Origin: Escherichia phage vB_EcoM_G17
Strand: one strand, 5' to 3'
Length of the DNA: 64,000 nucleotides
Sequence record: MK327931.1
Shown: positions 1 to 64,000 of the stretch, in pieces
How the letters are laid out: each line of letters opens with the position of its first letter
Numbering within the stretch: the first letter of the stretch is position 1
Translations under genes and position numbers: made by a program
The notes under the pieces: generated by a model
The model's database searches: none
Told to the model about the DNA's origin: nothing
The model's input: only the letters and a program-made list of their open reading frames with translations

Positions 1-269
1 AATTCCAGTAAATTTACACCAATCCAATCAACATCACTATCAGTACTTAATTCCAATCGTAGCTTACCGCTATGACTAACAATATCGCGGAATTTGTATA
101 TTTTATTATCACGAACTATACACAAATCATGGTAATATTCATGTAATTCATCCAAAAACTTTATCCATACCGAACGATAGATTTCACTGTAGAGATATTC
201 TCCAGCATCAACCGTAGCGTATTGGATATACAAAAATTTGTATGTGAATTGTATATCATTTAATAACAT
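1..269 (-). CDS. hypothetical protein, Family C paralog (3-prime end truncated by window edge)
   Basis: ATG at 267-269 with AAGAGG-like SD; N-terminus MLLNDIQFTYKFLY shares the IQFTYKxLYDL motif with the next three genes. Confidence 0.5.
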   Translation of the reverse strand, partial: MLLNDIQFTYKFLYIQYATVDAGEYLYSEIYRSVWIKFLDELHEYYHDLCIVRDNKIYKFRDIVSHSGKLRLELSTDSDVDWIGVNLLE

Positions 270-279
270 ATGTAACCTC

Positions 280-591
280 TTATAAATTCACCAACTTCAC
301 AACTTTAATCTCGATAAATCCCCTATCGGTTATTTCCTGAAATTGAACATGGATTATACCATTATATGATTGCACACCATAGAAATCGAATTTATCATTT
401 CCATCGATAAAAGTACTGTAATTCTTTTTTATATATTCACCTACTGAATCTAAGTACTCAATATATAAATCAATAAATGGTTGTTCTTTGGATCGGTTAT
501 GTGAACCTATGTTGTTACTAACAAGGTATACATCATACAAATCATATAGGATCTTATAAGTGAATTGTATATCATTTAAATTTAATCCCAA
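280..591 (-). CDS. hypothetical protein, Family C paralog
   Basis: ORF track; motif DIQFTYKILYDL; tandem paralogs. Confidence 0.6.
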   Translation of the reverse strand: MGLNLNDIQFTYKILYDLYDVYLVSNNIGSHNRSKEQPFIDLYIEYLDSVGEYIKKNYSTFIDGNDKFDFYGVQSYNGIIHVQFQEITDRGFIEIKVVKLVNL

Positions 592-848
592 GGGAATATC
601 TCCAACGGAATACTGGTAAATCCAAAATCAGTGTAGTACTGAACCTCAACTTTACCATCACGTCTAATGATTATATCAGAAAATTCTGCATGGTCATCAC
701 CAATAATAACAGTACTGAATTTTTTTTTAATCTTACCACGAATCGTATGAATCATTTCAGTGCATGTGTCTTCTAGACTAGGGCTATCATTGTCGTGTGC
801 TAAATCTCGAATAATCTTGTATGTTAGTAGGAAATCTTTATAATTCAT
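582..848 (-). CDS. hypothetical protein, Family C paralog
   Basis: ORF track; motif FLLTYKIIRDL; start overlaps upstream stop. Confidence 0.6.
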   Translation of the reverse strand: MNYKDFLLTYKIIRDLAHDNDSPSLEDTCTEMIHTIRGKIKKKFSTVIIGDDHAEFSDIIIRRDGKVEVQYYTDFGFTSIPLEIFPWD

Positions 849-1120
849 ATGTCCACCAAATCTATACTATATCTTTCATTAGTATTACTATCTATAAATG
901 ATAGTACTAATTTACCACCAAAACTATTAACTTGTTCTATCTTCTGTTTTTTACCACGAATGATTATCTCACTATTAACAAAATATTCACGTATCATTAT
1001 TAAGTGATTAATCCAGATAGTATGAGTGAATGTGTTTTCTCGTATTGTATTGAGATATCTTCCATTGTGATGTAAATCAAACAAAACACTGTATGTATAT
1101 TGTAGAACTTTATAATTCAT
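845..1120 (-). CDS. hypothetical protein, Family C paralog
   Basis: ORF track; motif LQYTYSVLFDL; ATGA overlap with neighbour. Confidence 0.6.
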   Translation of the reverse strand: MNYKVLQYTYSVLFDLHHNGRYLNTIRENTFTHTIWINHLIMIREYFVNSEIIIRGKKQKIEQVNSFGGKLVLSFIDSNTNERYSIDLVDI

Positions 1121-1166
1121 ATATCCCCTTACAAAAATAGCCCGAACTTATGTCGGGCTATGTACA

Positions 1167-1853
1167 TTATTCATCGTCGTCATCGTCATCTAGATCGATA
1201 TAGATACTATCATCACCATCATCAAAGTACTCCACAATAACTCCTGGAATATTAAGGGCAGTAAACATTGCATCATATTTCTCATCAGATGGAATCAAAA
1301 CAAATTCGTCAATGTTTTGAACTTCTGGCATTTTATCTTCGGGGATACCCATATCAACAAGTGACTGAATAATCTTTTCTTTGAATTCTAAAAACTTCTC
1401 TTCAGATTCAAAATCCATAATAAGCTGTGCAACATATCCTTCATCGTTACCGAATGAAATTGACATTTGTGCATCAGTACCGACATAGCACCAAACACGT
1501 TTACCTGTGTGCTGCTCAATAAAGTTTTGAATCTGTAACACAATGTCATGGCGAGAACTGTTAGCAATGTTGTTAAGATTTTCTACACCAGCATTAATTC
1601 CAGTACTGTCATTTGTTTCTTCAAATTCACCATAATCACCCAATACATACTGTACACCTTCATGATGTAATGCATATGCATAGTCAAGGTCAGCGAGTGA
1701 ATCGCACTTTCCACGGATCGGACGTAGGGAAAGACCTAAGCGAAGATAACGGAAGTATGTATTAGTATTTGTATTTGTCAACGTAATGCTCCTTAACAAT
1801 ATAAAAGTAGTTGCTGTTATTGTCAAAAAAGATAACCATCCCTTTATAGACAT
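1167..1853 (-). CDS. hypothetical protein with poly-Asp C-terminal tail
   Basis: ORF track; C-terminus DLDDDDDDE; N-terminal part low complexity so true start may be internal. Confidence 0.5.
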   Translation of the reverse strand: MSIKGWLSFLTITATTFILLRSITLTNTNTNTYFRYLRLGLSLRPIRGKCDSLADLDYAYALHHEGVQYVLGDYGEFEETNDSTGINAGVENLNNIANSSRHDIVLQIQNFIEQHTGKRVWCYVGTDAQMSISFGNDEGYVAQLIMDFESEEKFLEFKEKIIQSLVDMGIPEDKMPEVQNIDEFVLIPSDEKYDAMFTALNIPGVIVEYFDDGDDSIYIDLDDDDDDE

Positions 1854-2061
1854 TTACACCAATTTTGATTTCACATATGTTATTTGATTTACTCGCTTCA
1901 GTCAATAACATTTTGTGCTCTTTACTGAAAGTGTGGAACAGTGGTTTGACATGCCACATTTCGATACCATCCAGTACTGAAAATTTTTCACTAAATTTAA
2001 TCATTGATTCTTGTAAAAAATATCCTGTAAGATTTATTTCATCACACATGCAAGTTTCCAA
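1762..2061 (-). CDS. hypothetical protein
   Basis: ORF track; overlaps 1167..1853 by about 90 nt, boundaries uncertain. Confidence 0.4.
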   Translation of the reverse strand: METCMCDEINLTGYFLQESMIKFSEKFSVLDGIEMWHVKPLFHTFSKEHKMLLTEASKSNNICEIKIGVNVYKGMVIFFDNNSNYFYIVKEHYVDKYKY

Positions 2062-2335
2062 GAAAATTAATCACATCTGCATGTGATAATGTATCATTAC
2101 CTTCTAGTACATTAATGATAAACGGCACTTGACGATATAGTTCAGCCAGGAATTGTACCTCATCAGATGTGTAAGAATATCCCATAGGAACAACCTGTGC
2201 AGTCCAGTTTCCTAGAGTTTTGTTAGCAATAATTGCAACTACAGTATTACCTTTGTATTCAACATGGATGGAACGAAATCCTGATTGCTCATTTTGATCC
2301 CAAAGTACTGGATTGGTTTTGAACAGTACTGACAT
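2042..2335 (-). CDS. hypothetical protein
   Basis: ORF track; tiled in leftward operon. Confidence 0.55.
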   Translation of the reverse strand: MSVLFKTNPVLWDQNEQSGFRSIHVEYKGNTVVAIIANKTLGNWTAQVVPMGYSYTSDEVQFLAELYRQVPFIINVLEGNDTLSHADVINFLGNLHV

Positions 2336-2337
2336 AA

Positions 2338-2871
2338 TTATTTCCTCATGTATTTTATAACGTCTTCAAATAATTGTATTTTTAAGTCCTCGTCATTTCC
2401 AGGTAAAAACTCACGAAAACTATCAAAATCTTCATTTTTTGCGAAGTTACGCATTTGTGTTGAGCTATATTGACTTACATTACGGTCAATACCTGCCTGA
2501 ATTGCTTTTATACTACAAAAATTATACAACTTACCATTGTACATGTCAAGAGTTTTTTGAAAAGAATCAATACGGTCAGAACCACAAATGAAAAGAACAT
2601 CTAAGTACTTTCCATCCAGTTCTCTCATTATATCAAATAGATTGTCTTCTGTGTAGATGTTCTCTTGCACTGAAGGATAGAATCCCTCTGTATAATACAT
2701 TTTTAGTTCAGGTGGGAGTGGGTTTTTTATATTGTCAGTACTGGTGCTTAGATATATTTTTAAATCAGCATTGTACTGTTCTTGTAATGTTTTGGCCTTT
2801 TCAAAAACTAAACCATGTCCACGATGTACAGGATTAATACGACCAAACGTTAATACACATGTTTCTTTCAT
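2338..2871 (-). CDS. nucleotidyltransferase, NMN/NaMN adenylyltransferase-like
   Basis: N-terminal FGRINPVHRGH (GxFxPxHxGH nucleotidyltransferase signature) and C-terminal YSSTQMR (ISSTxxR-type motif); 177 aa. Confidence 0.7.
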   Translation of the reverse strand: MKETCVLTFGRINPVHRGHGLVFEKAKTLQEQYNADLKIYLSTSTDNIKNPLPPELKMYYTEGFYPSVQENIYTEDNLFDIMRELDGKYLDVLFICGSDRIDSFQKTLDMYNGKLYNFCSIKAIQAGIDRNVSQYSSTQMRNFAKNEDFDSFREFLPGNDEDLKIQLFEDVIKYMRK

Positions 2872-3389
2872 AAATTCTTCATCACCAATCCGAGAGATTT
2901 AAGATAATTAATTTTAGCAGTGGTTAAGTACTTATCCAGTACTATCAGACACGAAGGAAATGGTGCTGAATCTGTTTTCTTATCGGGTTCTTCTGGTATA
3001 CCAAATCGTAATCTTCCCTTAATAAAACAAATACAATCACATATTTTAGCAGCATAATCCTGAAAAGCAATTGTGTCGGTTCTTGAGGGTACAAGAATAA
3101 CTACAGTTGCCCCGTTATTATATGCATCTACTGCTTTAGATAACCAAGTTTTCAAATCACTGTATGGTGGATTCAACCAAACTATATTATTTCCCCAATC
3201 CTGTGATAGTGAATCATCTTCTGGAGTGAAAAAATTATCACACAATGCAGTCTCATCAACACAAGCAGCATCAAGTGTAAATCCCCATAACTCATCCAAA
3301 TCTTCAAAGAAATCTTTGGGAGTTGTCCAGTTATCTTTTCCAGTACTGAAATGTACTGAATGTTTTTTCGAAGCATCCTTCTTCGACAT
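2868..3389 (-). CDS. DNA N6-adenine methyltransferase (phage Dam family)
   Basis: NPPY catalytic motif (WLNPPYSD); N-terminal WTTPKDFF..LDAAC region typical of phage N6A methylases; ATGA overlap with upstream gene. Confidence 0.75.
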   Translation of the reverse strand: MSKKDASKKHSVHFSTGKDNWTTPKDFFEDLDELWGFTLDAACVDETALCDNFFTPEDDSLSQDWGNNIVWLNPPYSDLKTWLSKAVDAYNNGATVVILVPSRTDTIAFQDYAAKICDCICFIKGRLRFGIPEEPDKKTDSAPFPSCLIVLDKYLTTAKINYLKSLGLVMKNL

Positions 3390-3405
3390 TATATAATTCC
3401 TTTTG

Positions 3406-3948
3406 TTAGAGACAGTTGTGTACTATCTTATCAAAAGTACTACTGTCAATGTTATATTCATATAAAAATTTAAAATGTGAACCGTAACGCATCATCAGAT
3501 TAAACTCTTCTTCAGTATTGAACTTGTAATCATGAATAGTCTCAGGGGTACATTTTAAACCCAAGAACTCTATAATTTCAGATGTTACATCATATCCTGA
3601 ATTGAAGTATTTAACCCAAACACATTTTCCTTGTGGGTTGTATTTTCTATATTCTCCTTCTAGTTCTCCTTTAATAATATGAGCCTTAACACTTATTGAA
3701 TTATTACTATATCTTTCTTCAAAATAATTACCATACTGGGCTTTTGATATTGTTGGTTTTTGAGTAGGAAGTAATTTAACTGAAGTTACTTCAATTCCAT
3801 TTTGTAATTCCTTTATATAAGAAATGCATCCTTTTTCTTTAATAACCACATATCCAGTAAAGATATCTTCGTCTTGTGATTGATTAATGCAATCATCAAA
3901 ATTCAAAGTTTTATAAGTAACAGTTTTTTCTTTTCTAATAAATGCCAT
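3406..3948 (-). CDS. hypothetical protein
   Basis: ORF track 3406..4026 trimmed to ATG (MAFIRKEK) with AGGA SD. Confidence 0.5.
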   Translation of the reverse strand: MAFIRKEKTVTYKTLNFDDCINQSQDEDIFTGYVVIKEKGCISYIKELQNGIEVTSVKLLPTQKPTISKAQYGNYFEERYSNNSISVKAHIIKGELEGEYRKYNPQGKCVWVKYFNSGYDVTSEIIEFLGLKCTPETIHDYKFNTEEEFNLMMRYGSHFKFLYEYNIDSSTFDKIVHNCL

Positions 3949-4567
3949 CATTATTCCTATGGAAACATCAATGAATATACGTGACGTTGATTGCATCAAC
4001 ATCAGTAGAATTATCATGCTACGCATGTCTAATTCTACACAAGTACTATTTTCTTTTAATTAATATTGACGGGGTTTGCTTGAGCATATTTCATCCCCCC
4101 GCAGGGGAAAGAACAAAAAAATTTGACGCTGGTGGCCTTCACATAGTTCATATCACGAATTCTCTTACGAGACGAAAGCGGGTTGCTCTGTTTCTCTCTA
4201 TCGCGGTTCTTGTAGCAACGGTCGTCGGTCTTAAACATCCCGACACATAATACAAATACCATATGACCAGTACTTGTATTTGATTTCACAAAATTTGGAC
4301 GCAACTATATTGTATAATTCCGACCGCATATTTCTTATGAAATCTCCCTTAGATAATTGGTAAGGTGCGATCCTTATATGTCTATCGAGGAACTCTCTTT
4401 ATCCTATTGGAGTTCTTTATACAGCCGCATTGCCGTGAGTGGTTCAAACTATGCCATCATCTAACGGGTTTCATCTGCTGTTCGTACTGAAAGGACTACT
4501 CATCTACCCTCTACATTTTCGAGTGGATTAGGCTTTTAATCATTTCCTTATGGGAACCTTTCAGGAT

Positions 4568-4602
4568 TAAAAAAAGGTGACTAACATATTATGTTGTCAC
4601 CT
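4568..4602 (-). terminator. rho-independent terminator closing the leftward gene array
   Basis: Hairpin GGTGACAACAT/ATGTTAGTCACC at 4576-4601 followed on minus strand by U-run; directly after stop of 4632..5486. Confidence 0.7.
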
Positions 4603-4631
4603 TATATTATATCATTAACTTATCATTTGTC

Positions 4632-5486
4632 TCAGTTATATTCGGTTTTTTCTGTGAAATTTGTTAGTATATCAACACTAAAACTTCGAATAACCTCAAT
4701 CCTGCTTGGCATGAAACGATGTTTATTTTTAATATACAACTCATCATCTTCAATAAAAGACGTAAAAATAAATGTCATATCTTCACGTGGAATTTGTAAA
4801 ATATCACACATTTCATTTGCCGATGCTACTGGTGAATCGTTGTAGTACTGAGAGTATGCACTAGATTGGCGACCGATTATAATAGAATTTCTGATTAGAA
4901 AATTACTACAGTACTGAAAATCTTTGTAGTACTTTTCAATAATGTAAGGCATAAGTGCTTCTTTCACGTCTTCATAACCATTAGTACTATCAATTGCTAT
5001 ACAGTAATCTTCACGTTCTTTTTTCTCATGATGGTAATCATAAACATACTCAAAGAATGAATTTTTATTTAATGAATCATTTAAACCAACTGACCCACTA
5101 TAGTATGATTTTCTATCATTCATTCGATCATCTGGGCATGATGCATACATAGAAGTGTCATGTGATGATGTACCAATATAAATTTTCTTAGTAATATGAT
5201 TATACGCTATGTAATCATAATCTTGAACTCCAGTCAGCATTAACTGGAACATTAAATCATCAGGAACATCAATTAACGGGTACTCAAACTTCGAATATCT
5301 ACTGCGGCAGAAGTTCTTTTCAAATGCTCGGTATGCGATAAAATCTTTTAGATTTTTACAAGATTCATGTTCATGAGCACTACTGCTACGTACATTGACA
5401 TTAGTCGATGTGCAATATCCATCCGAATCTTCGGTGAAGTTACCAGCATAATCCTTATTGTAGTCAACGATTAGATAAAGTTTCAT
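4632..5486 (-). CDS. hypothetical protein, divergent FamA-like
   Basis: ORF track; 284 aa; contains DDLMFQLMLTG resembling FamA core. Confidence 0.6.
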   Translation of the reverse strand: MKLYLIVDYNKDYAGNFTEDSDGYCTSTNVNVRSSSAHEHESCKNLKDFIAYRAFEKNFCRSRYSKFEYPLIDVPDDLMFQLMLTGVQDYDYIAYNHITKKIYIGTSSHDTSMYASCPDDRMNDRKSYYSGSVGLNDSLNKNSFFEYVYDYHHEKKEREDYCIAIDSTNGYEDVKEALMPYIIEKYYKDFQYCSNFLIRNSIIIGRQSSAYSQYYNDSPVASANEMCDILQIPREDMTFIFTSFIEDDELYIKNKHRFMPSRIEVIRSFSVDILTNFTEKTEYN

Positions 5487-5497
5487 ACATCTCCAGA

Positions 5498-5532
5498 CAA
5501 AAAAAAGGACGAGATAACAAATCCCGTCCTTT
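5498..5532 (-). terminator. intra-array rho-independent terminator
   Basis: Hairpin AAGGACG..CGTCCTT at 5505-5531 with U-run on minus strand, between 5539..5844 and 4632..5486. Confidence 0.6.
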
Positions 5533-5538
5533 GGTTTA

Positions 5539-5844
5539 TTAGTGACTTGCCCAGCAGTAAACAGGACGTAGATTTTCCATTGGATTTACTTCAGGCTTCA
5601 GTACTGTTACACGTACTTCATATGGAGTTCCATCTGCGTGATGGAATGTTTCATAATGAATACTTTCAATAAATGTTTCGTATTCTTCTTGTGAACGTGA
5701 ACGTACTGATGATGAATATTTCTTTTTAGAATCTGCTTTAAGTGTAACACTAACTAGTTCTGATTCCTCACCTTCTTCAAGTTTGTTGAAATCGAACTCT
5801 GGTACACCTTCAAACATATCAAATTTCATTCCATTGTCTTCCAT
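5539..5844 (-). CDS. hypothetical protein
   Basis: ORF track; AAAGGA SD upstream. Confidence 0.6.
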   Translation of the reverse strand: MEDNGMKFDMFEGVPEFDFNKLEEGEESELVSVTLKADSKKKYSSSVRSRSQEEYETFIESIHYETFHHADGTPYEVRVTVLKPEVNPMENLRPVYCWASH

Positions 5845-5893
5845 TTTTAAATTCCTTTTATATAATGTTAATTAGATATTTTTAATAAGCAGA

Positions 5894-6280
5894 TTAGATT
5901 GTGTCATACTGTAGTGTTCCGTGACGGAATTTTTCAAGTCGTGCTAGAACTTCTTTTCGTTCAACAATTTCTGGAACATCTTCTTGTAGTTGATCACAAA
6001 CTTCAACAATGAAGTCCCAATCACTCTCACAACTTTGTCGTACCGCCTCAATTGTTTTCCAATCAGTACTGATATCACCATCAGCATTTTGATATACAGG
6101 CCAAACTTTTCCATAATCAGCAATGGATTTGTCATTTAGAATACGAATGGCATTGAAAATCTGACCAGTACTGAAGTGTTTTGTATTCTTCATATCTTCT
6201 AAACAGCATAGCTTTGGCTCACCTTTTACTTCAATGAGTAAAACACCACCAATTGCTTTTAGGACTGAACTTGTATTCAT
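5894..6280 (-). CDS. hypothetical protein
   Basis: ORF track; GGAGA SD upstream. Confidence 0.6.
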   Translation of the reverse strand: MNTSSVLKAIGGVLLIEVKGEPKLCCLEDMKNTKHFSTGQIFNAIRILNDKSIADYGKVWPVYQNADGDISTDWKTIEAVRQSCESDWDFIVEVCDQLQEDVPEIVERKEVLARLEKFRHGTLQYDTI

Positions 6281-6295
6281 CTATATCTCCGTTAT

Positions 6296-6350
6296 CAAAA
6301 AAAAGATGTGAACATTATATCACAAGAATCTAATATGTTCACATTATTTT
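6296..6350. terminator. bidirectional hairpin terminator
   Basis: 10-bp stem ATGTGAACAT/ATGTTCACAT at 6306-6344 flanked by A-run and T-run. Confidence 0.55.
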
Positions 6351-6352
6351 CA

Positions 6353-6646
6353 TTAGATTTTAATAATATTGTACCAGTTATCAAAATCCTCAATTGCTAG
6401 AATGAACATATTTTCATCATTGAAATCTAAAATATGTTCATTGTATAGGTAACTAATGTACTTGTTTTTGCATAGTCTAGCATTCATTAGTAACATTTCT
6501 ACTGCACGTTCATAAGAACAAGGAACAAGGTATAACTTAGTACCATCTTGGTGAATAATTTCCTCAGCACCATGTGGTATAAAACGTTCTGCTGTATGTG
6601 GAATATACGGCTTAGTTTTAAAAATAATTTTGAATTTAGTATCCAT
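6353..6646 (-). CDS. hypothetical protein
   Basis: ORF track. Confidence 0.6.
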   Translation of the reverse strand: MDTKFKIIFKTKPYIPHTAERFIPHGAEEIIHQDGTKLYLVPCSYERAVEMLLMNARLCKNKYISYLYNEHILDFNDENMFILAIEDFDNWYNIIKI

Positions 6647-6662
6647 ACCAAATCCTCCAGAT

Positions 6663-7517
6663 TTATAATGTTTCTTTTATGTTATGTAACATAGTATTAA
6701 CTATGCACATCTTACCACCTAACTTGTAGTAATATTCTAACTTATTAATAATATTACTTTTTAATATATCAAATATTTGATATTCATTTGGATCGAAACT
6801 AAGTTCGAATTGGAATGTATATAAATTGTTAAAGAGGTGAACTAATGATGCATCTGGTGATTCCATTGTAACTGTATATTTTTCACGATAACCAGTACTA
6901 ATCACTACTTCGGATATATCACCTTTCATGTATATGTCAATATTGTACATCATTGGTCTGCCTGTGGCAATATCTTTCATGCGAAAGAATGCAGTACTAC
7001 GATATACAATGCCTTCTGAAACCTGTTCTTGTATAGTGATATTTGAAACTTCACTCTCTTGGAATTTGGACTCGAATGAATGAGTGTAATTTGTTTTTTC
7101 ATTATCCGTGTGCATAGTACATGTGTATTTTCCAAAATCATCTCTAGATGTATATGATTTATCACTGCTAGTTTTATAGAACGAAACACCATTAATATGT
7201 TGTTCTTTATACATCATCGTGTCATGGGATTTGTAGTATGAACAATTAGGTGTTGAAAGAGATTCAAACTTGTTCACGTCATGACAGTAAGAAATAGAAG
7301 AATCGCTATACATTACTACATCACGAATTGCAACTTCTTTTGTAAAACCTTTTTTGACGGAAATTTGAAAGTCATTGTATGGGAAGATTGTATATCCATC
7401 GTATGCATCTGATGTACTGATACCAAATGGTGTAGTAGAATTCAGAAATTCGTTGATATGTTCAAGTACTGAATACTTTTTAAAATTAAGAAAATCTGAA
7501 ATATCTAACATATACAA
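6663..7517 (-). CDS. hypothetical protein
   Basis: ORF track; 284 aa. Confidence 0.6.
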   Translation of the reverse strand: MYMLDISDFLNFKKYSVLEHINEFLNSTTPFGISTSDAYDGYTIFPYNDFQISVKKGFTKEVAIRDVVMYSDSSISYCHDVNKFESLSTPNCSYYKSHDTMMYKEQHINGVSFYKTSSDKSYTSRDDFGKYTCTMHTDNEKTNYTHSFESKFQESEVSNITIQEQVSEGIVYRSTAFFRMKDIATGRPMMYNIDIYMKGDISEVVISTGYREKYTVTMESPDASLVHLFNNLYTFQFELSFDPNEYQIFDILKSNIINKLEYYYKLGGKMCIVNTMLHNIKETL

Positions 7518-7540
7518 TCCTCATAAATTTAGACAAAAAA

Positions 7541-7672
7541 TTAGTCGAGAATAAATCTCGACTTGTGTTTTACTTTACCATTTTTCATTTCTTTTTTACG
7601 ATCCACATGTGTCTGAGGCTTGTTAAACTCATTCATGTGTTTCTGTACGAAATTGTTTACTTTCTTAGCCAT
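7541..7672 (-). CDS. hypothetical small basic protein (43 aa)
   Basis: ATG with GGAG SD; lysine-rich; below ORF-track cutoff; 3-prime end overlaps terminator hairpin 7543-7563. Confidence 0.4.
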   Translation of the reverse strand: MAKKVNNFVQKHMNEFNKPQTHVDRKKEMKNGKVKHKSRFILD

Positions 7673-7674
7673 AC

Positions 7675-8148
7675 TTACTCCAAACTGGGATCTTTAACTG
7701 TTAGACTTTCTATGTCACTCGCATAAAGAACTACATTGGATTGATTTTCAGACACTTTAAAGTCGTGATAACTGTCTTTGACGATAAAATTATCTAATAT
7801 AAACCCTTTACTACAGCACATCATAATTTTATCATCTTTGATTGTGTAGGTGTTTTTCTTTTTACGTACTTCAGATTGTGGCGTAATACTATCGTTATTA
7901 CGAATAACACAATCAATATATTGTTCATTTGTACTCATAGGCATACCCATGATAAACGAGTTTTCAGTACTGATTGTTAGTATAAAAACGTTAGTATTTG
8001 GGTTGTGAAAAAAATCATGCATTGTCTTGCTACACAAAAATAGACATTGAATAATGTCCTTCACATTAAACATTATATCATGAACTTTGAATGCGTCCAA
8101 CTCTAAAATGTCATCAATTTTCCCATTTTCAACAGTTTTAATCTCCAT
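7675..8148 (-). CDS. hypothetical protein
   Basis: ORF track. Confidence 0.6.
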   Translation of the reverse strand: MEIKTVENGKIDDILELDAFKVHDIMFNVKDIIQCLFLCSKTMHDFFHNPNTNVFILTISTENSFIMGMPMSTNEQYIDCVIRNNDSITPQSEVRKKKNTYTIKDDKIMMCCSKGFILDNFIVKDSYHDFKVSENQSNVVLYASDIESLTVKDPSLE

Positions 8149-8190
8149 GATCTATCCTTGATCTTCTAATGCACTCCATGTGCGTTTTTA

Positions 8191-8688
8191 TTAAGTCACT
8201 GCATTATACTTCTCTATAGCATTAGTAATATTTAATATAGCTTCAGGAACCATTTCTTTATTGTATTCACGTTTTAAATTTTCCATTTTCTTAATAATTT
8301 CCAAGAAAAATGGCAAAATACATGAAGTATCTGTAAAATTACATGAGTACAAAGTACTCATTTGAAATAATTCACCTGAATCAATATTAAGAGATTTGTA
8401 TTCCTTAACAATGTTTTCGTTTGTATTGAAAATATGAAATACTGTTCCCATGTGATGAAGATATACACCATTCTCATTTTGAATATGGCATGGTGTGATT
8501 ACAATAGCAGTGTTGTCAATATTATTTACTATTGATAAACGTAGACTATGTAAACCTAAAATAACAGTACAATCACTTGAACTGCTTTGAATTTGGTCAG
8601 CAGTTTGTGTAACACTTGTAATATTTTCCCCATCAAGACAACTCTTGATTTTATCAAATGAATTTTTCATTGATTTAGTTAGATACAT
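8191..8688 (-). CDS. hypothetical protein, FamA paralog
   Basis: FamA core GELFQMSTLY. Confidence 0.65.
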   Translation of the reverse strand: MYLTKSMKNSFDKIKSCLDGENITSVTQTADQIQSSSSDCTVILGLHSLRLSIVNNIDNTAIVITPCHIQNENGVYLHHMGTVFHIFNTNENIVKEYKSLNIDSGELFQMSTLYSCNFTDTSCILPFFLEIIKKMENLKREYNKEMVPEAILNITNAIEKYNAVT

Positions 8689-9092
8689 TTATGAACACCT
8701 TCGAAATATTTGATTAATGATTTTATCATATCGCTACTAATGCCATGTAAGTCAACACCTAAACACTCGTATTGAAAAAAATCAATATCCTCCAGTGTGT
8801 TTAGATCAATTTCCACCTTATCATGACCCAACGAATTCATAATAACGTTTTTATCATTAATTGTCAAGAAAGTTTTTTTATCTGAACCTAAAAAGATTTT
8901 TACATGTTTTTTTGGCATTACATCATAAGATAAAGATTGTGAACCATAAATGTATATGCCTTCCATTGAACCAATATCTATAAAATATAGACGAATCCCT
9001 TTGTGGTATTTTGACTCCTTAGTGATCGCCTCTATTAGTTCATCTGTGGTTGTTAACCTTGTTTCTTTCTTCTCTAAATTGCTCAAATGCAT
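8679..9092 (-). CDS. hypothetical protein, FamA paralog
   Basis: FamA core IDFFQYECLG. Confidence 0.6.
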   Translation of the reverse strand: MHLSNLEKKETRLTTTDELIEAITKESKYHKGIRLYFIDIGSMEGIYIYGSQSLSYDVMPKKHVKIFLGSDKKTFLTINDKNVIMNSLGHDKVEIDLNTLEDIDFFQYECLGVDLHGISSDMIKSLIKYFEGVHKCI

Positions 9093-9513
9093 AAAATAAT
9101 ACCTTGATCATTTGTAATGTTTCTGACATTACATCAGCAGAAAATTGAACATCAGTGTATTTTACCATAGTACTTTGAGTAAAGAAAGTAGCTTCAATAT
9201 CTTCAAGGTCAAATGGTTCATCAAATAAATTAGTACTGAACATATCAGTTTTTTTCTTATAAGTCAACATAAACTTAGCACTGTATCTCAATACAATTTC
9301 ATCTTTACTTACTAAAATTCGTGCAATGTTCTGTCTACCCAGTGTTGTAATGTTAACATTAAACGTATTCTTTCGTGCCTCAACAATATCAACGAAATAA
9401 CCATCACCTTGGTAAACGTTATGACGAACTTCTAATCCTTGTTGAACTGTATTGAACAGTGCGTCCTGGATAAAATAATTTGCAGTATCGATGTTTCCTA
9501 AAATATCTAACAT
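9040..9513 (-). CDS. hypothetical protein, FamA paralog
   Basis: FamA variant core ATFFTQSTMV; start approximate (overlaps neighbour). Confidence 0.55.
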   Translation of the reverse strand: MLDILGNIDTANYFIQDALFNTVQQGLEVRHNVYQGDGYFVDIVEARKNTFNVNITTLGRQNIARILVSKDEIVLRYSAKFMLTYKKKTDMFSTNLFDEPFDLEDIEATFFTQSTMVKYTDVQFSADVMSETLQMIKVLFYAFEQFREERNKVNNHR

Positions 9514-10043
9514 AACTTCTCCTTTATAGCTGTCATATTTAGAAGAAATTCAGTAAGCAATTCCTCCGTAACATGCTCTGTATACCAGAATATCACAATA
9601 TCTTTTGAAAGTCGTGTATTCATAAAAATATCTACTAACTCTTTGTAGAACTCTAGTGTTTCGAGATTTGTGAGAATTAACGAGTACTGAAAGAGTAATT
9701 CTTCCGTTAGATTAAATTCTGGATAAAGTAAATCATTGAACTCATGTGATGCAGTTTGAACTTTAATTTCTTTGAAGTTATTGGTTATACAACCGGAATA
9801 AATATTTCGGTGCAACTCTCTGTACAACGCAGCATAATCTATGAATTTTGCTTTAGGGTTAAAATCAAGAACACTTTCACCTTTATATGACAATCGGTGG
9901 AACGCCGAGAACATAGTCACTTCCCACGGTTGCTTAATATCTAGCTCAGTAATATCAATATTATTGGACAGAAGAACCGTAAAAATCTCACCAATCTTTA
10001 ATAGTAACTTAGTACGTGCCAGTGCTACCATCGGGTCAGTCAT
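9507..10043 (-). CDS. hypothetical protein, FamA paralog
   Basis: FamA core EELLFQYSLI. Confidence 0.65.
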   Translation of the reverse strand: MTDPMVALARTKLLLKIGEIFTVLLSNNIDITELDIKQPWEVTMFSAFHRLSYKGESVLDFNPKAKFIDYAALYRELHRNIYSGCITNNFKEIKVQTASHEFNDLLYPEFNLTEELLFQYSLILTNLETLEFYKELVDIFMNTRLSKDIVIFWYTEHVTEELLTEFLLNMTAIKEKLC

Positions 10044-10456
10044 TATACACCTTCATATTCATCAAGAAAATCTTCGATAATCATTTCAGCTTCATCCATA
10101 TGCATAGCATCAACTTCAATGATGCGAACTTTAGATGCATCCCAAATCATAAAGCTAGGAACATTATCAGGCTCGTAGTCATTTTTGTACTGAACAGCAT
10201 CATAACCTTGAGCAGTGCAATTCTCAATAAGTGAACGCCACTCATCATCACTGCCTAAATCTTCACACAGAAGCACGTTATCAACATCAACTTCTAAGGT
10301 ATGCAAGTATACTGTACATGCGTCTACTACGTTCAGTGGGCTTCTCAGCTTGCGTAATGCAGCTTCCAAAGCACTGTGTTTACCTCCCATATGAAGACCA
10401 CCATACGGGATATAAAAGTTATCAATTTTTACAGTACTCGCATGATACAGTTTCAT
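10043..10456 (-). CDS. hypothetical protein (not FamA)
   Basis: ORF track; acidic C-terminus; no family motif. Confidence 0.6.
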   Translation of the reverse strand: MKLYHASTVKIDNFYIPYGGLHMGGKHSALEAALRKLRSPLNVVDACTVYLHTLEVDVDNVLLCEDLGSDDEWRSLIENCTAQGYDAVQYKNDYEPDNVPSFMIWDASKVRIIEVDAMHMDEAEMIIEDFLDEYEGV

Positions 10457-10465
10457 ATTTCATTC

Positions 10466-11050
10466 CTATTTCAGTACTTTAGTCAATGCTTTCACAGCGG
10501 TTTCGAGTTGAGCATAGTCGTTAATTGTAAGGTAATGAATACCATGTGCCTTCATTTCAGCATCTATTTTACTATATAAATCAAACATGTCAAGGATATG
10601 ATTGTATGCATATGAAGTATTTGAAACACACAATTCTTGGAACAAACGTTCTTCCAAGTCATTCACAACTTCTCCATGAATGTCAAGTACTACACCATCT
10701 TTGTAAGTGTAGTACTCTTCACTCCACTCTTCAGAAAGTCGGAACAGTAACGGATTCCCGCCGAACACTTCCATGTCATAGGAATTTATCTCACTAAGTA
10801 GTGTTTCACCTGGTTCTGGTGTGAAGTCAAAATATGCGAGTGTTGTACCATCATAGTCCTTGAGTGATATACCAGTATGATTTAAGGTTACTTCACCATA
10901 ATTATTATTCTTGAACTTGATTTTGATATTAATCTCAATGTATTTTATTGTCTCATCATCACTGAAATTGTAATCAACTTTATACTTTTTCCAAAGAAGT
11001 TTGATATCTTTGAAGTACTTTAATTTACTTTCAATTTCTTTAAAGTCCAT
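10466..11050 (-). CDS. hypothetical protein, FamA paralog
   Basis: FamA core EERLFQELCV. Confidence 0.6.
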   Translation of the reverse strand: MDFKEIESKLKYFKDIKLLWKKYKVDYNFSDDETIKYIEINIKIKFKNNNYGEVTLNHTGISLKDYDGTTLAYFDFTPEPGETLLSEINSYDMEVFGGNPLLFRLSEEWSEEYYTYKDGVVLDIHGEVVNDLEERLFQELCVSNTSYAYNHILDMFDLYSKIDAEMKAHGIHYLTINDYAQLETAVKALTKVLK

Positions 11051-11642
11051 CTGGAACCACCATTTCTTGAATGTGCTTACATTTTATATTTGCCATATTG
11101 GTATGTAATATAATGCTGTGTTTACGCAATGATTTTACTTTGTAGCACTCATTGAGTACTGAAATAATTCCCCATAACTCTTCTACACTAATAGTGATAG
11201 GTTCACTTGTACTCAGTTGCATCAGTGCTGCTTGAACATCATCTTTGTTATTAATAGTGAACTGGATTCCTCTTTTGAGAATTTTAGTTTTTGGATTGTA
11301 CTCAGCTAATACATCACCTTCTGGATAACCCTCATGAAGTAATAATGTTGTTTCAAAATCACCGCAGTTGAAGTTAATTTCATCATAATCAGGTACACAA
11401 ATGTTCCCTTCCCCGTACTCATTAGGTTCAGATTCTAGTGTTAAAATACGCTGAGTCTCATTGCTCAGGATGATAGAATCATTCCAGTACTGGGTAGTGA
11501 ATGCTCTACGTTTCTTTTGAAAGCACATACTCGACATTGAACCATACTTCTTGTATATGGACTTCTTGAACTCAATAGCAGCAGGAGCCACCTTGATAAC
11601 TTCACGAATTAAGTCAATAGCTTCTTGATAACTTTTTCTCAT
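11040..11642 (-). CDS. hypothetical protein
   Basis: ORF track; no clear FamA core. Confidence 0.55.
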   Translation of the reverse strand: MRKSYQEAIDLIREVIKVAPAAIEFKKSIYKKYGSMSSMCFQKKRRAFTTQYWNDSIILSNETQRILTLESEPNEYGEGNICVPDYDEINFNCGDFETTLLLHEGYPEGDVLAEYNPKTKILKRGIQFTINNKDDVQAALMQLSTSEPITISVEELWGIISVLNECYKVKSLRKHSIILHTNMANIKCKHIQEMVVPDGL

Positions 11643-12190
11643 TTATCGTATCCATATAAAATATGATCTAGTGTACTTTGTACTTCTTCATGAAAGAATG
11701 AAGGGTAAACTTGTATCAATTTATCTTTAAGTTCAAGGGAATGGCATAGTTCTAATGTTTTGTAACAATCCTCGTACTGTGCCAGATCATGTAATGTACT
11801 TAACTGAAAATGTTGTTCTTCGGAGTACAATAAATCATAAACCATATTATCGGATAAAAGATTAGATTTGATTGAAGGATCAAGTACTGTCTGGTGGTGA
11901 CCAACCCAAAAGATAGCTTTTGAGTTAATGTTATTACAACCCCATCCTTTCCCCATCTTTTGGTGAATAGCAAATACACAGGAATCATACAAATTAATGC
12001 TCAGACGTTCTTCGTCTGCATGGATAGTTACACCATCAATAGATAGTGTATATTTGAAATCCATAGCCCCCTCACTTCGTGCACGAGAACTAAAGACCAG
12101 ATATCGATGAATTATGGTATTGATTTTATCTGTCCATCCATCAACACATTTGGATGCACATAATGTAAAAAGATCATGATTGTAGTTCAT
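11639..12190 (-). CDS. hypothetical protein, FamA paralog
   Basis: FamA core EEQHFQLSTLH. Confidence 0.65.
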   Translation of the reverse strand: MNYNHDLFTLCASKCVDGWTDKINTIIHRYLVFSSRARSEGAMDFKYTLSIDGVTIHADEERLSINLYDSCVFAIHQKMGKGWGCNNINSKAIFWVGHHQTVLDPSIKSNLLSDNMVYDLLYSEEQHFQLSTLHDLAQYEDCYKTLELCHSLELKDKLIQVYPSFFHEEVQSTLDHILYGYDK

Positions 12191-12251
12191 AAAATTCTCC
12201 TTTAGGACAATGTATCATACAAAAATACCAGAGTCAACCCCTGGTACGAAT

Positions 12252-12833
12252 TTAATCCATCATAAGTGGGATAATTGCCCATATCTTTTTCATAATCATA
12301 TCTTCAGTAAAAACAAATGTTTTAGGAGCAGTATATGATATTGACACACCAAATGGAAGTTTGATTGCATCATCAATTATATTATGAATATCAAACCATG
12401 TTTTAACATAATCATACGGTGGAAGTTCATGAATTGTACTTAACTGAAAGTAATTCTCTTCACCAAAATCACTATATTCAATTTCACAAATTTTAGTGAA
12501 TTGATGATTCCATTTAGATATAATACTATTTTTATTATTGTACATAGTAGTTCTATGCATAAAACCATTTTTGCTAGTATGATTTGATATTACGTTTTCT
12601 TCAATGTCAGTATCTATTTTAAAATTCATATCAAAGTTGTAGTACGGACTTGACGATTCTTTGAATTTTAAATGTAAATTGCGATTGTTATTAATTTCAA
12701 TTTCAATACAAAACACATCTGAATCAAAACGATTAAACTTGTAATCGTTATCTTCCGGTAGATTCTGTATTTTTTTCATAATACTAAGCATAGGGTGTAC
12801 TACACTTTTAATAAAATCATTTGTTATTTTCAT
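12252..12833 (-). CDS. hypothetical protein, FamA paralog
   Basis: FamA core EENYFQLSTIH. Confidence 0.65.
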   Translation of the reverse strand: MKITNDFIKSVVHPMLSIMKKIQNLPEDNDYKFNRFDSDVFCIEIEINNNRNLHLKFKESSSPYYNFDMNFKIDTDIEENVISNHTSKNGFMHRTTMYNNKNSIISKWNHQFTKICEIEYSDFGEENYFQLSTIHELPPYDYVKTWFDIHNIIDDAIKLPFGVSISYTAPKTFVFTEDMIMKKIWAIIPLMMD

Positions 12834-13326
12834 AGTATTCCTTTAGAACTTTATATGATTCAACAATACTATCTTGTGTATAATTTGAACTATATACAAC
12901 AGCACTTGTTTTAGTTGACCATAGATATGACATAAAGGTTATAACACTACTACATGGACTTAATGTATTGTTTTGAAATTCAATTTCTTCAATGTTATCA
13001 GTACTGGTATAGATGAATTGGAAAGTACCCATTGATTTATTGGACAGCGATACTATAGTAGAATCCGTACCAGGACTATACATGAATGTCTCATTACTAA
13101 TTGAACTATCATTAGTATATGATGGTTTGGGAATATAAATCAAACGCATGATATCGCGTTCAAGACCTGACTTATTACTTTCCACCAAAGAAATCATATC
13201 TATATTTGATATATGTTCAACACTGACATGGAACTTTTTGTCGAGAATCACATCTCCATGAGAATTTTTATATGAAGACAAAATCTCATACATCTCAACT
13301 AATTCGCGTGCATTTAATAAACTCAT
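12817..13326 (-). CDS. hypothetical protein, FamA paralog
   Basis: FamA core EEIEFQNNTL. Confidence 0.6.
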   Translation of the reverse strand: MSLLNARELVEMYEILSSYKNSHGDVILDKKFHVSVEHISNIDMISLVESNKSGLERDIMRLIYIPKPSYTNDSSISNETFMYSPGTDSTIVSLSNKSMGTFQFIYTSTDNIEEIEFQNNTLSPCSSVITFMSYLWSTKTSAVVYSSNYTQDSIVESYKVLKEYYENNK

Positions 13327-13751
13327 GTTTTGTCTCTTAATGAAAGAATATCCTTAGTATAAACTGAAACAGAAATATGATTATATTTCATCATTAATTT
13401 ATACACATAAGAAGCTAGTACTAAATCGTAAATTAATTTAGTATTATACAGTACTTGGTATTGTAACGCAAGTGAATCAATATCATCTTTACTTTCAATA
13501 TCCAGAAATGTACCGAAAAATGTAGTACCGTAGAGATGAAAAGTGGAATTAATGCAATCAATGCATTCATTGTCCAATAGAGTAGATGCTGATGCCCTCG
13601 GTGAATCCCAAATAGTCACTGCGTGTATGCCCTCAACGAACAAATCTATCCATATTTTGTGTCGTTGTCTTTTTTTTGTTTTATAATTTTCTGGATTTGA
13701 AAGTGTAGTTTCAATTATATCCCATATGTACAAACAATCATCTCTTGTCAT
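13323..13751 (-). CDS. hypothetical protein
   Basis: ORF track; ATGA coupling; no clear FamA core. Confidence 0.55.
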   Translation of the reverse strand: MTRDDCLYIWDIIETTLSNPENYKTKKRQRHKIWIDLFVEGIHAVTIWDSPRASASTLLDNECIDCINSTFHLYGTTFFGTFLDIESKDDIDSLALQYQVLYNTKLIYDLVLASYVYKLMMKYNHISVSVYTKDILSLRDKT

Positions 13752-14329
13752 TATATAACCTTATCCATTGCTGCATTTAATGCTTTTAAACGATCTACAT
13801 TCAAATTATTGAAGATGTACGTTCCTAACATGTGGAAATCGAACTGGTTCTTTTTGTATTCATGATAAATTAAACTACAAAAAATAATAGTACTAAGAAC
13901 CTCTTCAGGTATAACAGTGCTCATCTGGAACAGTTCTTCTTCAACTGTACTTGAATCTGGATTGATAGATTTTAACACATACTCTTCATCACCGAATAGT
14001 ACTTTAATATTATATAAAACACCAACAGTACTAATATGGAATGGGTGGTGTGAAAAACTTCCATCATCCTTAATTTGTATATCGGTTCTAATCTCACACT
14101 CTTCATTACTTTTACTTTTATTTTTTACAATACAAATATTTCTGGCCCCAGAAATAGTAAGAATACCGTGGTCGTAATATTCATTTGACCAACATTTGGA
14201 TGAAATTGATACATCACGGATGAGATATTGTTTTTCAATTTCTTTCGCACTACCAACAATTGATAGCATTTTTTTACTGATATCATATAATAACTGATGG
14301 CGTTCTGTCATATAACTATAAGCGTTCAT
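13751..14329 (-). CDS. hypothetical protein, FamA paralog
   Basis: FamA core EEELFQMSTVI. Confidence 0.65.
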   Translation of the reverse strand: MNAYSYMTERHQLLYDISKKMLSIVGSAKEIEKQYLIRDVSISSKCWSNEYYDHGILTISGARNICIVKNKSKSNEECEIRTDIQIKDDGSFSHHPFHISTVGVLYNIKVLFGDEEYVLKSINPDSSTVEEELFQMSTVIPEEVLSTIIFCSLIYHEYKKNQFDFHMLGTYIFNNLNVDRLKALNAAMDKVI

Positions 14330-14900
14330 ATTTTTCCTTAACAGATTCTATATTTTGAAGTAGTGTATTCAGAACATCAGTCTTGCAATTGATAAAATCA
14401 TTGTACATAACTAGTTCACCACAATCAAGAATTTTTGCAGTATCGTAACAAAGCATTAAGTACTCGAATTCTTTGTAATTGTCCAACAAGGATTTCTGGA
14501 AAATGAATGCATCTCGAATATCTTCACTTTGGTCTAATTCTGGTGGAACATCCAACCCAATAAATCCATCATCTTCACTGAAATTAGATTCTACAATTTT
14601 ATTCATTTTTTCATGTAATGCATTCGCAAATACCATATTAGAAGAAATAGAACCAATACGTTCACGATTTCTGGATGTGCGAATGTACATAGTAATCGTA
14701 TCCCATGAACTTTTAATTTTTTTAGAAAATTCATAAGTTTTATATACATCCAACTGAACTGATCCAAAACGATGTTTGGATTTGTTTTCAATTTTCAGTC
14801 GATAATCATCAAATTCAACAATTTCTGTAATGTCATGAATCTCTGAAAGTTCTGCAATGTCATGCATGAGTCTCAAAATTTTAGTTCTGATATGGTTCAT
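14316..14900 (-). CDS. hypothetical protein, FamA paralog
   Basis: FamA core DAFIFQKSLL. Confidence 0.65.
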   Translation of the reverse strand: MNHIRTKILRLMHDIAELSEIHDITEIVEFDDYRLKIENKSKHRFGSVQLDVYKTYEFSKKIKSSWDTITMYIRTSRNRERIGSISSNMVFANALHEKMNKIVESNFSEDDGFIGLDVPPELDQSEDIRDAFIFQKSLLDNYKEFEYLMLCYDTAKILDCGELVMYNDFINCKTDVLNTLLQNIESVKEKYERL

Positions 14901-15463
14901 TGTGCATCCTCGAATTTAACAGGTACATGTTCATTAATGAAATTCTTAAGAGCCTGTACTAAATCCTCTAATTCTTTTGTACTGTATTTTAAAATAGTTT
15001 TAAAGTGAATCAAATCTTTTCTTTCCATGATCTTTGGAATTTTATATGCTAACTCTAAACAGCGTACAGTACTGGCATCATACAAAAGGTTTGCGTTGAA
15101 CATTAGAACATTGTATTCATCAGATGAAATTTTATAATTATATGTATCAATCACTTCATGTGTGTATAAATTCTTATACACAATTTTATTCTCACTGAAG
15201 TTTGAGCAAACACACAGATGATCGTTGTAAAATGAAGAACGATAATCTTGTTTACGTTGTACATCTGCTATGATTTGTAATACTGTATATTTTTCTTCAG
15301 AATCCAACTCAATGTTTGCATAACTGCTCGCAGTTTCAGATACAAGGATATTGATGTTATATTTCTCATTAACTTTAATGTACTGGCGTGAGCCAGTATC
15401 AGGAATGAACTTAAAACAATGCTTCAGAAGTAATGTGACTTCTTTAATTAATTCAGTACTCAT
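14897..15463 (-). CDS. hypothetical protein, divergent FamA-like
   Basis: ORF-track start is TTG; trimmed to ATG (MSTELIKEV) with GGAGGA SD. Confidence 0.55.
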   Translation of the reverse strand: MSTELIKEVTLLLKHCFKFIPDTGSRQYIKVNEKYNINILVSETASSYANIELDSEEKYTVLQIIADVQRKQDYRSSFYNDHLCVCSNFSENKIVYKNLYTHEVIDTYNYKISSDEYNVLMFNANLLYDASTVRCLELAYKIPKIMERKDLIHFKTILKYSTKELEDLVQALKNFINEHVPVKFEDAQ

Positions 15464-15490
15464 AGATTCCTCCAACTCTAGTTAAAATCA

Positions 15491-15519
15491 AGTATAACAC
15501 ACCTGAATGCTCTTGTAAA
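15491..15519 (-). promoter_or_regulatory. internal sigma70-like promoter
   Basis: -35 TTTACA, 17-bp spacer, -10 TATACT upstream of 14897..15463. Confidence 0.45.
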
Positions 15520-15528
15520 GCCATAAAC

Positions 15529-15550
15529 ACAAAAAGACCCATACGGGTCT
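15529..15550 (-). terminator. intra-array rho-independent terminator
   Basis: Hairpin GACCCGTATGGGTC with U-run on minus strand immediately after stop of 15551..16117. Confidence 0.6.
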
Positions 15551-16117
15551 TTATTTTGGTAAAACACTGTCGATGTACGCTAGAACCTCATCTCGAAGGT
15601 ACGTTCCATCTATAGTTAGGTAATAGTTCATGGGAATATCACTCCCAACCTTCTCATAAATTTTCATACATGATATCACATCTTCATCACAAATGGTACT
15701 CAATTGAAAAATAACTTCATCGGTTAACGGTACGATATCATGTTTAGATAGGGGATTTGTATTTTCATTCAACACAATATTAATCAAGTTAGGAGTATTC
15801 TTTGACGAAATATAACGATGCTTACTACGAATTACCATTCTCGATAGTGAAATACTGGAACTCCATCTTGGATCAACATCTTCATATGATAACGATATTA
15901 ACATCTCGTGAAAATCTTGAAATTTCATTGACGCATAATATGTTTTATCCTCACCGTACATACCAAATGATTTAAATTCAATATCCCCCACTTTGTATGT
16001 ATCGACATCATTATTTGAGAACTTTATTAAACTATTAATTAGTCTAATTAGAATATCATCTTTATCCATTCTTAAATAACTCCAAGTGCATGTCGTATAA
16101 ATCTCTGAAGTCTTCAT
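15551..16117 (-). CDS. hypothetical protein, FamA paralog
   Basis: FamA core DEVIFQLSTI. Confidence 0.65.
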   Translation of the reverse strand: MKTSEIYTTCTWSYLRMDKDDILIRLINSLIKFSNNDVDTYKVGDIEFKSFGMYGEDKTYYASMKFQDFHEMLISLSYEDVDPRWSSSISLSRMVIRSKHRYISSKNTPNLINIVLNENTNPLSKHDIVPLTDEVIFQLSTICDEDVISCMKIYEKVGSDIPMNYYLTIDGTYLRDEVLAYIDSVLPK

Positions 16118-16625
16118 AGAAATCTTTTTCTTCGAGAATATTCTTTAAACTGGGAATCTCTTCCATAATTTCATCTATATCTGATTCTATGAAAAATCCT
16201 GATGGATTATCGTAGTTTTGTAACAGATAACTGAAAGTAATAATGTAAAGAAGTTCATTAGGATTGTGAATTAAACTTAGCTGGAACATAGCTGATTCTA
16301 AATCTGATTCAGTACTAAGATCAACCCAACGTGAATTTCTATAATCAATTCGTACTTGACTTGTATTTGGATTCCATGTGAAGCAATGTGTACCAATATG
16401 ACCTATACAACCAACCCTTGTACTGTCTCCGGTATCAACACTGATATCAACAAATAGTTCAATACCGATATCGGTTGATGTTACACGACCTTTTTTCAGA
16501 AATAAATCATTATCCTTACGAAATTGTTTGGATGAAAGAGTGTCAATGATGCACATCAATGTTTTTGCAAATGCAACACAATGACGAAATTCAAGCCTAT
16601 GAAATTGGTAATCATTGATATTCAT
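16062..16625 (-). CDS. hypothetical protein, FamA paralog
   Basis: FamA core ESAMFQLSLIH; start approximate. Confidence 0.6.
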   Translation of the reverse strand: MNINDYQFHRLEFRHCVAFAKTLMCIIDTLSSKQFRKDNDLFLKKGRVTSTDIGIELFVDISVDTGDSTRVGCIGHIGTHCFTWNPNTSQVRIDYRNSRWVDLSTESDLESAMFQLSLIHNPNELLYIITFSYLLQNYDNPSGFFIESDIDEIMEEIPSLKNILEEKDFYEDFRDLYDMHLELFKNG

Positions 16626-17164
16626 AATTCAACCCTCAATATTTTATCAGCAATAGATATAACCTTATCATTGAATACATTACCAATCTCAATCCTTATA
16701 TACATAGCAGGTGGAATCTTTCCTTGTAGTGAATAATATGTTTGTATACCTAAGTACTCATTATCTGATAATGAAAATTTGATTCTCTCCATATCAATGT
16801 CTGTTACTGGTAAATCTATCATTTCATAATGGTAGTCAACGTTTTCATTGTATATTTTATCGAAGTAATTTGAATAATCACTACTAATGTAGATGCTATC
16901 ATCACGAATAATTACTTTATAATCAGAAGGTTCAAATTTATCTTTACAGGAAAAGAATGCATCATCTATTTTCTCTTCTCTTATGCCAAATAACATTCTA
17001 CCATCATATTTTACATCAAGAATACTACCTAGTATATTAATGGTACAATGCTCATCAATATTATGATGTAATGAACGTTTTTTGTATTTTGGGTTAATGA
17101 AAATTTTCATTAATTTTATACAAATTTCAGTAATGCATTTTACATTCTCATTTTCTATGTACAT
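16622..17164 (-). CDS. hypothetical protein
   Basis: ORF track; ATGA coupling; no clear FamA core. Confidence 0.55.
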   Translation of the reverse strand: MYIENENVKCITEICIKLMKIFINPKYKKRSLHHNIDEHCTINILGSILDVKYDGRMLFGIREEKIDDAFFSCKDKFEPSDYKVIIRDDSIYISSDYSNYFDKIYNENVDYHYEMIDLPVTDIDMERIKFSLSDNEYLGIQTYYSLQGKIPPAMYIRIEIGNVFNDKVISIADKILRVEL

Positions 17165-17651
17165 TAAAAGCCCTCTTTAATTCTTTTACATTTTTAATGA
17201 ATACTTTCATTGCAGAAATCTCAAAAGATAATGTATTAAATTTGCAGTACTTTTTAAAGTACGACATAATATATAACATTTTGAGTTCTTTTTCTGTATA
17301 AATTAAACTGTTTTGAAAGTAACTTTCTTCGGAAATGTCCGTAAGAAAAGAATAAAATGTATTTTGCTTGTGCACAATTTTAATACTATCAGACCAAGAT
17401 TTGTATGAAACGTAATCAGTACGTGCAAAATCATATAGTGAATTAGATGTATCTGTGTATGTTTCCGAGAACACAATCTTATATATCTTATCTTGAATTC
17501 GAGAACATATGTACCTATGGTCATCTGTCTCACTGATTGCAATGTATCTATGGAGTAAATCTTTATGAGCATTGATGAACTCAAACACTTCTAAACACTC
17601 CCTAGCGAACTTCATAGTTTCTCTGTACTTTCGGTTCATTAGTCTCTCCAA
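17148..17651 (-). CDS. hypothetical protein, FamA paralog
   Basis: FamA core EESYFQNSLIY. Confidence 0.65.
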   Translation of the reverse strand: MERLMNRKYRETMKFARECLEVFEFINAHKDLLHRYIAISETDDHRYICSRIQDKIYKIVFSETYTDTSNSLYDFARTDYVSYKSWSDSIKIVHKQNTFYSFLTDISEESYFQNSLIYTEKELKMLYIMSYFKKYCKFNTLSFEISAMKVFIKNVKELKRAFNVHRK

Positions 17652-18052
17652 ACTTTACCAGGGAAGTGTTTCTCGTAGTACTCATCATCACTTAACATAT
17701 AATCAGGAGTTTCTACTTCTATGGTTTTGAAGATTGTTTCTGGAATGTGTGTGACTTTATTGGGTTGTACTTTATGTTCGCGTAAAACCTTCTGTATCGC
17801 TCCTAGACGTTGTAAATCGATACATGTAGGAAAGACTAAGCTGTACTGAAATAACTCATCAGGGGTCATTATAGACACATCTTTAGCTTGTTTGATTTGA
17901 TAATTAGTACTAATGAATATATCAAATCCTTGTACAGCATTATAGCTTACATAGGTTGTTTTATTTTTGTCAATAGGAGCACTTAAACGATATCCATATA
18001 TCCCGTGTTGGTCAACAACACAACGTTGCATAATTTTAATCATTTCTAACAT
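17639..18052 (-). CDS. hypothetical protein, FamA paralog
   Basis: FamA core PDELFQYSLVF. Confidence 0.65.
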   Translation of the reverse strand: MLEMIKIMQRCVVDQHGIYGYRLSAPIDKNKTTYVSYNAVQGFDIFISTNYQIKQAKDVSIMTPDELFQYSLVFPTCIDLQRLGAIQKVLREHKVQPNKVTHIPETIFKTIEVETPDYMLSDDEYYEKHFPGKVWRD

Positions 18053-18398
18053 AATTTACCTCATATGTATTGTAACACCACGGTTTAACAATATCGATTT
18101 GTATATCATTTGCTTCATGAAAATGTTTAAGTACCTTCTGGTATTCCATTATTTCGTACACATCTTCAGTACTGATAGTGCTCTGCTGAAACAATTCCTC
18201 TTCTGATAAAGTACTATAATCAGGGATTTTTATTTCTGAATATATATCATTTATCTTTCCATTATATTGATAAATCTGGATATAAAATTGATTGTATTCT
18301 GGAATATAGGTCACATAATGGTTGTGGTTGATTACATATCTTGAAACAAAGTATTCAGTACCATCAGTCATGTACTGAATTGTTGTCGTATTTTTCAT
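18036..18398 (-). CDS. hypothetical protein, FamA paralog
   Basis: FamA core EEELFQQSTIS. Confidence 0.65.
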   Translation of the reverse strand: MKNTTTIQYMTDGTEYFVSRYVINHNHYVTYIPEYNQFYIQIYQYNGKINDIYSEIKIPDYSTLSEEELFQQSTISTEDVYEIMEYQKVLKHFHEANDIQIDIVKPWCYNTYEVNYVRND

Positions 18399-18858
18399 TC
18401 AAATAATCCACGCATTTATAGTATACTACTAAATCTAAAAAGAATCGTTGTTTGTATTTGTAATGATGAAGTAGTGCACCATAAAATAACATAGCATTAA
18501 GTACTTTTACATCATGAATACAAGAACCCTGAAAGTACATTTCCTCTGACATGAACACTAAATCATCATACTTAACAAATACTGCTTCTCTATAATTGTC
18601 AATATTAATCTTCAAATCAGACCCAGGGCAATATGAAATGTATCCGGCTTTGTAATGAAAGTCATTGTCATCAAAGTACTCGGCATAGATTTGATTACCT
18701 CTTTCATTAGTAAACGCAAGTCTTCCTTTGGATGAACTAAACTCATCGTATTCGAACATACCACCAAATGGGTCAGGACTTCTGAACTCCTTTGCAATGC
18801 GATAGATATTTTCTGCAAATTCTAAAACACCATCGTAATCATATTCTGTAGTAATCAT
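18364..18858 (-). CDS. hypothetical protein, FamA paralog
   Basis: FamA core EEMYFQGSCIH. Confidence 0.65.
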   Translation of the reverse strand: MITTEYDYDGVLEFAENIYRIAKEFRSPDPFGGMFEYDEFSSSKGRLAFTNERGNQIYAEYFDDNDFHYKAGYISYCPGSDLKINIDNYREAVFVKYDDLVFMSEEMYFQGSCIHDVKVLNAMLFYGALLHHYKYKQRFFLDLVVYYKCVDYLNEKYDNNSVHD

Positions 18859-19331
18859 AAACCATTTTTCTCCAGGTACTCAATAATACAATCGAGATTG
18901 TTCAGGTCCAAGTAGAAATGATCACTATCTGAATTTAGTTCATTTTTAAGGGCAGTGTAAATCACTGAACTGAAAACAATCCTCTCTGGATACACAGTAC
19001 TGTACTGGAAGAACTCTTCTTCAGTGTTAATTTCAGCCGTATCAAATCCTTCATTTATAAGATGATGATTGTAGTATTTGAAATTATCTGAACTTGGGAA
19101 ATGGTATGAAATAAAATCACCACTTGGTACTTCATCAAGCACTCTAATACTACAAGTTGATTCATCTGAACTATAGAGTAACCCATCCATAAAGGAAAGG
19201 TATCCATTTCGTTTTTTGACTGTATGTTTGCCTACGGAAAAATCTTCAGTAACATTTGTAAGGAATTTATAAACCCTGATAATGTCTTTTGCTATTTTTT
19301 GTGCATTGCTAAATGATAGGTCTTTGGACAT
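18855..19331 (-). CDS. hypothetical protein, FamA paralog
   Basis: FamA core EEEFFQYSTVY. Confidence 0.7.
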   Translation of the reverse strand: MSKDLSFSNAQKIAKDIIRVYKFLTNVTEDFSVGKHTVKKRNGYLSFMDGLLYSSDESTCSIRVLDEVPSGDFISYHFPSSDNFKYYNHHLINEGFDTAEINTEEEFFQYSTVYPERIVFSSVIYTALKNELNSDSDHFYLDLNNLDCIIEYLEKNGL

Positions 19332-19364
19332 TGTGATATAACCCTTTACAATTAATATAAAGAG

Positions 19365-19394
19365 ATTATATCACAAAGAATCGGAGGGTGTCAA
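19365..19394 (-). promoter_or_regulatory. internal sigma70-like promoter
   Basis: -35 TTGACA about 19389-19394, -10 TATAAT about 19365-19370; AT-rich inverted repeat TGTGATATAA/TTATATCACA between -10 and start of 18855..19331. Confidence 0.4.
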
Positions 19395-19975
19395 GATGGG
19401 TTGCGAAGTTCTACCATTTCTTTCCAAACTAATTGGTAATCTTCTAAGTCCAGATAGAAGTCTTCATTCCAGTGCTCATGAAAGTACTTATACATGAATA
19501 GAACTCCTAAATCGTATGCAGGAAACAATAATGATAGTTGAAAGTAGTATTCCTGATTTAAAACTATATCAATAAACTCTAATGTACGTATGCCACCTTT
19601 CGATGAACGTATCTCAATGTGTGAGGTATCCTTCATACTGTAACACATGAAACCACCTCTAAATTCTGGATCATATTCACATTCGAACTGCTCACTGTTG
19701 TTATAGAAATCTCTCCCACTTTCTTGATCTTTCGGTCTACGTACTGATACATGAATATTTTTATCACGGTACATTGAACGATTTAGTATTTTCAAACATT
19801 TGAACTTATCTTCTTTAATGAACTTGATAATATCAATTATATCTTGTGCTGTACTGATAGCTGATTCGAATGTATCCAACTTAAGATGATTATATTGGGT
19901 TCCAGAGTTCATTTTTTTATCTAACATATAAACCTCATAATTCATACATTTTTGATTTGAACTGCATATGACCAC
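19391..19975 (-). CDS. hypothetical protein, FamA paralog
   Basis: FamA core QEYYFQLSLLF. Confidence 0.65.
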   Translation of the reverse strand: MVICSSNQKCMNYEVYMLDKKMNSGTQYNHLKLDTFESAISTAQDIIDIIKFIKEDKFKCLKILNRSMYRDKNIHVSVRRPKDQESGRDFYNNSEQFECEYDPEFRGGFMCYSMKDTSHIEIRSSKGGIRTLEFIDIVLNQEYYFQLSLLFPAYDLGVLFMYKYFHEHWNEDFYLDLEDYQLVWKEMVELRNPS

Positions 19976-20276
19976 CTATTTCACATGGATAACAATTCAT
20001 AATTTTGTTCAATAGAATCTGGTATTTTTTAATAACTTCTATATCAATTTTTATATTACTATTAAAAACTAATGATTCTTGAAATAATTCCCCCTCGTCA
20101 AGTGAAGTAAAATCATTTATCTTCAAGGGTATATTGTTGCATCGCAAGGAGAATGTATTTTCATCACGAATTAAAGTATAGAAATCATTATGTTTTTTAT
20201 TATAATCAAATTTAACAAGTAGTAGTTTAATATGAGTAGCGTACATTACTTTAACTAATTCAGATTCACGTCGCAT
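19935..20276 (-). CDS. hypothetical protein, FamA paralog
   Basis: FamA core EGELFQESLVF. Confidence 0.6.
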   Translation of the reverse strand: MRRESELVKVMYATHIKLLLVKFDYNKKHNDFYTLIRDENTFSLRCNNIPLKINDFTSLDEGELFQESLVFNSNIKIDIEVIKKYQILLNKIMNCYPCEIGGHMQFKSKMYEL

Positions 20277-20698
20277 ACAATACCTCTCTTATGATGCAAA
20301 CATTCTTGCATAATGTGTTGTATTTTTCGTAACAGAAACACATCCAGTTCATTAAAAACAGTACTGTACTGGAACATCTCTTCTTCCCCGTACTCAGTTA
20401 AATCATCAATTTCATCTCTAGAAACAGCTACAATATTAAAACCACGTGTACTACAATAACCCTTAGTAAGATAATATATGTACTTGTACTCTCCGTTGAT
20501 ATCTAAGAGATCTTGTGTGATACAGAAGCTTTTGGGTGACAGTTTATCATCAGGAACCATATGCCTTGCTTGTACATAGCAACGGATACCATCACCTATA
20601 CTATATGTAATAACTTCAAATTCAATCTTCATAGGTGAATATAATCCTTTTATATTGCTCAGGTGCAGTACTGAAACGTTTGATTGGATAATTATCAA
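20255..20698 (-). CDS. hypothetical protein, FamA paralog
   Basis: FamA core EEEMFQYSTVF. Confidence 0.65.
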   Translation of the reverse strand: MIIIQSNVSVLHLSNIKGLYSPMKIEFEVITYSIGDGIRCYVQARHMVPDDKLSPKSFCITQDLLDINGEYKYIYYLTKGYCSTRGFNIVAVSRDEIDDLTEYGEEEMFQYSTVFNELDVFLLRKIQHIMQECLHHKRGIVCDVNLN

Positions 20699-20984
20699 AG
20701 ATTCTTTTCATTTCTTTCTGGATTAAACATAAGAAATCAAAGTTACAATCGTACTTATTATCCCATACTAAACTTTCTTGGAATAACTCATCCTCTTGCA
20801 TTAGTGTAGTGTCAATTACATCTTCACGGACATAGCTATATACTTCATAGCTCTTGAAGCCATCTTCTGATAATTCTAATTCATATGCAGCCATATCAAA
20901 CATATCATCATGGTTTGTCTTCAAAGATATTAAACAAGTAACTAATTTTTTAGTTGTATAGTATGTAATACTTAATGTGTTCAT
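20622..20984 (-). CDS. hypothetical protein, FamA paralog
   Basis: FamA core EDELFQESLVW; start approximate. Confidence 0.6.
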   Translation of the reverse strand: MNTLSITYYTTKKLVTCLISLKTNHDDMFDMAAYELELSEDGFKSYEVYSYVREDVIDTTLMQEDELFQESLVWDNKYDCNFDFLCLIQKEMKRIFDNYPIKRFSTAPEQYKRIIFTYED

Positions 20985-20989
20985 TTGTT

Positions 20990-21592
20990 TTATACCTCAG
21001 TATATAGCTTACAATAGCTTTCATCGAAATTACAAACACTTCTCAAGTACTGACACAGGTCATTGAAAATATTTACATTTGATATATATACATTATCAAA
21101 TTCTGTTCGTTGAAAGAATGTATACATAGAATTTGTAATATATCGCATTGCATCTTCACGTCCCATAGTTATATCATTTGTGAACATTGCATCTTCATCA
21201 GTACTGATGTGTTCTATTTTAAATGATTTCATAAATGGAATACTCTTTCCTAGGGCATAACCATCACCATATGATGCTTCTACTGCACCTTTAGAATAAA
21301 GGAATTGATATAAGTCCGAATCACGATTATAAAAAGTACGACATACGGAGGAACATAATTTATTATCTATATGAAATAAAAATCTTTTAGCATTTTTGTC
21401 TAATACTATTCGCAATGCATCACTCTCTAGAAATATATCACCATCAAGCATAAATGAGAACTGTACTAATGCTTTTTCTAAATCCGCTCGTTTGTGATAA
21501 ATCATTTCCTGCATATATATAATATCATTTGCTAATTTCTTAAAAAACAAATGCACATCTGCACTACAACATTTATTTGCATTTATTGACAT
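20990..21592 (-). CDS. hypothetical protein, divergent FamA-like
   Basis: ORF track; degenerate core EDAMFTNDIT. Confidence 0.5.
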   Translation of the reverse strand: MSINANKCCSADVHLFFKKLANDIIYMQEMIYHKRADLEKALVQFSFMLDGDIFLESDALRIVLDKNAKRFLFHIDNKLCSSVCRTFYNRDSDLYQFLYSKGAVEASYGDGYALGKSIPFMKSFKIEHISTDEDAMFTNDITMGREDAMRYITNSMYTFFQRTEFDNVYISNVNIFNDLCQYLRSVCNFDESYCKLYTEV

Positions 21593-22143
21593 AATAGTTC
21601 CTTATACATATGATGTACTTTACAAATCTCATTATAGTATTTCATATCAATGTCATTTGTATTAAAAACGGAAACAGACAATACTGCTAACTTATCAATT
21701 AAGTAATTATTATCGGCGTACTGTTTTAACTTATTGAACATATAGATGCATTTTATACTTAATTCATCATGCAACACACTGTTCTGAAAAATATTCTCTT
21801 CAGTATTAGGAGATAAGTAATCTTCAATTATATACGATAAACTACTATCGCAATCTTTATAGATTGAAATTGATGGATGTAATGTGTCATACATTACACT
21901 AAACAGATCACCGTCATATGTGGATATTAAACTATTATTGGAAACAGTAGGATGATAATATTTCAGTACTGAAAACTTTGAACAATCAGTGCAGTAAAAA
22001 TGATCCATCCCTCGACGACTTTCGTATGAGAATAGTTTACTTGTATATTCAATCCCTTTGGTGCGACGGATTGTTTCATGCATTTCTGCACATTGCATTA
22101 AAATTACCATACGTTCAAACGCAAGATCTAAATCATCGTACAT
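21583..22143 (-). CDS. hypothetical protein, FamA paralog
   Basis: FamA core EENIFQNSVLH. Confidence 0.65.
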   Translation of the reverse strand: MYDDLDLAFERMVILMQCAEMHETIRRTKGIEYTSKLFSYESRRGMDHFYCTDCSKFSVLKYYHPTVSNNSLISTYDGDLFSVMYDTLHPSISIYKDCDSSLSYIIEDYLSPNTEENIFQNSVLHDELSIKCIYMFNKLKQYADNNYLIDKLAVLSVSVFNTNDIDMKYYNEICKVHHMYKELLCQ

Positions 22144-22324
22144 AACGGATATCCTTCTTCAACGAATTAATATATTCCAAAATAACTTGTTCCTGATATT
22201 GGGTTCCCAAGTACATCAGTACTTTCAACTCTTTGAATTCAGTACTATATGAGTCTGTTTGCATCATTCTAGTAGAATATATATTGAATAGTTTAGCAAT
22301 ATCATCTTGGTCTATTATTTTCAT
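22133..22324 (-). CDS. hypothetical small protein, FamB paralog
   Basis: FamB core YLGTQYQEQV; isolated FamB pair embedded in FamA block. Confidence 0.6.
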   Translation of the reverse strand: MKIIDQDDIAKLFNIYSTRMMQTDSYSTEFKELKVLMYLGTQYQEQVILEYINSLKKDIRYVR

Positions 22325-22520
22325 TAACCCTCTTCTGTATTAGTTCCTGTAAGTGCTGAATATAACCCTTCATTGCAACATCCTGTTTGTTAGAGCCAAC
22401 GAAGAACAAGAGCTTAAAGTCATGGTAATCCATTTTTGGTTTAGTAGTGAACCATATGTCCCACACTGCACTCACAGTTCTCATGTATTCAATTCGATTA
22501 AATGTTTTTGAATACTTCAT
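22302..22520 (-). CDS. hypothetical small protein, FamB paralog
   Basis: FamB variant core FVGSNKQDVA. Confidence 0.55.
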   Translation of the reverse strand: MKYSKTFNRIEYMRTVSAVWDIWFTTKPKMDYHDFKLLFFVGSNKQDVAMKGYIQHLQELIQKRVNENNRPR

Positions 22521-23034
22521 CGATGTTCATTGCCAATAAGTTAATATACAAATTACTGTTAAATGCTATCTGCAATTCCATATAGAACTGAATGATTGCA
22601 TAGTCAGGGTCAGTACACGATAGTTGAAAACACTGTTCGTCGAATGCATTGTAATTGTACTTAGGGATGTGAATTTCACGCTTCAAATCAGGTTGCCCCC
22701 ACTTCATCGCGTACACACCAATGTTATTGTTCTTTTTCCTTTTCTTAAATGTTAATTGTTGAATATTTCCTGCGTTATCCAGGAAAATAGAATTATTCGA
22801 CACAGGTGCACCAATAGAAAACAATGATGTATCAATTACGTGTTTCTCACGTACATCACACTTCTGAAATGCACCTGTACCCTGTAATACACGATGAAAA
22901 TTGTACTTCTCATTAACAACAGTACTAGGATCAATTAAACCAGTACTGCATTTTTTGAGTACTGGTACGATGATACGAATCTTTTTTGATAAATCTTGTA
23001 ATGCATCAAAGTCATTGATGTTAACTTTCATCAC
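22498..23034 (-). CDS. hypothetical protein, FamA paralog
   Basis: FamA core DEQCFQLSCTD. Confidence 0.6.
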   Translation of the reverse strand: MMKVNINDFDALQDLSKKIRIIVPVLKKCSTGLIDPSTVVNEKYNFHRVLQGTGAFQKCDVREKHVIDTSLFSIGAPVSNNSIFLDNAGNIQQLTFKKRKKNNNIGVYAMKWGQPDLKREIHIPKYNYNAFDEQCFQLSCTDPDYAIIQFYMELQIAFNSNLYINLLAMNIDEVFKNI

Positions 23035-23480
23035 TCAAATGTGGCCTCTTCAGTAGTAACAAAATTGATTAGTGTATCCAGTTCAGCAGTGTCAAGATAA
23101 AATACATCCAGTACTGATTTCTGATATATTACACTGAATGTGCATAGATTGTCAAGCGTTCCTTGTTCATAAACAGTACTACCCTGGAAGTACCCTTCTT
23201 CAGTACTCAGGGATAAAATGTCTGAAATTTTAAAAGATTCTTCAGTCGCATGTCTTTCTATATTAACTAAATGTCCGTTTCGGTTCAATGAAATATAATC
23301 GTATGCTAACTCAATTAGACTATAATTATCCGCATTAGTGTCAAATAAAGCGACAATTTTTCGTCTCAATCTCTCATCGTGATCATGGTTTTCATCAGCT
23401 AAGTATTCAGGATTTTCTTTGAAGAACTGAACAACTTTTAGAATATCATTTGCTTTCTTGATTGCACTTTCGTAACTCAT
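23031..23480 (-). CDS. hypothetical protein, FamA paralog
   Basis: FamA core EEGYFQGSTVY. Confidence 0.7.
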   Translation of the reverse strand: MSYESAIKKANDILKVVQFFKENPEYLADENHDHDERLRRKIVALFDTNADNYSLIELAYDYISLNRNGHLVNIERHATEESFKISDILSLSTEEGYFQGSTVYEQGTLDNLCTFSVIYQKSVLDVFYLDTAELDTLINFVTTEEATFE

Positions 23481-23785
23481 AATAATTCAACCACTCCATC
23501 TCTAAAGTACATATAACTACCACCATTGGATACCTTGAATTCTATTGTCCCCAATAATATATTATATTTTTTTATTTCACATGTAGTACTGGTAGTGTAA
23601 GGCTCACCATCTCCTAAGTACATTGACATATGACATAGAACTTTTCTACCTGCATATTTCTCTTCAAACGATTGTTCAAAACTATGCATAATTTGATTTA
23701 AAGCTGAAATGTAATTAATAAAGTCAGGTATTTCTGTCAATGAATTATAAACCGTACAAAGTGAATCAAATTCATTTTTAGTCAT
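23477..23785 (-). CDS. hypothetical protein
   Basis: ORF track; ATGA coupling; no family core. Confidence 0.55.
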   Translation of the reverse strand: MTKNEFDSLCTVYNSLTEIPDFINYISALNQIMHSFEQSFEEKYAGRKVLCHMSMYLGDGEPYTTSTTCEIKKYNILLGTIEFKVSNGGSYMYFRDGVVELL

Positions 23786-24099
23786 TATATTTCTATCTCA
23801 ATGTAATCCTGTGTGATTAAGTAATCCCAATGATACTTCACCTGCTTTTGTAATTCAATTAACGTAAAGAAGTTGATCGATTTATCCCATACGAGCGATT
23901 CCTGGAAAATAAATGATTCATGTTCATCGTAATAATCACACTCTAAAAAATCAGGTATATATTCACTATCGTGAATGTATTCAACAAACGAACTAGCTTG
24001 GCATTTCTTTACTACTAGTAATAATGAATTATCATGATCAAACAGATACAATAAACTAATTTCACCAGGGACGTACTGAACACTGAATAAGTTTTTCAT
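23785..24099 (-). CDS. hypothetical protein, FamA paralog
   Basis: FamA core ESFIFQESLVW. Confidence 0.65.
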   Translation of the reverse strand: MKNLFSVQYVPGEISLLYLFDHDNSLLLVVKKCQASSFVEYIHDSEYIPDFLECDYYDEHESFIFQESLVWDKSINFFTLIELQKQVKYHWDYLITQDYIEIEI

Positions 24100-24548
24100 T
24101 CTATACCTTCTGGATCTTTACGAAGTTCTTCGAAATCCAAATAAAATCGAGGACAGTTAACACTCTTTAAGTACCACATAATAACTAATGCTTCAAGTAC
24201 TTCATCATCGTAAACAGTACTGTTTTGGAAGTAATACTCTTCACTATCCCACGGACCATCCAGTACTTCATAATTCAAAATTAATGGTTTTTTGCGATTA
24301 ATAAAACGAATGCTACCATTTTCAACATAACTAATAAATTCTGCATCTCTATTGTATTCAGAAAACGATATAGGACTATTGGAATTCAACCCAAGAATAA
24401 CCCTTACACCCACGGAGTTATTATACATTTCATCTTTGTAGTAGTTGCCGTTCTCGGCTTTGTACACTTCTTTGAACTTTCCTGCCTTTATATCGTCAAA
24501 GTATCCATGTAGTTCTTTTGCTTTTTCAAGAGCACTTTGTAATGACAT
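24096..24548 (-). CDS. hypothetical protein, FamA paralog (MSLQSAL subfamily)
   Basis: Core SEEYYFQNSTVY; N-term MSLQSALEKAK; C-term FYLDF. Confidence 0.7.
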   Translation of the reverse strand: MSLQSALEKAKELHGYFDDIKAGKFKEVYKAENGNYYKDEMYNNSVGVRVILGLNSNSPISFSEYNRDAEFISYVENGSIRFINRKKPLILNYEVLDGPWDSEEYYFQNSTVYDDEVLEALVIMWYLKSVNCPRFYLDFEELRKDPEGIE

Positions 24549-25014
24549 TACCTTCTCCTACAGTATTCTCTACATATTCATAATCAAAATAGAAACTACT
24601 GGAGTCAATACTTTTGAAATACCACATAATTACAATAACATCTAATTCTTCTTCATTGTACAACGTACTATTCTGGAAGTAATATTCTTCACTATCCCAC
24701 GGTCCTTCCAGTACTGAATAAGGAATGATAGTGTCATCAGCATCACTATCTGTGTTGTAGATGGTAATATCTTCATTACGGCAATAACTAATGTACTGAT
24801 TGTACATATGATATTCACAGTTATCACTGTCACCAGTATCAGTGTGCAGTACTAATGTTTCTGCACATATCTCGGACTCGTCATAATCGTCACGGTCTTT
24901 TACAAAAAATTCAGTATCAGATGTTTTATATACACCTGGTACTGAACCTTCCTGTACCATAATCATGTACTCATGAATCTTCTTTGCTTCTTTCAATGCA
25001 CTTTGTAATGACAT
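24526..25014 (-). CDS. hypothetical protein, FamA paralog (MSLQSAL subfamily)
   Basis: Core SEEYYFQNSTLY; N-term MSLQSALKEAK. Confidence 0.7.
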   Translation of the reverse strand: MSLQSALKEAKKIHEYMIMVQEGSVPGVYKTSDTEFFVKDRDDYDESEICAETLVLHTDTGDSDNCEYHMYNQYISYCRNEDITIYNTDSDADDTIIPYSVLEGPWDSEEYYFQNSTLYNEEELDVIVIMWYFKSIDSSSFYFDYEYVENTVGEGNVITKCS

Positions 25015-25457
25015 TACAAATCCCCTGTACTTAAATATTCACATGCTCCCCAGTCAAGAAAGAATGGTTCAAAATTCAATTCCTTAAAGTACCACAACAC
25101 AACCAAGGAATCAAGAATTTCTTGGTTAAAAATGAGACTCTGTTGGAAGTAATACTCTTCAGTACCCCACGGGCCATCAAGTACCCCGAAGTCAACAGGT
25201 GTATTTGTTGTGTCAAAAGTAATCTTAGTACCTGGAATATATACAAAAAAATTAGTATATTGACTACATGAAGAGTACTGTATAGTATTGTCTTTATCCT
25301 GTCCCATAAGTAAAATATCATCAGAGTATGTCTTTATACCTGATAGATAATACTCATCACCAAATGCACTTACTTTATCACCATAGAACCCACTTTTTAT
25401 GTTATCGTGGAAGTGATGTATTCTGTGTGCTAGTTCAAGTGCACTTGCTAAACTCAT
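25014..25457 (-). CDS. hypothetical protein, FamA paralog (MSLQSAL subfamily)
   Basis: Core TEEYYFQQSLIF; N-term MSLASALELAH. Confidence 0.7.
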   Translation of the reverse strand: MSLASALELAHRIHHFHDNIKSGFYGDKVSAFGDEYYLSGIKTYSDDILLMGQDKDNTIQYSSCSQYTNFFVYIPGTKITFDTTNTPVDFGVLDGPWGTEEYYFQQSLIFNQEILDSLVVLWYFKELNFEPFFLDWGACEYLSTGDL

Positions 25458-25924
25458 ATATCCTCTTTAATAACTCGTAGTAGATCCAAGTCCAAATAGA
25501 AGCTAGGACAATCTGTATTATTAAAGTACCACAGAATGACAAGCTTGTCAAGTACATCTTCCTCGTAGATAGTATTCTGCTGGAAGTAGTACTCTTCACT
25601 TCCCCAGTCATTATCCAGTACTGAATACGGAAGATGTTTCTCTGCTGCACCAGATATAATGTCAGAATCTTGTATTAAAATATCAGCATCACGACAGAAG
25701 TACATGTAATTATCTTCCAAATTAACATCACACCCATTGAGTGTTGTTTCAGAAGAATCTAAGTTTTCTTCATACATGTGAATGTACTCACTACTGTCAT
25801 CGTATCTCATTCGACAATATGATTTACCTTCCTTGAATAGATATCCATTAAGACAATTTGCTACAATTTCTTTGCTGCATAAATCAATTAACTTCGCAAT
25901 CTCTAATGCTCTTTCTAAACTCAT
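25454..25924 (-). CDS. hypothetical protein, FamA paralog (MSLQSAL subfamily)
   Basis: Core SEEYYFQQNTIY; N-term MSLERALEIAK. Confidence 0.7.
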   Translation of the reverse strand: MSLERALEIAKLIDLCSKEIVANCLNGYLFKEGKSYCRMRYDDSSEYIHMYEENLDSSETTLNGCDVNLEDNYMYFCRDADILIQDSDIISGAAEKHLPYSVLDNDWGSEEYYFQQNTIYEEDVLDKLVILWYFNNTDCPSFYLDLDLLRVIKEDI

Positions 25925-25925
25925 T

Positions 25926-26417
25926 TCAACCCCTGTTAATACCGTTATCTACAGTTTTCTTTACGTATTTGTAATCGAAATAGAAGTTCCCAGAACCAAT
26001 ACTTTTAAAGTACCACATAATTATAATAACATCAAGTACTTCATTATCATATACAGTACTTTGTTGGAAGTAATACTCTTCACTATCCCACGGACCTTCC
26101 AGTACTTCACTCGGAATTATAATGTCATTGGAATCGCTGTCAGTACTGTTGATGGTATCTGTATCATTAATATAGACCATGTACTCATTATGCATATTAA
26201 TGAAGCATTCATAATCATTAGGGTCGGTATCTAGTATGCACGTTTCTGTATCCAGTACGCACGTTTCTGTATCTGAGCAGTCATTATAAAGGAGGTTATC
26301 CGGTACATAATATTGAGTACTTGTGTCTTTGAAAACACCGTAAACTGAACCTTCTTTTGCCATATTCATGTACTCATGAATCTTCTTTGCTTTTTCCAAT
26401 GAACTCTGTAATGTCAT
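25926..26417 (-). CDS. hypothetical protein, FamA paralog (MSLQSAL subfamily)
   Basis: Core SEEYYFQQSTVY; N-term MTLQSSLEKAK. Confidence 0.7.
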   Translation of the reverse strand: MTLQSSLEKAKKIHEYMNMAKEGSVYGVFKDTSTQYYVPDNLLYNDCSDTETCVLDTETCILDTDPNDYECFINMHNEYMVYINDTDTINSTDSDSNDIIIPSEVLEGPWDSEEYYFQQSTVYDNEVLDVIIIMWYFKSIGSGNFYFDYKYVKKTVDNGINRG

Positions 26418-26426
26418 TTTATAATC

Positions 26427-26786
26427 TCATATATTGAAATAATAATTATTCGTTCTTGATGGGGATGGATTAAATACGTTTTCTTTTTCAAATCTCTTCA
26501 TTTCATTTTGCAAAGAAACCATTTCTTCAAATGTACAGGAGTACTTATTCTTATCAAACACTAATGCAGCCTGAAATAGTTCCCCATCGTCCAGTACTGT
26601 ATAATCTATAAGACTCTCAGATTCATAGTCATAGTCGTCATGTGATACATGAATAAATTTAAAACAAGAATCTTTGTAATGCATATATAAACTCAACTCA
26701 TGTTCCGAGTCGCCCTTAATAAGATTACAGCACAAGTCCCATCCTTTAGGTAACTTATAATAGTACATAGAATAATCATATGTCAT
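26427..26786 (-). CDS. hypothetical protein, FamA paralog
   Basis: FamA core GELFQAALVF. Confidence 0.65.
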   Translation of the reverse strand: MTYDYSMYYYKLPKGWDLCCNLIKGDSEHELSLYMHYKDSCFKFIHVSHDDYDYESESLIDYTVLDDGELFQAALVFDKNKYSCTFEEMVSLQNEMKRFEKENVFNPSPSRTNNYYFNI

Positions 26787-27139
26787 TCTTGAATTCCTAA
26801 ATTGAATTTGTATTCTTGATTAATACTTGCATTGGGTTTATGCAAAGCAGCATACTCTTTCATTTCATTTTGTATTGCAATAACTTCTTCAAATGTACAC
26901 AAGTACTTCTTATCAAATACTAATGATTCTTGGAATAGTTCTGCGGTATCCATTAATGTATAGTCCGGCATATCTTGGTGTGGATACTGTAATGAACTGT
27001 AATCAATGAATGTAAATTTACCCTGAGTGTAATGAATATACTCATTTGCACTGTGCATTAAATCACCTTTGTTTAAATTACAAAAGTACTGATAACTGTG
27101 CTTGAAAGTATGTACTGATATTAAAAAATCAAATTCCAT
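26783..27139 (-). CDS. hypothetical protein, FamA paralog
   Basis: FamA core AELFQESLVF; N-terminus MEFDFLISVH. Confidence 0.65.
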   Translation of the reverse strand: MEFDFLISVHTFKHSYQYFCNLNKGDLMHSANEYIHYTQGKFTFIDYSSLQYPHQDMPDYTLMDTAELFQESLVFDKKYLCTFEEVIAIQNEMKEYAALHKPNASINQEYKFNLGIQE

Positions 27140-27510
27140 CAGTACTCAACCTCTACATAAATAGATTCAGGAAACTTAGTCATATAATCTTCTGGATAGT
27201 TCTGCATTACTTTGATCATTTCTGCCTGTGTAGCACGGACGTATTCAATTGGTGCTCCTGGTAAATTCCAGACAGTACTTTCCTGAAAGAATTCCTCTTC
27301 TGACAGTACTGTCAGATTTACAAAATCATTACGGTAATTTTTTGAATCATCATATGTGAAGATTTTAAAAGACCCATTTTCATATAGTACAAGAACAAAA
27401 TGGGAGAATTTTTGTAATGCACCACCAAGGCTTTCCACGACCGCATGATTCAGTGTACAGATGACCTCTTTTTTCCTCATACCGAATTGAATTCTAATTT
27501 CTTTTTTCAT
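27139..27510 (-). CDS. hypothetical protein, FamA paralog
   Basis: FamA core EEEFFQESTVW. Confidence 0.65.
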   Translation of the reverse strand: MKKEIRIQFGMRKKEVICTLNHAVVESLGGALQKFSHFVLVLYENGSFKIFTYDDSKNYRNDFVNLTVLSEEEFFQESTVWNLPGAPIEYVRATQAEMIKVMQNYPEDYMTKFPESIYVEVEY

Positions 27511-27582
27511 AAAATCTCCTTCAGATTAGTACTGAATTTGTACAGAATATTAGAACTGTATACAGCCTCTGTATCTGTATCC

Positions 27583-27669
27583 ATAATCAAATCACCTTTG
27601 TTTAAATTACAAAAGTACTGATAACTGTGCTTAAAAGAATGTACTGATATTAAAAAATCAAATTCCATC
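27583..27669 (-). pseudogene. 5-prime gene fragment duplicated from 26783..27139
   Basis: About 87 bp nearly identical to 27056-27141 (start region of 26783..27139), encodes MEFDFLISVHSFKHSYQYFCNLNKGD then diverges. Confidence 0.5.
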
Positions 27670-28045
27670 ACACTTCCCCTAGATTGAAATGATTACAAAA
27701 ATCATCTTCACCAGTACTGCACCAGATATCTATACATTCCCTGTGAATACATTTAATTCTACGCTGTAATTCAATCATCTCTTCTAATGTACAGATGTAC
27801 TTCTTATCAAATACTAATGCCGCCTGAAACAGTGCAGCATCATCAAGTACTGTATAGTCCAACATCTCGGTTGCTTTACCCCTAAACCCAGTACTAAAAT
27901 CCATCAAATAAAAGTCAGCATTCCAGTACTTTAAAATCTTGTCCCTAGCGTAGTTTAAATCACCCTTGTATAAGTTAGAGTGCGTAACTAACTCACCAGT
28001 GTACATCCATGTCCTTGCACAAAATTCATTATATTTTATTTCCAT
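27668..28045 (-). CDS. hypothetical protein, FamA paralog
   Basis: FamA core AALFQAALVF; ORF-track N-terminal extension through GC-rich non-coding stretch removed (start at MEIKYNEF). Confidence 0.55.
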   Translation of the reverse strand: MEIKYNEFCARTWMYTGELVTHSNLYKGDLNYARDKILKYWNADFYLMDFSTGFRGKATEMLDYTVLDDAALFQAALVFDKKYICTLEEMIELQRRIKCIHRECIDIWCSTGEDDFCNHFNLGEV

Positions 28046-28243
28046 CTTAATCTCTACTATAATTAATAAGGTAAACTCCAATATAAGGAGAACGTTCGGC
28101 GGCGGGGTATTTTTTGTTTCAAGAAACATGAACTGTACTCTGAAAAACACAATATAAAACTTTATATTAAACATATACCTTAGCATGTTTTTCAGCGGAA
28201 ATTTTTTTGACCCCCCCCTGCGGCCTGTCAAAATGAAACGTCT

Positions 28244-28468
28244 CTATTTATTCAGCCTAGAAACCTTGATTTCTTCAATCCTTTTCATTGCACAAAGCCT
28301 TCGACTCGTCCTCTCGTATATATTCAATACTCGCTGTAATGCATTATCTGTATTATCTGCAACTGCAATCTGAACCAAATATGTATCCTTCAAAATAGAA
28401 TCCATCATGAATTCAAAACCTTTCACACTAAAGCAATATGCCACTTCCGGCTCTTCAAACGTAATCAT
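28244..28468 (-). CDS. hypothetical protein (non-family)
   Basis: ORF track. Confidence 0.5.
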   Translation of the reverse strand: MITFEEPEVAYCFSVKGFEFMMDSILKDTYLVQIAVADNTDNALQRVLNIYERTSRRLCAMKRIEEIKVSRLNK

Positions 28469-28685
28469 AATTCCAATCCCCTATTCCCTCTAACCTTCTA
28501 AGATATCTTGCGTAAATTATTTCGAAATATCTGTGCAACGAAATTACGGATTGCTCATAATCATCATTCCTGTACATTGTGCATGTCAGAAAATCATTTA
28601 ACCCAAAATCTAAACTGCACTTGAACTTCTCCTTTGCAATATCACTATTACTTGCACTTTTCATAATAAACCCTTTGTACCGCAT
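28455..28685 (-). CDS. hypothetical protein (non-family)
   Basis: ORF track. Confidence 0.5.
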   Translation of the reverse strand: MRYKGFIMKSASNSDIAKEKFKCSLDFGLNDFLTCTMYRNDDYEQSVISLHRYFEIIYARYLRRLEGIGDWNYDYV

Positions 28686-28846
28686 TGGTGTACTGTGAAC
28701 TCAGCACCACTAATAGGTAATCTATATTGTAAGCACGATTTCCTCGTTGACTAGCACGGCTGGAATAAAGAATATTATCCACATATGTATTGAACTGATC
28801 TTCAAATAACTCTTTCATCAGCATTATACCATCACATAATCATACA

Positions 28847-29470
28847 TCATACATTAACAACTTTATCGATGTAATCTTCTAACATATCAATATATCTGGT
28901 ATTGGTTCTAACTAAAAGGTATGCAAATCCAGAAAACTCCTGTGTATAATGCTTTACAGCGTACATACAACGAAGCTTATCATTGTCATACATTGTACTG
29001 TACTGAAACAAACTCTCGTCTGATAGCTCTAATAACGCTTGGGCTTCACTTCTCGTGAACTTCATAGGGTCATGTACTGCATCACAAAAACAAACCTGTG
29101 TCTCGCTATTGAAACCCTGTGATAGATATATACCTTCACACTCTGAACGCACCGATACTGCATTATAACTATGTGTTGCCCCCATCATATCTGAACTCAA
29201 AACTAAAATCAACCCATTTTTATTTTTAATCAACAAATCTGACTTAAGGGATTTGATCTCCGTATGGGAAATATCACCAAATCTTCCTGGGACTTCAAAC
29301 TTATCAACGTTGTATACAATCTTTTGTACTTGCTCTTTTAAACGCTTAATTGCACTTCTGTCTTTTTCTAATGTATCTAATAAACTCATTGAACTCATTG
29401 TACTTTCCTTACATATTTGTACCGAACAAAACGGAACTTTGAATGCCATTAATCGACACTTCATGTACAT
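28847..29470 (-). CDS. hypothetical protein, FamA paralog
   Basis: FamA core DESLFQYSTMY. Confidence 0.65.
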   Translation of the reverse strand: MYMKCRLMAFKVPFCSVQICKESTMSSMSLLDTLEKDRSAIKRLKEQVQKIVYNVDKFEVPGRFGDISHTEIKSLKSDLLIKNKNGLILVLSSDMMGATHSYNAVSVRSECEGIYLSQGFNSETQVCFCDAVHDPMKFTRSEAQALLELSDESLFQYSTMYDNDKLRCMYAVKHYTQEFSGFAYLLVRTNTRYIDMLEDYIDKVVNV

Positions 29471-29753
29471 ATATATTTTGTCTGAACAAAGGAACTAATT
29501 GAACTAAACTCGTTTGCATAATAATATGCATATGTACATTGTCATATGCCGTTTCGTATTGGAATCGTGCAGCTTCATCTTCTATGAAATTCGGAACTTG
29601 GACTGGATTCTCAAAATTTGTCCTTGTACTGAACTGTACATCATTGTCCTGTACCTTAATACCATATGAATTATCATTGTTATCAACTACATCAAATTCA
29701 ATTAAACTACCATCTTTACTGACGTTTACTATATAAACCGAAAATCGACTCAT
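29409..29753 (-). CDS. hypothetical protein, FamA paralog
   Basis: FamA core EAARFQYETAY; start approximate. Confidence 0.55.
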   Translation of the reverse strand: MSRFSVYIVNVSKDGSLIEFDVVDNNDNSYGIKVQDNDVQFSTRTNFENPVQVPNFIEDEAARFQYETAYDNVHMHIIMQTSLVQLVPLFRQNIYVHEVSINGIQSSVLFGTNM

Positions 29754-30265
29754 AAACCTATTTCCTCTAAATCTTTGACAAATGTATCATAATCCGATAA
29801 TGACAAAAATATGTCTGTACTGATGTTTTGACGTAATGTATTAAACAAATTATGTACCTGTAATAAATCAGGTGCATAAATCAGGGATTGCTGGAAATAC
29901 GATTCTTCTGTATCTAATATATCCCTGCACTCAATTTCACGAACTCGTTGGTATATTGAATTTAATAATACATTTTCATCTTTGAGCATTGGAAGGTATC
30001 GGATGTACATGTGCTCCATCAACTCATCCTGGATTGAACCCCTGAACTGCAACACGTATTCAAAACACATCACTACATCTTGTAGGTAATTGGCACTGTA
30101 ATTATTGCTGTAAACAATCTTATGACTTCTGAACTCATCATCATTTCTGAACCAATTGTCACCTACTTTGGTGTACTTATGACTAAGCTTCCCATCCTCC
30201 AACGCTCGAATGAACTTCATAATGTTAATTGCAAAATCATATGAATGATGCTTGTGTTGATGCAT
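29750..30265 (-). CDS. hypothetical protein, FamA paralog
   Basis: FamA core EESYFQQSLIY. Confidence 0.65.
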   Translation of the reverse strand: MHQHKHHSYDFAINIMKFIRALEDGKLSHKYTKVGDNWFRNDDEFRSHKIVYSNNYSANYLQDVVMCFEYVLQFRGSIQDELMEHMYIRYLPMLKDENVLLNSIYQRVREIECRDILDTEESYFQQSLIYAPDLLQVHNLFNTLRQNISTDIFLSLSDYDTFVKDLEEIGL

Positions 30266-30273
30266 TTTTTACC

Positions 30274-30468
30274 TCAATTCTGTCCGAAAAAATAACCAAA
30301 ATGTTTAAAGCAAGAAAGCATTACTATGTTCATCACTCTATCATCAAATTCATCTTGTGTTTCTGCACATAATGTTTCACAGATATTCAAATGTAATAAT
30401 TCAAGCTGGAAACTGTCGGTGAACCAATCAAACTTACGGTATTTTTGTTTAACATCAACTGTAAGCAT
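30274..30468 (-). CDS. hypothetical small protein
   Basis: ORF track; 64 aa. Confidence 0.45.
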   Translation of the reverse strand: MLTVDVKQKYRKFDWFTDSFQLELLHLNICETLCAETQDEFDDRVMNIVMLSCFKHFGYFFGQN

Positions 30469-30469
30469 A

Positions 30470-31093
30470 CTATATATCCAACCCTTTTACAACATCTACG
30501 AAATGTTCAAACACTTCTTTTGAAAAATAACCACCTTCACAAAAAAGCATACTAAACGGTGGCAGCATGTCCGATAACTCTTTAGCTAAATTGATTTCTG
30601 CTCTTAACTCTTGAACATCAATGATATCATGTACTAAAGATAATTGAAACATGAATGCATCTACATCTTCATTCATTTCTGAATTGTAATATAACTCTTC
30701 AGGGAATTTGTCGGTTTCGTAATAATAAAAAACTTTATTGTTGAACACACCACTAATAGGAACATCATTTTCATCTTTCTTTGAAATGTTTGTTTCCCAT
30801 GACTCTATATTATTAGGAACAAAAAAATCATAGGCTGATTTTGAACCCTGTACTGAATCCAACTTTATTCCATAATATTCCGTATCCATGTATTTCTGCT
30901 GTAATGTAATACCACGTGTACTGACATTCACTTGGAATATATCATCTTTATCTGGAACACTAAATGGAATACATAACACTGAATTCTCAGGGTATTTGGC
31001 AATGAATGCATCCAGCACTTTATTAAGCACCGGAATGGCAATTTTACTGTACTGCATCAAATCATACATTTTAATTCTGGTCATATCATTCAC
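30470..31093 (-). CDS. hypothetical protein, FamA paralog
   Basis: FamA core DAFMFQLSLVH. Confidence 0.65.
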   Translation of the reverse strand: MNDMTRIKMYDLMQYSKIAIPVLNKVLDAFIAKYPENSVLCIPFSVPDKDDIFQVNVSTRGITLQQKYMDTEYYGIKLDSVQGSKSAYDFFVPNNIESWETNISKKDENDVPISGVFNNKVFYYYETDKFPEELYYNSEMNEDVDAFMFQLSLVHDIIDVQELRAEINLAKELSDMLPPFSMLFCEGGYFSKEVFEHFVDVVKGLDI

Positions 31094-31625
31094 CTGTGTA
31101 TGTTTTCACCCTTAGCGATTCAAAATCCCATACATCACTGATTGTACCATTGTGCCTGTAATCATAATATTCTACTAATACATTATACAATAACTTCAAC
31201 GATACAAATTCATGATTCCACGGAGCTTTATTGTCATGAACACATTTGGTGATATAAGGTATAATATATAAACTAAACAACACTAATGGTGAATGTATAC
31301 ATTGCATTTGAAAATATTCTTCTTCTTGCATACAATGTTCAGGAATAATTAGATCATAATGTGTCTCAAATAAATGTAAACCTATTGTGGTTTTTTTCGT
31401 ATCACATGCGTACCATATTGTACTATCCGAAATAAATGGAATGATACCATTATTGTTTGCAATGTACATCATATGGTAAGAGCGATTTGTCTTGTTAAAT
31501 ATCTCGATACTTTCGATATTACTACAAATCATGTATTCAAGGCAATCAATGATCTTATCTTTAAATGTACCAATTTCATTGAATGACATTGCTTTCTGTA
31601 CTTTTGATACTGTTGTACTGCTCAT
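31086..31625 (-). CDS. hypothetical protein, FamA paralog
   Basis: FamA core EEEYFQMQCIH. Confidence 0.65.
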   Translation of the reverse strand: MSSTTVSKVQKAMSFNEIGTFKDKIIDCLEYMICSNIESIEIFNKTNRSYHMMYIANNNGIIPFISDSTIWYACDTKKTTIGLHLFETHYDLIIPEHCMQEEEYFQMQCIHSPLVLFSLYIIPYITKCVHDNKAPWNHEFVSLKLLYNVLVEYYDYRHNGTISDVWDFESLRVKTYTGE

Positions 31626-32164
31626 ATGTTCTCCTTAAAAAAATCCAAATACTCTTCATTGAAAGCATATGTATCATCTTTTATGTTATGCACCACATAA
31701 TCATAAAGAGCTATGAATGCAGGGATTATGATCTTACATGATTTATTATTGTATTTGTACTGCTCCAAATCAACGGTGTTCAATTTAGCAATAAGCATAG
31801 CAGCAAAGATATCTTCATGGCGGTGTACTGTGCTGTACTGAAAATACTCATCCTCTCCAATATCGGGATGATATAACGGTATAACCAAATTATTACGAAT
31901 TGACATTTTATATTTTTGTAATGCAGCTAAATGCATGAACCACAATCTATCTTCATGGAAAGATGGAAAAATAATTTTGTCTGTGCTAATAAAAATTTCT
32001 TCATTTCGATTATTTGTCACAAGAGGTGCATACATTTTAATTTTTGCAGATTTAATAATTAAATTAAAAATATAATGAATCTTATGAACTGCACTTGATG
32101 CATCTTCGTATGTACTTGGGATTATGAAACTCACTATATGTTCTCCTTTAAAATGAATACACAT
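31622..32164 (-). CDS. hypothetical protein, FamA paralog
   Basis: FamA core EDEYFQYSTVH; true start possibly GTG a few codons in. Confidence 0.6.
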   Translation of the reverse strand: MCIHFKGEHIVSFIIPSTYEDASSAVHKIHYIFNLIIKSAKIKMYAPLVTNNRNEEIFISTDKIIFPSFHEDRLWFMHLAALQKYKMSIRNNLVIPLYHPDIGEDEYFQYSTVHRHEDIFAAMLIAKLNTVDLEQYKYNNKSCKIIIPAFIALYDYVVHNIKDDTYAFNEEYLDFFKENI

Positions 32165-32191
32165 GATAACAGCTTTGGTCTTCTATGTCAA
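32163..32191 (-). promoter_or_regulatory. internal sigma70-like promoter
   Basis: -35 TTGACA 32186-32191, 17-bp spacer, -10 TATCAT 32163-32168. Confidence 0.4.
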
Positions 32192-32200
32192 TACCAAAAC

Positions 32201-32239
32201 GAAAAAAGCCCATATCTTACGATACAGGCGTTATGGGCA
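32201..32239 (-). terminator. intra-array rho-independent terminator
   Basis: Stem GCCCATA/TATGGGC about 32208-32238 with U-run on minus strand; overlaps stop of 32217..32723. Confidence 0.5.
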
Positions 32240-32723
32240 TGTTGATTTGAATTTCATTGTACAAATCATCAATATATAGACATGAAAAAAACACACTATC
32301 TTGTACTATATTGTTGTGATAAAGCATTTTAAATACTACATAAAAAAATAAATCAATATCATCGTGGACTAAATTCTGCTGGAACCACCACTCGTCTGTT
32401 AAATCTTGTGCATTAAAATCATCAGGAACTTCAATGAACGACATATCACAATCTTCTTTGTACTCAAACCACATGTCGTCATTCGGATAACGTTCATGCT
32501 TCTCTGGGTAACAATTGCTGGGATTAAATGTTAAAATATTAAACCCCGTAGAGCAACGTTCTTTATTTAAAAATGTATTATTCCATACCTGATATTTTTC
32601 ACCAACATCAAGCTCTTCTGTTACTGATTTTATTGCACATAATGTACTGTATATTGTTTCTATCTTGTGAACATATTTAAATGCAGCATCTAAGCTGAAC
32701 TCTAAATCATACATGTACTGCAT
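32217..32723 (-). CDS. hypothetical protein, FamA paralog
   Basis: FamA core DEWWFQQNLVH. Confidence 0.65.
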   Translation of the reverse strand: MQYMYDLEFSLDAAFKYVHKIETIYSTLCAIKSVTEELDVGEKYQVWNNTFLNKERCSTGFNILTFNPSNCYPEKHERYPNDDMWFEYKEDCDMSFIEVPDDFNAQDLTDEWWFQQNLVHDDIDLFFYVVFKMLYHNNIVQDSVFFSCLYIDDLYNEIQINMPITPVS

Positions 32724-33043
32724 AAAATTACCTCAACTAAAGCAAGAACTGTATTAAATTCAACTATACTTGTAATTCCTTGAAGGTACATGTACTTTGC
32801 TACTACATATTTCTGTACTAAATTATAATTATTAAATTCCTCAAAATTGTAATTTAGAACAAAATCTGTACTCAAAAATATCTTATGCATCTCTAATGCA
32901 CTTTGATAATACGCGTACAACTCACGGATATCAATACTGGTTAAATTATATTGTTCATATCTATGATACGGGATGGCTTCAATTTCAATACTATAAAACC
33001 ATTCTCTTAACTTATTAATATCAAATGTATTATTCAGCTTCAT
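32702..33043 (-). CDS. hypothetical protein
   Basis: ORF track; no family core. Confidence 0.5.
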   Translation of the reverse strand: MKLNNTFDINKLREWFYSIEIEAIPYHRYEQYNLTSIDIRELYAYYQSALEMHKIFLSTDFVLNYNFEEFNNYNLVQKYVVAKYMYLQGITSIVEFNTVLALVEVILCSTCMI

Positions 33044-33596
33044 AACTCAATACCTCCATTAAACACTCATACACACCATCAATCGCATAAGCACAAAAAT
33101 TGAAATTAATTTTGTGATTCTTGTGTAATGGACTATTGTGTACTGTACTCATTATGACATTATAAAATAACAAACGCACTGGTACAAGCATTGAACCTTG
33201 GAAAAATTCTTCCTCTGATTTATATGTATTGTACTCTATTGTTTTGTTCGTTTCTTTATCATATGTTACCATTACTAATGGGGAATTTTTATTATACCAT
33301 GCGTACTCTAAATCATTCTTTCCAATAACAGCACCAGGTGCGAAATCCAAAAGACCAATAACACTACGGGCATTTGGTATATCTGGTGTATTGAATCGTT
33401 TATCAAAATGACTCGTGCACGCAATATATGTATTGTACTTCGATGGAATAATACCAATACATTTGTGGAAATGACGCTTGTGATATTTCTGGGCATTATA
33501 TAAGGATGCAACAATACAAGCTAACTTTTGTCCCATAAGGATTGCATTAGCGTAGGTGTACTGAATTTCATTGCTGGTACGGTACTTCGAGGTCAT
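33030..33596 (-). CDS. hypothetical protein, FamA paralog
   Basis: FamA core EEEFFQGSMLV. Confidence 0.65.
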   Translation of the reverse strand: MTSKYRTSNEIQYTYANAILMGQKLACIVASLYNAQKYHKRHFHKCIGIIPSKYNTYIACTSHFDKRFNTPDIPNARSVIGLLDFAPGAVIGKNDLEYAWYNKNSPLVMVTYDKETNKTIEYNTYKSEEEFFQGSMLVPVRLLFYNVIMSTVHNSPLHKNHKINFNFCAYAIDGVYECLMEVLSYEAE

Positions 33597-33879
33597 AATA
33601 TTTCCTTTGCCATATCATGGGCTTAAAATCAATAACAGCTTTCTGTATCTTTTTTAATAATAAGACATCATAACCACCCGTGTCAATCACTAATTGCTGT
33701 TGGAACAATTCTTCATCGGATAATGTATTGAAATCTACAAAATAATCTGTAACTATCGAATCATTTAAATGTGCCATGTACCAACCTGAACTTCTTGAAT
33801 AAATCAAATTCCACCCATCGTCATCATCTTCTAATTCAACATAAATCATATCTGGGGTATACATCATTTTATACTTCAT
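33568..33879 (-). CDS. hypothetical protein, FamA paralog
   Basis: FamA core DEELFQQQLVI. Confidence 0.6.
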   Translation of the reverse strand: MKYKMMYTPDMIYVELEDDDDGWNLIYSRSSGWYMAHLNDSIVTDYFVDFNTLSDEELFQQQLVIDTGGYDVLLLKKIQKAVIDFKPMIWQRKYYDLEVPYQQ

Positions 33880-34417
33880 AACTATATCCTTGCATTAATA
33901 AATCATAAACTACATGGACTAAATTTAATTGAATATAAAATTTTAAACCTTTAATTAATGAATTCAAATGCATTGTACTGAATAACATTAGATACATCAT
34001 CTCATGCGGTTTTGTGATTAATGATTTTTGAAATACGCCAGCTTCATCATAAGGGTCTATGAACTGAAATTTGTCTTCATCATAATTTGTATTGGAATGC
34101 TGATATATAAAATAATCATCATTGGTATTGTACCACAAATATCCTTCGAATCCTGTACTAACATCTTTGGTCAATGGGGATGCTGATACTGGATTTGAAC
34201 TGATTAATGCACCTACATCAACAATCCCCGTTGTATCATATTCGATTTCAACATCAATATCAATGTATTTCCTTGCGATATCTGCGTTTATGGACAAATA
34301 TAAACTACCACCTGTCCTCTGACTCAGGATTCCATCTATATGCGATATAGGATGGTTGTTATTGAGGATAAGCATTATTGTACTTATCTTGTGTGCTAAT
34401 AACTCTATCTCATTCAT
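33869..34417 (-). CDS. hypothetical protein, FamA paralog
   Basis: FamA core EAGVFQKSLIT. Confidence 0.6.
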   Translation of the reverse strand: MNEIELLAHKISTIMLILNNNHPISHIDGILSQRTGGSLYLSINADIARKYIDIDVEIEYDTTGIVDVGALISSNPVSASPLTKDVSTGFEGYLWYNTNDDYFIYQHSNTNYDEDKFQFIDPYDEAGVFQKSLITKPHEMMYLMLFSTMHLNSLIKGLKFYIQLNLVHVVYDLLMQGYSYEV

Positions 34418-34617
34418 AATTTACCTATCGATGGATACCTAGGATTTGTAGGATGTAAAATCCTGTCCTGTACTGAAAGGTGCTCAAATGTAATTAAACT
34501 CAAATAATAATCGTAATTATCAATACCACCCTTCAAATGTATATTGTAATACATCTTAATACTATCTAATAATGAATCCTGTAATGCATTTAATGTTATC
34601 GTATTAATCTTTTGCAT
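34414..34617 (-). CDS. hypothetical small protein
   Basis: ORF track; ATGA coupling. Confidence 0.5.
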   Translation of the reverse strand: MQKINTITLNALQDSLLDSIKMYYNIHLKGGIDNYDYYLSLITFEHLSVQDRILHPTNPRYPSIGKL

Positions 34618-34765
34618 TAATGTTCTTCTCTTAAAAATCGTTTGATAGCATAATCTAAATAAAATTCATAACACATGCTATCTCTGTTCTTTATCCATAT
34701 TTTGTAATCGGATTTTATATTACGCAACAAATAATTTGTATTAATTGTGTAATAATCTAATCGCC

Positions 34766-35158
34766 CTAATCTTTCCATTTAATAGGATACTCCTTTCCTT
34801 GTACTATATATGACAAAATCCATCCGTAATGAATAGGATGATTTTTGTCTGAATCAGGAATAAAATATAAAGCTGTACTTGGATTATGACTGAATAAATC
34901 TTTATTGTCAAATGTAAAATGTGATAATATAATTTTCCTTGCACTTGGACGAATAACATTCTTAACACTGAACTCTGAACCTTTGTATTTCTCCGATAAT
35001 TCAAATAATGCATCTGTAATTAAATCACTGATCTCTTGGATTACAAAATTCTGATAAAATGCATTAATCTCTTTTAACTCTGTATACAATTCACTTCTGG
35101 TATTCAAAAGAAATATTACTTTTTTAAGATCCTGAACTATTTCTGGATTCATATTCAT
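34766..35158 (-). CDS. hypothetical protein
   Basis: ORF track. Confidence 0.55.
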   Translation of the reverse strand: MNMNPEIVQDLKKVIFLLNTRSELYTELKEINAFYQNFVIQEISDLITDALFELSEKYKGSEFSVKNVIRPSARKIILSHFTFDNKDLFSHNPSTALYFIPDSDKNHPIHYGWILSYIVQGKEYPIKWKD

Positions 35159-35390
35159 TTATCTCATTCTGTAACTTAAGCATCAAAATTTGCATATTAA
35201 TTTTTTGTAAAAGGTGCTTGATAAATTTCTGTGCCATTTCTTCTTGTTCTTTTGTACCAAGATAAAATAACAGATTAAATTCTGATAATCGCAAAGAAAA
35301 ATCTTCATCACCACCCTTTAAACAAAAATCCCTGTACTTTGTAGCGTACAAATATTGGTTTACCTTTTTATAATACCCTGTGTTTTGCAT
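35124..35390 (-). CDS. hypothetical small protein, FamB paralog
   Basis: FamB core YLGTKEQEEM. Confidence 0.6.
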   Translation of the reverse strand: MQNTGYYKKVNQYLYATKYRDFCLKGGDEDFSLRLSEFNLLFYLGTKEQEEMAQKFIKHLLQKINMQILMLKLQNEINEYESRNSSGS

Positions 35391-35578
35391 ACTATCTCCG
35401 TTCGCAACGAATTTATATAATAATGAACAAATTGTTCTTGTGAACGTGTTCCAAGAAAAATAAACATATCAAACTCTGTTGTTTTTAAATTCAATGCATC
35501 TTTTGTAAAATTCCTGTTGAATTCCCTGTACTTTTGGGTCTTCCATTCTTGATTAATTGTCTTGTATATCGATTTCAA
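35360..35578 (-). CDS. hypothetical small protein, FamB paralog
   Basis: FamB core FLGTRSQEQF. Confidence 0.6.
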   Translation of the reverse strand: MKSIYKTINQEWKTQKYREFNRNFTKDALNLKTTEFDMFIFLGTRSQEQFVHYYINSLRTEIVCKTQGIIKR

Positions 35579-35879
35579 TGATTCTCCCTGATGTACCTTG
35601 TATTAGCTTATCATACATATCGAGCATCACTTTTTGAATACTAATTAGTACTGGCATCGTGCAAATATCAATGTCGTATACTAAGCTGTACTGGAATAAT
35701 TCATCTTCCTGCATTTGTACTAAATTAGGTAAAGGATAATTGTCTGCCTCTTCATCCTGGTACTTGAAATGCATAACACCATCCTTTTTGTACAAAAGAA
35801 TGTCAATATCACCTAACTCATCAGCATAACCAAAAATACATATACTCGATGTTTTTGCTATATTAAATTTCATCTCCAC
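35553..35879 (-). CDS. hypothetical protein, FamA paralog
   Basis: FamA core EDELFQYSLVY. Confidence 0.65.
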   Translation of the reverse strand: MEMKFNIAKTSSICIFGYADELGDIDILLYKKDGVMHFKYQDEEADNYPLPNLVQMQEDELFQYSLVYDIDICTMPVLISIQKVMLDMYDKLIQGTSGRIIEIDIQDN

Positions 35880-36115
35880 CTCTCTCCGTCAGCACAAGAG
35901 TACTGGTACGTTGTCGTTAGGGTAGGGACCATGTTTGTAATGGGCATATTATTAACAATAACGGTAACAGGCATAAGAATCGTCTCTACTCTACTCTGTC
36001 CTGTCCTTGTACAATTCATCTTCTGCATTTCATCTGAATCCATGAAATACAATACAAATGGTGCAATCCCAAGAACAATACACAAGACGATAAGGAAATT
36101 TAAAAAATTTAACAT
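35870..36115 (-). CDS. hypothetical small membrane protein
   Basis: ORF track; hydrophobic N-terminal segment LNFLIVLCIVLGIAPFVLYF. Confidence 0.5.
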   Translation of the reverse strand: MLNFLNFLIVLCIVLGIAPFVLYFMDSDEMQKMNCTRTGQSRVETILMPVTVIVNNMPITNMVPTLTTTYQYSCADGERWR

Positions 36116-36144
36116 AATTTTTACCCTATGATTAACGTTAGTGT

Positions 36145-36173
36145 ACTATATCAGTAATGAAAAGTACTGTCAA
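36145..36173 (-). promoter_or_regulatory. internal sigma70-like promoter
   Basis: -35 TTGACA 36168-36173, 17-bp spacer, -10 TATAGT 36145-36150. Confidence 0.4.
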
Positions 36174-36174
36174 G

Positions 36175-36579
36175 CTAGTATTGCACTGTTCTAATGAAAG
36201 TACCTTTACTCATGGATTTAAGCTTATGAACCTCTTCCTGCATACCCTTAATTAACCCTAAAGGTATAGGTAAATCATGTACTAAGCTGTACTGAAAGTA
36301 TTCTTCTTCAGATAAAGTACTAACATCTGGAACGCCAATTTTAGTTATATAATCTTGATGTGTTGACCAATAAATTATATCTTCAGTACTATTGTACTCC
36401 CCATATACTGAACAATATTGATGAATATCTTTCCTGTACCCTTGAGCAATAAAGAACTTATCTAATGCATTACCAGCATTAATAGAATTTACTTCGATTG
36501 TCACAGTACTTGAGCTTGTATAACTCTTAATATTATCAGTACTCTTAATACTCAACGATGTGTTCTTCATAATCACCAT
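36175..36579 (-). CDS. hypothetical protein, FamA paralog
   Basis: FamA core EEEYFQYSLVH. Confidence 0.65.
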   Translation of the reverse strand: MVIMKNTSLSIKSTDNIKSYTSSSTVTIEVNSINAGNALDKFFIAQGYRKDIHQYCSVYGEYNSTEDIIYWSTHQDYITKIGVPDVSTLSEEEYFQYSLVHDLPIPLGLIKGMQEEVHKLKSMSKGTFIRTVQY

Positions 36580-36889
36580 TAGGCTCCTGTTTAGATTCTT
36601 TCATTAGTACTATCATCTTATGTACTAATGGCATAGGGAACTCTAAATCCCATACTAATGATTCCTGGAAGTATTCCTCTGGTGATAAAGTACTTAAATC
36701 TTTAATATCAACGTGCTTGTATATTTTATTTTCGTAATTAACAAATGATATATATAAATCACTAACATAAGAATCATAGGTAATTGTGAATGGCTTACCC
36801 TTGTAATCCATTACATCTCTACATAGACTACTTTTGATATATGTATGTTCAAATGATTTATATACCTTGAGTTGTATATTAGTTTTCAT
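36545..36889 (-). CDS. hypothetical protein, FamA paralog
   Basis: FamA core PEEYFQESLVW. Confidence 0.65.
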   Translation of the reverse strand: MKTNIQLKVYKSFEHTYIKSSLCRDVMDYKGKPFTITYDSYVSDLYISFVNYENKIYKHVDIKDLSTLSPEEYFQESLVWDLEFPMPLVHKMIVLMKESKQEPNGDYEEHIVEY

Positions 36890-37154
36890 ATTTCTCTTTA
36901 TTAGCTTGTTTGGTTTTATAGTGAATTAAATCTATTAATGTAATCAAGTACAACGTCAAATAGTACTCTTGTTGATCTGTACCTAATGATACAAAGAACT
37001 TGTGCTCATAGATTAAAACCTGTTTCTCTTCAAATGGACATTTAATCCTCTGTATAGGCTTAAGTAAATGATAGTACTTATTAAATCTATGATACATTTC
37101 TAGTTCTGTCAGTACTTTCATATTAAACACATACTCCATTAGCTGTAGCATCAC
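36879..37154 (-). CDS. hypothetical small protein, FamB paralog
   Basis: FamB core SLGTDQQEYY. Confidence 0.6.
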   Translation of the reverse strand: MMLQLMEYVFNMKVLTELEMYHRFNKYYHLLKPIQRIKCPFEEKQVLIYEHKFFVSLGTDQQEYYLTLYLITLIDLIHYKTKQANKEKYEN

Positions 37155-37344
37155 GTAAAGCTGTCAAATACTTCTGTACGGCTTGCTCTTGCTTATTTGT
37201 ACCTAAAAGTATATACATCCATAATTCACTGTAATGTACATCTTGTGTATAAGGGTCATTGTAACTTTTTGATAATATAGCATCAAATTCAGATGCATGA
37301 ACCCTTGTGAACTTAAGAATATCTTGTTGTGTTATGATTCTCAT
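37123..37344 (-). CDS. hypothetical small protein, FamB paralog
   Basis: FamB core LLGTNKQEQA. Confidence 0.65.
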   Translation of the reverse strand: MRIITQQDILKFTRVHASEFDAILSKSYNDPYTQDVHYSELWMYILLGTNKQEQAVQKYLTALRDATANGVCV

Positions 37345-37556
37345 ATCTTTTCCTGTACAATCTGTATAAGAATACCTATGTGTGAATTAACAGTTCTCTC
37401 TTGATGCTGTGTTCCTAAGAGTGTCAGTACTATCATATCTGAACGCAAAAGATTTTTTTCAAGTTCACTTATATCAGTTCTTGAATCAAGTGCCATATAT
37501 TTGTGATTATTCTTCCTGAATAGTGCCAAGTACTCTTGGTTTGATATTATCTTCAT
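37341..37556 (-). CDS. hypothetical small protein, FamB paralog
   Basis: FamB core LLGTQHQERT. Confidence 0.65.
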   Translation of the reverse strand: MKIISNQEYLALFRKNNHKYMALDSRTDISELEKNLLRSDMIVLTLLGTQHQERTVNSHIGILIQIVQEKI

Positions 37557-37768
37557 AGTTTACTTTTAATTTCCATTAAAAGTGCTCTAATATGCTCATT
37601 GACAAATCGCTCTTGGGAATCTGTGTCTAGGGTGAGAAGCATTCTTAAATCGGAACCTCTGATGGTATATTCTAAATCATTCTTTGATTCTCGCATAAGT
37701 TTCTGAAAGGATGAGAAGTGTAATCCCATGAGTTCAATGTATTCTGCTGTTCCTAGTGGTTTTGGCAT
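37553..37768 (-). CDS. hypothetical small protein, FamB paralog
   Basis: FamB core TLDTDSQERF. Confidence 0.65.
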   Translation of the reverse strand: MPKPLGTAEYIELMGLHFSSFQKLMRESKNDLEYTIRGSDLRMLLTLDTDSQERFVNEHIRALLMEIKSKL

Positions 37769-37986
37769 TTTAGTTCAATAGCTCGTTTAAGTGTATTAAT
37801 ATAATCTTTAATGTCGTGTTCTTGATAGTTCGTTCCAAGGGTAGCTAGAACATAGACTTCATTTCTCTTAATAATTTTATCCATATCTGGTATATCTGAT
37901 GTGTTAATGACGAAGAGCTTCAAAAACAGTCCATTTATGATTGTTAGGTATTCTACATCGGTAATGATTTTCATTTGCATTTGCAT
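37753..37986 (-). CDS. hypothetical small protein, FamB paralog
   Basis: FamB core TLGTNYQEHD. Confidence 0.65.
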   Translation of the reverse strand: MQMQMKIITDVEYLTIINGLFLKLFVINTSDIPDMDKIIKRNEVYVLATLGTNYQEHDIKDYINTLKRAIELKCQNH

Positions 37987-38192
37987 TTTCTCAGTACTGA
38001 TTCTTTAAGTTCATTGATGTAGCACTCTACATATTCTTCTTGTAGGTTTGTTCCGATATGTAACAGTACTCTTAAATCTGCTCTCAGTACTTCTTTGTCA
38101 TCTTCATCTATATCAGACAGTGTTATGTTTAAGAATTTACTTGAACTCTCTATAAGTAATATTACTGAATCACCTTTGCTTAAAATTTTCAT
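37971..38192 (-). CDS. hypothetical small protein, FamB paralog
   Basis: FamB core HIGTNLQEEY. Confidence 0.65.
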   Translation of the reverse strand: MKILSKGDSVILLIESSSKFLNITLSDIDEDDKEVLRADLRVLLHIGTNLQEEYVECYINELKESVLRKCKCK

Positions 38193-38400
38193 AATCTCTT
38201 TTTGCTTTCCTCGCCAAAAGGTACATATACGATTCTTCGTATTGTGCTTGGTAGTTTGTGTTTAAGAGTCGAAACAACTTCTGTTCTGCTAGAACTAGTT
38301 GCTTATCTTCATAACAACGGTAGCGTATCAACTTTTTGTATTCGATGTTGATTACATCCATTACTATAAGCCCATGTTCATCATCTGTCAAGTGTTTCAT
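38170..38400 (-). CDS. hypothetical small protein, FamB paralog
   Basis: FamB core LLNTNYQAQY. Confidence 0.65.
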   Translation of the reverse strand: MKHLTDDEHGLIVMDVINIEYKKLIRYRCYEDKQLVLAEQKLFRLLNTNYQAQYEESYMYLLARKAKRDYENFKQR

Positions 38401-38639
38401 GCATTTTTTCTTTTTCTTATATGTTTAGTTAAAAGGTATATTAGTTTTCTGATGTATTCTTCTTGATAGTTTGTTCCTAAGAGTGCAAGAAGTTTTGCTT
38501 CAACTAAAGCTAGTTGTCGTTCTTCGAATGTGTGTTCCAGTATGTACTTGGGGTTTGATTTTTTAGCGTAAGCACTATTAGTCTTCATTACAATCTTATG
38601 ATATTCATTAGCTGTTAGGATTTTTAAATACTTGATCAT
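38397..38639 (-). CDS. hypothetical small protein, FamB paralog
   Basis: FamB core LLGTNYQEEY. Confidence 0.65.
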   Translation of the reverse strand: MIKYLKILTANEYHKIVMKTNSAYAKKSNPKYILEHTFEERQLALVEAKLLALLGTNYQEEYIRKLIYLLTKHIRKRKNA

Positions 38640-38859
38640 GTATCTTTTCCTTTATAGAGAATTTAAGATATCGAAGCATACTTTCAATGTAATACTCTTG
38701 TCTGTCAGTGCCAAGAAAGTACATGAGTTGAATGTATAAAACTTCTGCACTCCTTTCCGCTGGAGACTTGTTTGTGTCGTTTGGAAGTTGATTTGTATGT
38801 TTTCTTGATTTAATTAGTCGTTCTTTTAACTCATCGTCTGTTAAGTATTTCATTTTCAT
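38608..38859 (-). CDS. hypothetical small protein, FamB paralog
   Basis: FamB core FLGTDRQEYY. Confidence 0.65.
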   Translation of the reverse strand: MKMKYLTDDELKERLIKSRKHTNQLPNDTNKSPAERSAEVLYIQLMYFLGTDRQEYYIESMLRYLKFSIKEKIHDQVFKNPNS

Positions 38860-39085
38860 TTACTTTTTCCTTAATAGTGATTTTAAGATATCTAATCATA
38901 CGTGCAACATATTCCTCTTGTCTATCAGTTCCCAGAAGATATGGTAGTGATTGGAATAATACTTCTGCACTCCTTTCTGCTGGGGTTTGGTTTAGGTCAA
39001 TTGGACGTTTATTGGTATATCTCTTGGCACGAACTAATCTCTCGACGTATTCATTATAGGTTAAGTATATCATTTCATTTTGCAT
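38831..39085 (-). CDS. hypothetical small protein, FamB paralog
   Basis: FamB core LLGTDRQEEY. Confidence 0.65.
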   Translation of the reverse strand: MQNEMIYLTYNEYVERLVRAKRYTNKRPIDLNQTPAERSAEVLFQSLPYLLGTDRQEEYVARMIRYLKITIKEKVNENEILNRR

Positions 39086-39305
39086 TTACTTTTTCCTTAA
39101 TACTCATTATAAGATGTTCAATCATATTTTGAACCATAAATTCTTGTTTATCAGTTCCAAGAACGTATGGTAGCTTCTGAAACAATACATTTGCAGATAC
39201 TTCAGATATTGATTGATTTGGAACGAACTTAAGAGTAATGTTTTTGGTTTTTAACATCTTCTCTTGAAATTCTTCATTCGTTAAGTATATCATTTCATTT
39301 TGCAT
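39075..39305 (-). CDS. hypothetical small protein, FamB paralog
   Basis: FamB core VLGTDKQEFM. Confidence 0.65.
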   Translation of the reverse strand: MQNEMIYLTNEEFQEKMLKTKNITLKFVPNQSISEVSANVLFQKLPYVLGTDKQEFMVQNMIEHLIMSIKEKVNAK

Positions 39306-39521
39306 TTACATTCTCTCATATATATTTTGGGTTAAAAGGTCAATCCAGATTTCCACATATCGTTGTTGGTGTTGCGTCCCTAACAGTACACCCAACTTAG
39401 CTTCACACTCTAATAACAATCTGGTTTTGTATGGTAGACTTTGGAATCCTATAGTAGCATCTAATTTGGTAATTGCATAGTTGATTCGGATGAATCTTTC
39501 TTGCAATGTGATGTTGTTCAT
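39306..39521 (-). CDS. hypothetical small protein, FamB paralog
   Basis: FamB core LLGTQHQQRY. Confidence 0.65.
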   Translation of the reverse strand: MNNITLQERFIRINYAITKLDATIGFQSLPYKTRLLLECEAKLGVLLGTQHQQRYVEIWIDLLTQNIYERM

Positions 39522-39808
39522 TTCTTAGTACACCTCAGTGGTTGGGTCATTTGATAAAAGTACAGCTTACCTTTGATTTCCAGTAGTAACTCCGCGATTA
39601 AGCGATTTACTTCTGTATCTTGATAGTTTGTTCCTAAGAATACACCCATCTTTAACTCACGCATCATAATCATTTTCTTACTGTGTTGAATTTCTGGGTT
39701 GTGATAGATTGTATTACGTTTGTGCGTAATTTTTGTCATACGCTCGGTATATTCATCTTTACTTAAATTGATCATTTGCATGTTCATCAACCTCACATTT
39801 ATTTTCAA
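39518..39808 (-). CDS. hypothetical small protein, FamB paralog
   Basis: FamB core FLGTNYQDTE. Confidence 0.65.
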   Translation of the reverse strand: MKINVRLMNMQMINLSKDEYTERMTKITHKRNTIYHNPEIQHSKKMIMMRELKMGVFLGTNYQDTEVNRLIAELLLEIKGKLYFYQMTQPLRCTKK

Positions 39809-39810
39809 TA

Positions 39811-40077
39811 CTATTCTTTAGTTTGTAGATATAGTTTTCTTCCAATGTATCTCTTAAGTGCGATTATGTATTCATCTACATAATACTCCTGATAGTTTGT
39901 TCCTATGAATGCACCCACCTTTAACTCAAGTTTCATAATCATCTTATTTCCGTGTTTAATGACTTCTCCGTGATGGATTTCATTAAGTCCAGGTGCAATT
40001 TTCACCAGGCGTTCTTTATATTTTGCTTGAGATAATTTAATCATTTTCATGTTAATTACCCTTACATTTATTTTCAA
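39811..40077 (-). CDS. hypothetical small protein, FamB paralog
   Basis: FamB core FIGTNYQEYY. Confidence 0.65.
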   Translation of the reverse strand: MKINVRVINMKMIKLSQAKYKERLVKIAPGLNEIHHGEVIKHGNKMIMKLELKVGAFIGTNYQEYYVDEYIIALKRYIGRKLYLQTKE

Positions 40078-40282
40078 TACTATTCATGAGTTCTATAAGA
40101 TAGTTTTCTACCTTACCTTCCTGATAGTTAGTCCCTAGGAAGTTGCACAACACGGCTTCTATGATTTTGATTTTCCTGATATCAGGCTTCAATCTTTTGT
40201 TATTGAATATTTGAATCCTTATATCTCTGGATGCATTTAAACGTTTTTGATATTCATGGTAAGTTAAATGAATCATTTTCAT
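40052..40282 (-). CDS. hypothetical small protein, FamB paralog
   Basis: FamB core FLGTNYQEGK. Confidence 0.65.
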   Translation of the reverse strand: MKMIHLTYHEYQKRLNASRDIRIQIFNNKRLKPDIRKIKIIEAVLCNFLGTNYQEGKVENYLIELMNSIENKCKGN

Positions 40283-40497
40283 TTACGTTTAACCTCTCGC
40301 TGGAGGGCATCAATTAACATCAGTACAGCATTCTCTTGATAGTTTGTTCCTAAGACTGAAAGCATCTTTATCTCATTTACTAAAATCAACTTCTTTGAGG
40401 GTTCAATAATGTGACTATCATAAACGGCCTTACGTGCTGGATAAGTTTTCGCCAGTATAACATAAAATTCGTCTTTACTTAAATTAATCATTTGCAT
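40279..40497 (-). CDS. hypothetical small protein, FamB paralog
   Basis: FamB core VLGTNYQENA. Confidence 0.65.
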   Translation of the reverse strand: MQMINLSKDEFYVILAKTYPARKAVYDSHIIEPSKKLILVNEIKMLSVLGTNYQENAVLMLIDALQREVKRK

Positions 40498-40706
40498 TTA
40501 CTTTTAACCTCTTTCTGTAGAGCGTCAATCCATAGATCTACATACATTTGTTGATAGTTTGTGCCTAAGAGTGCACCTACATAGAGTTCAGTTACTAGTG
40601 CGTGCTTAAGGTTAGCTTGGATGCTCTTATCGCTTGATATCATTCTCCTTCTGCTTCCACATGTTTTCAGGAGTCTGATGTATTCAAAGCCTTGTAAATT
40701 TCTCAT
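40488..40706 (-). CDS. hypothetical small protein, FamB paralog
   Basis: FamB core LLGTNYQQMY. Confidence 0.65.
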   Translation of the reverse strand: MRNLQGFEYIRLLKTCGSRRRMISSDKSIQANLKHALVTELYVGALLGTNYQQMYVDLWIDALQKEVKSKCK

Positions 40707-40918
40707 ATTTTGGATACCACCTTGTTACGTAAGGAACTTAATAATACGTCAGTGTAGATGTTTTGATAGTTTGTCCCTACGAATACACCCAACTTCATTT
40801 CAGCTATTATAACACATTTGTCCTCTTGTGCAATAGATTTGTTTAACACAATACTATACACTTTTGATTTGATAGTTTGTAACCTCCAATGATACTGATA
40901 CTCATTAAGGATTATCAT
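40703..40918 (-). CDS. hypothetical small protein, FamB paralog
   Basis: FamB core FVGTNYQNIY. Confidence 0.65.
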   Translation of the reverse strand: MIILNEYQYHWRLQTIKSKVYSIVLNKSIAQEDKCVIIAEMKLGVFVGTNYQNIYTDVLLSSLRNKVVSKI

Positions 40919-41165
40919 TCTCTTTCCTCCAGATTTCGGTTCTCATGTGTTGGCAGTGTGCATCAATATATTGCTCTATCGATCTGGCGATTGCTGTTTT
41001 ATCAGTGCCTGTCATCAGTACAAGCATCTCGGCCTCACAGTGAAGTAAACGCATGATATCATAGGGTAATATTTCAGATACCGTGTCATAGTGTTTCTGT
41101 GCCAGTGTCTGCAATAGTTTACAATACATTTTGTGATTTAGTCTTTGTCGCATTGTTTCTTCCAT
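40905..41165 (-). CDS. hypothetical small protein, divergent FamB paralog
   Basis: Variant core LMTGTDKTAI. Confidence 0.55.
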   Translation of the reverse strand: MEETMRQRLNHKMYCKLLQTLAQKHYDTVSEILPYDIMRLLHCEAEMLVLMTGTDKTAIARSIEQYIDAHCQHMRTEIWRKENDNP

Positions 41166-41410
41166 TCTCTTCTGGCTTGGCGGGTTTTATCTGATATTTC
41201 GTTTCTCAATGCAGAGATATATCGTAGAGTGAACAGTTCTTGATAGTTAGTCCCTATGAATTTATTAAGATATACATCAGCGTTGACGATATCAGCTTCA
41301 CGGGAATTATAAAGTTTATTGTTAGTGCGAAGGGTGTTTAGAAGAGAGAAGAGGGCAGTCTGATACTCAGTGCTTGATAAAGTTTTCATATTTTTCCACA
41401 ATTCGTTCAT
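41138..41410 (-). CDS. hypothetical small protein, FamB paralog
   Basis: FamB core FIGTNYQELF. Confidence 0.65.
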   Translation of the reverse strand: MNELWKNMKTLSSTEYQTALFSLLNTLRTNNKLYNSREADIVNADVYLNKFIGTNYQELFTLRYISALRNEISDKTRQARREWKKQCDKD

Positions 41411-41624
41411 TTAGTTTTATCTGTATAAGATCCATTAGTTGTTCAAGATAATCGGTACAATATTTCTCTTGATATTGGGTTCCCACAAAGTACAGCAACC
41501 ATAGCTCATGAACTTTAACTTTCATCTCGTTCCATGAAAGTGCATCGTCATCGTAGATTACTCTTGCTTCTGGGGTGAGCTTTCGAATTCTAAGTGAATA
41601 TTCATCGTCCGTCAAGTGTTTCAT
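41367..41624 (-). CDS. hypothetical small protein, FamB paralog
   Basis: FamB core FVGTQYQEKY. Confidence 0.65.
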   Translation of the reverse strand: MKHLTDDEYSLRIRKLTPEARVIYDDDALSWNEMKVKVHELWLLYFVGTQYQEKYCTDYLEQLMDLIQIKLNERIVEKYENFIKH

Positions 41625-41779
41625 TTACATTTATCCCTTATTAGATTTGTGAGTGCAACTATGTGTTCATGGATATAAAAATTTTGATGAGAAGTTCCAA
41701 GAAAGTACAGCATCCATCCCTCACTCTGCTCGACTTCTAGTTTAGTATCGAGTTGGTCAGATATGTTAATGAAAACCAT
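41621..41779 (-). CDS. hypothetical small protein, FamB paralog (52 aa)
   Basis: Below ORF-track cutoff; reading by eye gives MVFINISDQ...FLGTSHQNFY; fills gap in array with ATGA/TAATG coupling. Confidence 0.5.
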   Translation of the reverse strand: MVFINISDQLDTKLEVEQSEGWMLYFLGTSHQNFYIHEHIVALTNLIRDKCK

Positions 41780-42036
41780 TAGTTCTTTTCCTTTCTTTCT
41801 ATTTGTTTCATAAGAACATCGATATACTCACCCGCAAACCTATTCTGATACTGCGTCCCCATGAATTCCAACATCCATACTTCAGCAACCTTTTCTTCAA
41901 TTTCAGTCCATTGTAAGTACATCATAGTGAAGTAAATGGTGTTCTCTTTTTTTCTGGCACTCTTAGCACGGGCCTCGTATTCAAAGTTATTAATGATGTT
42001 CATTACATTTGTCCATAATGTAATTCTTGAGTGCAA
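41779..42036 (-). CDS. hypothetical small protein, FamB paralog
   Basis: FamB core FMGTQYQNRF. Confidence 0.65.
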   Translation of the reverse strand: MHSRITLWTNVMNIINNFEYEARAKSARKKENTIYFTMMYLQWTEIEEKVAEVWMLEFMGTQYQNRFAGEYIDVLMKQIERKEKN

Positions 42037-42217
42037 CTATGTGTGCAATAACATACTCTTCCTGGAAGTTCGTCCCCAGTACAGCCAACATGCGTACATC
42101 GGTGGTGTTTATCTTGTGTTCCAATCGAGTTAAACCTTTTATTTGTAAAAGGGTATCGTATTTGTTTAATGCATCAATGATAATTCTCATCTTCTCAATA
42201 TTACTTAAATGTTTCAT
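41990..42217 (-). CDS. hypothetical small protein, FamB paralog
   Basis: FamB core VLGTNFQEEY. Confidence 0.65.
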   Translation of the reverse strand: MKHLSNIEKMRIIIDALNKYDTLLQIKGLTRLEHKINTTDVRMLAVLGTNFQEEYVIAHIVALKNYIMDKCNEHH

Positions 42218-42426
42218 AGTTTACTCTTAATGTAGTTCTGAAGTTCAATTAAGTATTTCCCTACATAATACTCCTGAAAGTCTGTATCCAAAAATGCACC
42301 CAAAAGTAAATCCTTCTCCATTGCCCTTGATAAGTTAAGGTCTGCATTTGAAAGGTATATAAGTAATATTTCAGTCTGGACAGAATTAAAACGTTTCTTA
42401 TATTCTTCAGGTGTTAATATAATCAT
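42214..42426 (-). CDS. hypothetical small protein, FamB paralog
   Basis: FamB core FLDTDFQEYY. Confidence 0.65.
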   Translation of the reverse strand: MIILTPEEYKKRFNSVQTEILLIYLSNADLNLSRAMEKDLLLGAFLDTDFQEYYVGKYLIELQNYIKSKL

Positions 42427-42638
42427 AATTTGCTCCTGATGTATTTCTCAAGAGATGACAAATACTTTTCCTCATAATACTCCTGATAGTCTGTTCCCAA
42501 GAATGCACCCATAAGTATTTCATTTTCCAATACCTCGGCTAAGTTTAAATCAGACGTCTCTTCGTATATTATGAGGATTTCAAGTTGTCTGGCAGCGATG
42601 CGTTCAGTATATTGATATGAGTTTTCTATAATAATCAT
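42423..42638 (-). CDS. hypothetical small protein, FamB paralog
   Basis: FamB core FLGTDYQEYY. Confidence 0.65.
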   Translation of the reverse strand: MIIIENSYQYTERIAARQLEILIIYEETSDLNLAEVLENEILMGAFLGTDYQEYYEEKYLSSLEKYIRSKL

Positions 42639-42844
42639 ATTTTACTCTTAATATCTTCTATTAAAAATCGAATCCATTCTTCAACATAATCTTCCTGATG
42701 GTTTGTGTTCAGTACAGCCAACATGCGGATCTCTGCTCTTGCAACTTCAATTTCAGTTTTAGGCAGGTCTTTGCTGATATCCACCATTAAGTCCATGTAT
42801 TTCAAGATAAGACCGTATGATTGGGTTCGTGTTATAGTTTTCAT
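42635..42844 (-). CDS. hypothetical small protein, FamB paralog
   Basis: FamB core VLNTNHQEDY. Confidence 0.65.
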   Translation of the reverse strand: MKTITRTQSYGLILKYMDLMVDISKDLPKTEIEVARAEIRMLAVLNTNHQEDYVEEWIRFLIEDIKSKI

Positions 42845-43041
42845 TGTTTCCTCGTGGACAATATTTTATTTTTCAATGTATCCATATATTGCCACACCCA
42901 TCTACCCTGATAGTTTGTTCCCAATGTAATCAAAAGGTATAACTCCATTCGTTCTACGTGTGTGTCTGTGTTGTAAATCTTTACGTAGTTTTTACGTAAC
43001 AGTGATTGATATTCTTCTTTATTTAAAATACGCATTTTCAT
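42841..43041 (-). CDS. hypothetical small protein, FamB paralog
   Basis: FamB core TLGTNYQGRW. Confidence 0.65.
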   Translation of the reverse strand: MKMRILNKEEYQSLLRKNYVKIYNTDTHVERMELYLLITLGTNYQGRWVWQYMDTLKNKILSTRKQ

Positions 43042-43265
43042 AGTTTACTCGTTATATCTTCAATTAAATACCAAATCCAATCGTTGACATACCTTTCCTG
43101 AAAGTTAGTTCCAATGAATAGTGCCATAATTAATTCACGCTTATAGGCAATACCACGGTCATGGGACTTATACATTATCATAGCCATGTTATTGATAAGT
43201 CTTTCGTGGTGCTGTTCTTTAGTTAAAATACGCATAGGGACTCCCTTAAAATTAATATCAATCAT
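43038..43265 (-). CDS. hypothetical small protein, FamB paralog (first gene of array)
   Basis: FamB core FIGTNFQERY; AAGGGAG SD before internal ATG (MRILTKEQ). Confidence 0.6.
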   Translation of the reverse strand: MIDINFKGVPMRILTKEQHHERLINNMAMIMYKSHDRGIAYKRELIMALFIGTNFQERYVNDWIWYLIEDITSKL

Positions 43266-43484
43266 ATTTTATACGATTCATATAAAAAGTCAATAACATT
43301 TTATTCGTAATACCCCTTTATCGAAGTCGCTAAGGTTACCCGCCCTTTAGCCCCCTACGCATTTTGCCATAGTCCAATCCCTTTTATTTCAAAAAAGTCA
43401 AGGGATTACCTATGCATTTTTTTAACGCATAATTTTAAAAACGCCTTGACTTTTTTCTGAATCAGTACTAGATCCCTTTACGCA
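43266..43484 (-). promoter_or_regulatory. non-coding control region upstream of the paralog super-array
   Basis: About 220 bp without ORF; TTGACT -35-like boxes, inverted repeat AAAAAAGTCAAGG/CCTTGACTTTTTT, repeated ACGCAT-containing motifs. Confidence 0.45.
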
Positions 43485-43694
43485 TTAATCCTTCGTTACG
43501 CTAACGATTATCTGTGTATCCCCGTAGTCCTGCCATACTTCCACGCCATCGGTCGCCCTGGTTAGTCGTGCTGTCATCTGCTTAATGGTCTTAGGCTTTA
43601 GTGGAACCTGTTGCAGTACTGTACGCATAGCATCATTGACGTTATCATGTACGCCTGCAATAGTACCTAGAACGCTGTATACTGTATAGAACAT
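43485..43694 (-). CDS. hypothetical protein
   Basis: ORF track; AGGAGGG SD; preceded by hairpin AGGCCGC/GCGGCCT at 43721-43740. Confidence 0.6.
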   Translation of the reverse strand: MFYTVYSVLGTIAGVHDNVNDAMRTVLQQVPLKPKTIKQMTARLTRATDGVEVWQDYGDTQIIVSVTKD

Positions 43695-43762
43695 ATGTAT
43701 GCCCTCCTGATATAGTTAAGGCCGCTACAAGGCGGCCTATGATGTTTGGTGATGTGTAACGC

Positions 43763-44164
43763 TTACAGTCCTAAGATAGTGCGTGCTTCGTTACGTTCCG
43801 TACACAGCTGCATGATGTGAGCAAGTAAGTCCTTGCTAATGTATCCGGTGTTCATAGCTTCACGAATAGATACATCATACGCACCGAACCCCGTGCGAAC
43901 GATACGCACATCATTCAGGTTAGTATTATAGATACCGCCGAGATCAACGGCTTCGAATACTACATCAACAGAATATTCATTGTTGCCATCGTGGAAGTTT
44001 TCCAGTGCAATAGTATTGGATACCGCCCAACGTTTGCAGTTTCCAATGATGCGGCACTGTTCCGGTTGGATAGTACCATTACTTACAGCGTACTCCAGTG
44101 CATCTTTACCAAAAGTCCGAGCCAGTACTAAAACGTCAGCGAAGGAATTGATTGAGAAGGTCAT
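43763..44164 (-). CDS. hypothetical protein
   Basis: ORF track 43763..44197 trimmed: first ATG lies inside leader hairpin; second ATG has AAGGAG SD. Confidence 0.6.
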   Translation of the reverse strand: MTFSINSFADVLVLARTFGKDALEYAVSNGTIQPEQCRIIGNCKRWAVSNTIALENFHDGNNEYSVDVVFEAVDLGGIYNTNLNDVRIVRTGFGAYDVSIREAMNTGYISKDLLAHIMQLCTERNEARTILGL

Positions 44165-44183
44165 GATAAAACTCCTTAATTTA

Positions 44184-44246
44184 GGAGGGAGAACCATTTC
44201 CCCCTCTCTATGTAAAACATTATACTTGATTCTAAGTACTATGCAA
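44184..44246 (-). promoter_or_regulatory. sigma70-like promoter + leader hairpin cassette (PeSL-like)
   Basis: -35 TTGCAT 44241-44246, 16-bp spacer, -10 TATAAT 44219-44224, GC hairpin about 44184-44208. Confidence 0.6.
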
Positions 44247-44253
44247 GTACTTT

Positions 44254-44586
44254 TTACATTTTAATACCTGGATTCAGGTAGCGGTGAGATCCATATTCTG
44301 GATCGGTTTCGGTCCAGTACTGTAAATCGATAGTACCTTTCGCGTTAATCTTGTCTACCAGCTTATTCATCTTAGTGTATACTACGTCAGCATCGATGCG
44401 TTTAAAGCCAGTAGCTTTAGTGAAGTAGTAGTGATTTGCTTCACTATCATTAAGGATATACCGAGCACCGTTTGCAGTCTGTGCGATAATGATTGAGTAT
44501 TCTACTTCCCGATCCAGACCGTCGATGAATACAGATGAAACATTGGTACGGATGAAAGCTTTAACGATAGCGATTGAAGTACTCAT
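44254..44586 (-). CDS. hypothetical protein
   Basis: ORF track; AGGAGA SD. Confidence 0.65.
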   Translation of the reverse strand: MSTSIAIVKAFIRTNVSSVFIDGLDREVEYSIIIAQTANGARYILNDSEANHYYFTKATGFKRIDADVVYTKMNKLVDKINAKGTIDLQYWTETDPEYGSHRYLNPGIKM

Positions 44587-44606
44587 TTTGAATCTCCTAA
44601 CTTTGT

Positions 44607-44668
44607 GGGCCGTCGCACCATTGCCGCCCTACGAGATACATTATTGCAGTACTGATATACTTTGTCAA
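44607..44668 (-). promoter_or_regulatory. sigma70-like promoter + leader hairpin cassette
   Basis: -35 TTGACA 44663-44668, weak -10 (AATAAT/CAATAA), GC-rich hairpin about 44607-44629. Confidence 0.5.
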
Positions 44669-44737
44669 TACTTTTTTTATTAATAGTTTTCACCCCACCA
44701 GCAGATAGTTACTCACCGTTATTAACTATATATTTTA

Positions 44738-44830
44738 GATACACTCCTGCACCCAGTGGGCTAGTTTTTGTCTATGCGTATATAATAGCAAAGGGACTGA
44801 CCGGAGTCAATCCCTTTTTTTATTCTTTTT
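44738..44830. repeat. repeated intergenic element copy A with bidirectional terminator
   Basis: Motif GATACACTCCTGCACCCAGTGGGCTAG 44738-44764, then hairpin GGGACTGACCGGAGTCAATCCC 44793-44814 and T-run; recurs near 47485-47580, 50758-50840, 54042-54130. Confidence 0.6.
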
Positions 44831-44832
44831 TG

Positions 44833-45033
44833 TTAGATGATTCTCCAATCTTCTACGATCATGGTAAGATAACGGACCATCGATTCAAGTGATTCGAATT
44901 CCCGATAGTCTGCCGCTCCACCAGCGGTACAAGTACAGCCGATTAAACCATTTTGTAATTCCTTAATCTGTACATCGATAAGGTTGGCTTTAGCTTCTTT
45001 CAGTACTTCAACCAGGGCGATAGCGATAGACAT
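44833..45033 (-). CDS. hypothetical protein
   Basis: ORF track; GGAG SD; own promoter cassette. Confidence 0.55.
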   Translation of the reverse strand: MSIAIALVEVLKEAKANLIDVQIKELQNGLIGCTCTAGGAADYREFESLESMVRYLTMIVEDWRII

Positions 45034-45056
45034 AATGTTTTACTCCAAACTATTGA

Positions 45057-45116
45057 CGGGAGAACTATTCCCCCGCTCTATGTAAAACATTATACATTAC
45101 TGGTTAGTACTGTCAA
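45057..45116 (-). promoter_or_regulatory. sigma70-like promoter + leader hairpin cassette
   Basis: -35 TTGACA 45111-45116, 16-bp spacer, -10 TATAAT 45089-45094, hairpin CGGGGGAATAGTTCTCCCG 45057-45075. Confidence 0.6.
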
Positions 45117-45122
45117 ATAGTT

Positions 45123-45380
45123 TTATGAAATATCTTCGATGTAGTCGGCCCATTTCATTTTTTCAGTACTGTCAATGGCTACCGGATTATTTGGATCAAA
45201 CCATTCACCATTCCCGCAATACATACCCACGGCAACGGTTTTATATCCATCCTGTGCAGTACTCCACGACATAGCACGATAGATATGGCCTTTAACTGGT
45301 TGCAATACTGGTAATGTTTTATGGTCTTCTACGTAGGCCATAGCTTGAGGATTTACCCGATATTGTGTGAACTGTTCCAT
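45123..45380 (-). CDS. hypothetical protein
   Basis: ORF track. Confidence 0.65.
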   Translation of the reverse strand: MEQFTQYRVNPQAMAYVEDHKTLPVLQPVKGHIYRAMSWSTAQDGYKTVAVGMYCGNGEWFDPNNPVAIDSTEKMKWADYIEDIS

Positions 45381-45408
45381 TATGTTTCCCCTTGTAGTTA
45401 GTAAAGTT

Positions 45409-45437
45409 ATTACATCAGTACTATCAAGCTATGTCAA
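45409..45437 (-). promoter_or_regulatory. sigma70-like promoter (no leader hairpin)
   Basis: -35 TTGACA 45432-45437, 17-bp spacer, -10 TGTAAT 45409-45414. Confidence 0.5.
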
Positions 45438-45456
45438 TAGTACTGAAATAAAACTT

Positions 45457-45681
45457 TTAGATTAGATTATTGATGCCGTTGATGGTAGACTCGCTTTCTT
45501 CTTTCTCCCATTGGCGGTAGTACTTCCATGCTTCATGATATGTGGCGATTAGTTCATCTTTTTGATCCTGAGTACATGCCAGTACTGAATCACGGTGAGC
45601 GGTTTTATAGATAGAATCGAATGATTTCTTCTCTTCTGCCAGGTTAGCTACTTCCCGCATCAGTTCATCAAAGTTAGCCAT
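45457..45681 (-). CDS. hypothetical protein
   Basis: ORF track; AAGGAG SD. Confidence 0.65.
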   Translation of the reverse strand: MANFDELMREVANLAEEKKSFDSIYKTAHRDSVLACTQDQKDELIATYHEAWKYYRQWEKEESESTINGINNLI

Positions 45682-45699
45682 TTTATTACTCCTTTTAGT

Positions 45700-45756
45700 G
45701 GGGGAGGATATCTCCCCCTATGCAAAACATTATACTTTGTTTTAGTTATTATGCAA
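45700..45756 (-). promoter_or_regulatory. sigma70-like promoter + leader hairpin cassette
   Basis: -35 TTGCAT 45751-45756 (overlaps stop of 45749..46012), 16-bp spacer, -10 TATAAT 45729-45734, hairpin GGGGGAG..CTCCCCC 45700-45718. Confidence 0.6.
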
Positions 45757-46012
45757 GTACTTTTTTCATATAAAGATTATATTCTACACCGCCGTAACCT
45801 TCTACGATGATATGTTTTGCGTTATCACGTTTGCACATAGTGAAACCGTTGTTGATGTGTTCTGCATTTTCCAGGGCGACATCACCGATAGCGGCACATA
45901 CGGCACTAATAACAGTATTCCGCAAAGTACTGGTATCATTAGCGGTCATAGTAGTTTGCAGTACTACGTTGTCGTATACGTGTGCATTGATAGTGATTTC
46001 GATAGTGTTCAT
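45749..46012 (-). CDS. hypothetical protein
   Basis: ORF track; GGAG SD. Confidence 0.65.
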   Translation of the reverse strand: MNTIEITINAHVYDNVVLQTTMTANDTSTLRNTVISAVCAAIGDVALENAEHINNGFTMCKRDNAKHIIVEGYGGVEYNLYMKKVLA

Positions 46013-46030
46013 GGTGTATCTCCTGGACTG

Positions 46031-46091
46031 GCGGGAGAACTATTCCCCCGCTCTATGTAAAACATTATACGTTAATCTAACTACAATGCAA
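46031..46091 (-). promoter_or_regulatory. sigma70-like promoter + leader hairpin cassette
   Basis: -35 TTGCAT 46086-46091, 16-bp spacer, -10 TATAAT 46064-46069, hairpin 46031-46051. Confidence 0.6.
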
Positions 46092-46098
46092 GTACTTT

Positions 46099-46290
46099 TT
46101 AAATTTTATTTCCGATATAGTCCGGTCTATTCTTTTCGGTCATACGCTTTGCTAATGTTTGCATATGGCTTATTGCGTTTAATGTGTCTTCCTCCAGGGA
46201 TGAATCAACATAATCAGGATCATTCTTCACCTTGCAATGATTATGATAGCGTAGTACTGCCAGTACTTTTTTAACTTCTTCTACTGTCAT
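46099..46290 (-). CDS. hypothetical protein
   Basis: ORF track; ATGA-coupled to 46287..46559. Confidence 0.6.
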   Translation of the reverse strand: MTVEEVKKVLAVLRYHNHCKVKNDPDYVDSSLEEDTLNAISHMQTLAKRMTEKNRPDYIGNKI

Positions 46291-46559
46291 AATAAGTACC
46301 CCACTTCGTTAGCTTTCAGGTTAGTATCAATCATCAGTGGATTTTTGTAGTTCACAAAACGATTAGTTTTCTCGATAGCGAATCCCATATAATCCAGCTT
46401 ACTAACAGTACATTCATTCTTAAAAACTTCTTTCGCTGCATCGATGGCTGATTGCATGGATAACCGACCATCTAAATTAATGTTTCCAAATGATCCACCA
46501 GCAGAAGTAGGATTACCGTTCATATCTTTAATGATCATAGTAGCGGAGTAGCTGGACAT
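46287..46559 (-). CDS. hypothetical protein
   Basis: ORF track; AAGGA SD. Confidence 0.65.
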   Translation of the reverse strand: MSSYSATMIIKDMNGNPTSAGGSFGNINLDGRLSMQSAIDAAKEVFKNECTVSKLDYMGFAIEKTNRFVNYKNPLMIDTNLKANEVGYLL

Positions 46560-46581
46560 AATTTTGTTTCCTTTTAGTATC

Positions 46582-46640
46582 GGGGAGAACTATTCTCCCC
46601 TTGATGTAAACTATTATACAGTACTGATATACTTTGTCAA
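46582..46640 (-). promoter_or_regulatory. sigma70-like promoter + leader hairpin cassette
   Basis: -35 TTGACA 46635-46640, 16-bp spacer containing CAGTACTG, -10 TATAAT 46613-46618, hairpin GGGGAGAA-TAG-TTCTCCCC 46582-46600. Confidence 0.65.
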
Positions 46641-46646
46641 ATACTT

Positions 46647-47054
46647 TTATTCGCCCATATAGATTAAGTTATCATCGCCTACATAGGGATCGCAAACGTT
46701 GATTTCTTCGCAGTACTTCGTGAATACATCGCCATAGTGACCTAAACCACGATCCCAAAAACCAGTTCCGTGACCTTCGCGGGTAAGGAACAGATCATGA
46801 CCAGCTTGCTCATAACCGTAATCAATAAACATACCGCGAACTACTTCCAGATCATTACCGTGTTTCTCAATGAAGCGAGAACATGCAATCACCGCCGCTT
46901 GACGTGCTTCATCAGATAACTCATAATCTTCCAGGTAATCGCCGTTATCATTATGTACAGTACTGAATTGCATAGCTTCAATGTAAGCTACAACCATTGC
47001 AGCATGATTTTTATCGTTAGTGATGTTCCGAGCGAGATTAGTAGTAGTAGACAT
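46647..47054 (-). CDS. hypothetical protein
   Basis: ORF track; AAGGAA SD. Confidence 0.7.
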   Translation of the reverse strand: MSTTTNLARNITNDKNHAAMVVAYIEAMQFSTVHNDNGDYLEDYELSDEARQAAVIACSRFIEKHGNDLEVVRGMFIDYGYEQAGHDLFLTREGHGTGFWDRGLGHYGDVFTKYCEEINVCDPYVGDDNLIYMGE

Positions 47055-47075
47055 GATTTTATTCCTTATTGTATT

Positions 47076-47134
47076 GGGGAGAACTATTCTCCCCTTGATG
47101 TAAACTATTATACAGTACTGATATACTTTGTCAA
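47076..47134 (-). promoter_or_regulatory. sigma70-like promoter + leader hairpin cassette
   Basis: -35 TTGACA 47129-47134, 16-bp spacer, -10 TATAAT 47107-47112, hairpin 47076-47094; stop of upstream gene 4 bp from -35. Confidence 0.65.
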
Positions 47135-47137
47135 TAC

Positions 47138-54266: not shown

Positions 54267-54356
54267 TTAAATCACCATAAAGAATAGATAGGTTACTAAC
54301 AACGCCGCGATCAATGCACCGACCAGGGCCGAACTATAGTAAGCTAATGTTTTCAT
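54267..54356 (-). CDS. hypothetical hydrophobic micro-protein (29 aa)
   Basis: MKTLAYYSSALVGALIAALLVTYLFFMVI; coupled between two small genes. Confidence 0.3.
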   Translation of the reverse strand: MKTLAYYSSALVGALIAALLVTYLFFMVI

Positions 54357-54505
54357 TTTTTAGCCTGAAAATAATGTTTAATTTGTGCGGCGGTCAATGC
54401 ACAATTACGCAGGAAGTTTTCTGTATAACTGCGGCGAGTACTGAAAGAGAATTGACCTTTGCCGTTGCCGATAGTAACATCAAACCGAGCGTTGTATTGT
54501 TTCAT
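54353..54505 (-). CDS. hypothetical small protein (50 aa)
   Basis: Below ORF-track cutoff; ATG with AAGGAG SD directly after promoter cassette. Confidence 0.45.
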   Translation of the reverse strand: MKQYNARFDVTIGNGKGQFSFSTRRSYTENFLRNCALTAAQIKHYFQAKK

Positions 54506-54521
54506 TTTGATTCTCCTTGTA

Positions 54522-54586
54522 TCAGGGGAGAACCATTTCCCCCCCCTCTATGTAAACAATTATACAGTACTGGAAACTAATTGCAA
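54522..54586 (-). promoter_or_regulatory. sigma70-like promoter + leader hairpin cassette
   Basis: -35 TTGCAA 54581-54586, 16-bp spacer, -10 TATAAT 54559-54564, hairpin GGGGAGAACCATTTCCCCC about 54522-54546. Confidence 0.6.
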
Positions 54587-54589
54587 GTA

Positions 54590-54736
54590 CTATTTTTTAG
54601 ATTTACGCAAACTTTCTACCATCTCAGGAGTAAGGCCCGGCGGGTAGGAAACCACTTCATCCACAAAACGCAAAGGGAATACCCCAGCGAAAGGTGAACG
54701 TGCTTTCTTGTTAGTACTCTTTTTTGATGCTTTCAT
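54590..54736 (-). CDS. hypothetical small basic protein (48 aa)
   Basis: Below ORF-track cutoff; ATG with AAGGAA SD. Confidence 0.45.
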   Translation of the reverse strand: MKASKKSTNKKARSPFAGVFPLRFVDEVVSYPPGLTPEMVESLRKSKK

Positions 54737-54755
54737 TTCATATTCCTTAATTAGT

Positions 54756-54815
54756 GGGGAGAATCATTTCTCCCCTTCATGTAAAACATTATACAGTACT
54801 GAAAACTAATTGCAA
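54756..54815 (-). promoter_or_regulatory. sigma70-like promoter + leader hairpin cassette
   Basis: -35 TTGCAA 54810-54815, 16-bp spacer, -10 TATAAT 54788-54793, hairpin GGGGAGAA..TTCTCCCC 54756-54775. Confidence 0.6.
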
Positions 54816-55015
54816 GTACTATTTGAAAGTAAATGCTCATACGCTGCATTAACTACGTTTTCAATAACCGACTGTACAGAAAGATCCCCCACGTCCCGGC
54901 TATAGTAGAAATCGCTTACAGTGGTGTCATCGTATGCAAATACTTTACCAGGTACGGCATCAATCACATACATATTAACCTTTAAGATGTCGATCTTATC
55001 CTGTACAGTAAGCAT
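54806..55015 (-). CDS. hypothetical protein
   Basis: ORF track; 3-prime end overlaps -35 of downstream cassette. Confidence 0.55.
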   Translation of the reverse strand: MLTVQDKIDILKVNMYVIDAVPGKVFAYDDTTVSDFYYSRDVGDLSVQSVIENVVNAAYEHLLSNSTCN

Positions 55016-55020
55016 ATTAA

Positions 55021-55293
55021 TTAACCTTTTAAGTACTGGCTTAAGTAGTCTTGTTGATCTTCGGTGATTGCAGCCATCTTCCCTAGTACTGGATTGATGA
55101 TATAATCCCCTGTAACGTCCTGTAACGCATTCTCAGGCGGTTTAACGGCTGGGGTAGCCATAGCCATTGCCTGGACTTGTTCGACGCTGTAACGCTCATA
55201 AAGGCGGCATTCTTCCGGTGTTAACATAGCATCAGTACGCTTCATCGGTTTAATGATGCTTTCGATCTCATTCAGTACTTGATTAACGTTCAT
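55021..55293 (-). CDS. hypothetical protein
   Basis: ORF track. Confidence 0.65.
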   Translation of the reverse strand: MNVNQVLNEIESIIKPMKRTDAMLTPEECRLYERYSVEQVQAMAMATPAVKPPENALQDVTGDYIINPVLGKMAAITEDQQDYLSQYLKG

Positions 55294-55344
55294 GGTATAA
55301 TCCCCAATATAAGCGGCCTGAATCGACCGCTAACGATGTTTTGA

Positions 55345-55614
55345 TTAATAGGTGTATGGTTGACGTTCAAACAATGATTGCACGTTGTACGCCCCACTAA
55401 TGGGCTTTGCTGGTAAATCAATTTTATATTGTTCACGCTTAAAGATAATAAAACGGCAATTGTTTTTTACATCAAAATTGATTGAACGTTCCAGGAGTTT
55501 TCCATCGTGTACAAATACAAGATAACCGCTTGCTACTTGTTTTGTAGTACTGGTTGCAACCATAGACCGACGAACATGCGTACCTGCATCGATTAAAGTA
55601 CTGATATTTTTCAT
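55345..55614 (-). CDS. hypothetical protein
   Basis: ORF track; AGAGGA SD. Confidence 0.65.
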   Translation of the reverse strand: MKNISTLIDAGTHVRRSMVATSTTKQVASGYLVFVHDGKLLERSINFDVKNNCRFIIFKREQYKIDLPAKPISGAYNVQSLFERQPYTY

Positions 55615-55694
55615 TATACGATCCTCTTAAGTTAATTTAATTTCTTTCCCCTATGCAGACACTATATCAAAGTATCTGCATAAAGTAAAGCTAA

Positions 55695-56018
55695 TTAAAG
55701 ATCTTTTTTGCGTTTAACATTCTGTACAGTACAATGCAACGGGATATTAAGATCATTGCACACACGAGTAAGGGAGGTTTCATCAGTATTAAGCCCGTCT
55801 ACTGATTCCTTTAAGAGAGATAACGCCGTTTGTTGATATGCATCTTCATAGCCATAAGTAAATGATTCAACCGCCAGATCATTCAAACCGTTATCCAGTT
55901 CAACGCTTACATGACAAGAATGATAAGTATTGCCATATGAATCAGTCCAACGTTTACCGTCAACATTGATTGCACGGATTGCAGCCAGGGAAACGGTGTT
56001 AATGATAGTTTTAGCCAT
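55695..56018 (-). CDS. hypothetical protein (paralog of 49577..49900)
   Basis: ORF track; AAGGAA SD; shared RWTDxxGNTYHSC motif. Confidence 0.7.
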   Translation of the reverse strand: MAKTIINTVSLAAIRAINVDGKRWTDSYGNTYHSCHVSVELDNGLNDLAVESFTYGYEDAYQQTALSLLKESVDGLNTDETSLTRVCNDLNIPLHCTVQNVKRKKDL

Positions 56019-56059
56019 TTTTGTATTCCTTAAATTAATATGTTGTCTTGATAAAATCT

Positions 56060-56088
56060 ATTATGCCAGTACTATCAAACTATGTCAA
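56060..56088 (-). promoter_or_regulatory. sigma70-like promoter (no GC hairpin)
   Basis: -35 TTGACA 56083-56088, 17-bp spacer, -10 CATAAT 56060-56065. Confidence 0.5.
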
Positions 56089-56107
56089 TAGTACTGTGAT
56101 AATATTT

Positions 56108-56251
56108 TTACTTACTTTTTGCTTTCTTTGCTGCTTCCACCTGGTCGGCCCATTCTTTACCCCATACTTGTAAATTATAATGGTACTGGCAAAGAGCAAC
56201 GCCCCGCTTTAAACCCGTAATAGATTTCTGACCACATTGACAAGTTTTCAT
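56108..56251 (-). CDS. hypothetical small Cys-containing protein (47 aa)
   Basis: Below ORF-track cutoff; MKTCQCGQ...CQYH; ATG with AAGGAA SD. Confidence 0.45.
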   Translation of the reverse strand: MKTCQCGQKSITGLKRGVALCQYHYNLQVWGKEWADQVEAAKKAKSK

Positions 56252-56268
56252 TTTAGTTTCCTTGTAGT

Positions 56269-56328
56269 GGGGAGAACCATTTCTCCCCTTGATGTAATGT
56301 ATTATACTTTATTCGATTTACTTTGCAA
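56269..56328 (-). promoter_or_regulatory. sigma70-like promoter + leader hairpin cassette
   Basis: -35 TTGCAA 56323-56328, 16-bp spacer, -10 TATAAT 56301-56306, hairpin GGGGAGAA..TTCTCCCC 56269-56288. Confidence 0.65.
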
Positions 56329-56337
56329 GTACTTTTT

Positions 56338-56565
56338 TTAATTTAATTCATCCAGGCAAAGGATACGCTCAACGCCCAAATCAGTTAAACTAATCGACGG
56401 CACTTGATAGGTTTCAATGTATGCTACACTTGCCCACTGACCGAACTCATTAACGGCCCAGGTATTCATTGCATTTTGCAATTCCGCACCTTCCTTGTTG
56501 GTAATTACAGCAACAGTAGAAGAATTACCAGTAGTACCAGATACGCGAGTGATTACGATAGCCAT
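56338..56565 (-). CDS. hypothetical protein
   Basis: ORF track. Confidence 0.65.
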   Translation of the reverse strand: MAIVITRVSGTTGNSSTVAVITNKEGAELQNAMNTWAVNEFGQWASVAYIETYQVPSISLTDLGVERILCLDELN

Positions 56566-56597
56566 TTTTTAATTCCTATTCAGTAGTTGATGTATGT

Positions 56598-56626
56598 ATT
56601 ATGTCAGTACTTAAAACTATTGTCAA
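56598..56626 (-). promoter_or_regulatory. sigma70-like promoter (no GC hairpin)
   Basis: -35 TTGACA 56621-56626, 17-bp spacer, -10 CATAAT 56598-56603. Confidence 0.5.
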
Positions 56627-56634
56627 ACTATTTT

Positions 56635-56787
56635 TTAAAGTTTATCAATGATTGATGCCGTTTCATTGATAGTCTTGCCGTGTTTTGCACACGCGATAAC
56701 TGCTTTAAATTCCTTTGATGACCAATCTTTCTTGCTGCATACTGACATTACTTGTAAAGTAAAACAATCCAGTTCATAAGTATTCAT
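56635..56787 (-). CDS. hypothetical small protein (50 aa)
   Basis: Below ORF-track cutoff; ATG with GAGGA SD. Confidence 0.45.
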   Translation of the reverse strand: MNTYELDCFTLQVMSVCSKKDWSSKEFKAVIACAKHGKTINETASIIDKL

Positions 56788-56832
56788 CTTTAAATCCTCA
56801 GTTAGTTAAGGTGTCTCGCCTTGATGTAATTA

Positions 56833-56860
56833 ATTATACGCTAATCTCTTAATCGTGCAA
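56833..56860 (-). promoter_or_regulatory. sigma70-like promoter (short leader hairpin)
   Basis: -35 TTGCAC 56855-56860, 16-bp spacer, -10 TATAAT 56833-56838. Confidence 0.5.
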
Positions 56861-57001
56861 GTACTTTTTATTACTTTTTGCAAAATACTTTAAACGCTCT
56901 CAATCGCATTCTAACGACCTTAACTCCACCAGCTAGGGCGATGTATCAGATAATCAGTTTAATGCGTTAGGCGGTGCTAGTGGACTGGAATACTATAGAC
57001 A

Positions 57002-57030
57002 CAAAAAAGCCCACTGTTTAAGGTGGGCTA
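57002..57030 (-). terminator. rho-independent terminator
   Basis: Hairpin AGCCCAC-CTTAAACA-GTGGGCT 57008-57029 followed on minus strand by U6; after stop of 57051..57533. Confidence 0.7.
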
Positions 57031-57050
57031 GTGATTCAGTACTTTAATTT

Positions 57051-57533
57051 TTATGCTTCAACTTTGCGATGAGCTTCGATCCATTCCTCGCGAGTCATAC
57101 CGCTTTCTTTGATAGCGTCCAGTACTACCGCAATGCAGTTACCGCGTACAGGAATCAAATGTTCTTCCCCGTTATCAAGTACTACCGCTACACGTTCCTG
57201 AATCCATTTTTTAGGCTTAGATTCCGGCTTATCTTCACCATACTTAACCGCCAGGGCTTTATGTGCCATTTCCACAACCACTTCCAGATCCAATCCAGAC
57301 ACTGCCGCCTGAATACTTTCAATTGTTGCTTGTAGTTCTGCTTCACGGGCTTTTTTCTGTTCTTCCAGTTCTGCTACCTTTTTGGCTTGCAGTTCTTTCG
57401 CAGTACTGTACGCAATGTTAAAATTGTTGCGTACCGCTTTCATGGTATCGCTATCCAGTTCAGCCAGGATTTCTGCCGCTACGTTAGTTTCATTTGCTAC
57501 CAGTGCTTTGATGAATGATTTTACATTAGCCAT
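57051..57533 (-). CDS. hypothetical protein (coiled-coil rich)
   Basis: ORF-track start is TTG; trimmed to ATG (MANVKSF) with GAGGA SD; Lys/Glu/Ala-rich helical repeats. Confidence 0.65.
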   Translation of the reverse strand: MANVKSFIKALVANETNVAAEILAELDSDTMKAVRNNFNIAYSTAKELQAKKVAELEEQKKAREAELQATIESIQAAVSGLDLEVVVEMAHKALAVKYGEDKPESKPKKWIQERVAVVLDNGEEHLIPVRGNCIAVVLDAIKESGMTREEWIEAHRKVEA

Positions 57534-57656
57534 TTTATAAATCCTCAATTAAAGTTTAGTTTACGTTAGATAGTGTATCAAAGTTTTCTCGACGTGTCCA
57601 GTTTTTCGTTCGACTTACTGGCGGTCTACTTAGTGCTCCCCGTCTTGATGTAATAC
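57534..57656 (-). other. conserved structured leader element, copy 3 (5-prime UTR of 57051..57533)
   Basis: About 120-nt leader beginning ACATCAAGACGGGGAGC, homologous to 50596-50680 and 60584-60672. Confidence 0.4.
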
Positions 57657-57684
57657 ATTCTACGCTTTTCTGTGGTAATGTCAA
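57657..57684 (-). promoter_or_regulatory. sigma70-like promoter
   Basis: -35 TTGACA 57679-57684, 16-bp spacer, -10 TAGAAT 57657-57662. Confidence 0.55.
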
Positions 57685-57737
57685 CTACTTTTTTAAAACT
57701 ATTTTTAAAGTATCTCAGTACTACGATACTACAAAAA

Positions 57738-57766
57738 CAAAAAAGCCCACTGTTTAAGGTGGGCTA
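57738..57766 (-). terminator. rho-independent terminator (duplicate of 57002-57030)
   Basis: Identical hairpin AGCCCACTGTTTAAGGTGGGCT 57744-57765 with A/U runs; after stop of 57783..58082. Confidence 0.7.
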
Positions 57767-57782
57767 GTGATTCAGTACTAGA

Positions 57783-58082
57783 TTATAAACAGTTAATTAC
57801 TCCGGTGTGCGTTACTTTCTCAGTATCCATAACCGTGACCGATCCACGCTTAGTACTGGCATCATAATAAATTGTGGTGCTACCGTTTTCGTCTTCTTCA
57901 TGGAACGGGCCGTTTTTAAATGCTTCCGGCTGGATCTCTAAATCCTTTAATACAATCTCGCCAGTTCTTTCATCGGTCATTGCAACAGTGCACTGAATGA
58001 ATTTTTCATTACTTACATCTAATGACGCATTAACAGCGAAAGAGGAAACAGATAAAGCCAGGGCGATGATTGCAATTTTCAT
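57783..58082 (-). CDS. hypothetical secreted or lipoprotein-like protein
   Basis: N-terminal signal-peptide-like MKIAIIALALSVSSFAVNAS; AAGGA SD. Confidence 0.65.
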   Translation of the reverse strand: MKIAIIALALSVSSFAVNASLDVSNEKFIQCTVAMTDERTGEIVLKDLEIQPEAFKNGPFHEEDENGSTTIYYDASTKRGSVTVMDTEKVTHTGVINCL

Positions 58083-58102
58083 TTGATTATCCTTAGTTAC
58101 CA

Positions 58103-58161
58103 GGGGGAACCGCTCCCCCTTGCTATGTAAAATATTATACAGTACTAAAAACTAATTGCAA
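58103..58161 (-). promoter_or_regulatory. sigma70-like promoter + leader hairpin cassette
   Basis: -35 TTGCAA 58156-58161, 16-bp spacer, -10 TATAAT 58134-58139, hairpin GGGGGAACCGCTCCCCC 58103-58119. Confidence 0.6.
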
Positions 58162-58166
58162 GTACT

Positions 58167-58403
58167 TTATGATTTTTTATAAAACATTTCGGCAGTGATA
58201 TTTTTACCCGTTGGCTGTACTTTATCCAGAATTTTTTGATGCCCTGGCCGTCCAAATGAATATGATCCGTAAACCGTAAACCAGTAGTTACCCTCAGTGT
58301 TTACATGTACAGCACAATAGGGAACGCCCCGCGATTCATCACTAGTAAAGTGTGCTACCGTTCCCGTTACATTCGAAGTCGTTGATTTGATTTGTTCAAG
58401 CAT
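58167..58403 (-). CDS. hypothetical protein
   Basis: ORF track; AAGGAA SD. Confidence 0.65.
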   Translation of the reverse strand: MLEQIKSTTSNVTGTVAHFTSDESRGVPYCAVHVNTEGNYWFTVYGSYSFGRPGHQKILDKVQPTGKNITAEMFYKKS

Positions 58404-58423
58404 TTTCTTATTCCTTAGTTACC

Positions 58424-58477
58424 AGGGGAACCGCTCCCCTATGCAAAACATTATACGCGTTTAAAAACTAATAGCAA
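58424..58477 (-). promoter_or_regulatory. sigma70-like promoter + leader hairpin cassette
   Basis: -35 TTGCTA 58472-58477, 16-bp spacer, -10 TATAAT 58450-58455, hairpin AGGGGAACCGCTCCCCT 58424-58440. Confidence 0.55.
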
Positions 58478-58510
58478 GTATTTTAATAAAAAGTATTTGG
58501 AAAATAATTG

Positions 58511-58539
58511 TTGACAAGTGCATCCAGTACTGGCATAAT
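58511..58539 (+). promoter_or_regulatory. plus-strand sigma70-like promoter
   Basis: -35 TTGACA 58511-58516, 17-bp spacer with AGTACT, -10 CATAAT 58534-58539; opposite orientation to flanking genes. Confidence 0.5.
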
Positions 58540-58545
58540 TACTAC

Positions 58546-58653
58546 ATCAAGACGAAACAGTCACTAACCCACCGGGTGCATAGATCCGTCTATTAAATGA
58601 TTCAGTACTGAAAAAGTAACGGGGAGTTATTATCTCCCCGCGTTGTTATTTTG
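58546..58653 (+). ncRNA. candidate small RNA (promoter-to-terminator unit, about 105 nt)
   Basis: Starts about 7 nt after -10, contains motif AACCCACCGGGTGCATAG, ends at hairpin CGGGGAG-TTATTAT-CTCCCCG 58620-58640 plus U-rich tail; no ORF. Confidence 0.4.
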
Positions 58654-58867
58654 TAAGGTATAAACAGAAGTCACCTTTATTTGCTACGCCGCCAGTGTAA
58701 CGCGATGAATAGTTAGAAATATCTTGTACTTCTGCTATTACCAGTGTATCATCATTCATTTCGTCGCAGAAGCAAACGGCTGGATCTTTTACGCCGATAT
58801 TGTCGGCATGTTCCCGCATAGATTTAACCAGTGCTTCCAGTTGAGAAAGAGTAGTGATATTAGCCAT
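58646..58867 (-). CDS. hypothetical protein
   Basis: ORF track 58646..58897 trimmed to ATG (MANITTLSQ) with GAGGA SD. Confidence 0.6.
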   Translation of the reverse strand: MANITTLSQLEALVKSMREHADNIGVKDPAVCFCDEMNDDTLVIAEVQDISNYSSRYTGGVANKGDFCLYLTK

Positions 58868-58885
58868 TGTATTTTCCTCATTACC

Positions 58886-58945
58886 AGGGAGAACCATTTC
58901 TCCCCTCTATGTAAACTATTATACAGTACTGAAAACTAATTGCAA
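58886..58945 (-). promoter_or_regulatory. sigma70-like promoter + leader hairpin cassette
   Basis: -35 TTGCAA 58940-58945, 16-bp spacer, -10 TATAAT 58918-58923, hairpin about 58886-58906. Confidence 0.6.
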
Positions 58946-58953
58946 GTACTTTT

Positions 58954-59157
58954 TTAATTTAATTGCTTTAAAACATACTCAAAGACACCACGCACATCAT
59001 TGATCATCGCCTGGCGGTTAGCAGGTAACGCATCAGGATCGCCACTATCCCAGGCATTGATAAAACTCCCCAAATCATGATAGATTTTATTCTGTAAGCC
59101 GATTAACTGTAATTCTTTTTCTTCAAGCTCTTTGATGCGGTCGATTAAATCACTCAT
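58954..59157 (-). CDS. hypothetical protein
   Basis: ORF track 58954..59193 trimmed to ATG (MSDLIDRIK) with TGAGGATTATCTA SD. Confidence 0.55.
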   Translation of the reverse strand: MSDLIDRIKELEEKELQLIGLQNKIYHDLGSFINAWDSGDPDALPANRQAMINDVRGVFEYVLKQLN

Positions 59158-59174
59158 TAGATAATCCTCAGTAC

Positions 59175-59459
59175 TTAACTGTAAGATCCGCAACGGTCGC
59201 AGTAGTGCCCGTCCTCGTCATCGTCAACGAATTGACCGACGAAATGATCTACTTTCGCTTTCAGGTTATTATAATCGTTTTCTACTTCATTTAAACGCTT
59301 CTGGTAGTATTCCAGTGCTTTAAGATATGCCGCATCAGCAGTTTTCTCCTGCATAGCTAAATTCATGCCACGCGTTTCATCGTACAGCCAAAAACCATCG
59401 GTGCACTGGCTAATAGATAATGACTTGCTTAGTACTGTATAGTTAATTACTTTACCCAT
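59175..59459 (-). CDS. hypothetical protein
   Basis: ORF track; same SD sequence as downstream gene; C-terminal CDRCG. Confidence 0.65.
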   Translation of the reverse strand: MGKVINYTVLSKSLSISQCTDGFWLYDETRGMNLAMQEKTADAAYLKALEYYQKRLNEVENDYNNLKAKVDHFVGQFVDDDEDGHYCDRCGSYS

Positions 59460-59476
59460 TAGATAATCCTCAGTAA

Positions 59477-59537
59477 AGGCGGGAACTATTCCCCGCCTCG
59501 ATATAAAGTATTATACGTTAATCTAACTACAATGCAA
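59477..59537 (-). promoter_or_regulatory. sigma70-like promoter + leader hairpin cassette
   Basis: -35 TTGCAT 59532-59537, 16-bp spacer, -10 TATAAT 59510-59515, hairpin AGGCGGGAACTATTCCCCGCCT 59477-59498. Confidence 0.6.
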
Positions 59538-59551
59538 GTACTTTTTAAATT

Positions 59552-59818
59552 TTATAATCCTTTTACTGCATCAGGTGCGACTACTCCATCAATGTATTGA
59601 ACATCGTTTTCAACTTCACGGGCGGCATCATTCAGCAGATCAAAATTAAATTCCATTTCTTCCAGATCATCGAAATCAGGCTCATAACCATTAATTGTTG
59701 AATAAGTCCAAGTACCTTTTTCATAAGTTACGACACTTACATCAGGGAAGAAATCTTGCACATGATCCATCGCATCCCGAACCAATTGATGTGCAGTTGT
59801 GATATTTAAAGTTTTCAT
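59552..59818 (-). CDS. hypothetical protein
   Basis: ORF track. Confidence 0.65.
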   Translation of the reverse strand: MKTLNITTAHQLVRDAMDHVQDFFPDVSVVTYEKGTWTYSTINGYEPDFDDLEEMEFNFDLLNDAAREVENDVQYIDGVVAPDAVKGL

Positions 59819-59839
59819 TTTGTTGCCCTTTTAGTGTGA

Positions 59840-59899
59840 GCGGGGAACCACTCCCCGCCTCGATGTAAAGTATTATACGCTTTTAAACTTAGTTTGCAA
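59840..59899 (-). promoter_or_regulatory. sigma70-like promoter + leader hairpin cassette
   Basis: -35 TTGCAA 59894-59899, 16-bp spacer, -10 TATAAT 59872-59877, hairpin GCGGGGAACCACTCCCCGC 59840-59858. Confidence 0.6.
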
Positions 59900-59911
59900 G
59901 TACTTTTTAAA

Positions 59912-60523
59912 TTAATATGCGATTGATTCTACTACGTCATCAATAACATTGAATTGATATTCGTTACCCTCAATCAGTGCCGTAATGTTTTCAGTAGTGA
60001 ATTGATCCTCATATGCATTCTCTAAATCACGGTACAACTTGCGGGATAATTCACGAATAGTTTCAGTGAGTAGTTCCTCAAGCTCATTAACTAACGTTTC
60101 TTGTTTTGCGGTTAAATCAGTGTAAGCCGATTCAATGTACCCGCTTACAGTATTCTCATGCGAGTAGTGGGAGTGAGAACGCTTTACACTCATCGCCAAA
60201 TCATCTTCATTCAGCAGGTGACGGATTGAGCGATACTTAGTTAATGCTCTTACCTTGCGTAAAAACTTCACTGCGTCAACGTGGTCAGTACTGATTGATG
60301 CACCGTCACCCTGGGACCAAAAACCACTGAATTGTATTTCAGCTTCATTAATGCCATATTCCGGTAGTACTGTTTCTTTATAGTATTCAATTTCACTTTC
60401 AGAAAAATAATTGTCGTTTGAGTTTTTTTCACGTTCCCGAACCAGTTCGATAGCTGACGTTTTTTGTTCTGCGTTCAATTCAGAAAAATCCATAACGAAA
60501 GTAGTAGTAGTGATAGTTTTCAT
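59912..60523 (-). CDS. hypothetical protein
   Basis: ORF track; 203 aa; contains SGFWSQGDGAS; GAGGG SD. Confidence 0.7.
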   Translation of the reverse strand: MKTITTTTFVMDFSELNAEQKTSAIELVREREKNSNDNYFSESEIEYYKETVLPEYGINEAEIQFSGFWSQGDGASISTDHVDAVKFLRKVRALTKYRSIRHLLNEDDLAMSVKRSHSHYSHENTVSGYIESAYTDLTAKQETLVNELEELLTETIRELSRKLYRDLENAYEDQFTTENITALIEGNEYQFNVIDDVVESIAY

Positions 60524-60555
60524 TTTGTAACCCTCATTCAGTAGTTGATGTAAGT

Positions 60556-60583
60556 ATTATACGCTTTTAAAAACATTTGTCAA
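60556..60583 (-). promoter_or_regulatory. sigma70-like promoter
   Basis: -35 TTGACA 60578-60583, 16-bp spacer, -10 TATAAT 60556-60561. Confidence 0.55.
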
Positions 60584-60672
60584 ACTATTTTATCAGGGGA
60601 GTTTTTCGTGTGCCTTACTCCTGGGCTACTTAACGGGAAGTTACTTATTTCGTTCCCCGTCCTGATGTAAAA
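60584..60672 (-). other. conserved structured leader element, copy 2
   Basis: Homologous to 50596-50680, differing at a handful of positions; no ORF. Confidence 0.4.
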
Positions 60673-60673
60673 C

Positions 60674-60701
60674 ATTATACGCCTTTAAACATAGTTTGCA
60701 A
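60674..60701 (-). promoter_or_regulatory. sigma70-like promoter
   Basis: -35 TTGCAA 60696-60701, 16-bp spacer, -10 TATAAT 60674-60679. Confidence 0.5.
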
Positions 60702-60746
60702 GTACTTTTTAAAAATAGTTTTCAGTACTGAATATTTAAAAAAGTA

Positions 60747-60775
60747 TTGACAGCATTATCAAGTACTGGCATAAT
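60747..60775 (+). promoter_or_regulatory. plus-strand sigma70-like promoter
   Basis: -35 TTGACA 60747-60752, 17-bp spacer, -10 CATAAT 60770-60775; transcript would begin with AGCTAACCCACCGGGTGCAC motif. Confidence 0.45.
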
Positions 60776-60890
60776 ATACCCCATGACAACAGCTAACCCA
60801 CCGGGTGCACAATTGTAACTATACTAAACTACTTTTTCTATAGATACACTCCCGCACCCTATGGGCTACGGCTTATCTGCCAATGAATAC

Positions 60891-60919
60891 ATTATGCCAG
60901 TACTGACAAAATAAGTCAA
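60891..60919 (-). promoter_or_regulatory. minus-strand promoter convergent with plus promoter at 60747-60775
   Basis: -35 TTGACT 60914-60919, 17-bp spacer, -10 CATAAT 60891-60896. Confidence 0.4.
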
Positions 60920-60949
60920 TACCGGCAATTGTAAAGATTTGTAAACTGC

Positions 60950-61180
60950 TTATACTGCAATCGCGTCCAGGCTATAATAATAATAAGTGCCGTATTGGTG
61001 TACTTTATTACCTTTTATTTCAGTACTGAATGAATCCGAACGGTTTGCATATGATGTTAATTTAAAGTACTTTGATTTGCTGATACGTTGCCATACACCG
61101 CAGATCCGCTGTAAGTAAGTAGTTTTATTCGTGGTAGTATCTTTTACAGTTTTAACTTCAGTCATATACATATTAGTCAT
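60950..61180 (-). CDS. hypothetical protein
   Basis: ORF track; GGAG SD. Confidence 0.6.
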   Translation of the reverse strand: MTNMYMTEVKTVKDTTTNKTTYLQRICGVWQRISKSKYFKLTSYANRSDSFSTEIKGNKVHQYGTYYYYSLDAIAV

Positions 61181-61201
61181 TTTTATTACTCCAGGTTATA
61201 G

Positions 61202-61260
61202 GCGGGAAGAGTTCCCGCTCTCGATGTAAAACATTATACGCCATTAAACATAGTTTGCAA
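61202..61260 (-). promoter_or_regulatory. sigma70-like promoter + leader hairpin cassette
   Basis: -35 TTGCAA 61255-61260, 16-bp spacer, -10 TATAAT 61233-61238, hairpin GCGGGAA-GAG-TTCCCGC 61202-61218. Confidence 0.6.
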
Positions 61261-61267
61261 GTACTTT

Positions 61268-61534
61268 TTATTCAAGTACTGCAATCTTTTTAGTACGGTA
61301 CACGGTCACGCGGTTGCCCTTTCGGTCGAGCTTTATTTCTACCACTCGACGCGATACACTATCAGGACTTTTCAACGCCGCTAACCAGTACTGTAATGAT
61401 CTGGCGGTACTACGCTTTATAATGGCCCAACGTTTACCACGTTCCGATTGTACGCCCATATCTTTAAACGTTGCCCCGTCCTGGCGTGCGGCGATCCGAG
61501 CTTGTTCACGCGTCGCAAAATACTTAATATTCAT
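61268..61534 (-). CDS. hypothetical protein (paralog of 49086..49490)
   Basis: ORF track 61268..61570 trimmed to ATG (MNIKYFATREQAR) with AAGGG SD. Confidence 0.6.
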   Translation of the reverse strand: MNIKYFATREQARIAARQDGATFKDMGVQSERGKRWAIIKRSTARSLQYWLAALKSPDSVSRRVVEIKLDRKGNRVTVYRTKKIAVLE

Positions 61535-61575
61535 GCTGTTGCCCTTATCGTTGGTGTATGAATAAAACACTATTA

Positions 61576-61606
61576 TAAAGTACTATCGCAAAAAATGATA
61601 GTACTT
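61576..61606. promoter_or_regulatory. 11-bp inverted repeat AAAGTACTATC / GATAGTACTTT (candidate operator or attenuator)
   Basis: Perfect 11-bp arms separated by 9 bp, each containing AGTACT; sits where a -35 box would be expected upstream of 61268..61534. Confidence 0.35.
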
Positions 61607-61619
61607 TAAATAAATTCTA

Positions 61620-61859
61620 TTACATTCCAACCATTGCAGCACGGATCGCAGTAGTGCTATATTTGAATCCGTCCGGCGTTTTATCTTGTCCAGTCTGTTC
61701 TAAAAATAACATCATATGACGGGCCGCATCATTACGATTAGTATTGGCGGCAATAAAGTCCTGGGCCAACCGGTATAATGATTCATCGTTATTAATCCAA
61801 AGGCTTACATTCCAATGAGTTTTGTTTTTGTGACCTAAGAACATTTTTGATTTAGCCAT
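61620..61859 (-). CDS. hypothetical protein
   Basis: ORF track 61620..61898 trimmed to ATG (MAKSKMF) with AAGAGGA SD. Confidence 0.6.
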   Translation of the reverse strand: MAKSKMFLGHKNKTHWNVSLWINNDESLYRLAQDFIAANTNRNDAARHMMLFLEQTGQDKTPDGFKYSTTAIRAAMVGM

Positions 61860-61880
61860 TTTTTTAATCCTCTTATATAG

Positions 61881-61938
61881 TGGGGAACTATTCCCCACCT
61901 GATGTAAAACATTATACGCTTTTAAACATAGTTTGCAA
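61881..61938 (-). promoter_or_regulatory. sigma70-like promoter + leader hairpin cassette
   Basis: -35 TTGCAA 61933-61938, 16-bp spacer, -10 TATAAT 61911-61916, hairpin TGGGGAA-CTA-TTCCCCA 61881-61897. Confidence 0.6.
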
Positions 61939-61952
61939 GTACTTTATTAAAC

Positions 61953-62315
61953 TTATTCGTAAATTTTGCCACTGTCAGCCCATACCAGGAAACGAGGCAT
62001 ATTATCCCATGCATCTTGTTTTAAATTTAAACCGTGTAATACTTCTGTACTTTCCATTCCTGGTACTGGTTTACTATACACCGCGAAATTTTCGCCCATA
62101 TACTGATAAACCATCGTCAAATCACTGGCGATCATCTTATGGATCATCGCATCAAGCATCACGGTAGCGGCGTATTGTTCACGCTTAAGCGGCAACATTG
62201 TAATAAGTTCCCGATAAGCTGAAATGTGAATTTTTACCGTTTCAGCCGGAAGACCTTTCATCTCTTCACGGAAGTTGACCAGGTTAGAAATAATTTTATT
62301 GATTTGGGTCGCCAT
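61953..62315 (-). CDS. hypothetical protein
   Basis: ORF track 61953..62372 trimmed to ATG (MATQINKII). Confidence 0.6.
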   Translation of the reverse strand: MATQINKIISNLVNFREEMKGLPAETVKIHISAYRELITMLPLKREQYAATVMLDAMIHKMIASDLTMVYQYMGENFAVYSKPVPGMESTEVLHGLNLKQDAWDNMPRFLVWADSGKIYE

Positions 62316-62339
62316 CGTATTAATCTCTTTTAAAGTGTA

Positions 62340-62398
62340 GCGGGAAGTGTTCCCGCTCTCGATGTAAAACATTATACGCCTTTAAACATAGTTTGCAA
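62340..62398 (-). promoter_or_regulatory. sigma70-like promoter + leader hairpin cassette (first of the leftward small-gene cluster)
   Basis: -35 TTGCAA 62393-62398, 16-bp spacer, -10 TATAAT 62371-62376, hairpin GCGGGAA-GTG-TTCCCGC 62340-62357. Confidence 0.6.
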
Positions 62399-62634
62399 GT
62401 ACTTTCTACATGTACTTTTAAAATAGTTTTCTTTCTATATAGGGGAACTATCATTCAGTACTATTATTCAGTACTGAATCAACCAAATCACTACTACACC
62501 CCATAAAACGGCCTCAGACGCATTCTAACGCATTAATACACCTAAGCTATACATTTGCACCATTCCAATCATTCCAGGGCTTTACGGGCCGTTTAAACGC
62601 GTTAAATTATTTTCAATTATTTTGTTTTTAGCTA

Positions 62635-62662
62635 TTGACTCAGTACAGAAAAAGCGTATAAT
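62635..62662 (+). promoter_or_regulatory. plus-strand sigma70-like promoter
   Basis: -35 TTGACT 62635-62640, 16-bp spacer, -10 TATAAT 62657-62662. Confidence 0.45.
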
Positions 62663-62850
62663 TACTACATAGACGCGAGAAAGCGGAAACCCCAGAGGGT
62701 GCGGAATTACGCCCAAAATTCAAGATATAAAAAAAGGATACACTCCCGCACCCTAGCAGGTAAACGCACTTTCTCAGTACTGAAATATAGTACCATAGTC
62801 CGGCCCAGGATAGCAAGCAAATTAATTAAAACTTTTTTGCTTCCAGGGTA

Positions 62851-62878
62851 TTGCTTTATTTTTTCAGTACTGTATAAT
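62851..62878 (+). promoter_or_regulatory. plus-strand sigma70-like promoter
   Basis: -35 TTGCTT 62851-62856, 16-bp spacer with CAGTACTG, -10 TATAAT 62873-62878; followed by CATCAAG..AGCCCACCGGGTGCATAG. Confidence 0.45.
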
Positions 62879-63099
62879 AGTTCCATCAAGTCGAGAAAGA
62901 CTCAAGCCCACCGGGTGCATAGTTACGCCCAAAATTCAGTACTGAAAAAATTTTTAAAAATATCCGTCCAGGCCGTTGACATTGCCCCCAGTTTATAAGA
63001 TAATGATTCCAGATTCAGAAAAATCTAACTCCAGATACTGCGGGGAAACTATCCCCACGCGGTAGGGGAACTATTGGAAAAAACAAAATAAAATTTTGA

Positions 63100-63230
63100 T
63101 TTAGCCGTCTATACTTCCAGACGTGTAACCATCTAGCCGTTTAGCCGTCCAAACGTCTAGCCATCCAGAAATCTAGCCGTCTAGATGGATAGCCATCTTT
63201 ACTTCCAGACTTCTGGAGGGCTAGACATAT
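63100..63230. repeat. iteron-like cluster of short direct repeats (TCTAGCC / TAGCCGTC / TAGCCATC)
   Basis: At least 7 copies of CTAGCC-type units within about 130 bp of ORF-free DNA. Confidence 0.5.
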
Positions 63231-63607
63231 CTACGCCCAAAATCCATCCAGGGTAACTACACCCAAAATCCGTCAGTACTATACCATAGATCTATCTTTT
63301 GAAAGGGAGTATTCAGTACTGCCATCATAGCCCTCACTATGTTACCCTAGGAGGATGAAGACCATCATGTAGTACTGAATACTGTTAGAGGGAATCCACC
63401 AGCACAAGCTGGTGGTATAATGCTTTAGATTAAAATCAGTACTGACACCATTCTGTTAATATCAGTACTGTTATTACGATTTTCATATGAGGTTCAAAAA
63501 GATGTACCACCACAGGAGGAACTATCTTTTCTGTACTGTCTCACGACAGGAGGTAGAGTAAATGAATTGTTCGCAGCAACTCATCACCCCTTGAAGCTAT
63601 GTAGAAC

Positions 63608-63635
63608 ATTATACAGTACTGAATCATAATGTCAA
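63608..63635 (-). promoter_or_regulatory. sigma70-like promoter in right-hand control region
   Basis: -35 TTGACA 63630-63635, 16-bp spacer, -10 TATAAT 63608-63613; no obvious downstream ORF. Confidence 0.4.
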
Positions 63636-64000
63636 TAGCTTTCTTTCATTATTCAGTACTGATATTCTTGAGAACTACCCGACTACAAACATCATTATAT
63701 CCCACAAATCATAAACGTCCCAACGTAAATTTCAACTTTCGAAGATCCAACTTTTATTTCATAGGTACTCCAAAATTTTTAGGATCGAGATTTAGGATGG
63801 AGTACTAACCAACTTTTTGCTGGAGCCTCAAGGGGTAATTGAATTTTACCCCGAAGGGTAAAAGGGTAATTGTAATTAAGGTGAAAGTAATAATTCAGTA
63901 CTAATCATTGCGTGATTACTTTTGATTACATTTGATGTAATTTGCAAAATGGAAAAGGAGCTTGGAAACTACAAAGTACGGCAGACTTCCTCTGCCTACT

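Follow-up and report, generated by a model that had tools for sequence, protein, structure and literature searches.

The palindrome AGTACT as a dense, conserved and putatively protein-read word in enterobacterial RaK2-like jumbo phages

Selection maintains the hexamer AGTACT in four related phage genera at a density of roughly one per 150-600 bp, and its enrichment is specific to one clade, the enterobacterial RaK2-like jumbo phages. In the window, by which we mean the whole 64,000-base stretch of Escherichia phage vB_EcoM_G17 analysed here (MK327931.1), the word occurs 251 times (3.9 per kb) and ranks first among all 4096 hexamers both by count and by z-score, the expected number being 21.4 from base composition and 17.0, 44.5 and 96.4 from Markov models of order one, two and three. 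A fourth-order model expects 208, but it is built from AGTAC and GTACT, two pentamers whose own counts the motif has raised. An earlier sequence-only reading had estimated several copies per kb by eye and proposed a count against Markov expectations; the enrichment turns out to be stronger than it stated, with a more than 2-fold excess under every model free of motif contamination. It had also set the abundance of AGTACT against the usual avoidance of palindromes, a contrast that is sharper than it was put: GCGC does not occur at all, nor do 23-29 of the 64 possible six-base palindromes. The runner-up six-base palindrome of the window, ATGCAT, is only 2.4-fold enriched. Across the whole genome of Escherichia phage Sharanji (Asteriusvirus, 350 kb), with which the window was identified, we count 902 copies, where 119 are expected.

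Selection on AGTACT within and between genera

The excess is not an artefact, because at least 184 of the 251 copies in the window have unrelated flanks (184 clusters at a flank identity of at least 60%, with 168 singletons, and clusters of 13-29 copies from duplicated promoter families), and because all three reading frames share in an excess of 3.4 times the expectation from synonymous-codon shuffling. The frames hold 69, 45 and 62 copies against 20, 16 and 16 in the shuffles, which gives a coding total of 176 against 52 ± 6, the maximum among 300 shuffles being 71. The word is thus present in coding DNA in every frame, and at the expense of protein sequence: there are 135 Ser-Thr but 64 Thr-Ser dipeptides, and 163 Val-Leu but 91 Leu-Val. 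About two thirds of the sites are intragenic and show no positional link to gene starts, a -10-like hexamer follows the word in just 10 of 166 sites, and the excess holds in the structural-gene regions too. The sequence-only reading was right that the Ser-Thr pair of the FamA core is encoded AGT-ACT, yet this contribution is minor, amounting to about 11 paralogues (the S-T of (F/Y)FQxSTV(Y/W)).

The favoured site extends beyond the hexamer, as (T)(T)C-AGTACT-G(A)(A), with the 12-bp palindrome TTCAGTACTGAA as its full or optimum form. In the genome, the 8-mer CAGTACTG occurs 199 times against 3.4 expected (about 58-fold) and the 12-mer 14 times against 0.04 (about 350-fold). The core is strict: against the 199 copies of CAG-TA-CTG, every other central dinucleotide reaches at most 9, and cores with a single mismatch at most 22 each. 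The flank preference is symmetric, with C at -1 and G at +6 in coding and intergenic sites alike, and reaches out to 12 bp.

Sharanji and PBECO4 share 154 of 161 sites, a higher rate than the 89.8% at which hexamers in general are conserved between them (p = 0.006), and nine gains are balanced by seven losses. Between genera, at 48-59% amino-acid identity, 27-44% of sites occupy the same position in the alignment; within unchanged amino-acid context, AGTACT is retained in 7 of 8, 13 of 15 and 35 of 41 cases (85-90%), against 27-39% for control windows, and for 30 of 37 conserved Ser-Thr dipeptides it is found in both genomes. The enrichment is 7-fold in RaK2, 15-fold in GAP32 and 14-fold in fHe-Yen9-03. 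It is missing from the jumbo outgroups PA5oct (0 copies, 6.7 expected), Atu_ph07 (1, 6.7 expected) and XacN1 (0, 12.5 expected), and from the coliphages T5 (3, 6.6 expected), T4 (7, 6.7 expected) and rV5 (2, 5.9 expected). One 50-kb sample of E. coli host DNA holds 3 copies where 11.6 are expected, a density about 40 times below that of the phage.

Early promoters, even spacing and site-free blocks

The sites are densest in the terminal repeat, Table 1, whose boundary we placed from the direct terminal repeat (DTR) annotated in vB_Ec-M-J and the reported Sharanji DTR length of 20,668 bp (PMC11895373). This zone holds about 132 sites (6.4 per kb, and 9.4 per kb in its intergenic DNA), which overlap or abut the -35 box or stand just upstream of the -10 box of sigma-70-type promoters. 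The sequence-only reading had placed the word at most promoters, and 29 of the 40 sigma-70-like matches (at least 10 of 12 bases, minus strand, positions 43.4-64k of the window) indeed carry a site within -41 to -13. Among the 40, 12 are of the AGTACTTGCAA / AGTACTATTGACA kind and four of the TTGACAGTACT kind, 18 have AGTACT 1-2 nt before the -10 box, where the terminal TG of the site can act as an extended -10 element, and five have both placements. In the two-site example of Table 1, one AGTACT overlaps the first T of the -35 box and the second stops 1 nt short of the -10 box. The inverted repeat noted earlier is real as well, with AGTACT at 61579 and 61600, 21 bp apart. Summed over four genomes, there are 37 pairs at 20-21 bp against about 8 expected, all of them from Sharanji, GAP32 and fHe-Yen9-03 and none from RaK2; GAP32 and fHe-Yen9-03 are also enriched at the same promoter offsets as Sharanji, so that the placement extends to three genera. 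Middle- and late-type motifs showed no association with the word. To some extent the promoter positions could stem from how a hexamer fits into very compact intergenic DNA and from the shared ancestry of duplicated cassettes.

Table 1 Features of the window that bear on AGTACT
Feature	Position	Strand	Remarks
Dam-family DNA N6-adenine methyltransferase	2868..3389	-	PF05869, E = 7e-32; the window's only candidate modification enzyme
FamA paralogous gene block, tightly packed	7675..27510	-	3.6 sites per kb, all within coding sequence
AGTACT desert 1	27931..35646		0 sites in 7.7 kb; ~20 expected at genome mean density, 2.6 by chance
AGTACT desert 2	38092..43463		0 sites in 5.4 kb
Direct-terminal-repeat early-gene zone	43400..64000	-	~50 small genes, mostly under individual sigma-70-type promoters
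Two-site example promoter AGTACTTGCAATTAGTTTTCAGTACTGTATAAT	58918..58950	-	Sites 20 bp apart
Further promoters of two-site design	54788-54820, 54559-54591, 58134-58166, 56060-56095		
Inverted repeat	61576..61606	-	AAGTACTATCATTTTTTGCGATAGTACTT then TATAAT; sites flank the promoter spacer of gene 61268-61534
Non-coding terminal-repeat end	62373..64000		15 sites, mostly of TTCAGTACTGAA type
Iteron-like array, 16-bp	63116-63197		Inside the non-coding terminal-repeat end

Spacing is more regular than random and the longest gaps are truncated: in each of the ten regions tested, the gaps have a coefficient of variation of 0.76-0.87, where random placement gives 0.99. Full coverage is nevertheless not obligatory everywhere, given two AGTACT-free blocks of together 13 kb, both of which the sequence-only reading had missed. 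The DNA of the first matches solely Asteriusvirus records and is the most divergent block among them, and the second sits within a gene array whose roughly 30 old paralogues measure about 70 amino acids each (median paralogue identity 35%; 27 members belong to phrog_4148). Likewise, vB_Ec-M-J has site-free stretches just inside its terminal repeat.

Candidate readers of the word

A top-ranked hexamer that is under selection in four genera and is placed at early promoters is almost certainly read by some protein. The interpretation offered by the sequence-only reading thus stands in part: that AGTACT is a functional DNA site and not chance is strongly supported by the all-frame excess, the cross-genus conservation, the even spacing and the fixed early-promoter positions in three genera, and a binding target and a modification target are both viable, but about 900 dispersed, evenly spaced copies make a packaging signal unlikely. 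We tentatively favour, at a confidence just below even, a reading in which AGTACT is a dense self-mark for a clade-specific, Type-II-like site-specific protein and doubles as an operator at early promoters. AGTACT, or TTCAGTACTGAA, would be the recognition word of a putative double-stranded-DNA recognition protein that the enterobacterial RaK2-like jumbo phages most likely encode themselves and whose specificity would be of the Type II kind, in which a symmetric dimer reads a contiguous strict palindrome; this reader may act by binding, perhaps with a methyltransferase as its partner. Among the points against this reading, about 900 sites far exceeds, to our knowledge, the target set of any known regulator, an invariant central TA is unusual for helix-turn-helix operators, the two AGTACT-free blocks leave coverage incomplete, the promoter positions could partly have the ordinary origins given above, and the protein scans below turned up no reader.

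Pfam scans covered 266 distinct proteins of Sharanji, including those of 114 window genes, and the relevant matches were solely the Dam-family methyltransferase, which the sequence-only reading had recognised correctly, and a C5 methylase. Among the proteins scanned we found no helix-turn-helix (HTH), RHH, TetR or restriction-enzyme family, no ScaI-like endonuclease or AGTACT-specific methylase, and no HU-like gene. The Dam-family gene is syntenic in PBECO4, GAP32 and fHe-Yen9-03. It also has a homologue, 44% identical, in XbC2, a Xanthomonas jumbo phage, and the count made in the related XacN1 shows avoidance of AGTACT, an observation that speaks against the favoured reading and against a pure modification target alike. 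Since the genome otherwise purges restriction sites, so that an unprotected ScaI-type site in 900 copies would be anomalous, the roughly 900 copies probably have some protection in virion DNA, for which methylation would be the simplest means.

One could speculate that modification is all there is, with a phage methyltransferase, Dam-family or other, marking AGTACT without a separate binder, and with the methyl mark guarding against ScaI/Eco255I-type restriction and tuning promoters, for example on injected versus newly replicated DNA. We consider this rather unlikely. The word is identical to the 6-bp palindrome AGT^ACT of ScaI and Eco255I, its contiguous strict core is typical of Type II enzymes, the phage has a conserved orphan methyltransferase, and AGTACT is tolerated while other restriction palindromes are eliminated and is under-represented in outgroup phages and the host sample, as a real restriction target would be. 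Restriction targets are, however, normally depleted in phages, whereas this one is enriched 8-fold. Protection accounts for tolerance only, not for an 8- to 350-fold enrichment, per-site conservation and even spacing, and a reader of the mark would therefore still be needed; the flank preferences out to 12 bp are a further difficulty. RaK2 DNA is reported to be methylated and to resist many enzymes, but the target of its C5 methylase appears to be a CpG motif (PMC3622015), and AGTACT contains no CpG.

Less probable again is a Chi-like attenuator, which a translocating helicase-nuclease, either the phage's own or a host enzyme in modified form, would read on unwound DNA; this nuclease would destroy AGTACT-free DNA such as the host chromosome and be tamed by the word, the palindrome serving either end or strand. 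Even spacing with truncated gaps, peak density in the terminal repeats and thus at DNA ends, the contrast with the host sample, and genome annotations that include RecD-like, SbcCD-like and Cas4-like nucleases are consistent with this proposal, and genuine E. coli Chi is itself enriched (29 copies against about 1.5 expected, nine of them co-oriented in the terminal repeat), which indicates that the phage uses a device of this kind. But the fixed -35/-10 overlaps conserved in three genera would be left unexplained, the deserts would go unprotected, and we know of no palindromic Chi-type sequence. Chi, DNA uptake sequences and KOPS resemble AGTACT in being over-represented, in lying within genes in all frames and in shaping codon and amino-acid choice, and their function depends on density; they are, however, asymmetric, single-strand-read words of cellular chromosomes, whereas AGTACT is a perfect palindrome, viral, and also built into promoters.

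It is doubtful that the reader is a host Enterobacterales protein, of which SlmA comes nearest, titrated or exploited by the phage, for example to block cell division, even though the enrichment is limited to phages of Enterobacterales and the host range of the clade matches the SlmA-bearing taxa. The SlmA-binding sequence GTGAGTACTCAC shares the central AGTACT and the 12-bp palindromic layout, with half-sites that agree at positions 2, 4, 5 and 6, but SlmA requires G1, T2, A4, G5 and a purine at position 3 (PMC3020112). Phage sites do without the essential G1 and favour C at position 3 (46%, against 8% G), their GT prefix is not enriched (84 against 101 expected), GT.AGTACT.AC fits only two of them and the full SlmA consensus none. 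E. coli has about 50 SlmA sites against 902 phage AGTACT, and the unrelated coliphages T4, T5 and rV5 show no enrichment.

Still more doubtful is a functionless, non-adaptive drive, in which Vsr-like biased mismatch repair or mutational bias turns near-cognates into AGTACT; such a drive can work in all frames and in intergenic DNA, could mimic conservation and would fit the balanced gains and losses, yet neighbours one mutation away are not depleted (0.95-2.1 times expectation), spacing is more regular than random, two blocks of the same composition lack any site, and the promoter positions are precise. That the word is a by-product of a promoter element, a repeated cassette, a paralogous protein motif or codon/oligonucleotide bias hardly merits belief, since the promoter-family clusters, the FamA copies and the usable TG are outweighed by 184 independent flank clusters where 21 copies are expected, by the intragenic sites, by the shuffles and by the excess in other genera, which together refute it as a sufficient explanation. 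The tests that were run disfavour SlmA as the reader, an origin as a repeat element, a role confined to promoters, and biased repair.

A self-mark compared with known phage systems

The self-mark reading has a close counterpart in TF1 of Bacillus phage SPO1, an abundant phage-encoded DNA-binding protein that chooses phage over host DNA. The sites that TF1 prefers overlap early promoters of the terminal redundancy, and it helps to shut off early transcription. The logic would be the same, but TF1 recognises phage DNA through hydroxymethyluracil and not through a sequence word, whereas for AGTACT the sequence itself would carry the distinction. In the stoperators of cluster A mycobacteriophages such as L5, a repressor-binding word is likewise both scattered over the genome and found at the early promoter, although stoperators are 13-bp, asymmetric, oriented with transcription, about 20-30 in number and mostly intergenic, in contrast to a palindrome in about 900 copies. 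With such a self-mark, a factor of the phage could single out phage DNA that bears no bulk base hypermodification and act along its whole length. At the strong sigma-70-type early promoters of the terminal repeat, a bound protein or a methyl group may occlude RNA polymerase contacts, and the early genes would thereby be switched off jointly.

Abundance and shape of AGTACT

AGTACT is enriched in this phage. The sequence-only reading had flagged this palindromic hexamer as over-represented by eye, and a count of all hexamers against Markov models bears it out: the window holds 251 copies, against 21.4 expected from base composition and 17.0, 44.5 and 96.4 expected under Markov-1, Markov-2 and Markov-3 models (a Markov-4 expectation, 208, is circular, since its pentamers are already raised by the motif itself). 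It is the most frequent of the 4096 hexamers in the window, and the next palindrome is merely 2.4-fold enriched. Megablast matches the window at 100% identity to Escherichia phage Sharanji (OR545507.1), a jumbo myovirus of 350,079 bp in the genus Asteriusvirus with the relatives 121Q, PBECO4 and phAPEC6, and we used the complete Sharanji genome for genome-wide counts. The window spans the arbitrary ends of that record (window 1-27632 is record 322448-350079, and window 27556 onward is record 1 onward). The 77 bases at window 27556-27632 recur at 27633-27709 as the overlap between the two ends of the deposited record, and the join at 27556-27709 is an assembly artefact, not a biological junction.

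The whole Sharanji genome carries 902 copies against 119 expected, with at least five in each 5-kb bin (1.7 expected); the exceptions are three bins within the record's first 15 kb that coincide in part with two AGTACT-free stretches, here called deserts; the density is highest, at ~6 per kb, at record 15.8-36.5 kb. The bases flanking the word are symmetric, with C favoured at -1 and G at +6 (46% each) and the opposite bases least frequent (8%), while the farther flanks favour TT and AA. In the genome, the 8-mer CAGTACTG occurs 199 times against 3.4 expected, the intermediate form TCAGTACTGA 47 times against 0.37, and the 12-bp form TTCAGTACTGAA 14 times against 0.04. Of the 224 CAG-NN-CTG words, 199 are CAGTACTG, and no single core mismatch in those flanks exceeds 22 copies. 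The core is a strict palindrome, identical to the Type II recognition sequence of ScaI/Eco255I. Perfect palindromy, together with symmetric flank preferences, implies a symmetric protein that would recognise the word in duplex DNA.

When copies were clustered by flank similarity (at least 60% over 40 nt), the 251 window copies fell into 184 clusters, 168 of them singletons, and the multi-copy clusters are promoter families. This clustering excludes inflation by repeats or paralogues. The Ser-Thr core previously noticed in FamA, a paralogous gene block at window 7675-27510 on the minus strand, is real, as (F/Y)FQxSTV(Y/W), but it accounts for only ~11 copies. A dispersed repeat element of the REP/MITE kind is likewise rejected, as 168 of the 251 are singletons, extended flanks are not shared, and there is no information past ~3 bp on each side.

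Other palindromes are avoided to an extreme degree. GCGC is absent from all 350 kb of Sharanji (292 expected) and from the 50-kb samples of the related phages RaK2, GAP32 and fHe-Yen9-03, whereas 50 kb of the host sample contains 342 copies and there is no avoidance in T4, T5 or the outgroup phages. Of the 64 six-base palindromes, 23-29 are missing, as are GAGGAG/CTCCTC, GGTCTC/GAGACC and CAGCTC/GAGCTG. This pattern could stem from very strong avoidance of restriction, or from the phage sparing its own DNA from a nuclease that it directs against the host's. Given such avoidance, it is very difficult to see ~900 ScaI-type sites as neutral or as lacking protection. In phage T5 (1-20000), GCGC-centred palindromes are the most enriched, with GCGC itself at 62 against 26.5 expected, and the T5 nick sites contain GCGC; this may be a weaker parallel, a phage enriching its own enzyme's word.

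Sites within genes and across genera

For all 164 genes annotated in the window region, we shuffled synonymous codons within each gene, 300 times. The genes contain 176 AGTACT copies against 52 ± 6 in the shuffles, the highest of which reached 71; by reading frame, there are 69 Ser-Thr, 45 x-Tyr-x and 62 x-Val-Leu sites against 20, 16 and 16. These shuffles and the Markov-0 to Markov-3 expectations together exclude an artefact of composition or codon usage. The word also bends the protein sequence itself, with an excess of the dipeptides Ser-Thr (135, against 64 Thr-Ser; 71 expected) and Val-Leu (163, against 91 Leu-Val; 97 expected).

The sites are under selection. Compared with PBECO4 (97.9% identity), 154 of 161 AGTACT sites are intact, against 89.8% for all hexamers (binomial p = 0.006), and site turnover between Sharanji and PBECO4 amounts to seven losses and nine gains. 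The enrichment recurs in three further genera, in 50-kb samples of Klebsiella phage RaK2 (119 against 17 expected), Cronobacter phage GAP32 (253 against 17) and Yersinia phage fHe-Yen9-03 (232 against 16.5). Among orthologues at 48-59% protein identity, 27-44% of the sites fall at exactly matching alignment positions, against fewer than 0.4 sites by chance. When the surrounding two or three residues agree, AGTACT is present in both genomes in 7/8, 13/15 and 35/41 cases, while control windows are nucleotide-identical in only 27-39%; 30 of 37 intergenus-conserved Ser-Thr dipeptides are AGTACT in both.

Beyond this clade the enrichment is absent. The word is missing from, or avoided by, more distant jumbo relatives on other hosts (PA5oct, 0 against 6.7 expected; Atu_ph07, 1 against 6.7; XacN1, 0 against 12.5), and unrelated coliphages lie at or below expectation (T5, 3 against 6.6; T4, 7 against 6.7; rV5, 2 against 5.9). 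One small 50-kb sample of E. coli K-12 has 3 copies against 11.6 expected, a contrast between phage and host of ~40-fold. A host factor serving any coliphage is rejected, as T4, T5 and rV5 show no enrichment.

The sites are also evenly spaced. The coefficient of variation of the gaps is 0.76-0.87 in all ten regions from four genomes, compared with 0.99 in simulation, and both the largest gaps and the number of empty 1-kb bins fall below simulated values. Helical-phase arrays of sites were rejected, there being no periodicity besides a promoter pair at 20-21 bp. Taken together, the even spacing, the cost to protein sequence and the site-by-site conservation all indicate a function tied to how fully the phage DNA is covered.

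Promoters, deserts and the terminal repeat

The direct terminal repeat (DTR), reported for Sharanji as 20,668 bp (PMC11895373), lies at window 43.4-64 kb, as placed from that repeat and the DTR annotation of vB_Ec-M-J. It holds ~50 small minus-strand genes, most with their own promoter, including eleven perfect TTGACA-N16/17-TATAAT and ~13 TTGCAA-N16-TATAAT promoters. Among 40 strong promoter matches (at least 10 of 12 bases), 29 have AGTACT embedded at one of three positions (see the table), in the manner of an operator or stoperator overlapping the regions contacted by RNA polymerase. In the AGTACTGGCATAAT form, the TG also serves as an extended -10 element. In five promoters a pair of sites is separated by 20-21 bp, the sole peak in the spacing distribution. 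GAP32 and fHe-Yen9-03 keep the arrangement, with AGTACT likewise enriched at these promoter offsets.

A sigma-70 promoter element (extended -10 or UP-like) is rejected as the general role, because two thirds of the sites are intragenic, even though fixed positions exist. Cryptic promoters inside genes are rejected as well, since intragenic sites are unplaced relative to gene starts and a -10-like hexamer follows only 10 of 166. No association was found with the middle-type TGAAACG or the late-type TATAAATA motif. With the non-promoter character of the intragenic sites, this leaves promoters as roughly one seventh of the sites.

AGTACT is entirely missing from window 27931-35646 and 38092-43463, and vB_Ec-M-J has similar site-free stretches just inside its terminal repeat. 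DNA matches to the first desert are confined to Asteriusvirus, and the stretch is unusually divergent within the genus; window 27701-35700 is 75-82% identical in ph0011, WPEC3 and TH47, against 92-95% for the adjoining terminal repeat. The second desert lies in a tandem gene array directly inside the terminal-repeat boundary, whose old paralogues are tightly packed with no intergenic promoters.

Several other features were observed in the terminal repeat. The leaders downstream of the early promoters begin TACAT(C/A)... and fold into a shared 5' structure at the 23 places given in the table. A 28-nt hairpin between early genes is followed by GCTATTATAT instead of a T-run, and is thus not a typical terminator. 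The iteron-like array in the non-coding end is a possible terminus, packaging or origin element. Early genes at 43400-64000 give weak or partial Pfam matches to a DksA/TraR zinc finger, a ParE-like toxin domain and a protein-kinase-like protein (47581-48165), which hints that the repeat carries host-takeover functions. E. coli Chi is enriched genome-wide (GCTGGTGG, 10 copies; CCACCAGC, 19 copies; ~1 expected each), with nine co-oriented copies within the repeat (window 44.7-63.4 kb, record 17140-35841), which suggests that the DNA ends are protected from RecBCD.

Features of the window and positions of AGTACT in promoters of the terminal repeat
Feature	Window coordinates	Strand	Details
Dam-family methyltransferase	2868-3389		PF05869 (Pfam)
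Tandem paralogue array, contains the second desert	36175-43265		~30 genes, ~70 amino acids each; 27 match phrog_4148; median identity 35%
5' leader with conserved G/C hairpin (GGGGAGAATAGTTCTCCCC-like)	44214-62366 (23 places, e.g. 46608, 47102, 53529)	-	Upstream of ribosome-binding site
28-nt hairpin AAAGGGATTGACTCCGGTCAGTCCCTTT, four copies	44790-44817, 47542-47569, 50811-50838, 54099-54126	-	Between early genes
Iteron-like array, 16 bp, ~5 copies of TCCAGACGTCTAGCCA	63116-63197		In 1.6-kb non-coding DTR end
Promoter position 1			AGTACT overlaps first T of -35 box; AGTACTTGCAA
Promoter position 2			AGTACT overlaps last A of -35 box; TTGACAGTACT
Promoter position 3			AGTACT ends 1-2 nt upstream of -10 box; AGTACTGTATAAT or AGTACTGGCATAAT

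A putative reader and its alternatives

The known kinds of element nearest to AGTACT are genome-wide over-represented recognition words and dispersed operators. It resembles the specificity of a Type II enzyme in its strict contiguous core, and an operator in its 12-bp extension and its embedding in promoters. We tentatively favour, at slightly less than an even chance, a clade-specific, phage-encoded reader of the word, possibly paired with a methyltransferase. The data establish the enrichment, selection, clade restriction, spacing and promoter geometry; we infer the reader's existence, origin and action, as well as the methylation. AGTACT would then be a self-mark for the putative reader, whose occupancy would also close the early promoters. 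TF1 of phage SPO1 acts on hydroxymethyluracil DNA; the proposed reader would be like it, with the difference that here the discrimination is written in the sequence.

One could also speculate, with rather more doubt, that AGTACT constitutes a dense, evenly spaced palindromic barcode by which a phage-encoded reader tells phage from host DNA, making sequence-encoded self-marking a new principle. RaK2-like phages, lacking bulk base hypermodification, may instead have written their identity into the sequence, as a functional counterpart to hmC in T4 or hmU in SPO1. Such a barcode would couple early-promoter shut-off with genome-wide protection or organisation, and its mirror image could be the complete lack of GCGC, a word that abounds in the host sample, giving a two-sided code of self and non-self.

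We scanned 266 Sharanji proteins, 114 from the window (Pfam and PHROGs) and 152 others (Pfam), the latter comprising 142 genome proteins, the sigma-factor neighbourhood and annotated nuclease-like genes. None of these 266, most of which are ORFans, matched a DNA-binding or restriction-enzyme family; a weak 'DAM-like-phage1' match (E = 0.0036) is tied to no particular gene. Pfam confirms the Dam-family methyltransferase that had been proposed from the sequence, and finds a C5 methylase encoded elsewhere in the genome; cytosine methylation at a CpG motif has been reported for RaK2 (PMC3622015). A homologue of the Dam-family gene, at 44% identity, occurs in the Xanthomonas jumbo phage XbC2, a relative of XacN1, which avoids AGTACT; the gene was rejected as a phyletic match, since its distribution appears not to follow that of the enrichment. 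Methylation alone would account for the tolerance of the sites but leaves their enrichment unaccounted for, and we consider it unlikely.

Less probable still is a palindromic Chi-like attenuator, which fits the spacing and the density at the DNA ends but not the promoter positions; Chi-like words are asymmetric, orientation-biased relative to DNA ends or replication, and recognised by a helicase-nuclease, whereas a perfect palindrome can have no orientation. Another alternative is a host factor such as SlmA, whose site, GTGAGTACTCAC, has the same central hexamer. This site requires G1, T2, A4 and G5 with a purine at position 3 (PMC3020112), whereas the phage sites have A4, G5 and T6, but position 3 is C in 46% and G in 8%, and the required G1 is absent. 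A GT prefix is found at 84 sites, where 101 are expected, and only two sites match GT.AGTACT.AC; the flanks are not those that SlmA needs, and we find this explanation very improbable. Biased repair of the Vsr-like kind has slighter prospects again, as neighbouring words are undepleted and both the deserts and the even spacing oppose it. Ordinary by-products are excluded as a sufficient explanation and keep a negligible probability.

The word is not described in the Sharanji, RaK2 and CBB genome papers, which cover promoters and methyltransferases, and full-text literature searches returned no report of AGTACT or CAGTACTG for RaK2-like or jumbo phages and no relevant AGTACT methylome report. 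We know of no phage whose commonest hexamer is a restriction-type palindrome that is also kept at individual sites between genera and dictates amino-acid choices. The word and its reader would form a compact, portable tag-and-reader pair for engineering. If AGTACT is a self-mark read by a phage protein, it would account for the ability of a 350-kb phage, whose bases are ordinary, to discriminate its own DNA from that of the host, and for the simultaneous switching-off of ~50 early promoters. As a simple experimental handle, it could open the biology of a large clade in which ~80% of genes are ORFans.

What the first reader, a model, noticed from the sequence alone, without database searches (positions are those of the whole stretch)
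2338..3389. Phage-encoded NMNAT-like enzyme adjacent to a Dam-family methyltransferase
Gene 2338..2871 has both signature motifs of NMN/NaMN adenylyltransferases (FGRINPVHRGH and SSTQMR). An NAD-salvage enzyme in a phage is of interest because NAD depletion is a common abortive-infection mechanism, and phage NAD-synthesis enzymes could counter it. The next gene is a Dam-family adenine methyltransferase (NPPY motif), a typical anti-restriction function, so the two may form a small counter-defence module.
Basis: partly seen in the sequence, partly recalled or inferred. Interest (0 to 1): 0.6.

Follow-up and report, generated by a model that had tools for sequence, protein, structure and literature searches.

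The report
Orphan phage adenylyltransferase beside Dam methylase
A jumbo E. coli phage carries a small enzyme of the NAD/CoA-building (adenylyltransferase) fold next to a DNA adenine methylase, but it belongs to a large uncharacterised phage-only family, cannot be assigned to NAD synthesis, and is not part of any known NAD-rebuilding counter-defence pathway.

Summary
Two minus-strand genes overlap by 4 bp: a Dam-family methyltransferase (2868..3389) followed by a 177-aa HxGH/SSTxxR nucleotidyltransferase (2338..2871). The window is Escherichia jumbo phage Sharanji.

The "NMNAT" reading is not established.
- No curated NMNAT or PPAT model comes near its cut-off.
- The protein belongs to the uncharacterised "cytitidyltransferase" family (PHROG 3041/395) of T4-like cyanophages and Rak2-like jumbo phages.

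The "counter-defence module" reading is not supported.
- Sharanji has no NAMPT or NadM-Nudix.
- Sister genera carry a canonical NAMPT + NadM-Nudix pair and, about 25 kb away, a separate ortholog of this gene.
- Most cyanophages with the family lack NAMPT.
- The Dam adjacency is conserved only inside the jumbo clade.

Best reading: an ATP-dependent adenylyltransferase with an unresolved acceptor. NMN is the best single guess, at about 0.3.

Two by-products are noted in passing. Many homologs start with a T4-like capsid-targeting leader. A covariation-supported, multi-copy ~470-nt structured RNA lies just upstream (4027..4631).

The parts
2338..2871 (-). 177-aa stand-alone HIGH-superfamily (HxGH / SSTxxR) nucleotidyltransferase, PHROG 3041/395 'cytidyltransferase' family; no N-terminal leader
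2815..2847 (-). FGRINPVHRGH motif (residues 9-19), the ATP-binding HxGH signature; G-R-x-N-P-x-H-x-G-H resembles the NadM/NadR form GRFQPxHxGH
   Evidence: Sequence. Family alignment: G10 R11 P14 G18 H19 conserved, while the first His is often Thr.
2449..2466 (-). SSTQMR motif (residues 136-141), the ISxTxxR signature of the adenylyltransferase branch
   Evidence: Reverse complement of 2449..2466 reads AGC TCA ACA CAA ATG CGT. S136 and R141 are invariant in the family.
2868..3389 (-). 173-aa Dam-family DNA N6-adenine methyltransferase, upstream gene of the pair; NPPY at 3162..3173
   Evidence: Pfam PF05869 E=7.4e-32. PHROG 111 E=7.2e-57. TIGR01712 scores 91.5 bits against a 97.05 cut-off.
2868..2871 (-). 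ATGA stop/start overlap between the methyltransferase and the nucleotidyltransferase (translational coupling inferred)
   Evidence: Read. The same overlapped arrangement is annotated in Salmonella phage Munch and Klebsiella phage Muenster.
3406..4026 (-). 206-aa ORF of unknown function (PHROG 16210), first gene after the 600-nt non-coding gap; same tightly packed transcription unit
   Evidence: The syntenic gene is present in Munch.
2042..2335 (-). 97-aa ORF of unknown function (PHROG 14956) starting 3 nt after the nucleotidyltransferase stop; same unit
   Evidence: Syntenic small ORFs follow the ortholog in Munch and Muenster.

Best explanation
The 177-aa protein is a functional, stand-alone nucleotidyltransferase of the HIGH (HxGH) Rossmann superfamily. 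It sits on the adenylyltransferase branch that contains NMNAT, PPAT and FMNAT. It represents a distinct, phage-specific and experimentally uncharacterised family: PHROG 3041/395, the 'cytitidyltransferase' of T4-like cyanophages. The inferred mechanism follows the family chemistry. HxGH, R11, K57 and SSTxxR hold Mg-ATP. A phosphate of a small acceptor attacks the alpha-phosphate, giving AMP-acceptor plus pyrophosphate. The acceptor is not resolved. My estimates are NMN/NaMN (giving NAD+/NaAD) about 0.3, 4'-phosphopantetheine about 0.1, FMN about 0.05, and an acceptor not yet described for this fold about 0.5. In Sharanji the gene is co-transcribed and probably translationally coupled with a Dam methyltransferase, in a block of small genes that looks early. 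The timing is inferred and no expression data were examined. I read the pairing as inherited synteny rather than a functional module. The gene is not part of NARP1, NARP2 or NARP3. If it does make NAD+, it could only top up the last step from host-supplied NMN/NaMN. It could not rebuild NAD+ from the nicotinamide and ADP-ribose left by NADase defences.
Confidence: 0.6

Rival explanations
1. One reading: a true NMN/NaMN adenylyltransferase that restores NAD+ against NAD-depleting abortive infection. Together with the Dam methyltransferase it would form a two-gene counter-defence module.
Against: There is no NAMPT, Nudix, RNK or PnuC partner in the genome. In proven systems 94% of phage NAMPTs pair with an NMNAT and neither gene works alone (same papers). 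Relatives already own a NadM-Nudix and keep this gene separately. The acceptor-binding two-thirds of the protein does not align to NMNATs. NMNAT models are missed at 19.8 against 112 bits. A dedicated survey found that every NadM phage has NadV, so this family was not counted as NadM (PMC9503650). The phage ligase is ATP-dependent, so it yields no NMN by-product. The Dam link is clade-restricted.
Confidence: 0.2
2. A PPAT-like enzyme that makes dephospho-CoA from 4'-phosphopantetheine, escaping the CoA feedback that controls host CoaD.
For: Foldseek top hits are PPATs. The only full-length profile-sequence alignments are to H. pylori PPAT, with E about 1e-4 and hhalign probability 87.9% over 134 columns. 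The size is similar (177 against about 160 aa). Many family members have TxGH as in PPAT. The Muenster annotators cite an HHpred hit at 99.9% probability to PDB entry 5JBN and still name the protein only 'nucleotidyltransferase'. I did not check what 5JBN is; from memory alone it may be a PPAT.
Against: hhalign to E. coli PPAT gives only 8% probability. Only 9/40 members touch the CoaD model, all below its cut-off. G-R-x-N-P replaces the PPAT G-T-F-D-P. The annotated phage 'acyl carrier protein' does not reach Pfam at E<=0.001. No CoA-related genes are nearby.
Confidence: 0.1
3. A CTP-dependent cytidylyltransferase, such as a TagD-like glycerol-3-phosphate cytidylyltransferase, as the database name 'cytidyltransferase' implies.
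For: The inherited annotation appears in many records. There is a weak Pfam CTP_transf_like match.
Confidence: 0.05

Closest known systems
NadM-type NMN adenylyltransferase (archaeal NMNAT MJ0541; N-domain of bacterial/phage NadM-Nudix, e.g. KVP40 NatV, the NMNAT of NARP2)
   Different: Only the first third aligns. Family-specific invariant residues R100, N112, Y111, Y116 and R130 sit where NMNATs bind the acceptor. There is no Nudix domain, no NAMPT partner and no curated-model match. The gene co-exists with a genuine NadM-Nudix in sister phages.
Phosphopantetheine adenylyltransferase (CoaD/PPAT)
   Different: Identity is 13-18%. GRxNP replaces GTFDP. GSDR replaces the RGLR segment. hhalign to E. 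coli PPAT is insignificant. There is no CoA context.
Cyanophage 'cytitidyltransferase' (PHROG 395/3041; Syn9 gp184, S-RIM8 SXDG_00170, S-SZBM1_140)
   Same: True homologs, 31-39% identity over the whole domain with the same invariant residues. This is the family the protein belongs to.
   Different: Cyanophage members are 300-390 aa. They have an N-terminal T4-like capsid-targeting leader and a C-terminal extra domain. They sit between MazG/DUF6267 and a large unknown protein, and are found in virion proteomes. The Sharanji protein is the bare catalytic domain next to Dam.
NARP2 (NAMPT + NMNAT) and NARP3 (PnuC + NadR-like) phage NAD+ reconstitution pathways
   Same: Phage-encoded HIGH-superfamily adenylyltransferases used against NAD+-depleting defences.
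   Different: Both are two-gene systems whose members fail alone. Sharanji has neither partner. The syntenic NARP2 locus of related genera is absent in Sharanji, although the flanking SIR2 gene is kept.
Phage Dam family (PF05869; T1 Dam-like N6-adenine methyltransferases)
   Same: The upstream gene is a clear member: 110.8 bits, NPPY motif, typical 170-aa size.
   Different: It scores just under the NCBIfam equivalog cut-off (91.5 against 97.05 bits). Its target sequence was not determined here.

Membership tests
HIGH-superfamily nucleotidyltransferase (HxGH Rossmann fold) | Five-stranded parallel Rossmann-like fold with (H/T)xGH after strand 1 | tested here: met
HIGH-superfamily nucleotidyltransferase (HxGH Rossmann fold) | C-terminal ISxTxxR-type motif of the adenylyltransferase branch | tested here: met
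   S136-S-T-Q-M-R141 is present. S136 and R141 are invariant in 40 diverse members.
NMN/NaMN adenylyltransferase (NadD, NadM, NadR; EC 2.7.7.1/18) | Score above the curated family cut-offs (TIGR00482, TIGR01527, TIGR01526, PRK01153) | tested here: not met
   TIGR00482 scores 19.8 bits against 112.45, and NF000840 15.3 against 150. Across 40 members the best E-values are only 1e-5 to 1e-8.
NMN/NaMN adenylyltransferase (NadD, NadM, NadR; EC 2.7.7.1/18) | Conserved nicotinamide-mononucleotide binding site | tested here: inconclusive
   Profile alignments to NadM, archaeal NMNAT and NadR stop at residues 60-70. The acceptor region carries family-specific invariant residues instead. No coordinates or ligand docking were available.
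NMN/NaMN adenylyltransferase (NadD, NadM, NadR; EC 2.7.7.1/18) | NAD+ or NaAD formation from NMN/NaMN + ATP | not testable with these tools
   This is an enzyme assay. No characterised member of the family was found in the literature searched.
NARP2 / NARP3 phage NAD+ reconstitution pathways | Partner gene in the same genome (NAMPT for NARP2; PnuC plus an RNK domain for NARP3) | tested here: not met
   tblastn of NAMPT and NadM-Nudix against all 350 kb of Sharanji gives a best E of 0.087. The protein is a single 177-aa domain with no kinase. PnuC was not searched separately.
Phosphopantetheine adenylyltransferase (CoaD) | Match to the curated CoaD model (TIGR01510) and the GTFDPxTxGH motif | tested here: not met
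   There is no CoaD hit for the Sharanji protein. Only 9/40 members hit weakly. The motif is FGRINPVHRGH.
PHROG 3041/395 'cytidyltransferase' (cyanophage cytitidyltransferase family) | Significant full-length profile match | tested here: met
   PHROG 3041 E=8.5e-58 and PHROG 395 E=9.9e-25 over residues 2-176. tblastn gives 31-39% identity to cyanophage genes.
T4-type capsid-targeted internal head proteins | N-terminal leader resembling MKTYQEFIAE, ending in (L/I)-x-E for prohead-protease cleavage | tested here: not met
   The Sharanji protein starts MKETCVLTFGR, with the catalytic motif at residue 9. The jumbo-phage orthologs also lack a leader. By contrast, 27/200 homologs carry the strict motif, against 3/40000 in shuffles.
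Phage Dam N6-adenine methyltransferase (PF05869) | Pfam gathering score and the (D/N)PPY catalytic motif | tested here: met
   110.8 bits against 28.1. NPPY is at residues 73-76.

The most novel reading that the evidence does not exclude
The family is a new class of phage adenylyltransferase whose acceptor is not NMN, phosphopantetheine or FMN. It would be delivered at the very start of infection: packaged through a T4-like capsid-targeting leader in cyanophage-type and other T4-like myoviruses, and made from an early-looking gene block in Rak2-like jumbo phages. In that case it would act on a host or immune metabolite, for example adenylylating or pyrophosphorolysing a nucleotide-derived signal or depleted cofactor. 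That would be a counter-defence or takeover chemistry not yet described.
Probability: 0.3. Interest if true: 0.75.

Novelty: new variant of a known kind. Interest (0 to 1): 0.4.

Why it matters
Phage NAD+ rebuilding is a current theme in phage-bacterium conflict, so it matters not to mislabel every HxGH enzyme as NMNAT. This gene illustrates the point. It belongs to one of the most widespread unexplained enzyme families of large myoviruses. The family is near-universal in T4-like cyanophages, spans about 3400 clusters at 50% identity, and has been seen in virion proteomes. Its database name is a propagated typo, and some records label it 'ribonucleotide reductase A'. It is separate from the canonical NAD-salvage genes, and many homologs carry a capsid-targeting leader. 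Together these points make a concrete, testable question: what does a phage need to adenylylate in the first moments of infection?

Tried and rejected
- Sequence search of the single protein and of a close-homolog profile against PDB sequences found nothing. Only the broader 40-member profile gave weak hits.
- The word-indexed protein search returned only close relatives and almost no names.
- The AFDB50 fold library was not installed, so no structural neighbours beyond the PDB were examined.
- The NadM-Nudix structure paper (PMC2258087) is not held. NMN-site residues could therefore not be mapped. The NARP3 paper lists NadR-like site residues, but I had no sequence to transfer them to.
- Rosetta-stone test: partner domains of 119 long homologs and the cyanophage neighbours (DUF6267, PHROG 764) have no counterpart anywhere in the Sharanji genome.
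- DUF6267 and the PHROG 764 protein have no PDB sequence relatives.
- The idea that a phage acyl carrier protein supports a PPAT role was dropped, because the annotated ACP and Macro proteins do not reach Pfam at E<=0.001.
- The idea that phage ligase supplies NMN was dropped, because the ligase is ATP-dependent.
- The promoter/terminator scan gave only consensus-level matches, 33 found against 24.5 expected, and was not used as evidence of timing.
- Virion proteomics and transcriptomics papers on phAPEC6 and PA5oct do not mention this gene in their main text.

Full report
**What is there**

The window matches Escherichia phage Sharanji at 100% identity over the first 6 kb. Sharanji is a 350-kb Asteriusvirus related to 121Q, PBECO4 and RaK2. 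The region consists of tightly packed small genes, all on the minus strand.

The ORF at 2868..3389 (173 aa) is a clear Dam-family N6-adenine methyltransferase.
- Pfam PF05869: E=7.4e-32, 110.8 bits against a 28.1 cut-off.
- PHROG 111: E=7.2e-57.
- NPPY at residues 73-76.

Its TGA stop overlaps the ATG of the ORF at 2338..2871 (177 aa), forming ATGA at 2868..2871. So the methyltransferase is the upstream gene and the two are probably translationally coupled.

**What the 177-aa protein is**

Curated libraries do not place it in any subfamily.
- Pfam CTP_transf_like scores 17.3 bits, below its cut-off of 21.
- The best NCBIfam match is the NadD model at 19.8 bits, against a 112-bit cut-off.
- It matches PHROG 3041 (E=8.5e-58) and PHROG 395 (E=9.9e-25) strongly; both are named only 'cytidyltransferase'.

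An AlphaFold2 model built on 13 orthologs is confident, with pLDDT 88.6 and pTM 0.83.
- Foldseek against the PDB returns PPATs and NadD/NMNATs interleaved, at E about 1e-5 and TM about 0.6.

An exhaustive HMMER search finds 3412 clusters at 50% identity. A 40-member alignment defines the family signature.
- Invariant: H19, N50, R100, N112, S136, R141.
- Nearly invariant: G10, R11, P14, G18, P51, L52, K57, G97, D99, Y111, Y116, G127, R130.
- The first His of HxGH is often Thr, as in PPAT.

That profile aligns full-length only to H. pylori PPAT (E about 1e-4). It aligns to NadM, archaeal NMNAT and NadR only over the first 60-70 residues.
- hhalign to a genuine phage NadM: 91.7% probability over 59 columns.
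- hhalign to H. pylori PPAT: 87.9% over 134 columns.
- hhalign to E. coli PPAT: 8%.

Scanning members one by one, more of them brush NMNAT-type models than CoaD or RibF models. The counts are NadD 27/40, PRK01153 18/40, NadR 14/40, CoaD 9/40 and RibF 11/40. None comes near a cut-off.

My reading is that this is a separate family on the adenylyltransferase branch of the HIGH superfamily. Its ATP-binding first third looks NadM-like (G-R-x-N/Q-P-x-H-x-G-H, and the NP(L/F) loop with a basic residue seven positions on). Its acceptor-binding part is its own.

**Is it the phage's NMNAT?**

Known phage NAD+ reconstitution systems are multi-gene.
- NARP1: Adps + Namat.
- NARP2: NAMPT + NMNAT. In that study 94% of phage NAMPTs co-occur with an NMNAT (bioRxiv 2024.02.11.579819).
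- NARP3: PnuC + NadR-like. Neither gene works alone (PMC13464706).

Related jumbo phages do have NARP2. In Yersinia phage fHe-Yen9-03 the order is NadM-Nudix, one ORF, NAMPT, and a SIR2 gene 2 kb further on. tblastn with these two proteins recovers the pair in RaK2, K64-1, Muenster, Munch, 7t3, GAP32, CBB, XaC1, EJP2 and others. No Asteriusvirus appears in the listed hits.

I fetched the whole Sharanji genome and searched it locally. NAMPT and NadM-Nudix give nothing better than E=0.087, whereas the syntenic SIR2 gene is found at 46% identity. The NARP2 genes are therefore absent from this phage.

Muenster, Munch and XaC1 are the key comparison. They have NARP2 and also carry a separate ortholog of the 177-aa gene (58.5, 52.5 and 38.9% identity) about 25 kb from the NAD genes. 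So this gene is not the NMNAT of that pathway.

Most family records are T4-like cyanophages: 375 Synechococcus, 61 'Cyanophage' and 24 Prochlorococcus out of 565. Synechococcus phages do not reach the top ten of NAMPT-carrying groups, which means fewer than 55 records. [quoted passage not shown] That could not hold if this family had been counted as NadM.

Sharanji's own ligase is ATP-dependent, so it yields no NMN by-product. The phage does encode a SIR2-family NAD consumer.

A solo NMNAT could at most speed the last step from host-made NMN or NaMN. It cannot rebuild NAD+ from the nicotinamide and ADP-ribose left by TIR or SIR2 effectors.

**The Dam pairing**

The Dam-then-nucleotidyltransferase order, with overlapping or abutting stop and start, is annotated in Munch and Muenster. 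In XaC1 the Dam gene lies four genes upstream. In a PA5oct-like Pseudomonas phage, in the Methylophilales phage Melnitz, in cyanophage S-RIM8 and in three metagenomic T4-like contigs there is no methyltransferase nearby. In those T4-like genomes the gene sits after DNA polymerase, UvsX, the gp41 helicase and MazG, next to DUF6267 and a 570-735-aa unknown protein. The pairing therefore looks like conserved synteny inside one largely collinear phage clade. Nothing shows a functional module.

**What the wider family suggests**

The literature states that the function of the cyanophage 'cytidylyltransferase' is unclear. It also reports the protein repeatedly in purified virions: S-SZBM1_140, S-SCSM1 ORF91 and S-CBWM1 (PMC9146016, PMC9602691).

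I found a likely reason. Of the 200 family proteins held, 27 begin with M-[KRNS]-x-[FYW]-x-x-[FYWLM]-[LIVM]-x-E immediately before the catalytic domain. Examples are MKTYKQFLKE and MKSFFQFLNE. Shuffled N-termini give 3 in 40000. This is almost the T4 capsid targeting sequence MKTYQEFIAE. That leader loads internal proteins into the prohead and is cut off by the prohead protease (bioRxiv 2021.01.19.427310). T4 internal proteins are known as a diverse set of injected anti-defence proteins (PMC3012670).

Many leader-bearing homologs are 600-1100 aa. Their extra parts include PNK/Zeta-type P-loop kinase, DUF5824 or Hint domains. The Sharanji protein and its jumbo-phage orthologs lack the leader and any extra domain. 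No partner domain is encoded elsewhere in Sharanji.

The inference is that the family acts at the very start of infection, either injected or expressed early. That fits takeover or counter-defence in general. It says nothing specific about NAD.

**Verdict on mechanism**

Shown:
- The genes are real.
- The fold is a HIGH-superfamily nucleotidyltransferase with intact ATP-site motifs.
- The family is distinct from curated NMNAT and PPAT.
- No NARP partners are present in the genome.
- The gene co-exists with a canonical NMNAT in sister genera.
- The Dam synteny is clade-restricted.

Inferred:
- ATP is the donor, and adenylyl transfer goes to a phosphate of a small acceptor.
- The gene is expressed early.
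- Translation is coupled to Dam.

Acceptor probabilities, in my judgement:
- NMN/NaMN: about 0.3
- 4'-phosphopantetheine: about 0.1
- FMN: about 0.05
- something not yet described for this fold: about 0.5

**Side finding**

The 600-nt ORF-free gap just upstream of this operon (4027..4631, minus strand) is 78% identical to the equivalent gap in Munch, although the flanking proteins are only about 52% identical. It has four paralogous copies in Sharanji and 4-5 copies per genome in 70 Rak2-like phage records, almost always unannotated.

A consensus fold of five copies has 84 pairs in 16 helices, and 35 pairs show compensatory double changes. In the controls, 95% of cells are paired against 41-46% when partners are slid by 1-3 columns. 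There are 35 covarying pairs against 3-7 in the slid versions, and 0 of 500 shuffles reach the observed values.

Rfam 15 has no match, and it is not a tRNA or tmRNA. The related phage PA5oct is reported to transcribe four unexplained ncRNA regions; homology to those was not tested.

This looks like a genuine, apparently undescribed, multi-copy structured RNA. It deserves its own follow-up.

Noticed in passing
window 4027..4631 (minus strand); paralogs at Sharanji 191727-192200 (L013 41727-42200), 80915-81366 (L011 30915-31366) and 270452-270981 (L015 20452-20981): A ~470-nt conserved non-coding element lies directly upstream of the operon. It has 4 copies in Sharanji and 4-5 per genome in 70 Rak2-like jumbo phage records, mostly unannotated. 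The consensus structure has 84 pairs, 35 of them with compensatory changes. 95% of cells are paired against 41-46% in slid controls, and 0/500 shuffles reach the observed values. There is no Rfam 15 family and no tRNA/tmRNA. It is probably an undescribed structured RNA family of unknown function.
   Followed up: partly
homologs P0040, P0053, P0081, P0094, P0146, P0183 etc.; L004:4752-5906 (S-RIM8); L009:2465-4417 (Melnitz): 27 of 200 family proteins start with a near copy of the T4 capsid targeting sequence (MKTYQEFIAE-like, ending L/I-x-E), against 3 of 40000 shuffled N-termini. This implies they are packaged into the head and injected, and it explains their detection in cyanophage virion proteomes. 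The Sharanji and other jumbo-phage orthologs lack the leader.
   Followed up: partly
Sharanji record 298958-299710 (L010 23958-24710) and surroundings, outside the window: The NadM-Nudix + NAMPT pair present in sister genera next to a SIR2 gene is missing in Sharanji, although the SIR2 gene is kept at 46% identity. No Asteriusvirus appeared among the listed NAMPT or NadM-Nudix hits. This points to lineage-specific loss (or gain elsewhere) of NARP2.
   Followed up: yes
public records matching window 2338..2871: Annotation noise. The misspelling 'cytitidyltransferase' is propagated through dozens of records. The same gene is labelled 'ribonucleotide reductase A' in 121Q (KM507819), Ecwhy_1, fEgEco12, S-MbCM25 and S-MbCM100, and 'hypothetical protein' in Sharanji itself.
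   Followed up: no
window 280..1120 (minus strand) and much of the window: Three consecutive small ORFs (280..591, 582..848, 845..1120) share similar N-termini (..YK..L.YTYK.L.DL..) and look like tandem paralogs. The 64-kb window has no ORF above 284 aa and contains runs of about 200-aa ORFs, which suggests expanded families of small, possibly early genes.
   Followed up: no
window about 27.6 kb onward: The window runs across the ends of the linear Sharanji GenBank record. Window 29822-29860 equals record 2267-2305, so the record start falls inside the window. The offset differs by about 77 nt from simple end-to-end joining, which may mean a short terminal overlap or a different assembly.
   Followed up: no
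window 2868..3389 protein against PHROG 33262: The Dam domain also matches the C-terminal part of a PHROG annotated as PAPS reductase (E=7.2e-10, profile positions 304-469 of 495). So PAPS-reductase-like/Dam fusion proteins exist in other phages.
   Followed up: no

Follow-up and report, generated by a model that had tools for sequence, protein, structure and literature searches.

A candidate large, highly structured non-coding RNA shared by Rak2-like jumbo phages and enterobacterial chromosomal islands

The 64,000-nucleotide stretch of Escherichia phage vB_EcoM_G17 (MK327931.1) that we analyzed, referred to here as the window, contains at positions 4030-4567 an intergenic region flanked by two minus-strand open reading frames (ORFs), 3406..4026 and 4632..5486. 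The original prediction, made from the letters alone, had described this region as a GC-richer island, and its GC content (0.398) does exceed that of the 2-kb flanks (0.325), but when set against all 538-bp segments of the 64 kb it deviates little (z=1.44, with 9.6% of segments equally high). Composition by itself is unremarkable; conservation and covariation are what exceed chance. A C-run/GCAGGGG hairpin had also been placed at about 4100-4115. It is real and kept in all homologues, although it lies somewhat lower in the coordinates than thought (hairpin B, Table 1), and it varies by one-sided changes only, none of them compensatory. Its proposed likeness to a second hairpin at 28205-28230 proved superficial (a C8 run then TGCGG), with no homology by blastn or covariance model. 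No tRNA-like fold had been seen at the locus, and ARAGORN likewise reports 0 tRNA or tmRNA genes in the window. The element contains no tandem repeats.

The two mutually overlapping ORFs mentioned in the original prediction (89 and 82 codons) appear in the ORF list as described, and neither finds a protein relative: a Pfam search of both returned nothing credible, the top match (DUF5771, E=0.037) falling under its cut-off. Open frames are not conserved among homologues, where strand, frame and position all differ, and alignment gaps do not come in multiples of three (428, 161 and 107 gaps with a length modulo 3 of 1, 2 and 0, respectively). We rejected a protein-coding gene, which calls for a conserved ORF and codon-like substitution and indel patterns, as frames shift and indels ignore triplets. 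Several GenBank records carry 'hypothetical protein' entries over the RNA, for example 121Q gp516 and SHEFM2K.

Some 60 Rak2-like jumbo phages, drawn from several genera, carry the element at 66-75% identity, and hardly any of their records annotates it. In GenBank, 70 phage records match it, at 4-5 places apiece and nearly all without annotation there, and IMG/VR holds 55 distinct instances over 21 contigs; chance matches were purged with a covariance model (3/54 IMG/VR pattern matches and 34/43 genome pattern matches). One complete genome carries four copies, 70-74% identical to one another and dispersed at 18, 128, 208 and 261 kb of a ~350-kb genome. Copies group by locus type rather than by genome, and synteny of the locus extends to Munch and RaK2. 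In the Asteriusvirus genome the window copy belongs to a set of four ancient paralogues, and related genera have 4-5.

Full-length homologues with the same promoter also occur, one copy each, in ~10-11-kb integrative islands of enterobacterial chromosomes in Serratia, Citrobacter, Enterobacter, Klebsiella and, rarely, E. coli. These islands encode an integrase, a CI-like repressor, a winged-helix regulator and defense cargo such as Kiwa, of which only the integrase and the CI-like repressor are recurrent neighbors. We saw no capsid or terminase gene in the ~11 kb of island, no recognizable replication gene among the island ORFs tested and no phage homologue of the 286-aa island core protein; PHROG and PADLOC annotation of the remaining island ORFs was uninformative, and no copies were found on plasmids. 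The suggestion that the locus is a horizontally acquired fragment holds only in a narrow sense: a promoter–RNA cassette is common to phages and islands, but the phage has long carried it as a resident gene in several copies.

We evaluated the fold with an 84-pair model containing three pseudoknots on a 27-sequence alignment. Standard pairs fill 92.0% of cells, compared with 73.7% in shuffles (0 of 500 reach the observed value, a control that overstates significance because the sequences are related) and 35-42% in slid controls. As many as 60 of the 84 pairs are altered on both sides, and the covariation score is 0.477 versus 0.164; the slid control and the many pairs of multiple types are sounder evidence than the shuffles. 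The pseudoknots were found by a structure-free covariation scan and RNAalifold. The resulting predicted fold has at least 13 covariation-supported helices, arranged as a domain of three helices at the 5′ end, a junction of many helices in the center and three pseudoknots (Table 1).

Table 1. Predicted features of the RNA gene and its surroundings (window coordinates; N, O and other letters name helices)
Feature	Position	Strand	Support or remark
-35-like element TGAGACA (class TGRRACR)	4628..4634	-	15-17 nt from -10
Extended -10 TGATATAAT	4606..4614	-	start predicted near 4599 from position
Hairpin then U-run	4567..4603	-	stems 4574-4581 / 4596-4603; read directly from sequence
Conserved core of structured RNA	4060..4566	-	~507 nt; conservation profile, 66-75% identity across genera
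5′ domain: helix Q around hairpins R and S	4487..4564	-	covariation
Helix Q	4487-4493 : 4558-4564	-	6/7 pairs changed on both sides
Hairpin R	4502-4511 : 4521-4533	-	6/8 pairs changed on both sides
Hairpin S	4544-4547 : 4553-4556	-	poor MAFFT alignment, 52% paired
Helix N	4421-4425 : 4477-4481	-	100% paired, 4/5 compensatory; encloses helix O
Helix O and variable-length tip	4433-4438 : 4460-4467	-	helix nearly invariant
Hairpin M	4390-4395 : 4410-4415	-	6/6 pairs compensatory
Hairpin L	4361-4364 : 4373-4376	-	
Pseudoknot PK2	4352-4354 : 4401-4403 (M loop)	-	all-against-all covariation scan; 3/3 pairs covary
Variable peripheral module (AAUUUUGGACGCAAC...UUGUA type)	4281..4346	-	alignment
Hairpin X	4249-4259 : 4270-4280	-	10/11 pairs compensatory
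Pseudoknot helix E	4261-4267 (X loop) with 4147-4153	-	99.5% paired, 5/7 compensatory
Conserved core junction F/G/J/PK1	4147..4247	-	contains near-invariant AGAGAGAAACAGAGCAACCCGCUUUCG
Helix F	4154-4158 : 4201-4205	-	100% paired, 4/5 compensatory
Hairpin G	4161-4164 : 4169-4172	-	
Hairpin J	4224-4227 : 4241-4244	-	100% paired, 3/4 compensatory
Pseudoknot PK1	4182-4186 : 4215-4219	-	100% paired, 3/5 compensatory
Hairpin B, CCCC(U)GC GGGGGG on RNA strand (the C-run/GCAGGGG hairpin)	4094..4108	-	
Possible 3′ extension (predicted)	3986..4037	-	long hairpin 4006-4037 (apical CGUAG), short hairpin 3986-4000
Spurious ORFs overlying RNA gene	3981..4250, 4056..4304, also 4365..4490	+, -, +	without family match, without conservation

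Within this fold, the PK2 pairs vary among GC/UA/AU, CG/AU and AU/UA/CG, and the peripheral module is missing from some paralogues and elsewhere inserted at the tip of hairpin G. We also built a covariance model of the core (R1), whose 120 positions take in helices E, F, G and J plus the invariant sequence of PK1. At 4145-4269 on the minus strand it scores 101.3 bits (E=4e-28), the window sequence being itself a training member; all other sites in the window reach at most 16 bits, and 66-100 bits are obtained for copies left out of training. A long hairpin adjoins the core on its 3′ side in every phage and island copy, its apex bearing a ACGNAGUGAG-like motif, and a second hairpin follows. We found no intrinsic terminator for the minus-strand RNA, and the two 3′ hairpins probably lengthen the predicted transcript to ~600-650 nt.

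The fold corresponds to no known family. The comparison with Rfam that the original prediction had suggested gave no match at the gathering threshold anywhere in the window for the 4227 covariance models of Rfam 15, which include group I/II introns, RNase P, tmRNA, 6S, GOLLD, ROOL, OLE, HEARO and hammerhead. A permissive search of 3900-4700 yielded chance-level matches on the terminator hairpin alone (E≥0.17), and the element drew no match at any of the other three paralogue loci of 121Q, at its orthologue loci in Munch and RaK2 or in one island copy. Searches of the literature found no prior description, with the >10,000 viral RNA candidates of Fremin et al. 2023 not covered individually. Several specific identities were considered and rejected. 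For a group I intron, the flanking ORFs are separate and unrelated, the element has its own predicted promoter, RF00028 gives no match even at E≤10 and, in our reading, a helix order with E/X, PK1 and PK2 is unlike P3-P7. A type III toxin–antitoxin RNA (ToxI-like) would have short tandem repeats directly upstream of a toxin gene; no tandem repeats are present, and no neighboring protein is conserved among the phage copies or, integrase and repressor apart, among the island copies. The hammerhead-like CUGANGA...GAAA strings of other genera read UUGACGGG in Asteriusvirus, stem II misfits and Rfam gives no match, and an 11-nt tetraloop receptor (CCUAAG/UAUGG) is not conserved.

A predicted promoter, TGAGACA-N16-TGATATAAT at 4634-4606, precedes the minus-strand element and fits the Rak2-like TGRRACR/TATAAT class; a 'TGAAACG -35 / TATA -10' promoter class has been reported in CBB and GAP32 (PMC5259590). 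Its conserved form, TGRRACR-N16-(TG)nTATAAT, is kept in 27 of 27 phage copies, including that of RaK2, and in nine bacterial island copies, and in every copy TATAAT or TACAAT, mostly after TGn, stands 8-45 nt outside helix Q. A regular expression for this class has two matches in the window versus 0.42 in shuffles, and 23 in a whole Asteriusvirus genome, 21 of them on the strand of the RNA. The hairpin and U-run that follow the promoter are the terminator of the upstream gene 4632..5486, overlapping the predicted RNA start, a layout that recurs in orthologues of the window copy in Munch and four metagenomic genomes. Internal TTGACG motifs were rejected as -35 boxes, as we read no -10 at the right spacing.

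The RNA is most likely transcribed from the minus strand, antisense to the strand on which the locus was originally read. Our own first call was for the plus strand, from RNAalifold run on that strand (G.U 357 versus A.C 68 over its own predicted pairs), and we withdrew it because the count is biased by the folded strand, hairpin X is minus-only and the promoter is conserved on the minus side. Read on the plus strand, hairpin X has 119 A.C and 6 G.U appositions, with G.U pairs only on the minus; it is more stable on the minus strand in 29 of 29 sequences (-12.1 versus -5.7 kcal/mol) and is 99% paired in island copies (G.U 17 versus A.C 1). Independent island sequences also lean to the minus strand (G.U 44 versus A.C 11), invariant columns read on it are A/G-rich (A37 G30 C28 U14) and the single-sequence folding z-score is -1.47 there versus 0.00 on the plus, with full-length folding energy even between strands (15 versus 15 sequences). 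A functional RNA on the plus strand, or convergent transcription of both strands as a sense/antisense pair, we consider decidedly unlikely. Besides the pair count, that possibility draws on hairpins M, G+F, J and L, which are slightly stabler on the plus strand, on a C-GNRA-G-like loop (GAAA, GGAA or GCAA) that exists there only, and on the GTACTTTAW motif, tenfold enriched in the window; because this motif sits at the other end of the element, just 5′ in the plus sense, plus-strand or convergent transcription stays conceivable. However, the G.U excess is largely ascertainment, as the minus-strand fold gathers its own set, and the G.U pairs gained only on the plus are terminal in their helices or belong to helices that show no compensatory change; they lie at the base of M, in an extension of J, at the tip of G and in helix D (4131-4135:4382-4386). 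In many sequences hairpin X, which has 10-11 covarying pairs, is unable to form on the plus strand, and no -35/-10 pair with conserved spacing is found for that strand, whereas the minus promoter is present in 36 of 36 phage and island copies.

Taken together, 4030-4567 is very probably the core of a real structured non-coding RNA gene of ~500-650 nt, and of the candidates in the original prediction, it is the structured RNA that the covarying pairs, the three pseudoknots and the conserved promoter bear out. The best explanation, which we consider probable, is that a large and intricately folded non-coding RNA, absent from Rfam and shared with islands, has a stand-alone gene here. We regard the gene as independent because the proteins neighboring the four phage copies are unrelated to one another, copy B is convergent with its neighboring gene and terminator-then-promoter layouts precede the RNA in phage and island copies; nor do the phage copies have a conserved protein partner adjoining the RNA. 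The same observations bear on whether the element could be a long cis-acting 5′ leader, riboswitch-like or an attenuator, for the downstream minus-strand gene 3406..3954. Such a leader would be in keeping with three of the four copies, in which the RNA and the gene after it run in the same direction with no terminator between, and with the hairpin and U-run between promoter and RNA body in the window copy. Yet the unrelated downstream genes, the convergence of copy B and of the island copies with the next gene and the separate promoter-like sites before downstream genes (4059-4032; TTGACA-N17-TAGAAT in copy A) make it very improbable. Least credible of all, to the point of being negligible, is a decaying protein gene, a small ORF pair or an inert mobile-element remnant: the two ORFs and the annotated hypothetical proteins speak for it, but the ORFs match no family, their frames vary among homologues with non-triplet indels, and substitutions compensate for base-pairing in a repeat-free element that is syntenic across genera. 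The degraded mobile-element remnant entertained in the original prediction likewise gives way to an intact element with purifying selection on its structure and copies that cluster by locus type.

The main rival is a replication-origin element whose transcript would be a structured pre-primer, as in ColE1 RNA II or the T4 oriF/oriG R-loops; the 4-5 copies would then be multiple phage origins, and island copies would recruit the replisome of the infecting phage. T4-like replisomes and RNase H genes are present in Rak2-like phages, which counts for this reading. So do the several dispersed copies per 350-kb genome, the conserved hairpins and repeated ACGNAGUGA motifs directly downstream of the core, the lack of a recognizable replication gene among the island ORFs tested and a promoter of the class that precedes DNA-synthesis genes in CBB (PMC5259590). 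We nevertheless judge it unlikely: three pseudoknots and ~100 invariant nucleotides go far beyond the known needs of a primer RNA, and T4 origins have no mutual sequence similarity. With most island genes lacking an assigned function, the apparent want of a replication gene carries little weight. The cumulative GC skew does not inflect at any of the four sites, its sign changes falling at 136, 158-174 and 322 kb; this is weak evidence because skew in such phages mostly follows transcription.

If the element is instead a stand-alone structured RNA, as we favor, it would be made alongside the DNA-replication gene class that has the same promoter type, and its action would depend on its folded shape, not on plain base-pairing or on the DNA itself; it might scaffold or partner a factor of phage or host, or be a ribozyme. 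Island copies could exploit the same recognition, either in satellite-like hijacking by the infecting phage or as a decoy that interferes with the phage. We offer a fold-dependent, trans-acting mechanism tentatively, as a possibility somewhat short of an even bet. More doubtful is the further step, in which a phage-essential folded RNA would be the handle of an interaction between Rak2-like phages and a widespread family of ~11-kb islands, whether a satellite–helper link, with the infecting phage recognizing and propagating the island, or an anti-phage decoy that poisons an RNA-dependent process of the phage.

Few large non-coding RNAs that adopt complex tertiary folds are known, and the ribosome, RNase P, group I/II introns, OLE, GOLLD and ROOL each opened new biochemistry. 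The 4-5 copies per genome in cultivable jumbo phages make genetics, RNA-seq and cryo-EM feasible now. The phages that carry the RNA infect E. coli, Klebsiella, Salmonella and Erwinia and are under development for therapy, and the cassette is present in defense-bearing islands of clinical Enterobacter, Klebsiella, Citrobacter and Serratia genomes. That shared cassette points to an as yet undescribed kind of RNA-mediated phage–island interaction (hijacking, decoy or origin piracy), at a time when the first jumbo-phage satellites are being reported. If the RNA does prove to be such a handle, it would represent a new class of large ornate RNA, one whose biological role is open to study in E. coli phages that can be cultivated. 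The spurious 'hypothetical proteins' across the RNA in GenBank need correction.

Several known systems share individual features with this RNA. ColE1 RNA II and the transcripts of T4 oriF/oriG are likewise promoter-driven RNAs, structured and ~550 nt long in the case of ColE1; T4 has several origins per genome, and a replication-class promoter is a further shared feature. The ColE1 and T4 transcripts are cis primers with simple stem-loops or no conserved structure, whereas the predicted fold here is far more elaborate. Pseudo-ToxI of phage PhiTE is an RNA mimic shared between a phage and a host defense element. As with pseudo-ToxI and the P4 CI RNA, a single RNA is found here both in a virulent phage and in a chromosomal element of its host range, suggesting mimicry, hijacking or a decoy. 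Unlike ToxI, a tandem 36-nt repeat beside a toxin gene, our element has no repeats and no conserved protein partner, and it is about ten times larger than the P4 CI RNA (69 nt).

Among other jumbo phages, PA5oct, distantly related to the Rak2 group, also carries non-coding RNAs, the four 'putative lncRNAs' ncRNA001-004 detected by RNA-seq (236-619 nt, two highly expressed; PMC7318152). Homology to these four was rejected, as nhmmer gave one weak single-hairpin match (E=0.022) and the covariance model nothing. I55/JPTI55, a 55-kb integrase-bearing Pseudomonas island with defense cargo and no transfer genes that is mobilized by a jumbo phage (PMC12595487), resembles our islands in its integrase and defense cargo and sets a precedent for an island–jumbo phage partnership; the islands described here are ~10-11 kb, and no shared non-coding element has been reported for I55. 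Close parallels are also found in the 'ornate large' RNAs GOLLD and ROOL, which are Rfam families with cryo-EM structures (PMC12286853). The present RNA has no sequence or covariance-model similarity to them and a different helix order, has no tRNA-gene association (none in the window), has 4-5 paralogues per genome and belongs to Enterobacterales jumbo phages and islands. Like these RNAs of 500-800 nt, however, it is large, built of many helices and pseudoknots, stand-alone, borne by phages or prophages and recognized by covariation.

The region at 4030-4567 encodes a large non-coding RNA with pseudoknots. The original prediction had singled it out on weak grounds, its composition, and the feature is nevertheless genuine: among the candidates then offered, a structured RNA is borne out by conservation and covariation across copies. 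Because over its first 12 kb the window matches Escherichia phage Sharanji at 100% identity and 121Q at 99.5%, we assign it to Asteriusvirus (Rak2-like jumbo phages, ~350 kb). Positions 4027-4631 are intergenic, flanked by minus-strand ORFs 3406..4026 and 4632..5486. The region does exceed its flanks in GC (0.398 versus 0.325), but it stands out little among all equal-sized segments of the 64 kb (z=1.44). The two overlapping ORFs described there exist, match no family and are not kept among homologues, and no tRNA was detected, as the original reading had it. A search of Rfam 15, also proposed then, covered the window copy, the other three paralogues of 121Q, the orthologues in Munch and RaK2 and one island copy (a homologue in an Enterobacterales integrative island), and no model matched any of them. 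No tandem repeats were found in the RNA, and no prior account of it in the searchable literature.

RNAalifold and an all-against-all covariation scan recovered a multi-domain fold. When the 84-pair model of the minus-sense RNA was counted on a MAFFT alignment of 27 sequences, built without reference to structure, standard pairs made up 92.0% of cells, compared with 73.7% in shuffles (0/500 reaching the observed value) and 35–42% in slid controls. Both sides change at 60 of the 84 pairs, with a covariation score of 0.477 versus 0.164, and E, N, PK1 and F are 99.5–100% paired with 2–4 pair types per position. Peripheral modules are gained and lost among paralogues; one, AAUUUUGGACG...UUGUA, occurs at either of two sites, depending on the paralogue. 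Folding of the single sequence is unremarkable (z=-1.47 minus, 0.00 plus), and the evidence for the predicted fold is comparative, not single-sequence. The C-run hairpin originally placed at ~4100-4115 is present at a corrected position as hairpin B, whereas its supposed relative at 28205-28230 has only the C-run in common with it and is unrelated by blastn and covariance model. That stretch (28205-28245) reads TTTTTTTGAC-C8-TGCGGCCTGTCAAAA, followed immediately by TGAAACG, the phage's -35-type motif.

Predicted features of the RNA gene (plus-strand window positions)
Feature	Position	Remark
Promoter, -35-like TGAGACA	4634-4628	predicted; minus strand
Promoter, -10 TGATATAAT	4614-4606	predicted; minus strand
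Helix Q	4487-4493:4558-4564	encloses R and S
Helix N	4421-4425:4477-4481	encloses O
Hairpins M, L		minus-sense RNA model
Hairpin X	4249-4259:4270-4280	
Helix F	4154-4158:4201-4205	encloses G
Hairpin J		minus-sense RNA model
Hairpin B	4094-4108	C-run hairpin
Pseudoknot E	4147-4153 : X loop 4261-4267	supported
Pseudoknot PK1	4182-4186:4215-4219	supported
Pseudoknot PK2	4352-4354 : M loop 4401-4403	supported
3' hairpins	4037-4006 and 4000-3986	

The RNA is most likely encoded on the minus strand. We initially called the plus strand because the plus-strand fold gave 357 G.U against 68 A.C, and withdrew that call: the strand chosen for folding biases such a count, since a minus-strand fold gathers wobble pairs of its own, and over the full length the two strands have equal energies. 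The minus strand is favored because of four lines of evidence. Hairpin X, with 10–11 covarying pairs, has wobble pairs on the minus strand only (A.C 119 versus G.U 6 on plus) and is more stable on that strand in 29/29 sequences. Every copy has a minus-strand promoter-like TGRRACR-N15-17-(TGn)TATAAT at fixed spacing, 8–45 nt outside helix Q. Invariant columns read on the minus strand are A37 G30 C28 U14, a type of bias that is usual at conserved positions of structured RNAs. Finally, nine bacterial copies unused in model building give G.U 44 versus A.C 11 on the minus strand, with hairpin X 99% paired. Contrary signs are plus-only G.U pairs at several helix ends, a plus-only GNRA-like loop and the position of the enriched motif GTACTTTAW at the element's opposite end, and some doubt about the strand remains. 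This motif has 24 sites in the window versus 2.4 expected (tenfold; for example, 49529-49566 and 61575-61609), some as inverted pairs TAAAGTACTAT...ATAGTACTTTA flanking promoter-like sites that diverge (one is TTGACA-N17-TATAAT at 49537(-)), and it may serve the phage as an operator or promoter element.

Judged by its sequence, the putative RNA promoter belongs to the 'TGAAACG -35 / TATA -10' class found upstream of DNA-synthesis genes in CBB and GAP32 (PMC5259590). A regular expression for this class matches 23 sites in an Asteriusvirus genome (ECO103), 21 of them on the RNA's strand, and 2 in the window versus 0.42 in shuffles; a second TGRRACR-N16-TGnTATAAT site in the window lies at 63722-63694 (-). 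Between promoter and RNA body, the window copy and its orthologues have a hairpin with a U-run (4603-4567) that acts as the terminator of the upstream gene; its 5' arm contains the predicted transcription start (~4599). Beyond the 3' end of the core, a long hairpin whose apical loop is ACGNAGUGAG-like is present in all copies, with a second hairpin after it; no terminator for the RNA was found 3' of the core. Other genera have a conserved ~90-nt block there, GAAUUGAGUU...ACGAAGUGAAGUACAG...UUGACA-palindrome-GGCAAAU (window equivalent 3986-4060, minus), and three ACGAAGUGA-like repeats occur in RaK2. Such elements may belong to the RNA as a 3' domain, act as iterons, or serve the next gene as its operator and promoter.

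In a sensitive blastn search, 4027-4600 matched 70 phage records, which all belong to the Rak2-like group: Asteriusvirus, Munch/7t3, fENko-Kae01, GAP32, CBB, Serratia BF, Erwinia pEa_SNUABM phages, Yersinia fHe-Yen9 and Xanthomonas XbC2/XaC1, with a short match in RaK2/K64-1. Identity outside the genus is 66–75%. The RaK2 homologue is divergent but clear (nhmmer E=3.5e-43), and synteny beside the Dam methylase neighbor is kept in Munch and RaK2. Each record has 4–5 matching places, almost all records being unannotated there. The near-identical unannotated genome ECO103 4-12-1, which we assembled, has four copies (18.3, 128.3, 208.1 and 261.5 kb) in one common orientation, with 70–74% identity over ~480 nt; blastn and the covariance model find one in the window. 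In IMG/VR, two motif scans filtered by nhmmer and covariance model yielded 55 distinct instances; the 21 contigs that carry them are Rak2-like jumbo phage genomes or shorter viral contigs. Because copies group by locus type and not by genome, the paralogues are older than the genera. In 121Q, one copy separates gp168 from sigma factor gp167, another gp595 from endonuclease VII and a third gp515 from gp517 (gp516 being a spurious ORF within the RNA); the fourth adjoins the Dam-neighbor gene. Because the flanking proteins are mutually unrelated and the gene after one of the four copies is convergent with it, the RNA is an independent gene and not a shared leader. One to four 'hypothetical proteins' are annotated over it in 121Q (gp516), SHEFM2K, E9.1, JP4, WPEC5, BAU.Micro_ELP-22 and SD-x_Sxx, and a 'repeat_region' over one UE-S1 copy (311377-311882), probably all mis-annotations. 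Elsewhere in the window, three tandem small ORFs at 280-1120 (-) (103, 88 and 91 aa; common N-terminal pattern MNYK..L.YTY.I..DL) appear to be paralogous genes in tandem; with other internal repeats (for example, 24159-24270 / 25998-26109 and 27057-27141 / 27586-27670), they are presumably the 'array' of the original prediction.

An unexpected counterpart of the RNA is present in bacterial integrative islands. When one genome per prokaryotic species was scanned for the motif, 9 of the 43 pattern matches proved to be full-length homologues (88–100 bits with the covariance model of the 120-position core; nhmmer E from 1e-76 to 1e-105). They come from a complete chromosome (Serratia fonticola), from 185–620-kb contigs assigned to Citrobacter amalonaticus, Enterobacter chinensis, Silvania, Serratia sp. 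and Enterobacteriaceae RIT714, and from three metagenome-assembled genomes. GC is low around them (0.39–0.45 in most loci). After the integrase gene (large serine or tyrosine type) comes the RNA, and the genes that recur with them encode a CI-like HTH/Peptidase_S24 repressor, a divergent winged-helix regulator (HTH_35), a 286-aa protein with a wide distribution in Enterobacter, Klebsiella, Raoultella and Silvania, an LprI-like protein and a DNA invertase. A complete example of ~11 kb between rlmI and yccX ends in the Kiwa genes kwaB and kwaA and holds the RNA inside an unannotated 1-kb gap. Among 5,426 complete E. coli genomes, only 2 carry a copy, which is unannotated and lies in an island with other cargo adjoining ffs. 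These islands form a ~10–11-kb integrative family in Enterobacterales that carries the phage's RNA cassette (L165 3578-14464 (CP193790.1), L126, L139-L142, L146, L156 and L168, E. coli LR-29-1), with variable defense cargo (Kiwa KwaAB in one, DUF4326/DUF488/dual-OB in another) and insertion sites including rlmI-yccX, ppdD-hofB, rof-tilS and ffs. Island copies keep the promoter on the same strand, after the integrase-gene terminator, as well as the 3' hairpins and helices; the Citrobacter island (L140 ~3410-3520) has two tandem TGAAACA-N16-TGGTATAAT promoters before the RNA. Most form their own clade, at 65–71% identity to phage copies; for the E. coli copy, identity to one phage paralogue type is 81%. 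Among GenBank phages, the island RNA matches the same 61 Rak2-like records and no others; no copies were found on plasmids.

The analysis shows a new large structured RNA family, its architecture, multi-copy state and putative promoter, and its distribution in two kinds of genetic element with a common host range. We envision that the RNA acts through its fold, either catalytically or by partnering with a phage or host factor, and that it would be expressed together with replication-class genes; island copies could exploit the same recognition, for hijacking or interference. The main rival is a structured origin or primer RNA, which would also explain the copy number, promoter class and island copies, but GC skew lends it no support, and the fold seems to exceed in complexity what priming would require.

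Four lncRNAs have been defined by RNA-seq in the distantly related jumbo phage PA5oct (PMC7318152); we rejected them as homologues because none of the four has detectable homology. The 3' end of ncRNA004 (L098 972-1016) has an UUUCCUUCCC-AAAC-GGGGAGGAAA hairpin like hairpin B, matching in strand and end, at an nhmmer E=0.022 that is too weak for a homology claim. A precedent for the islands comes from Pseudomonas, where islands mobilized by a jumbo phage were recently reported (PMC12595487), without mention of a shared RNA.
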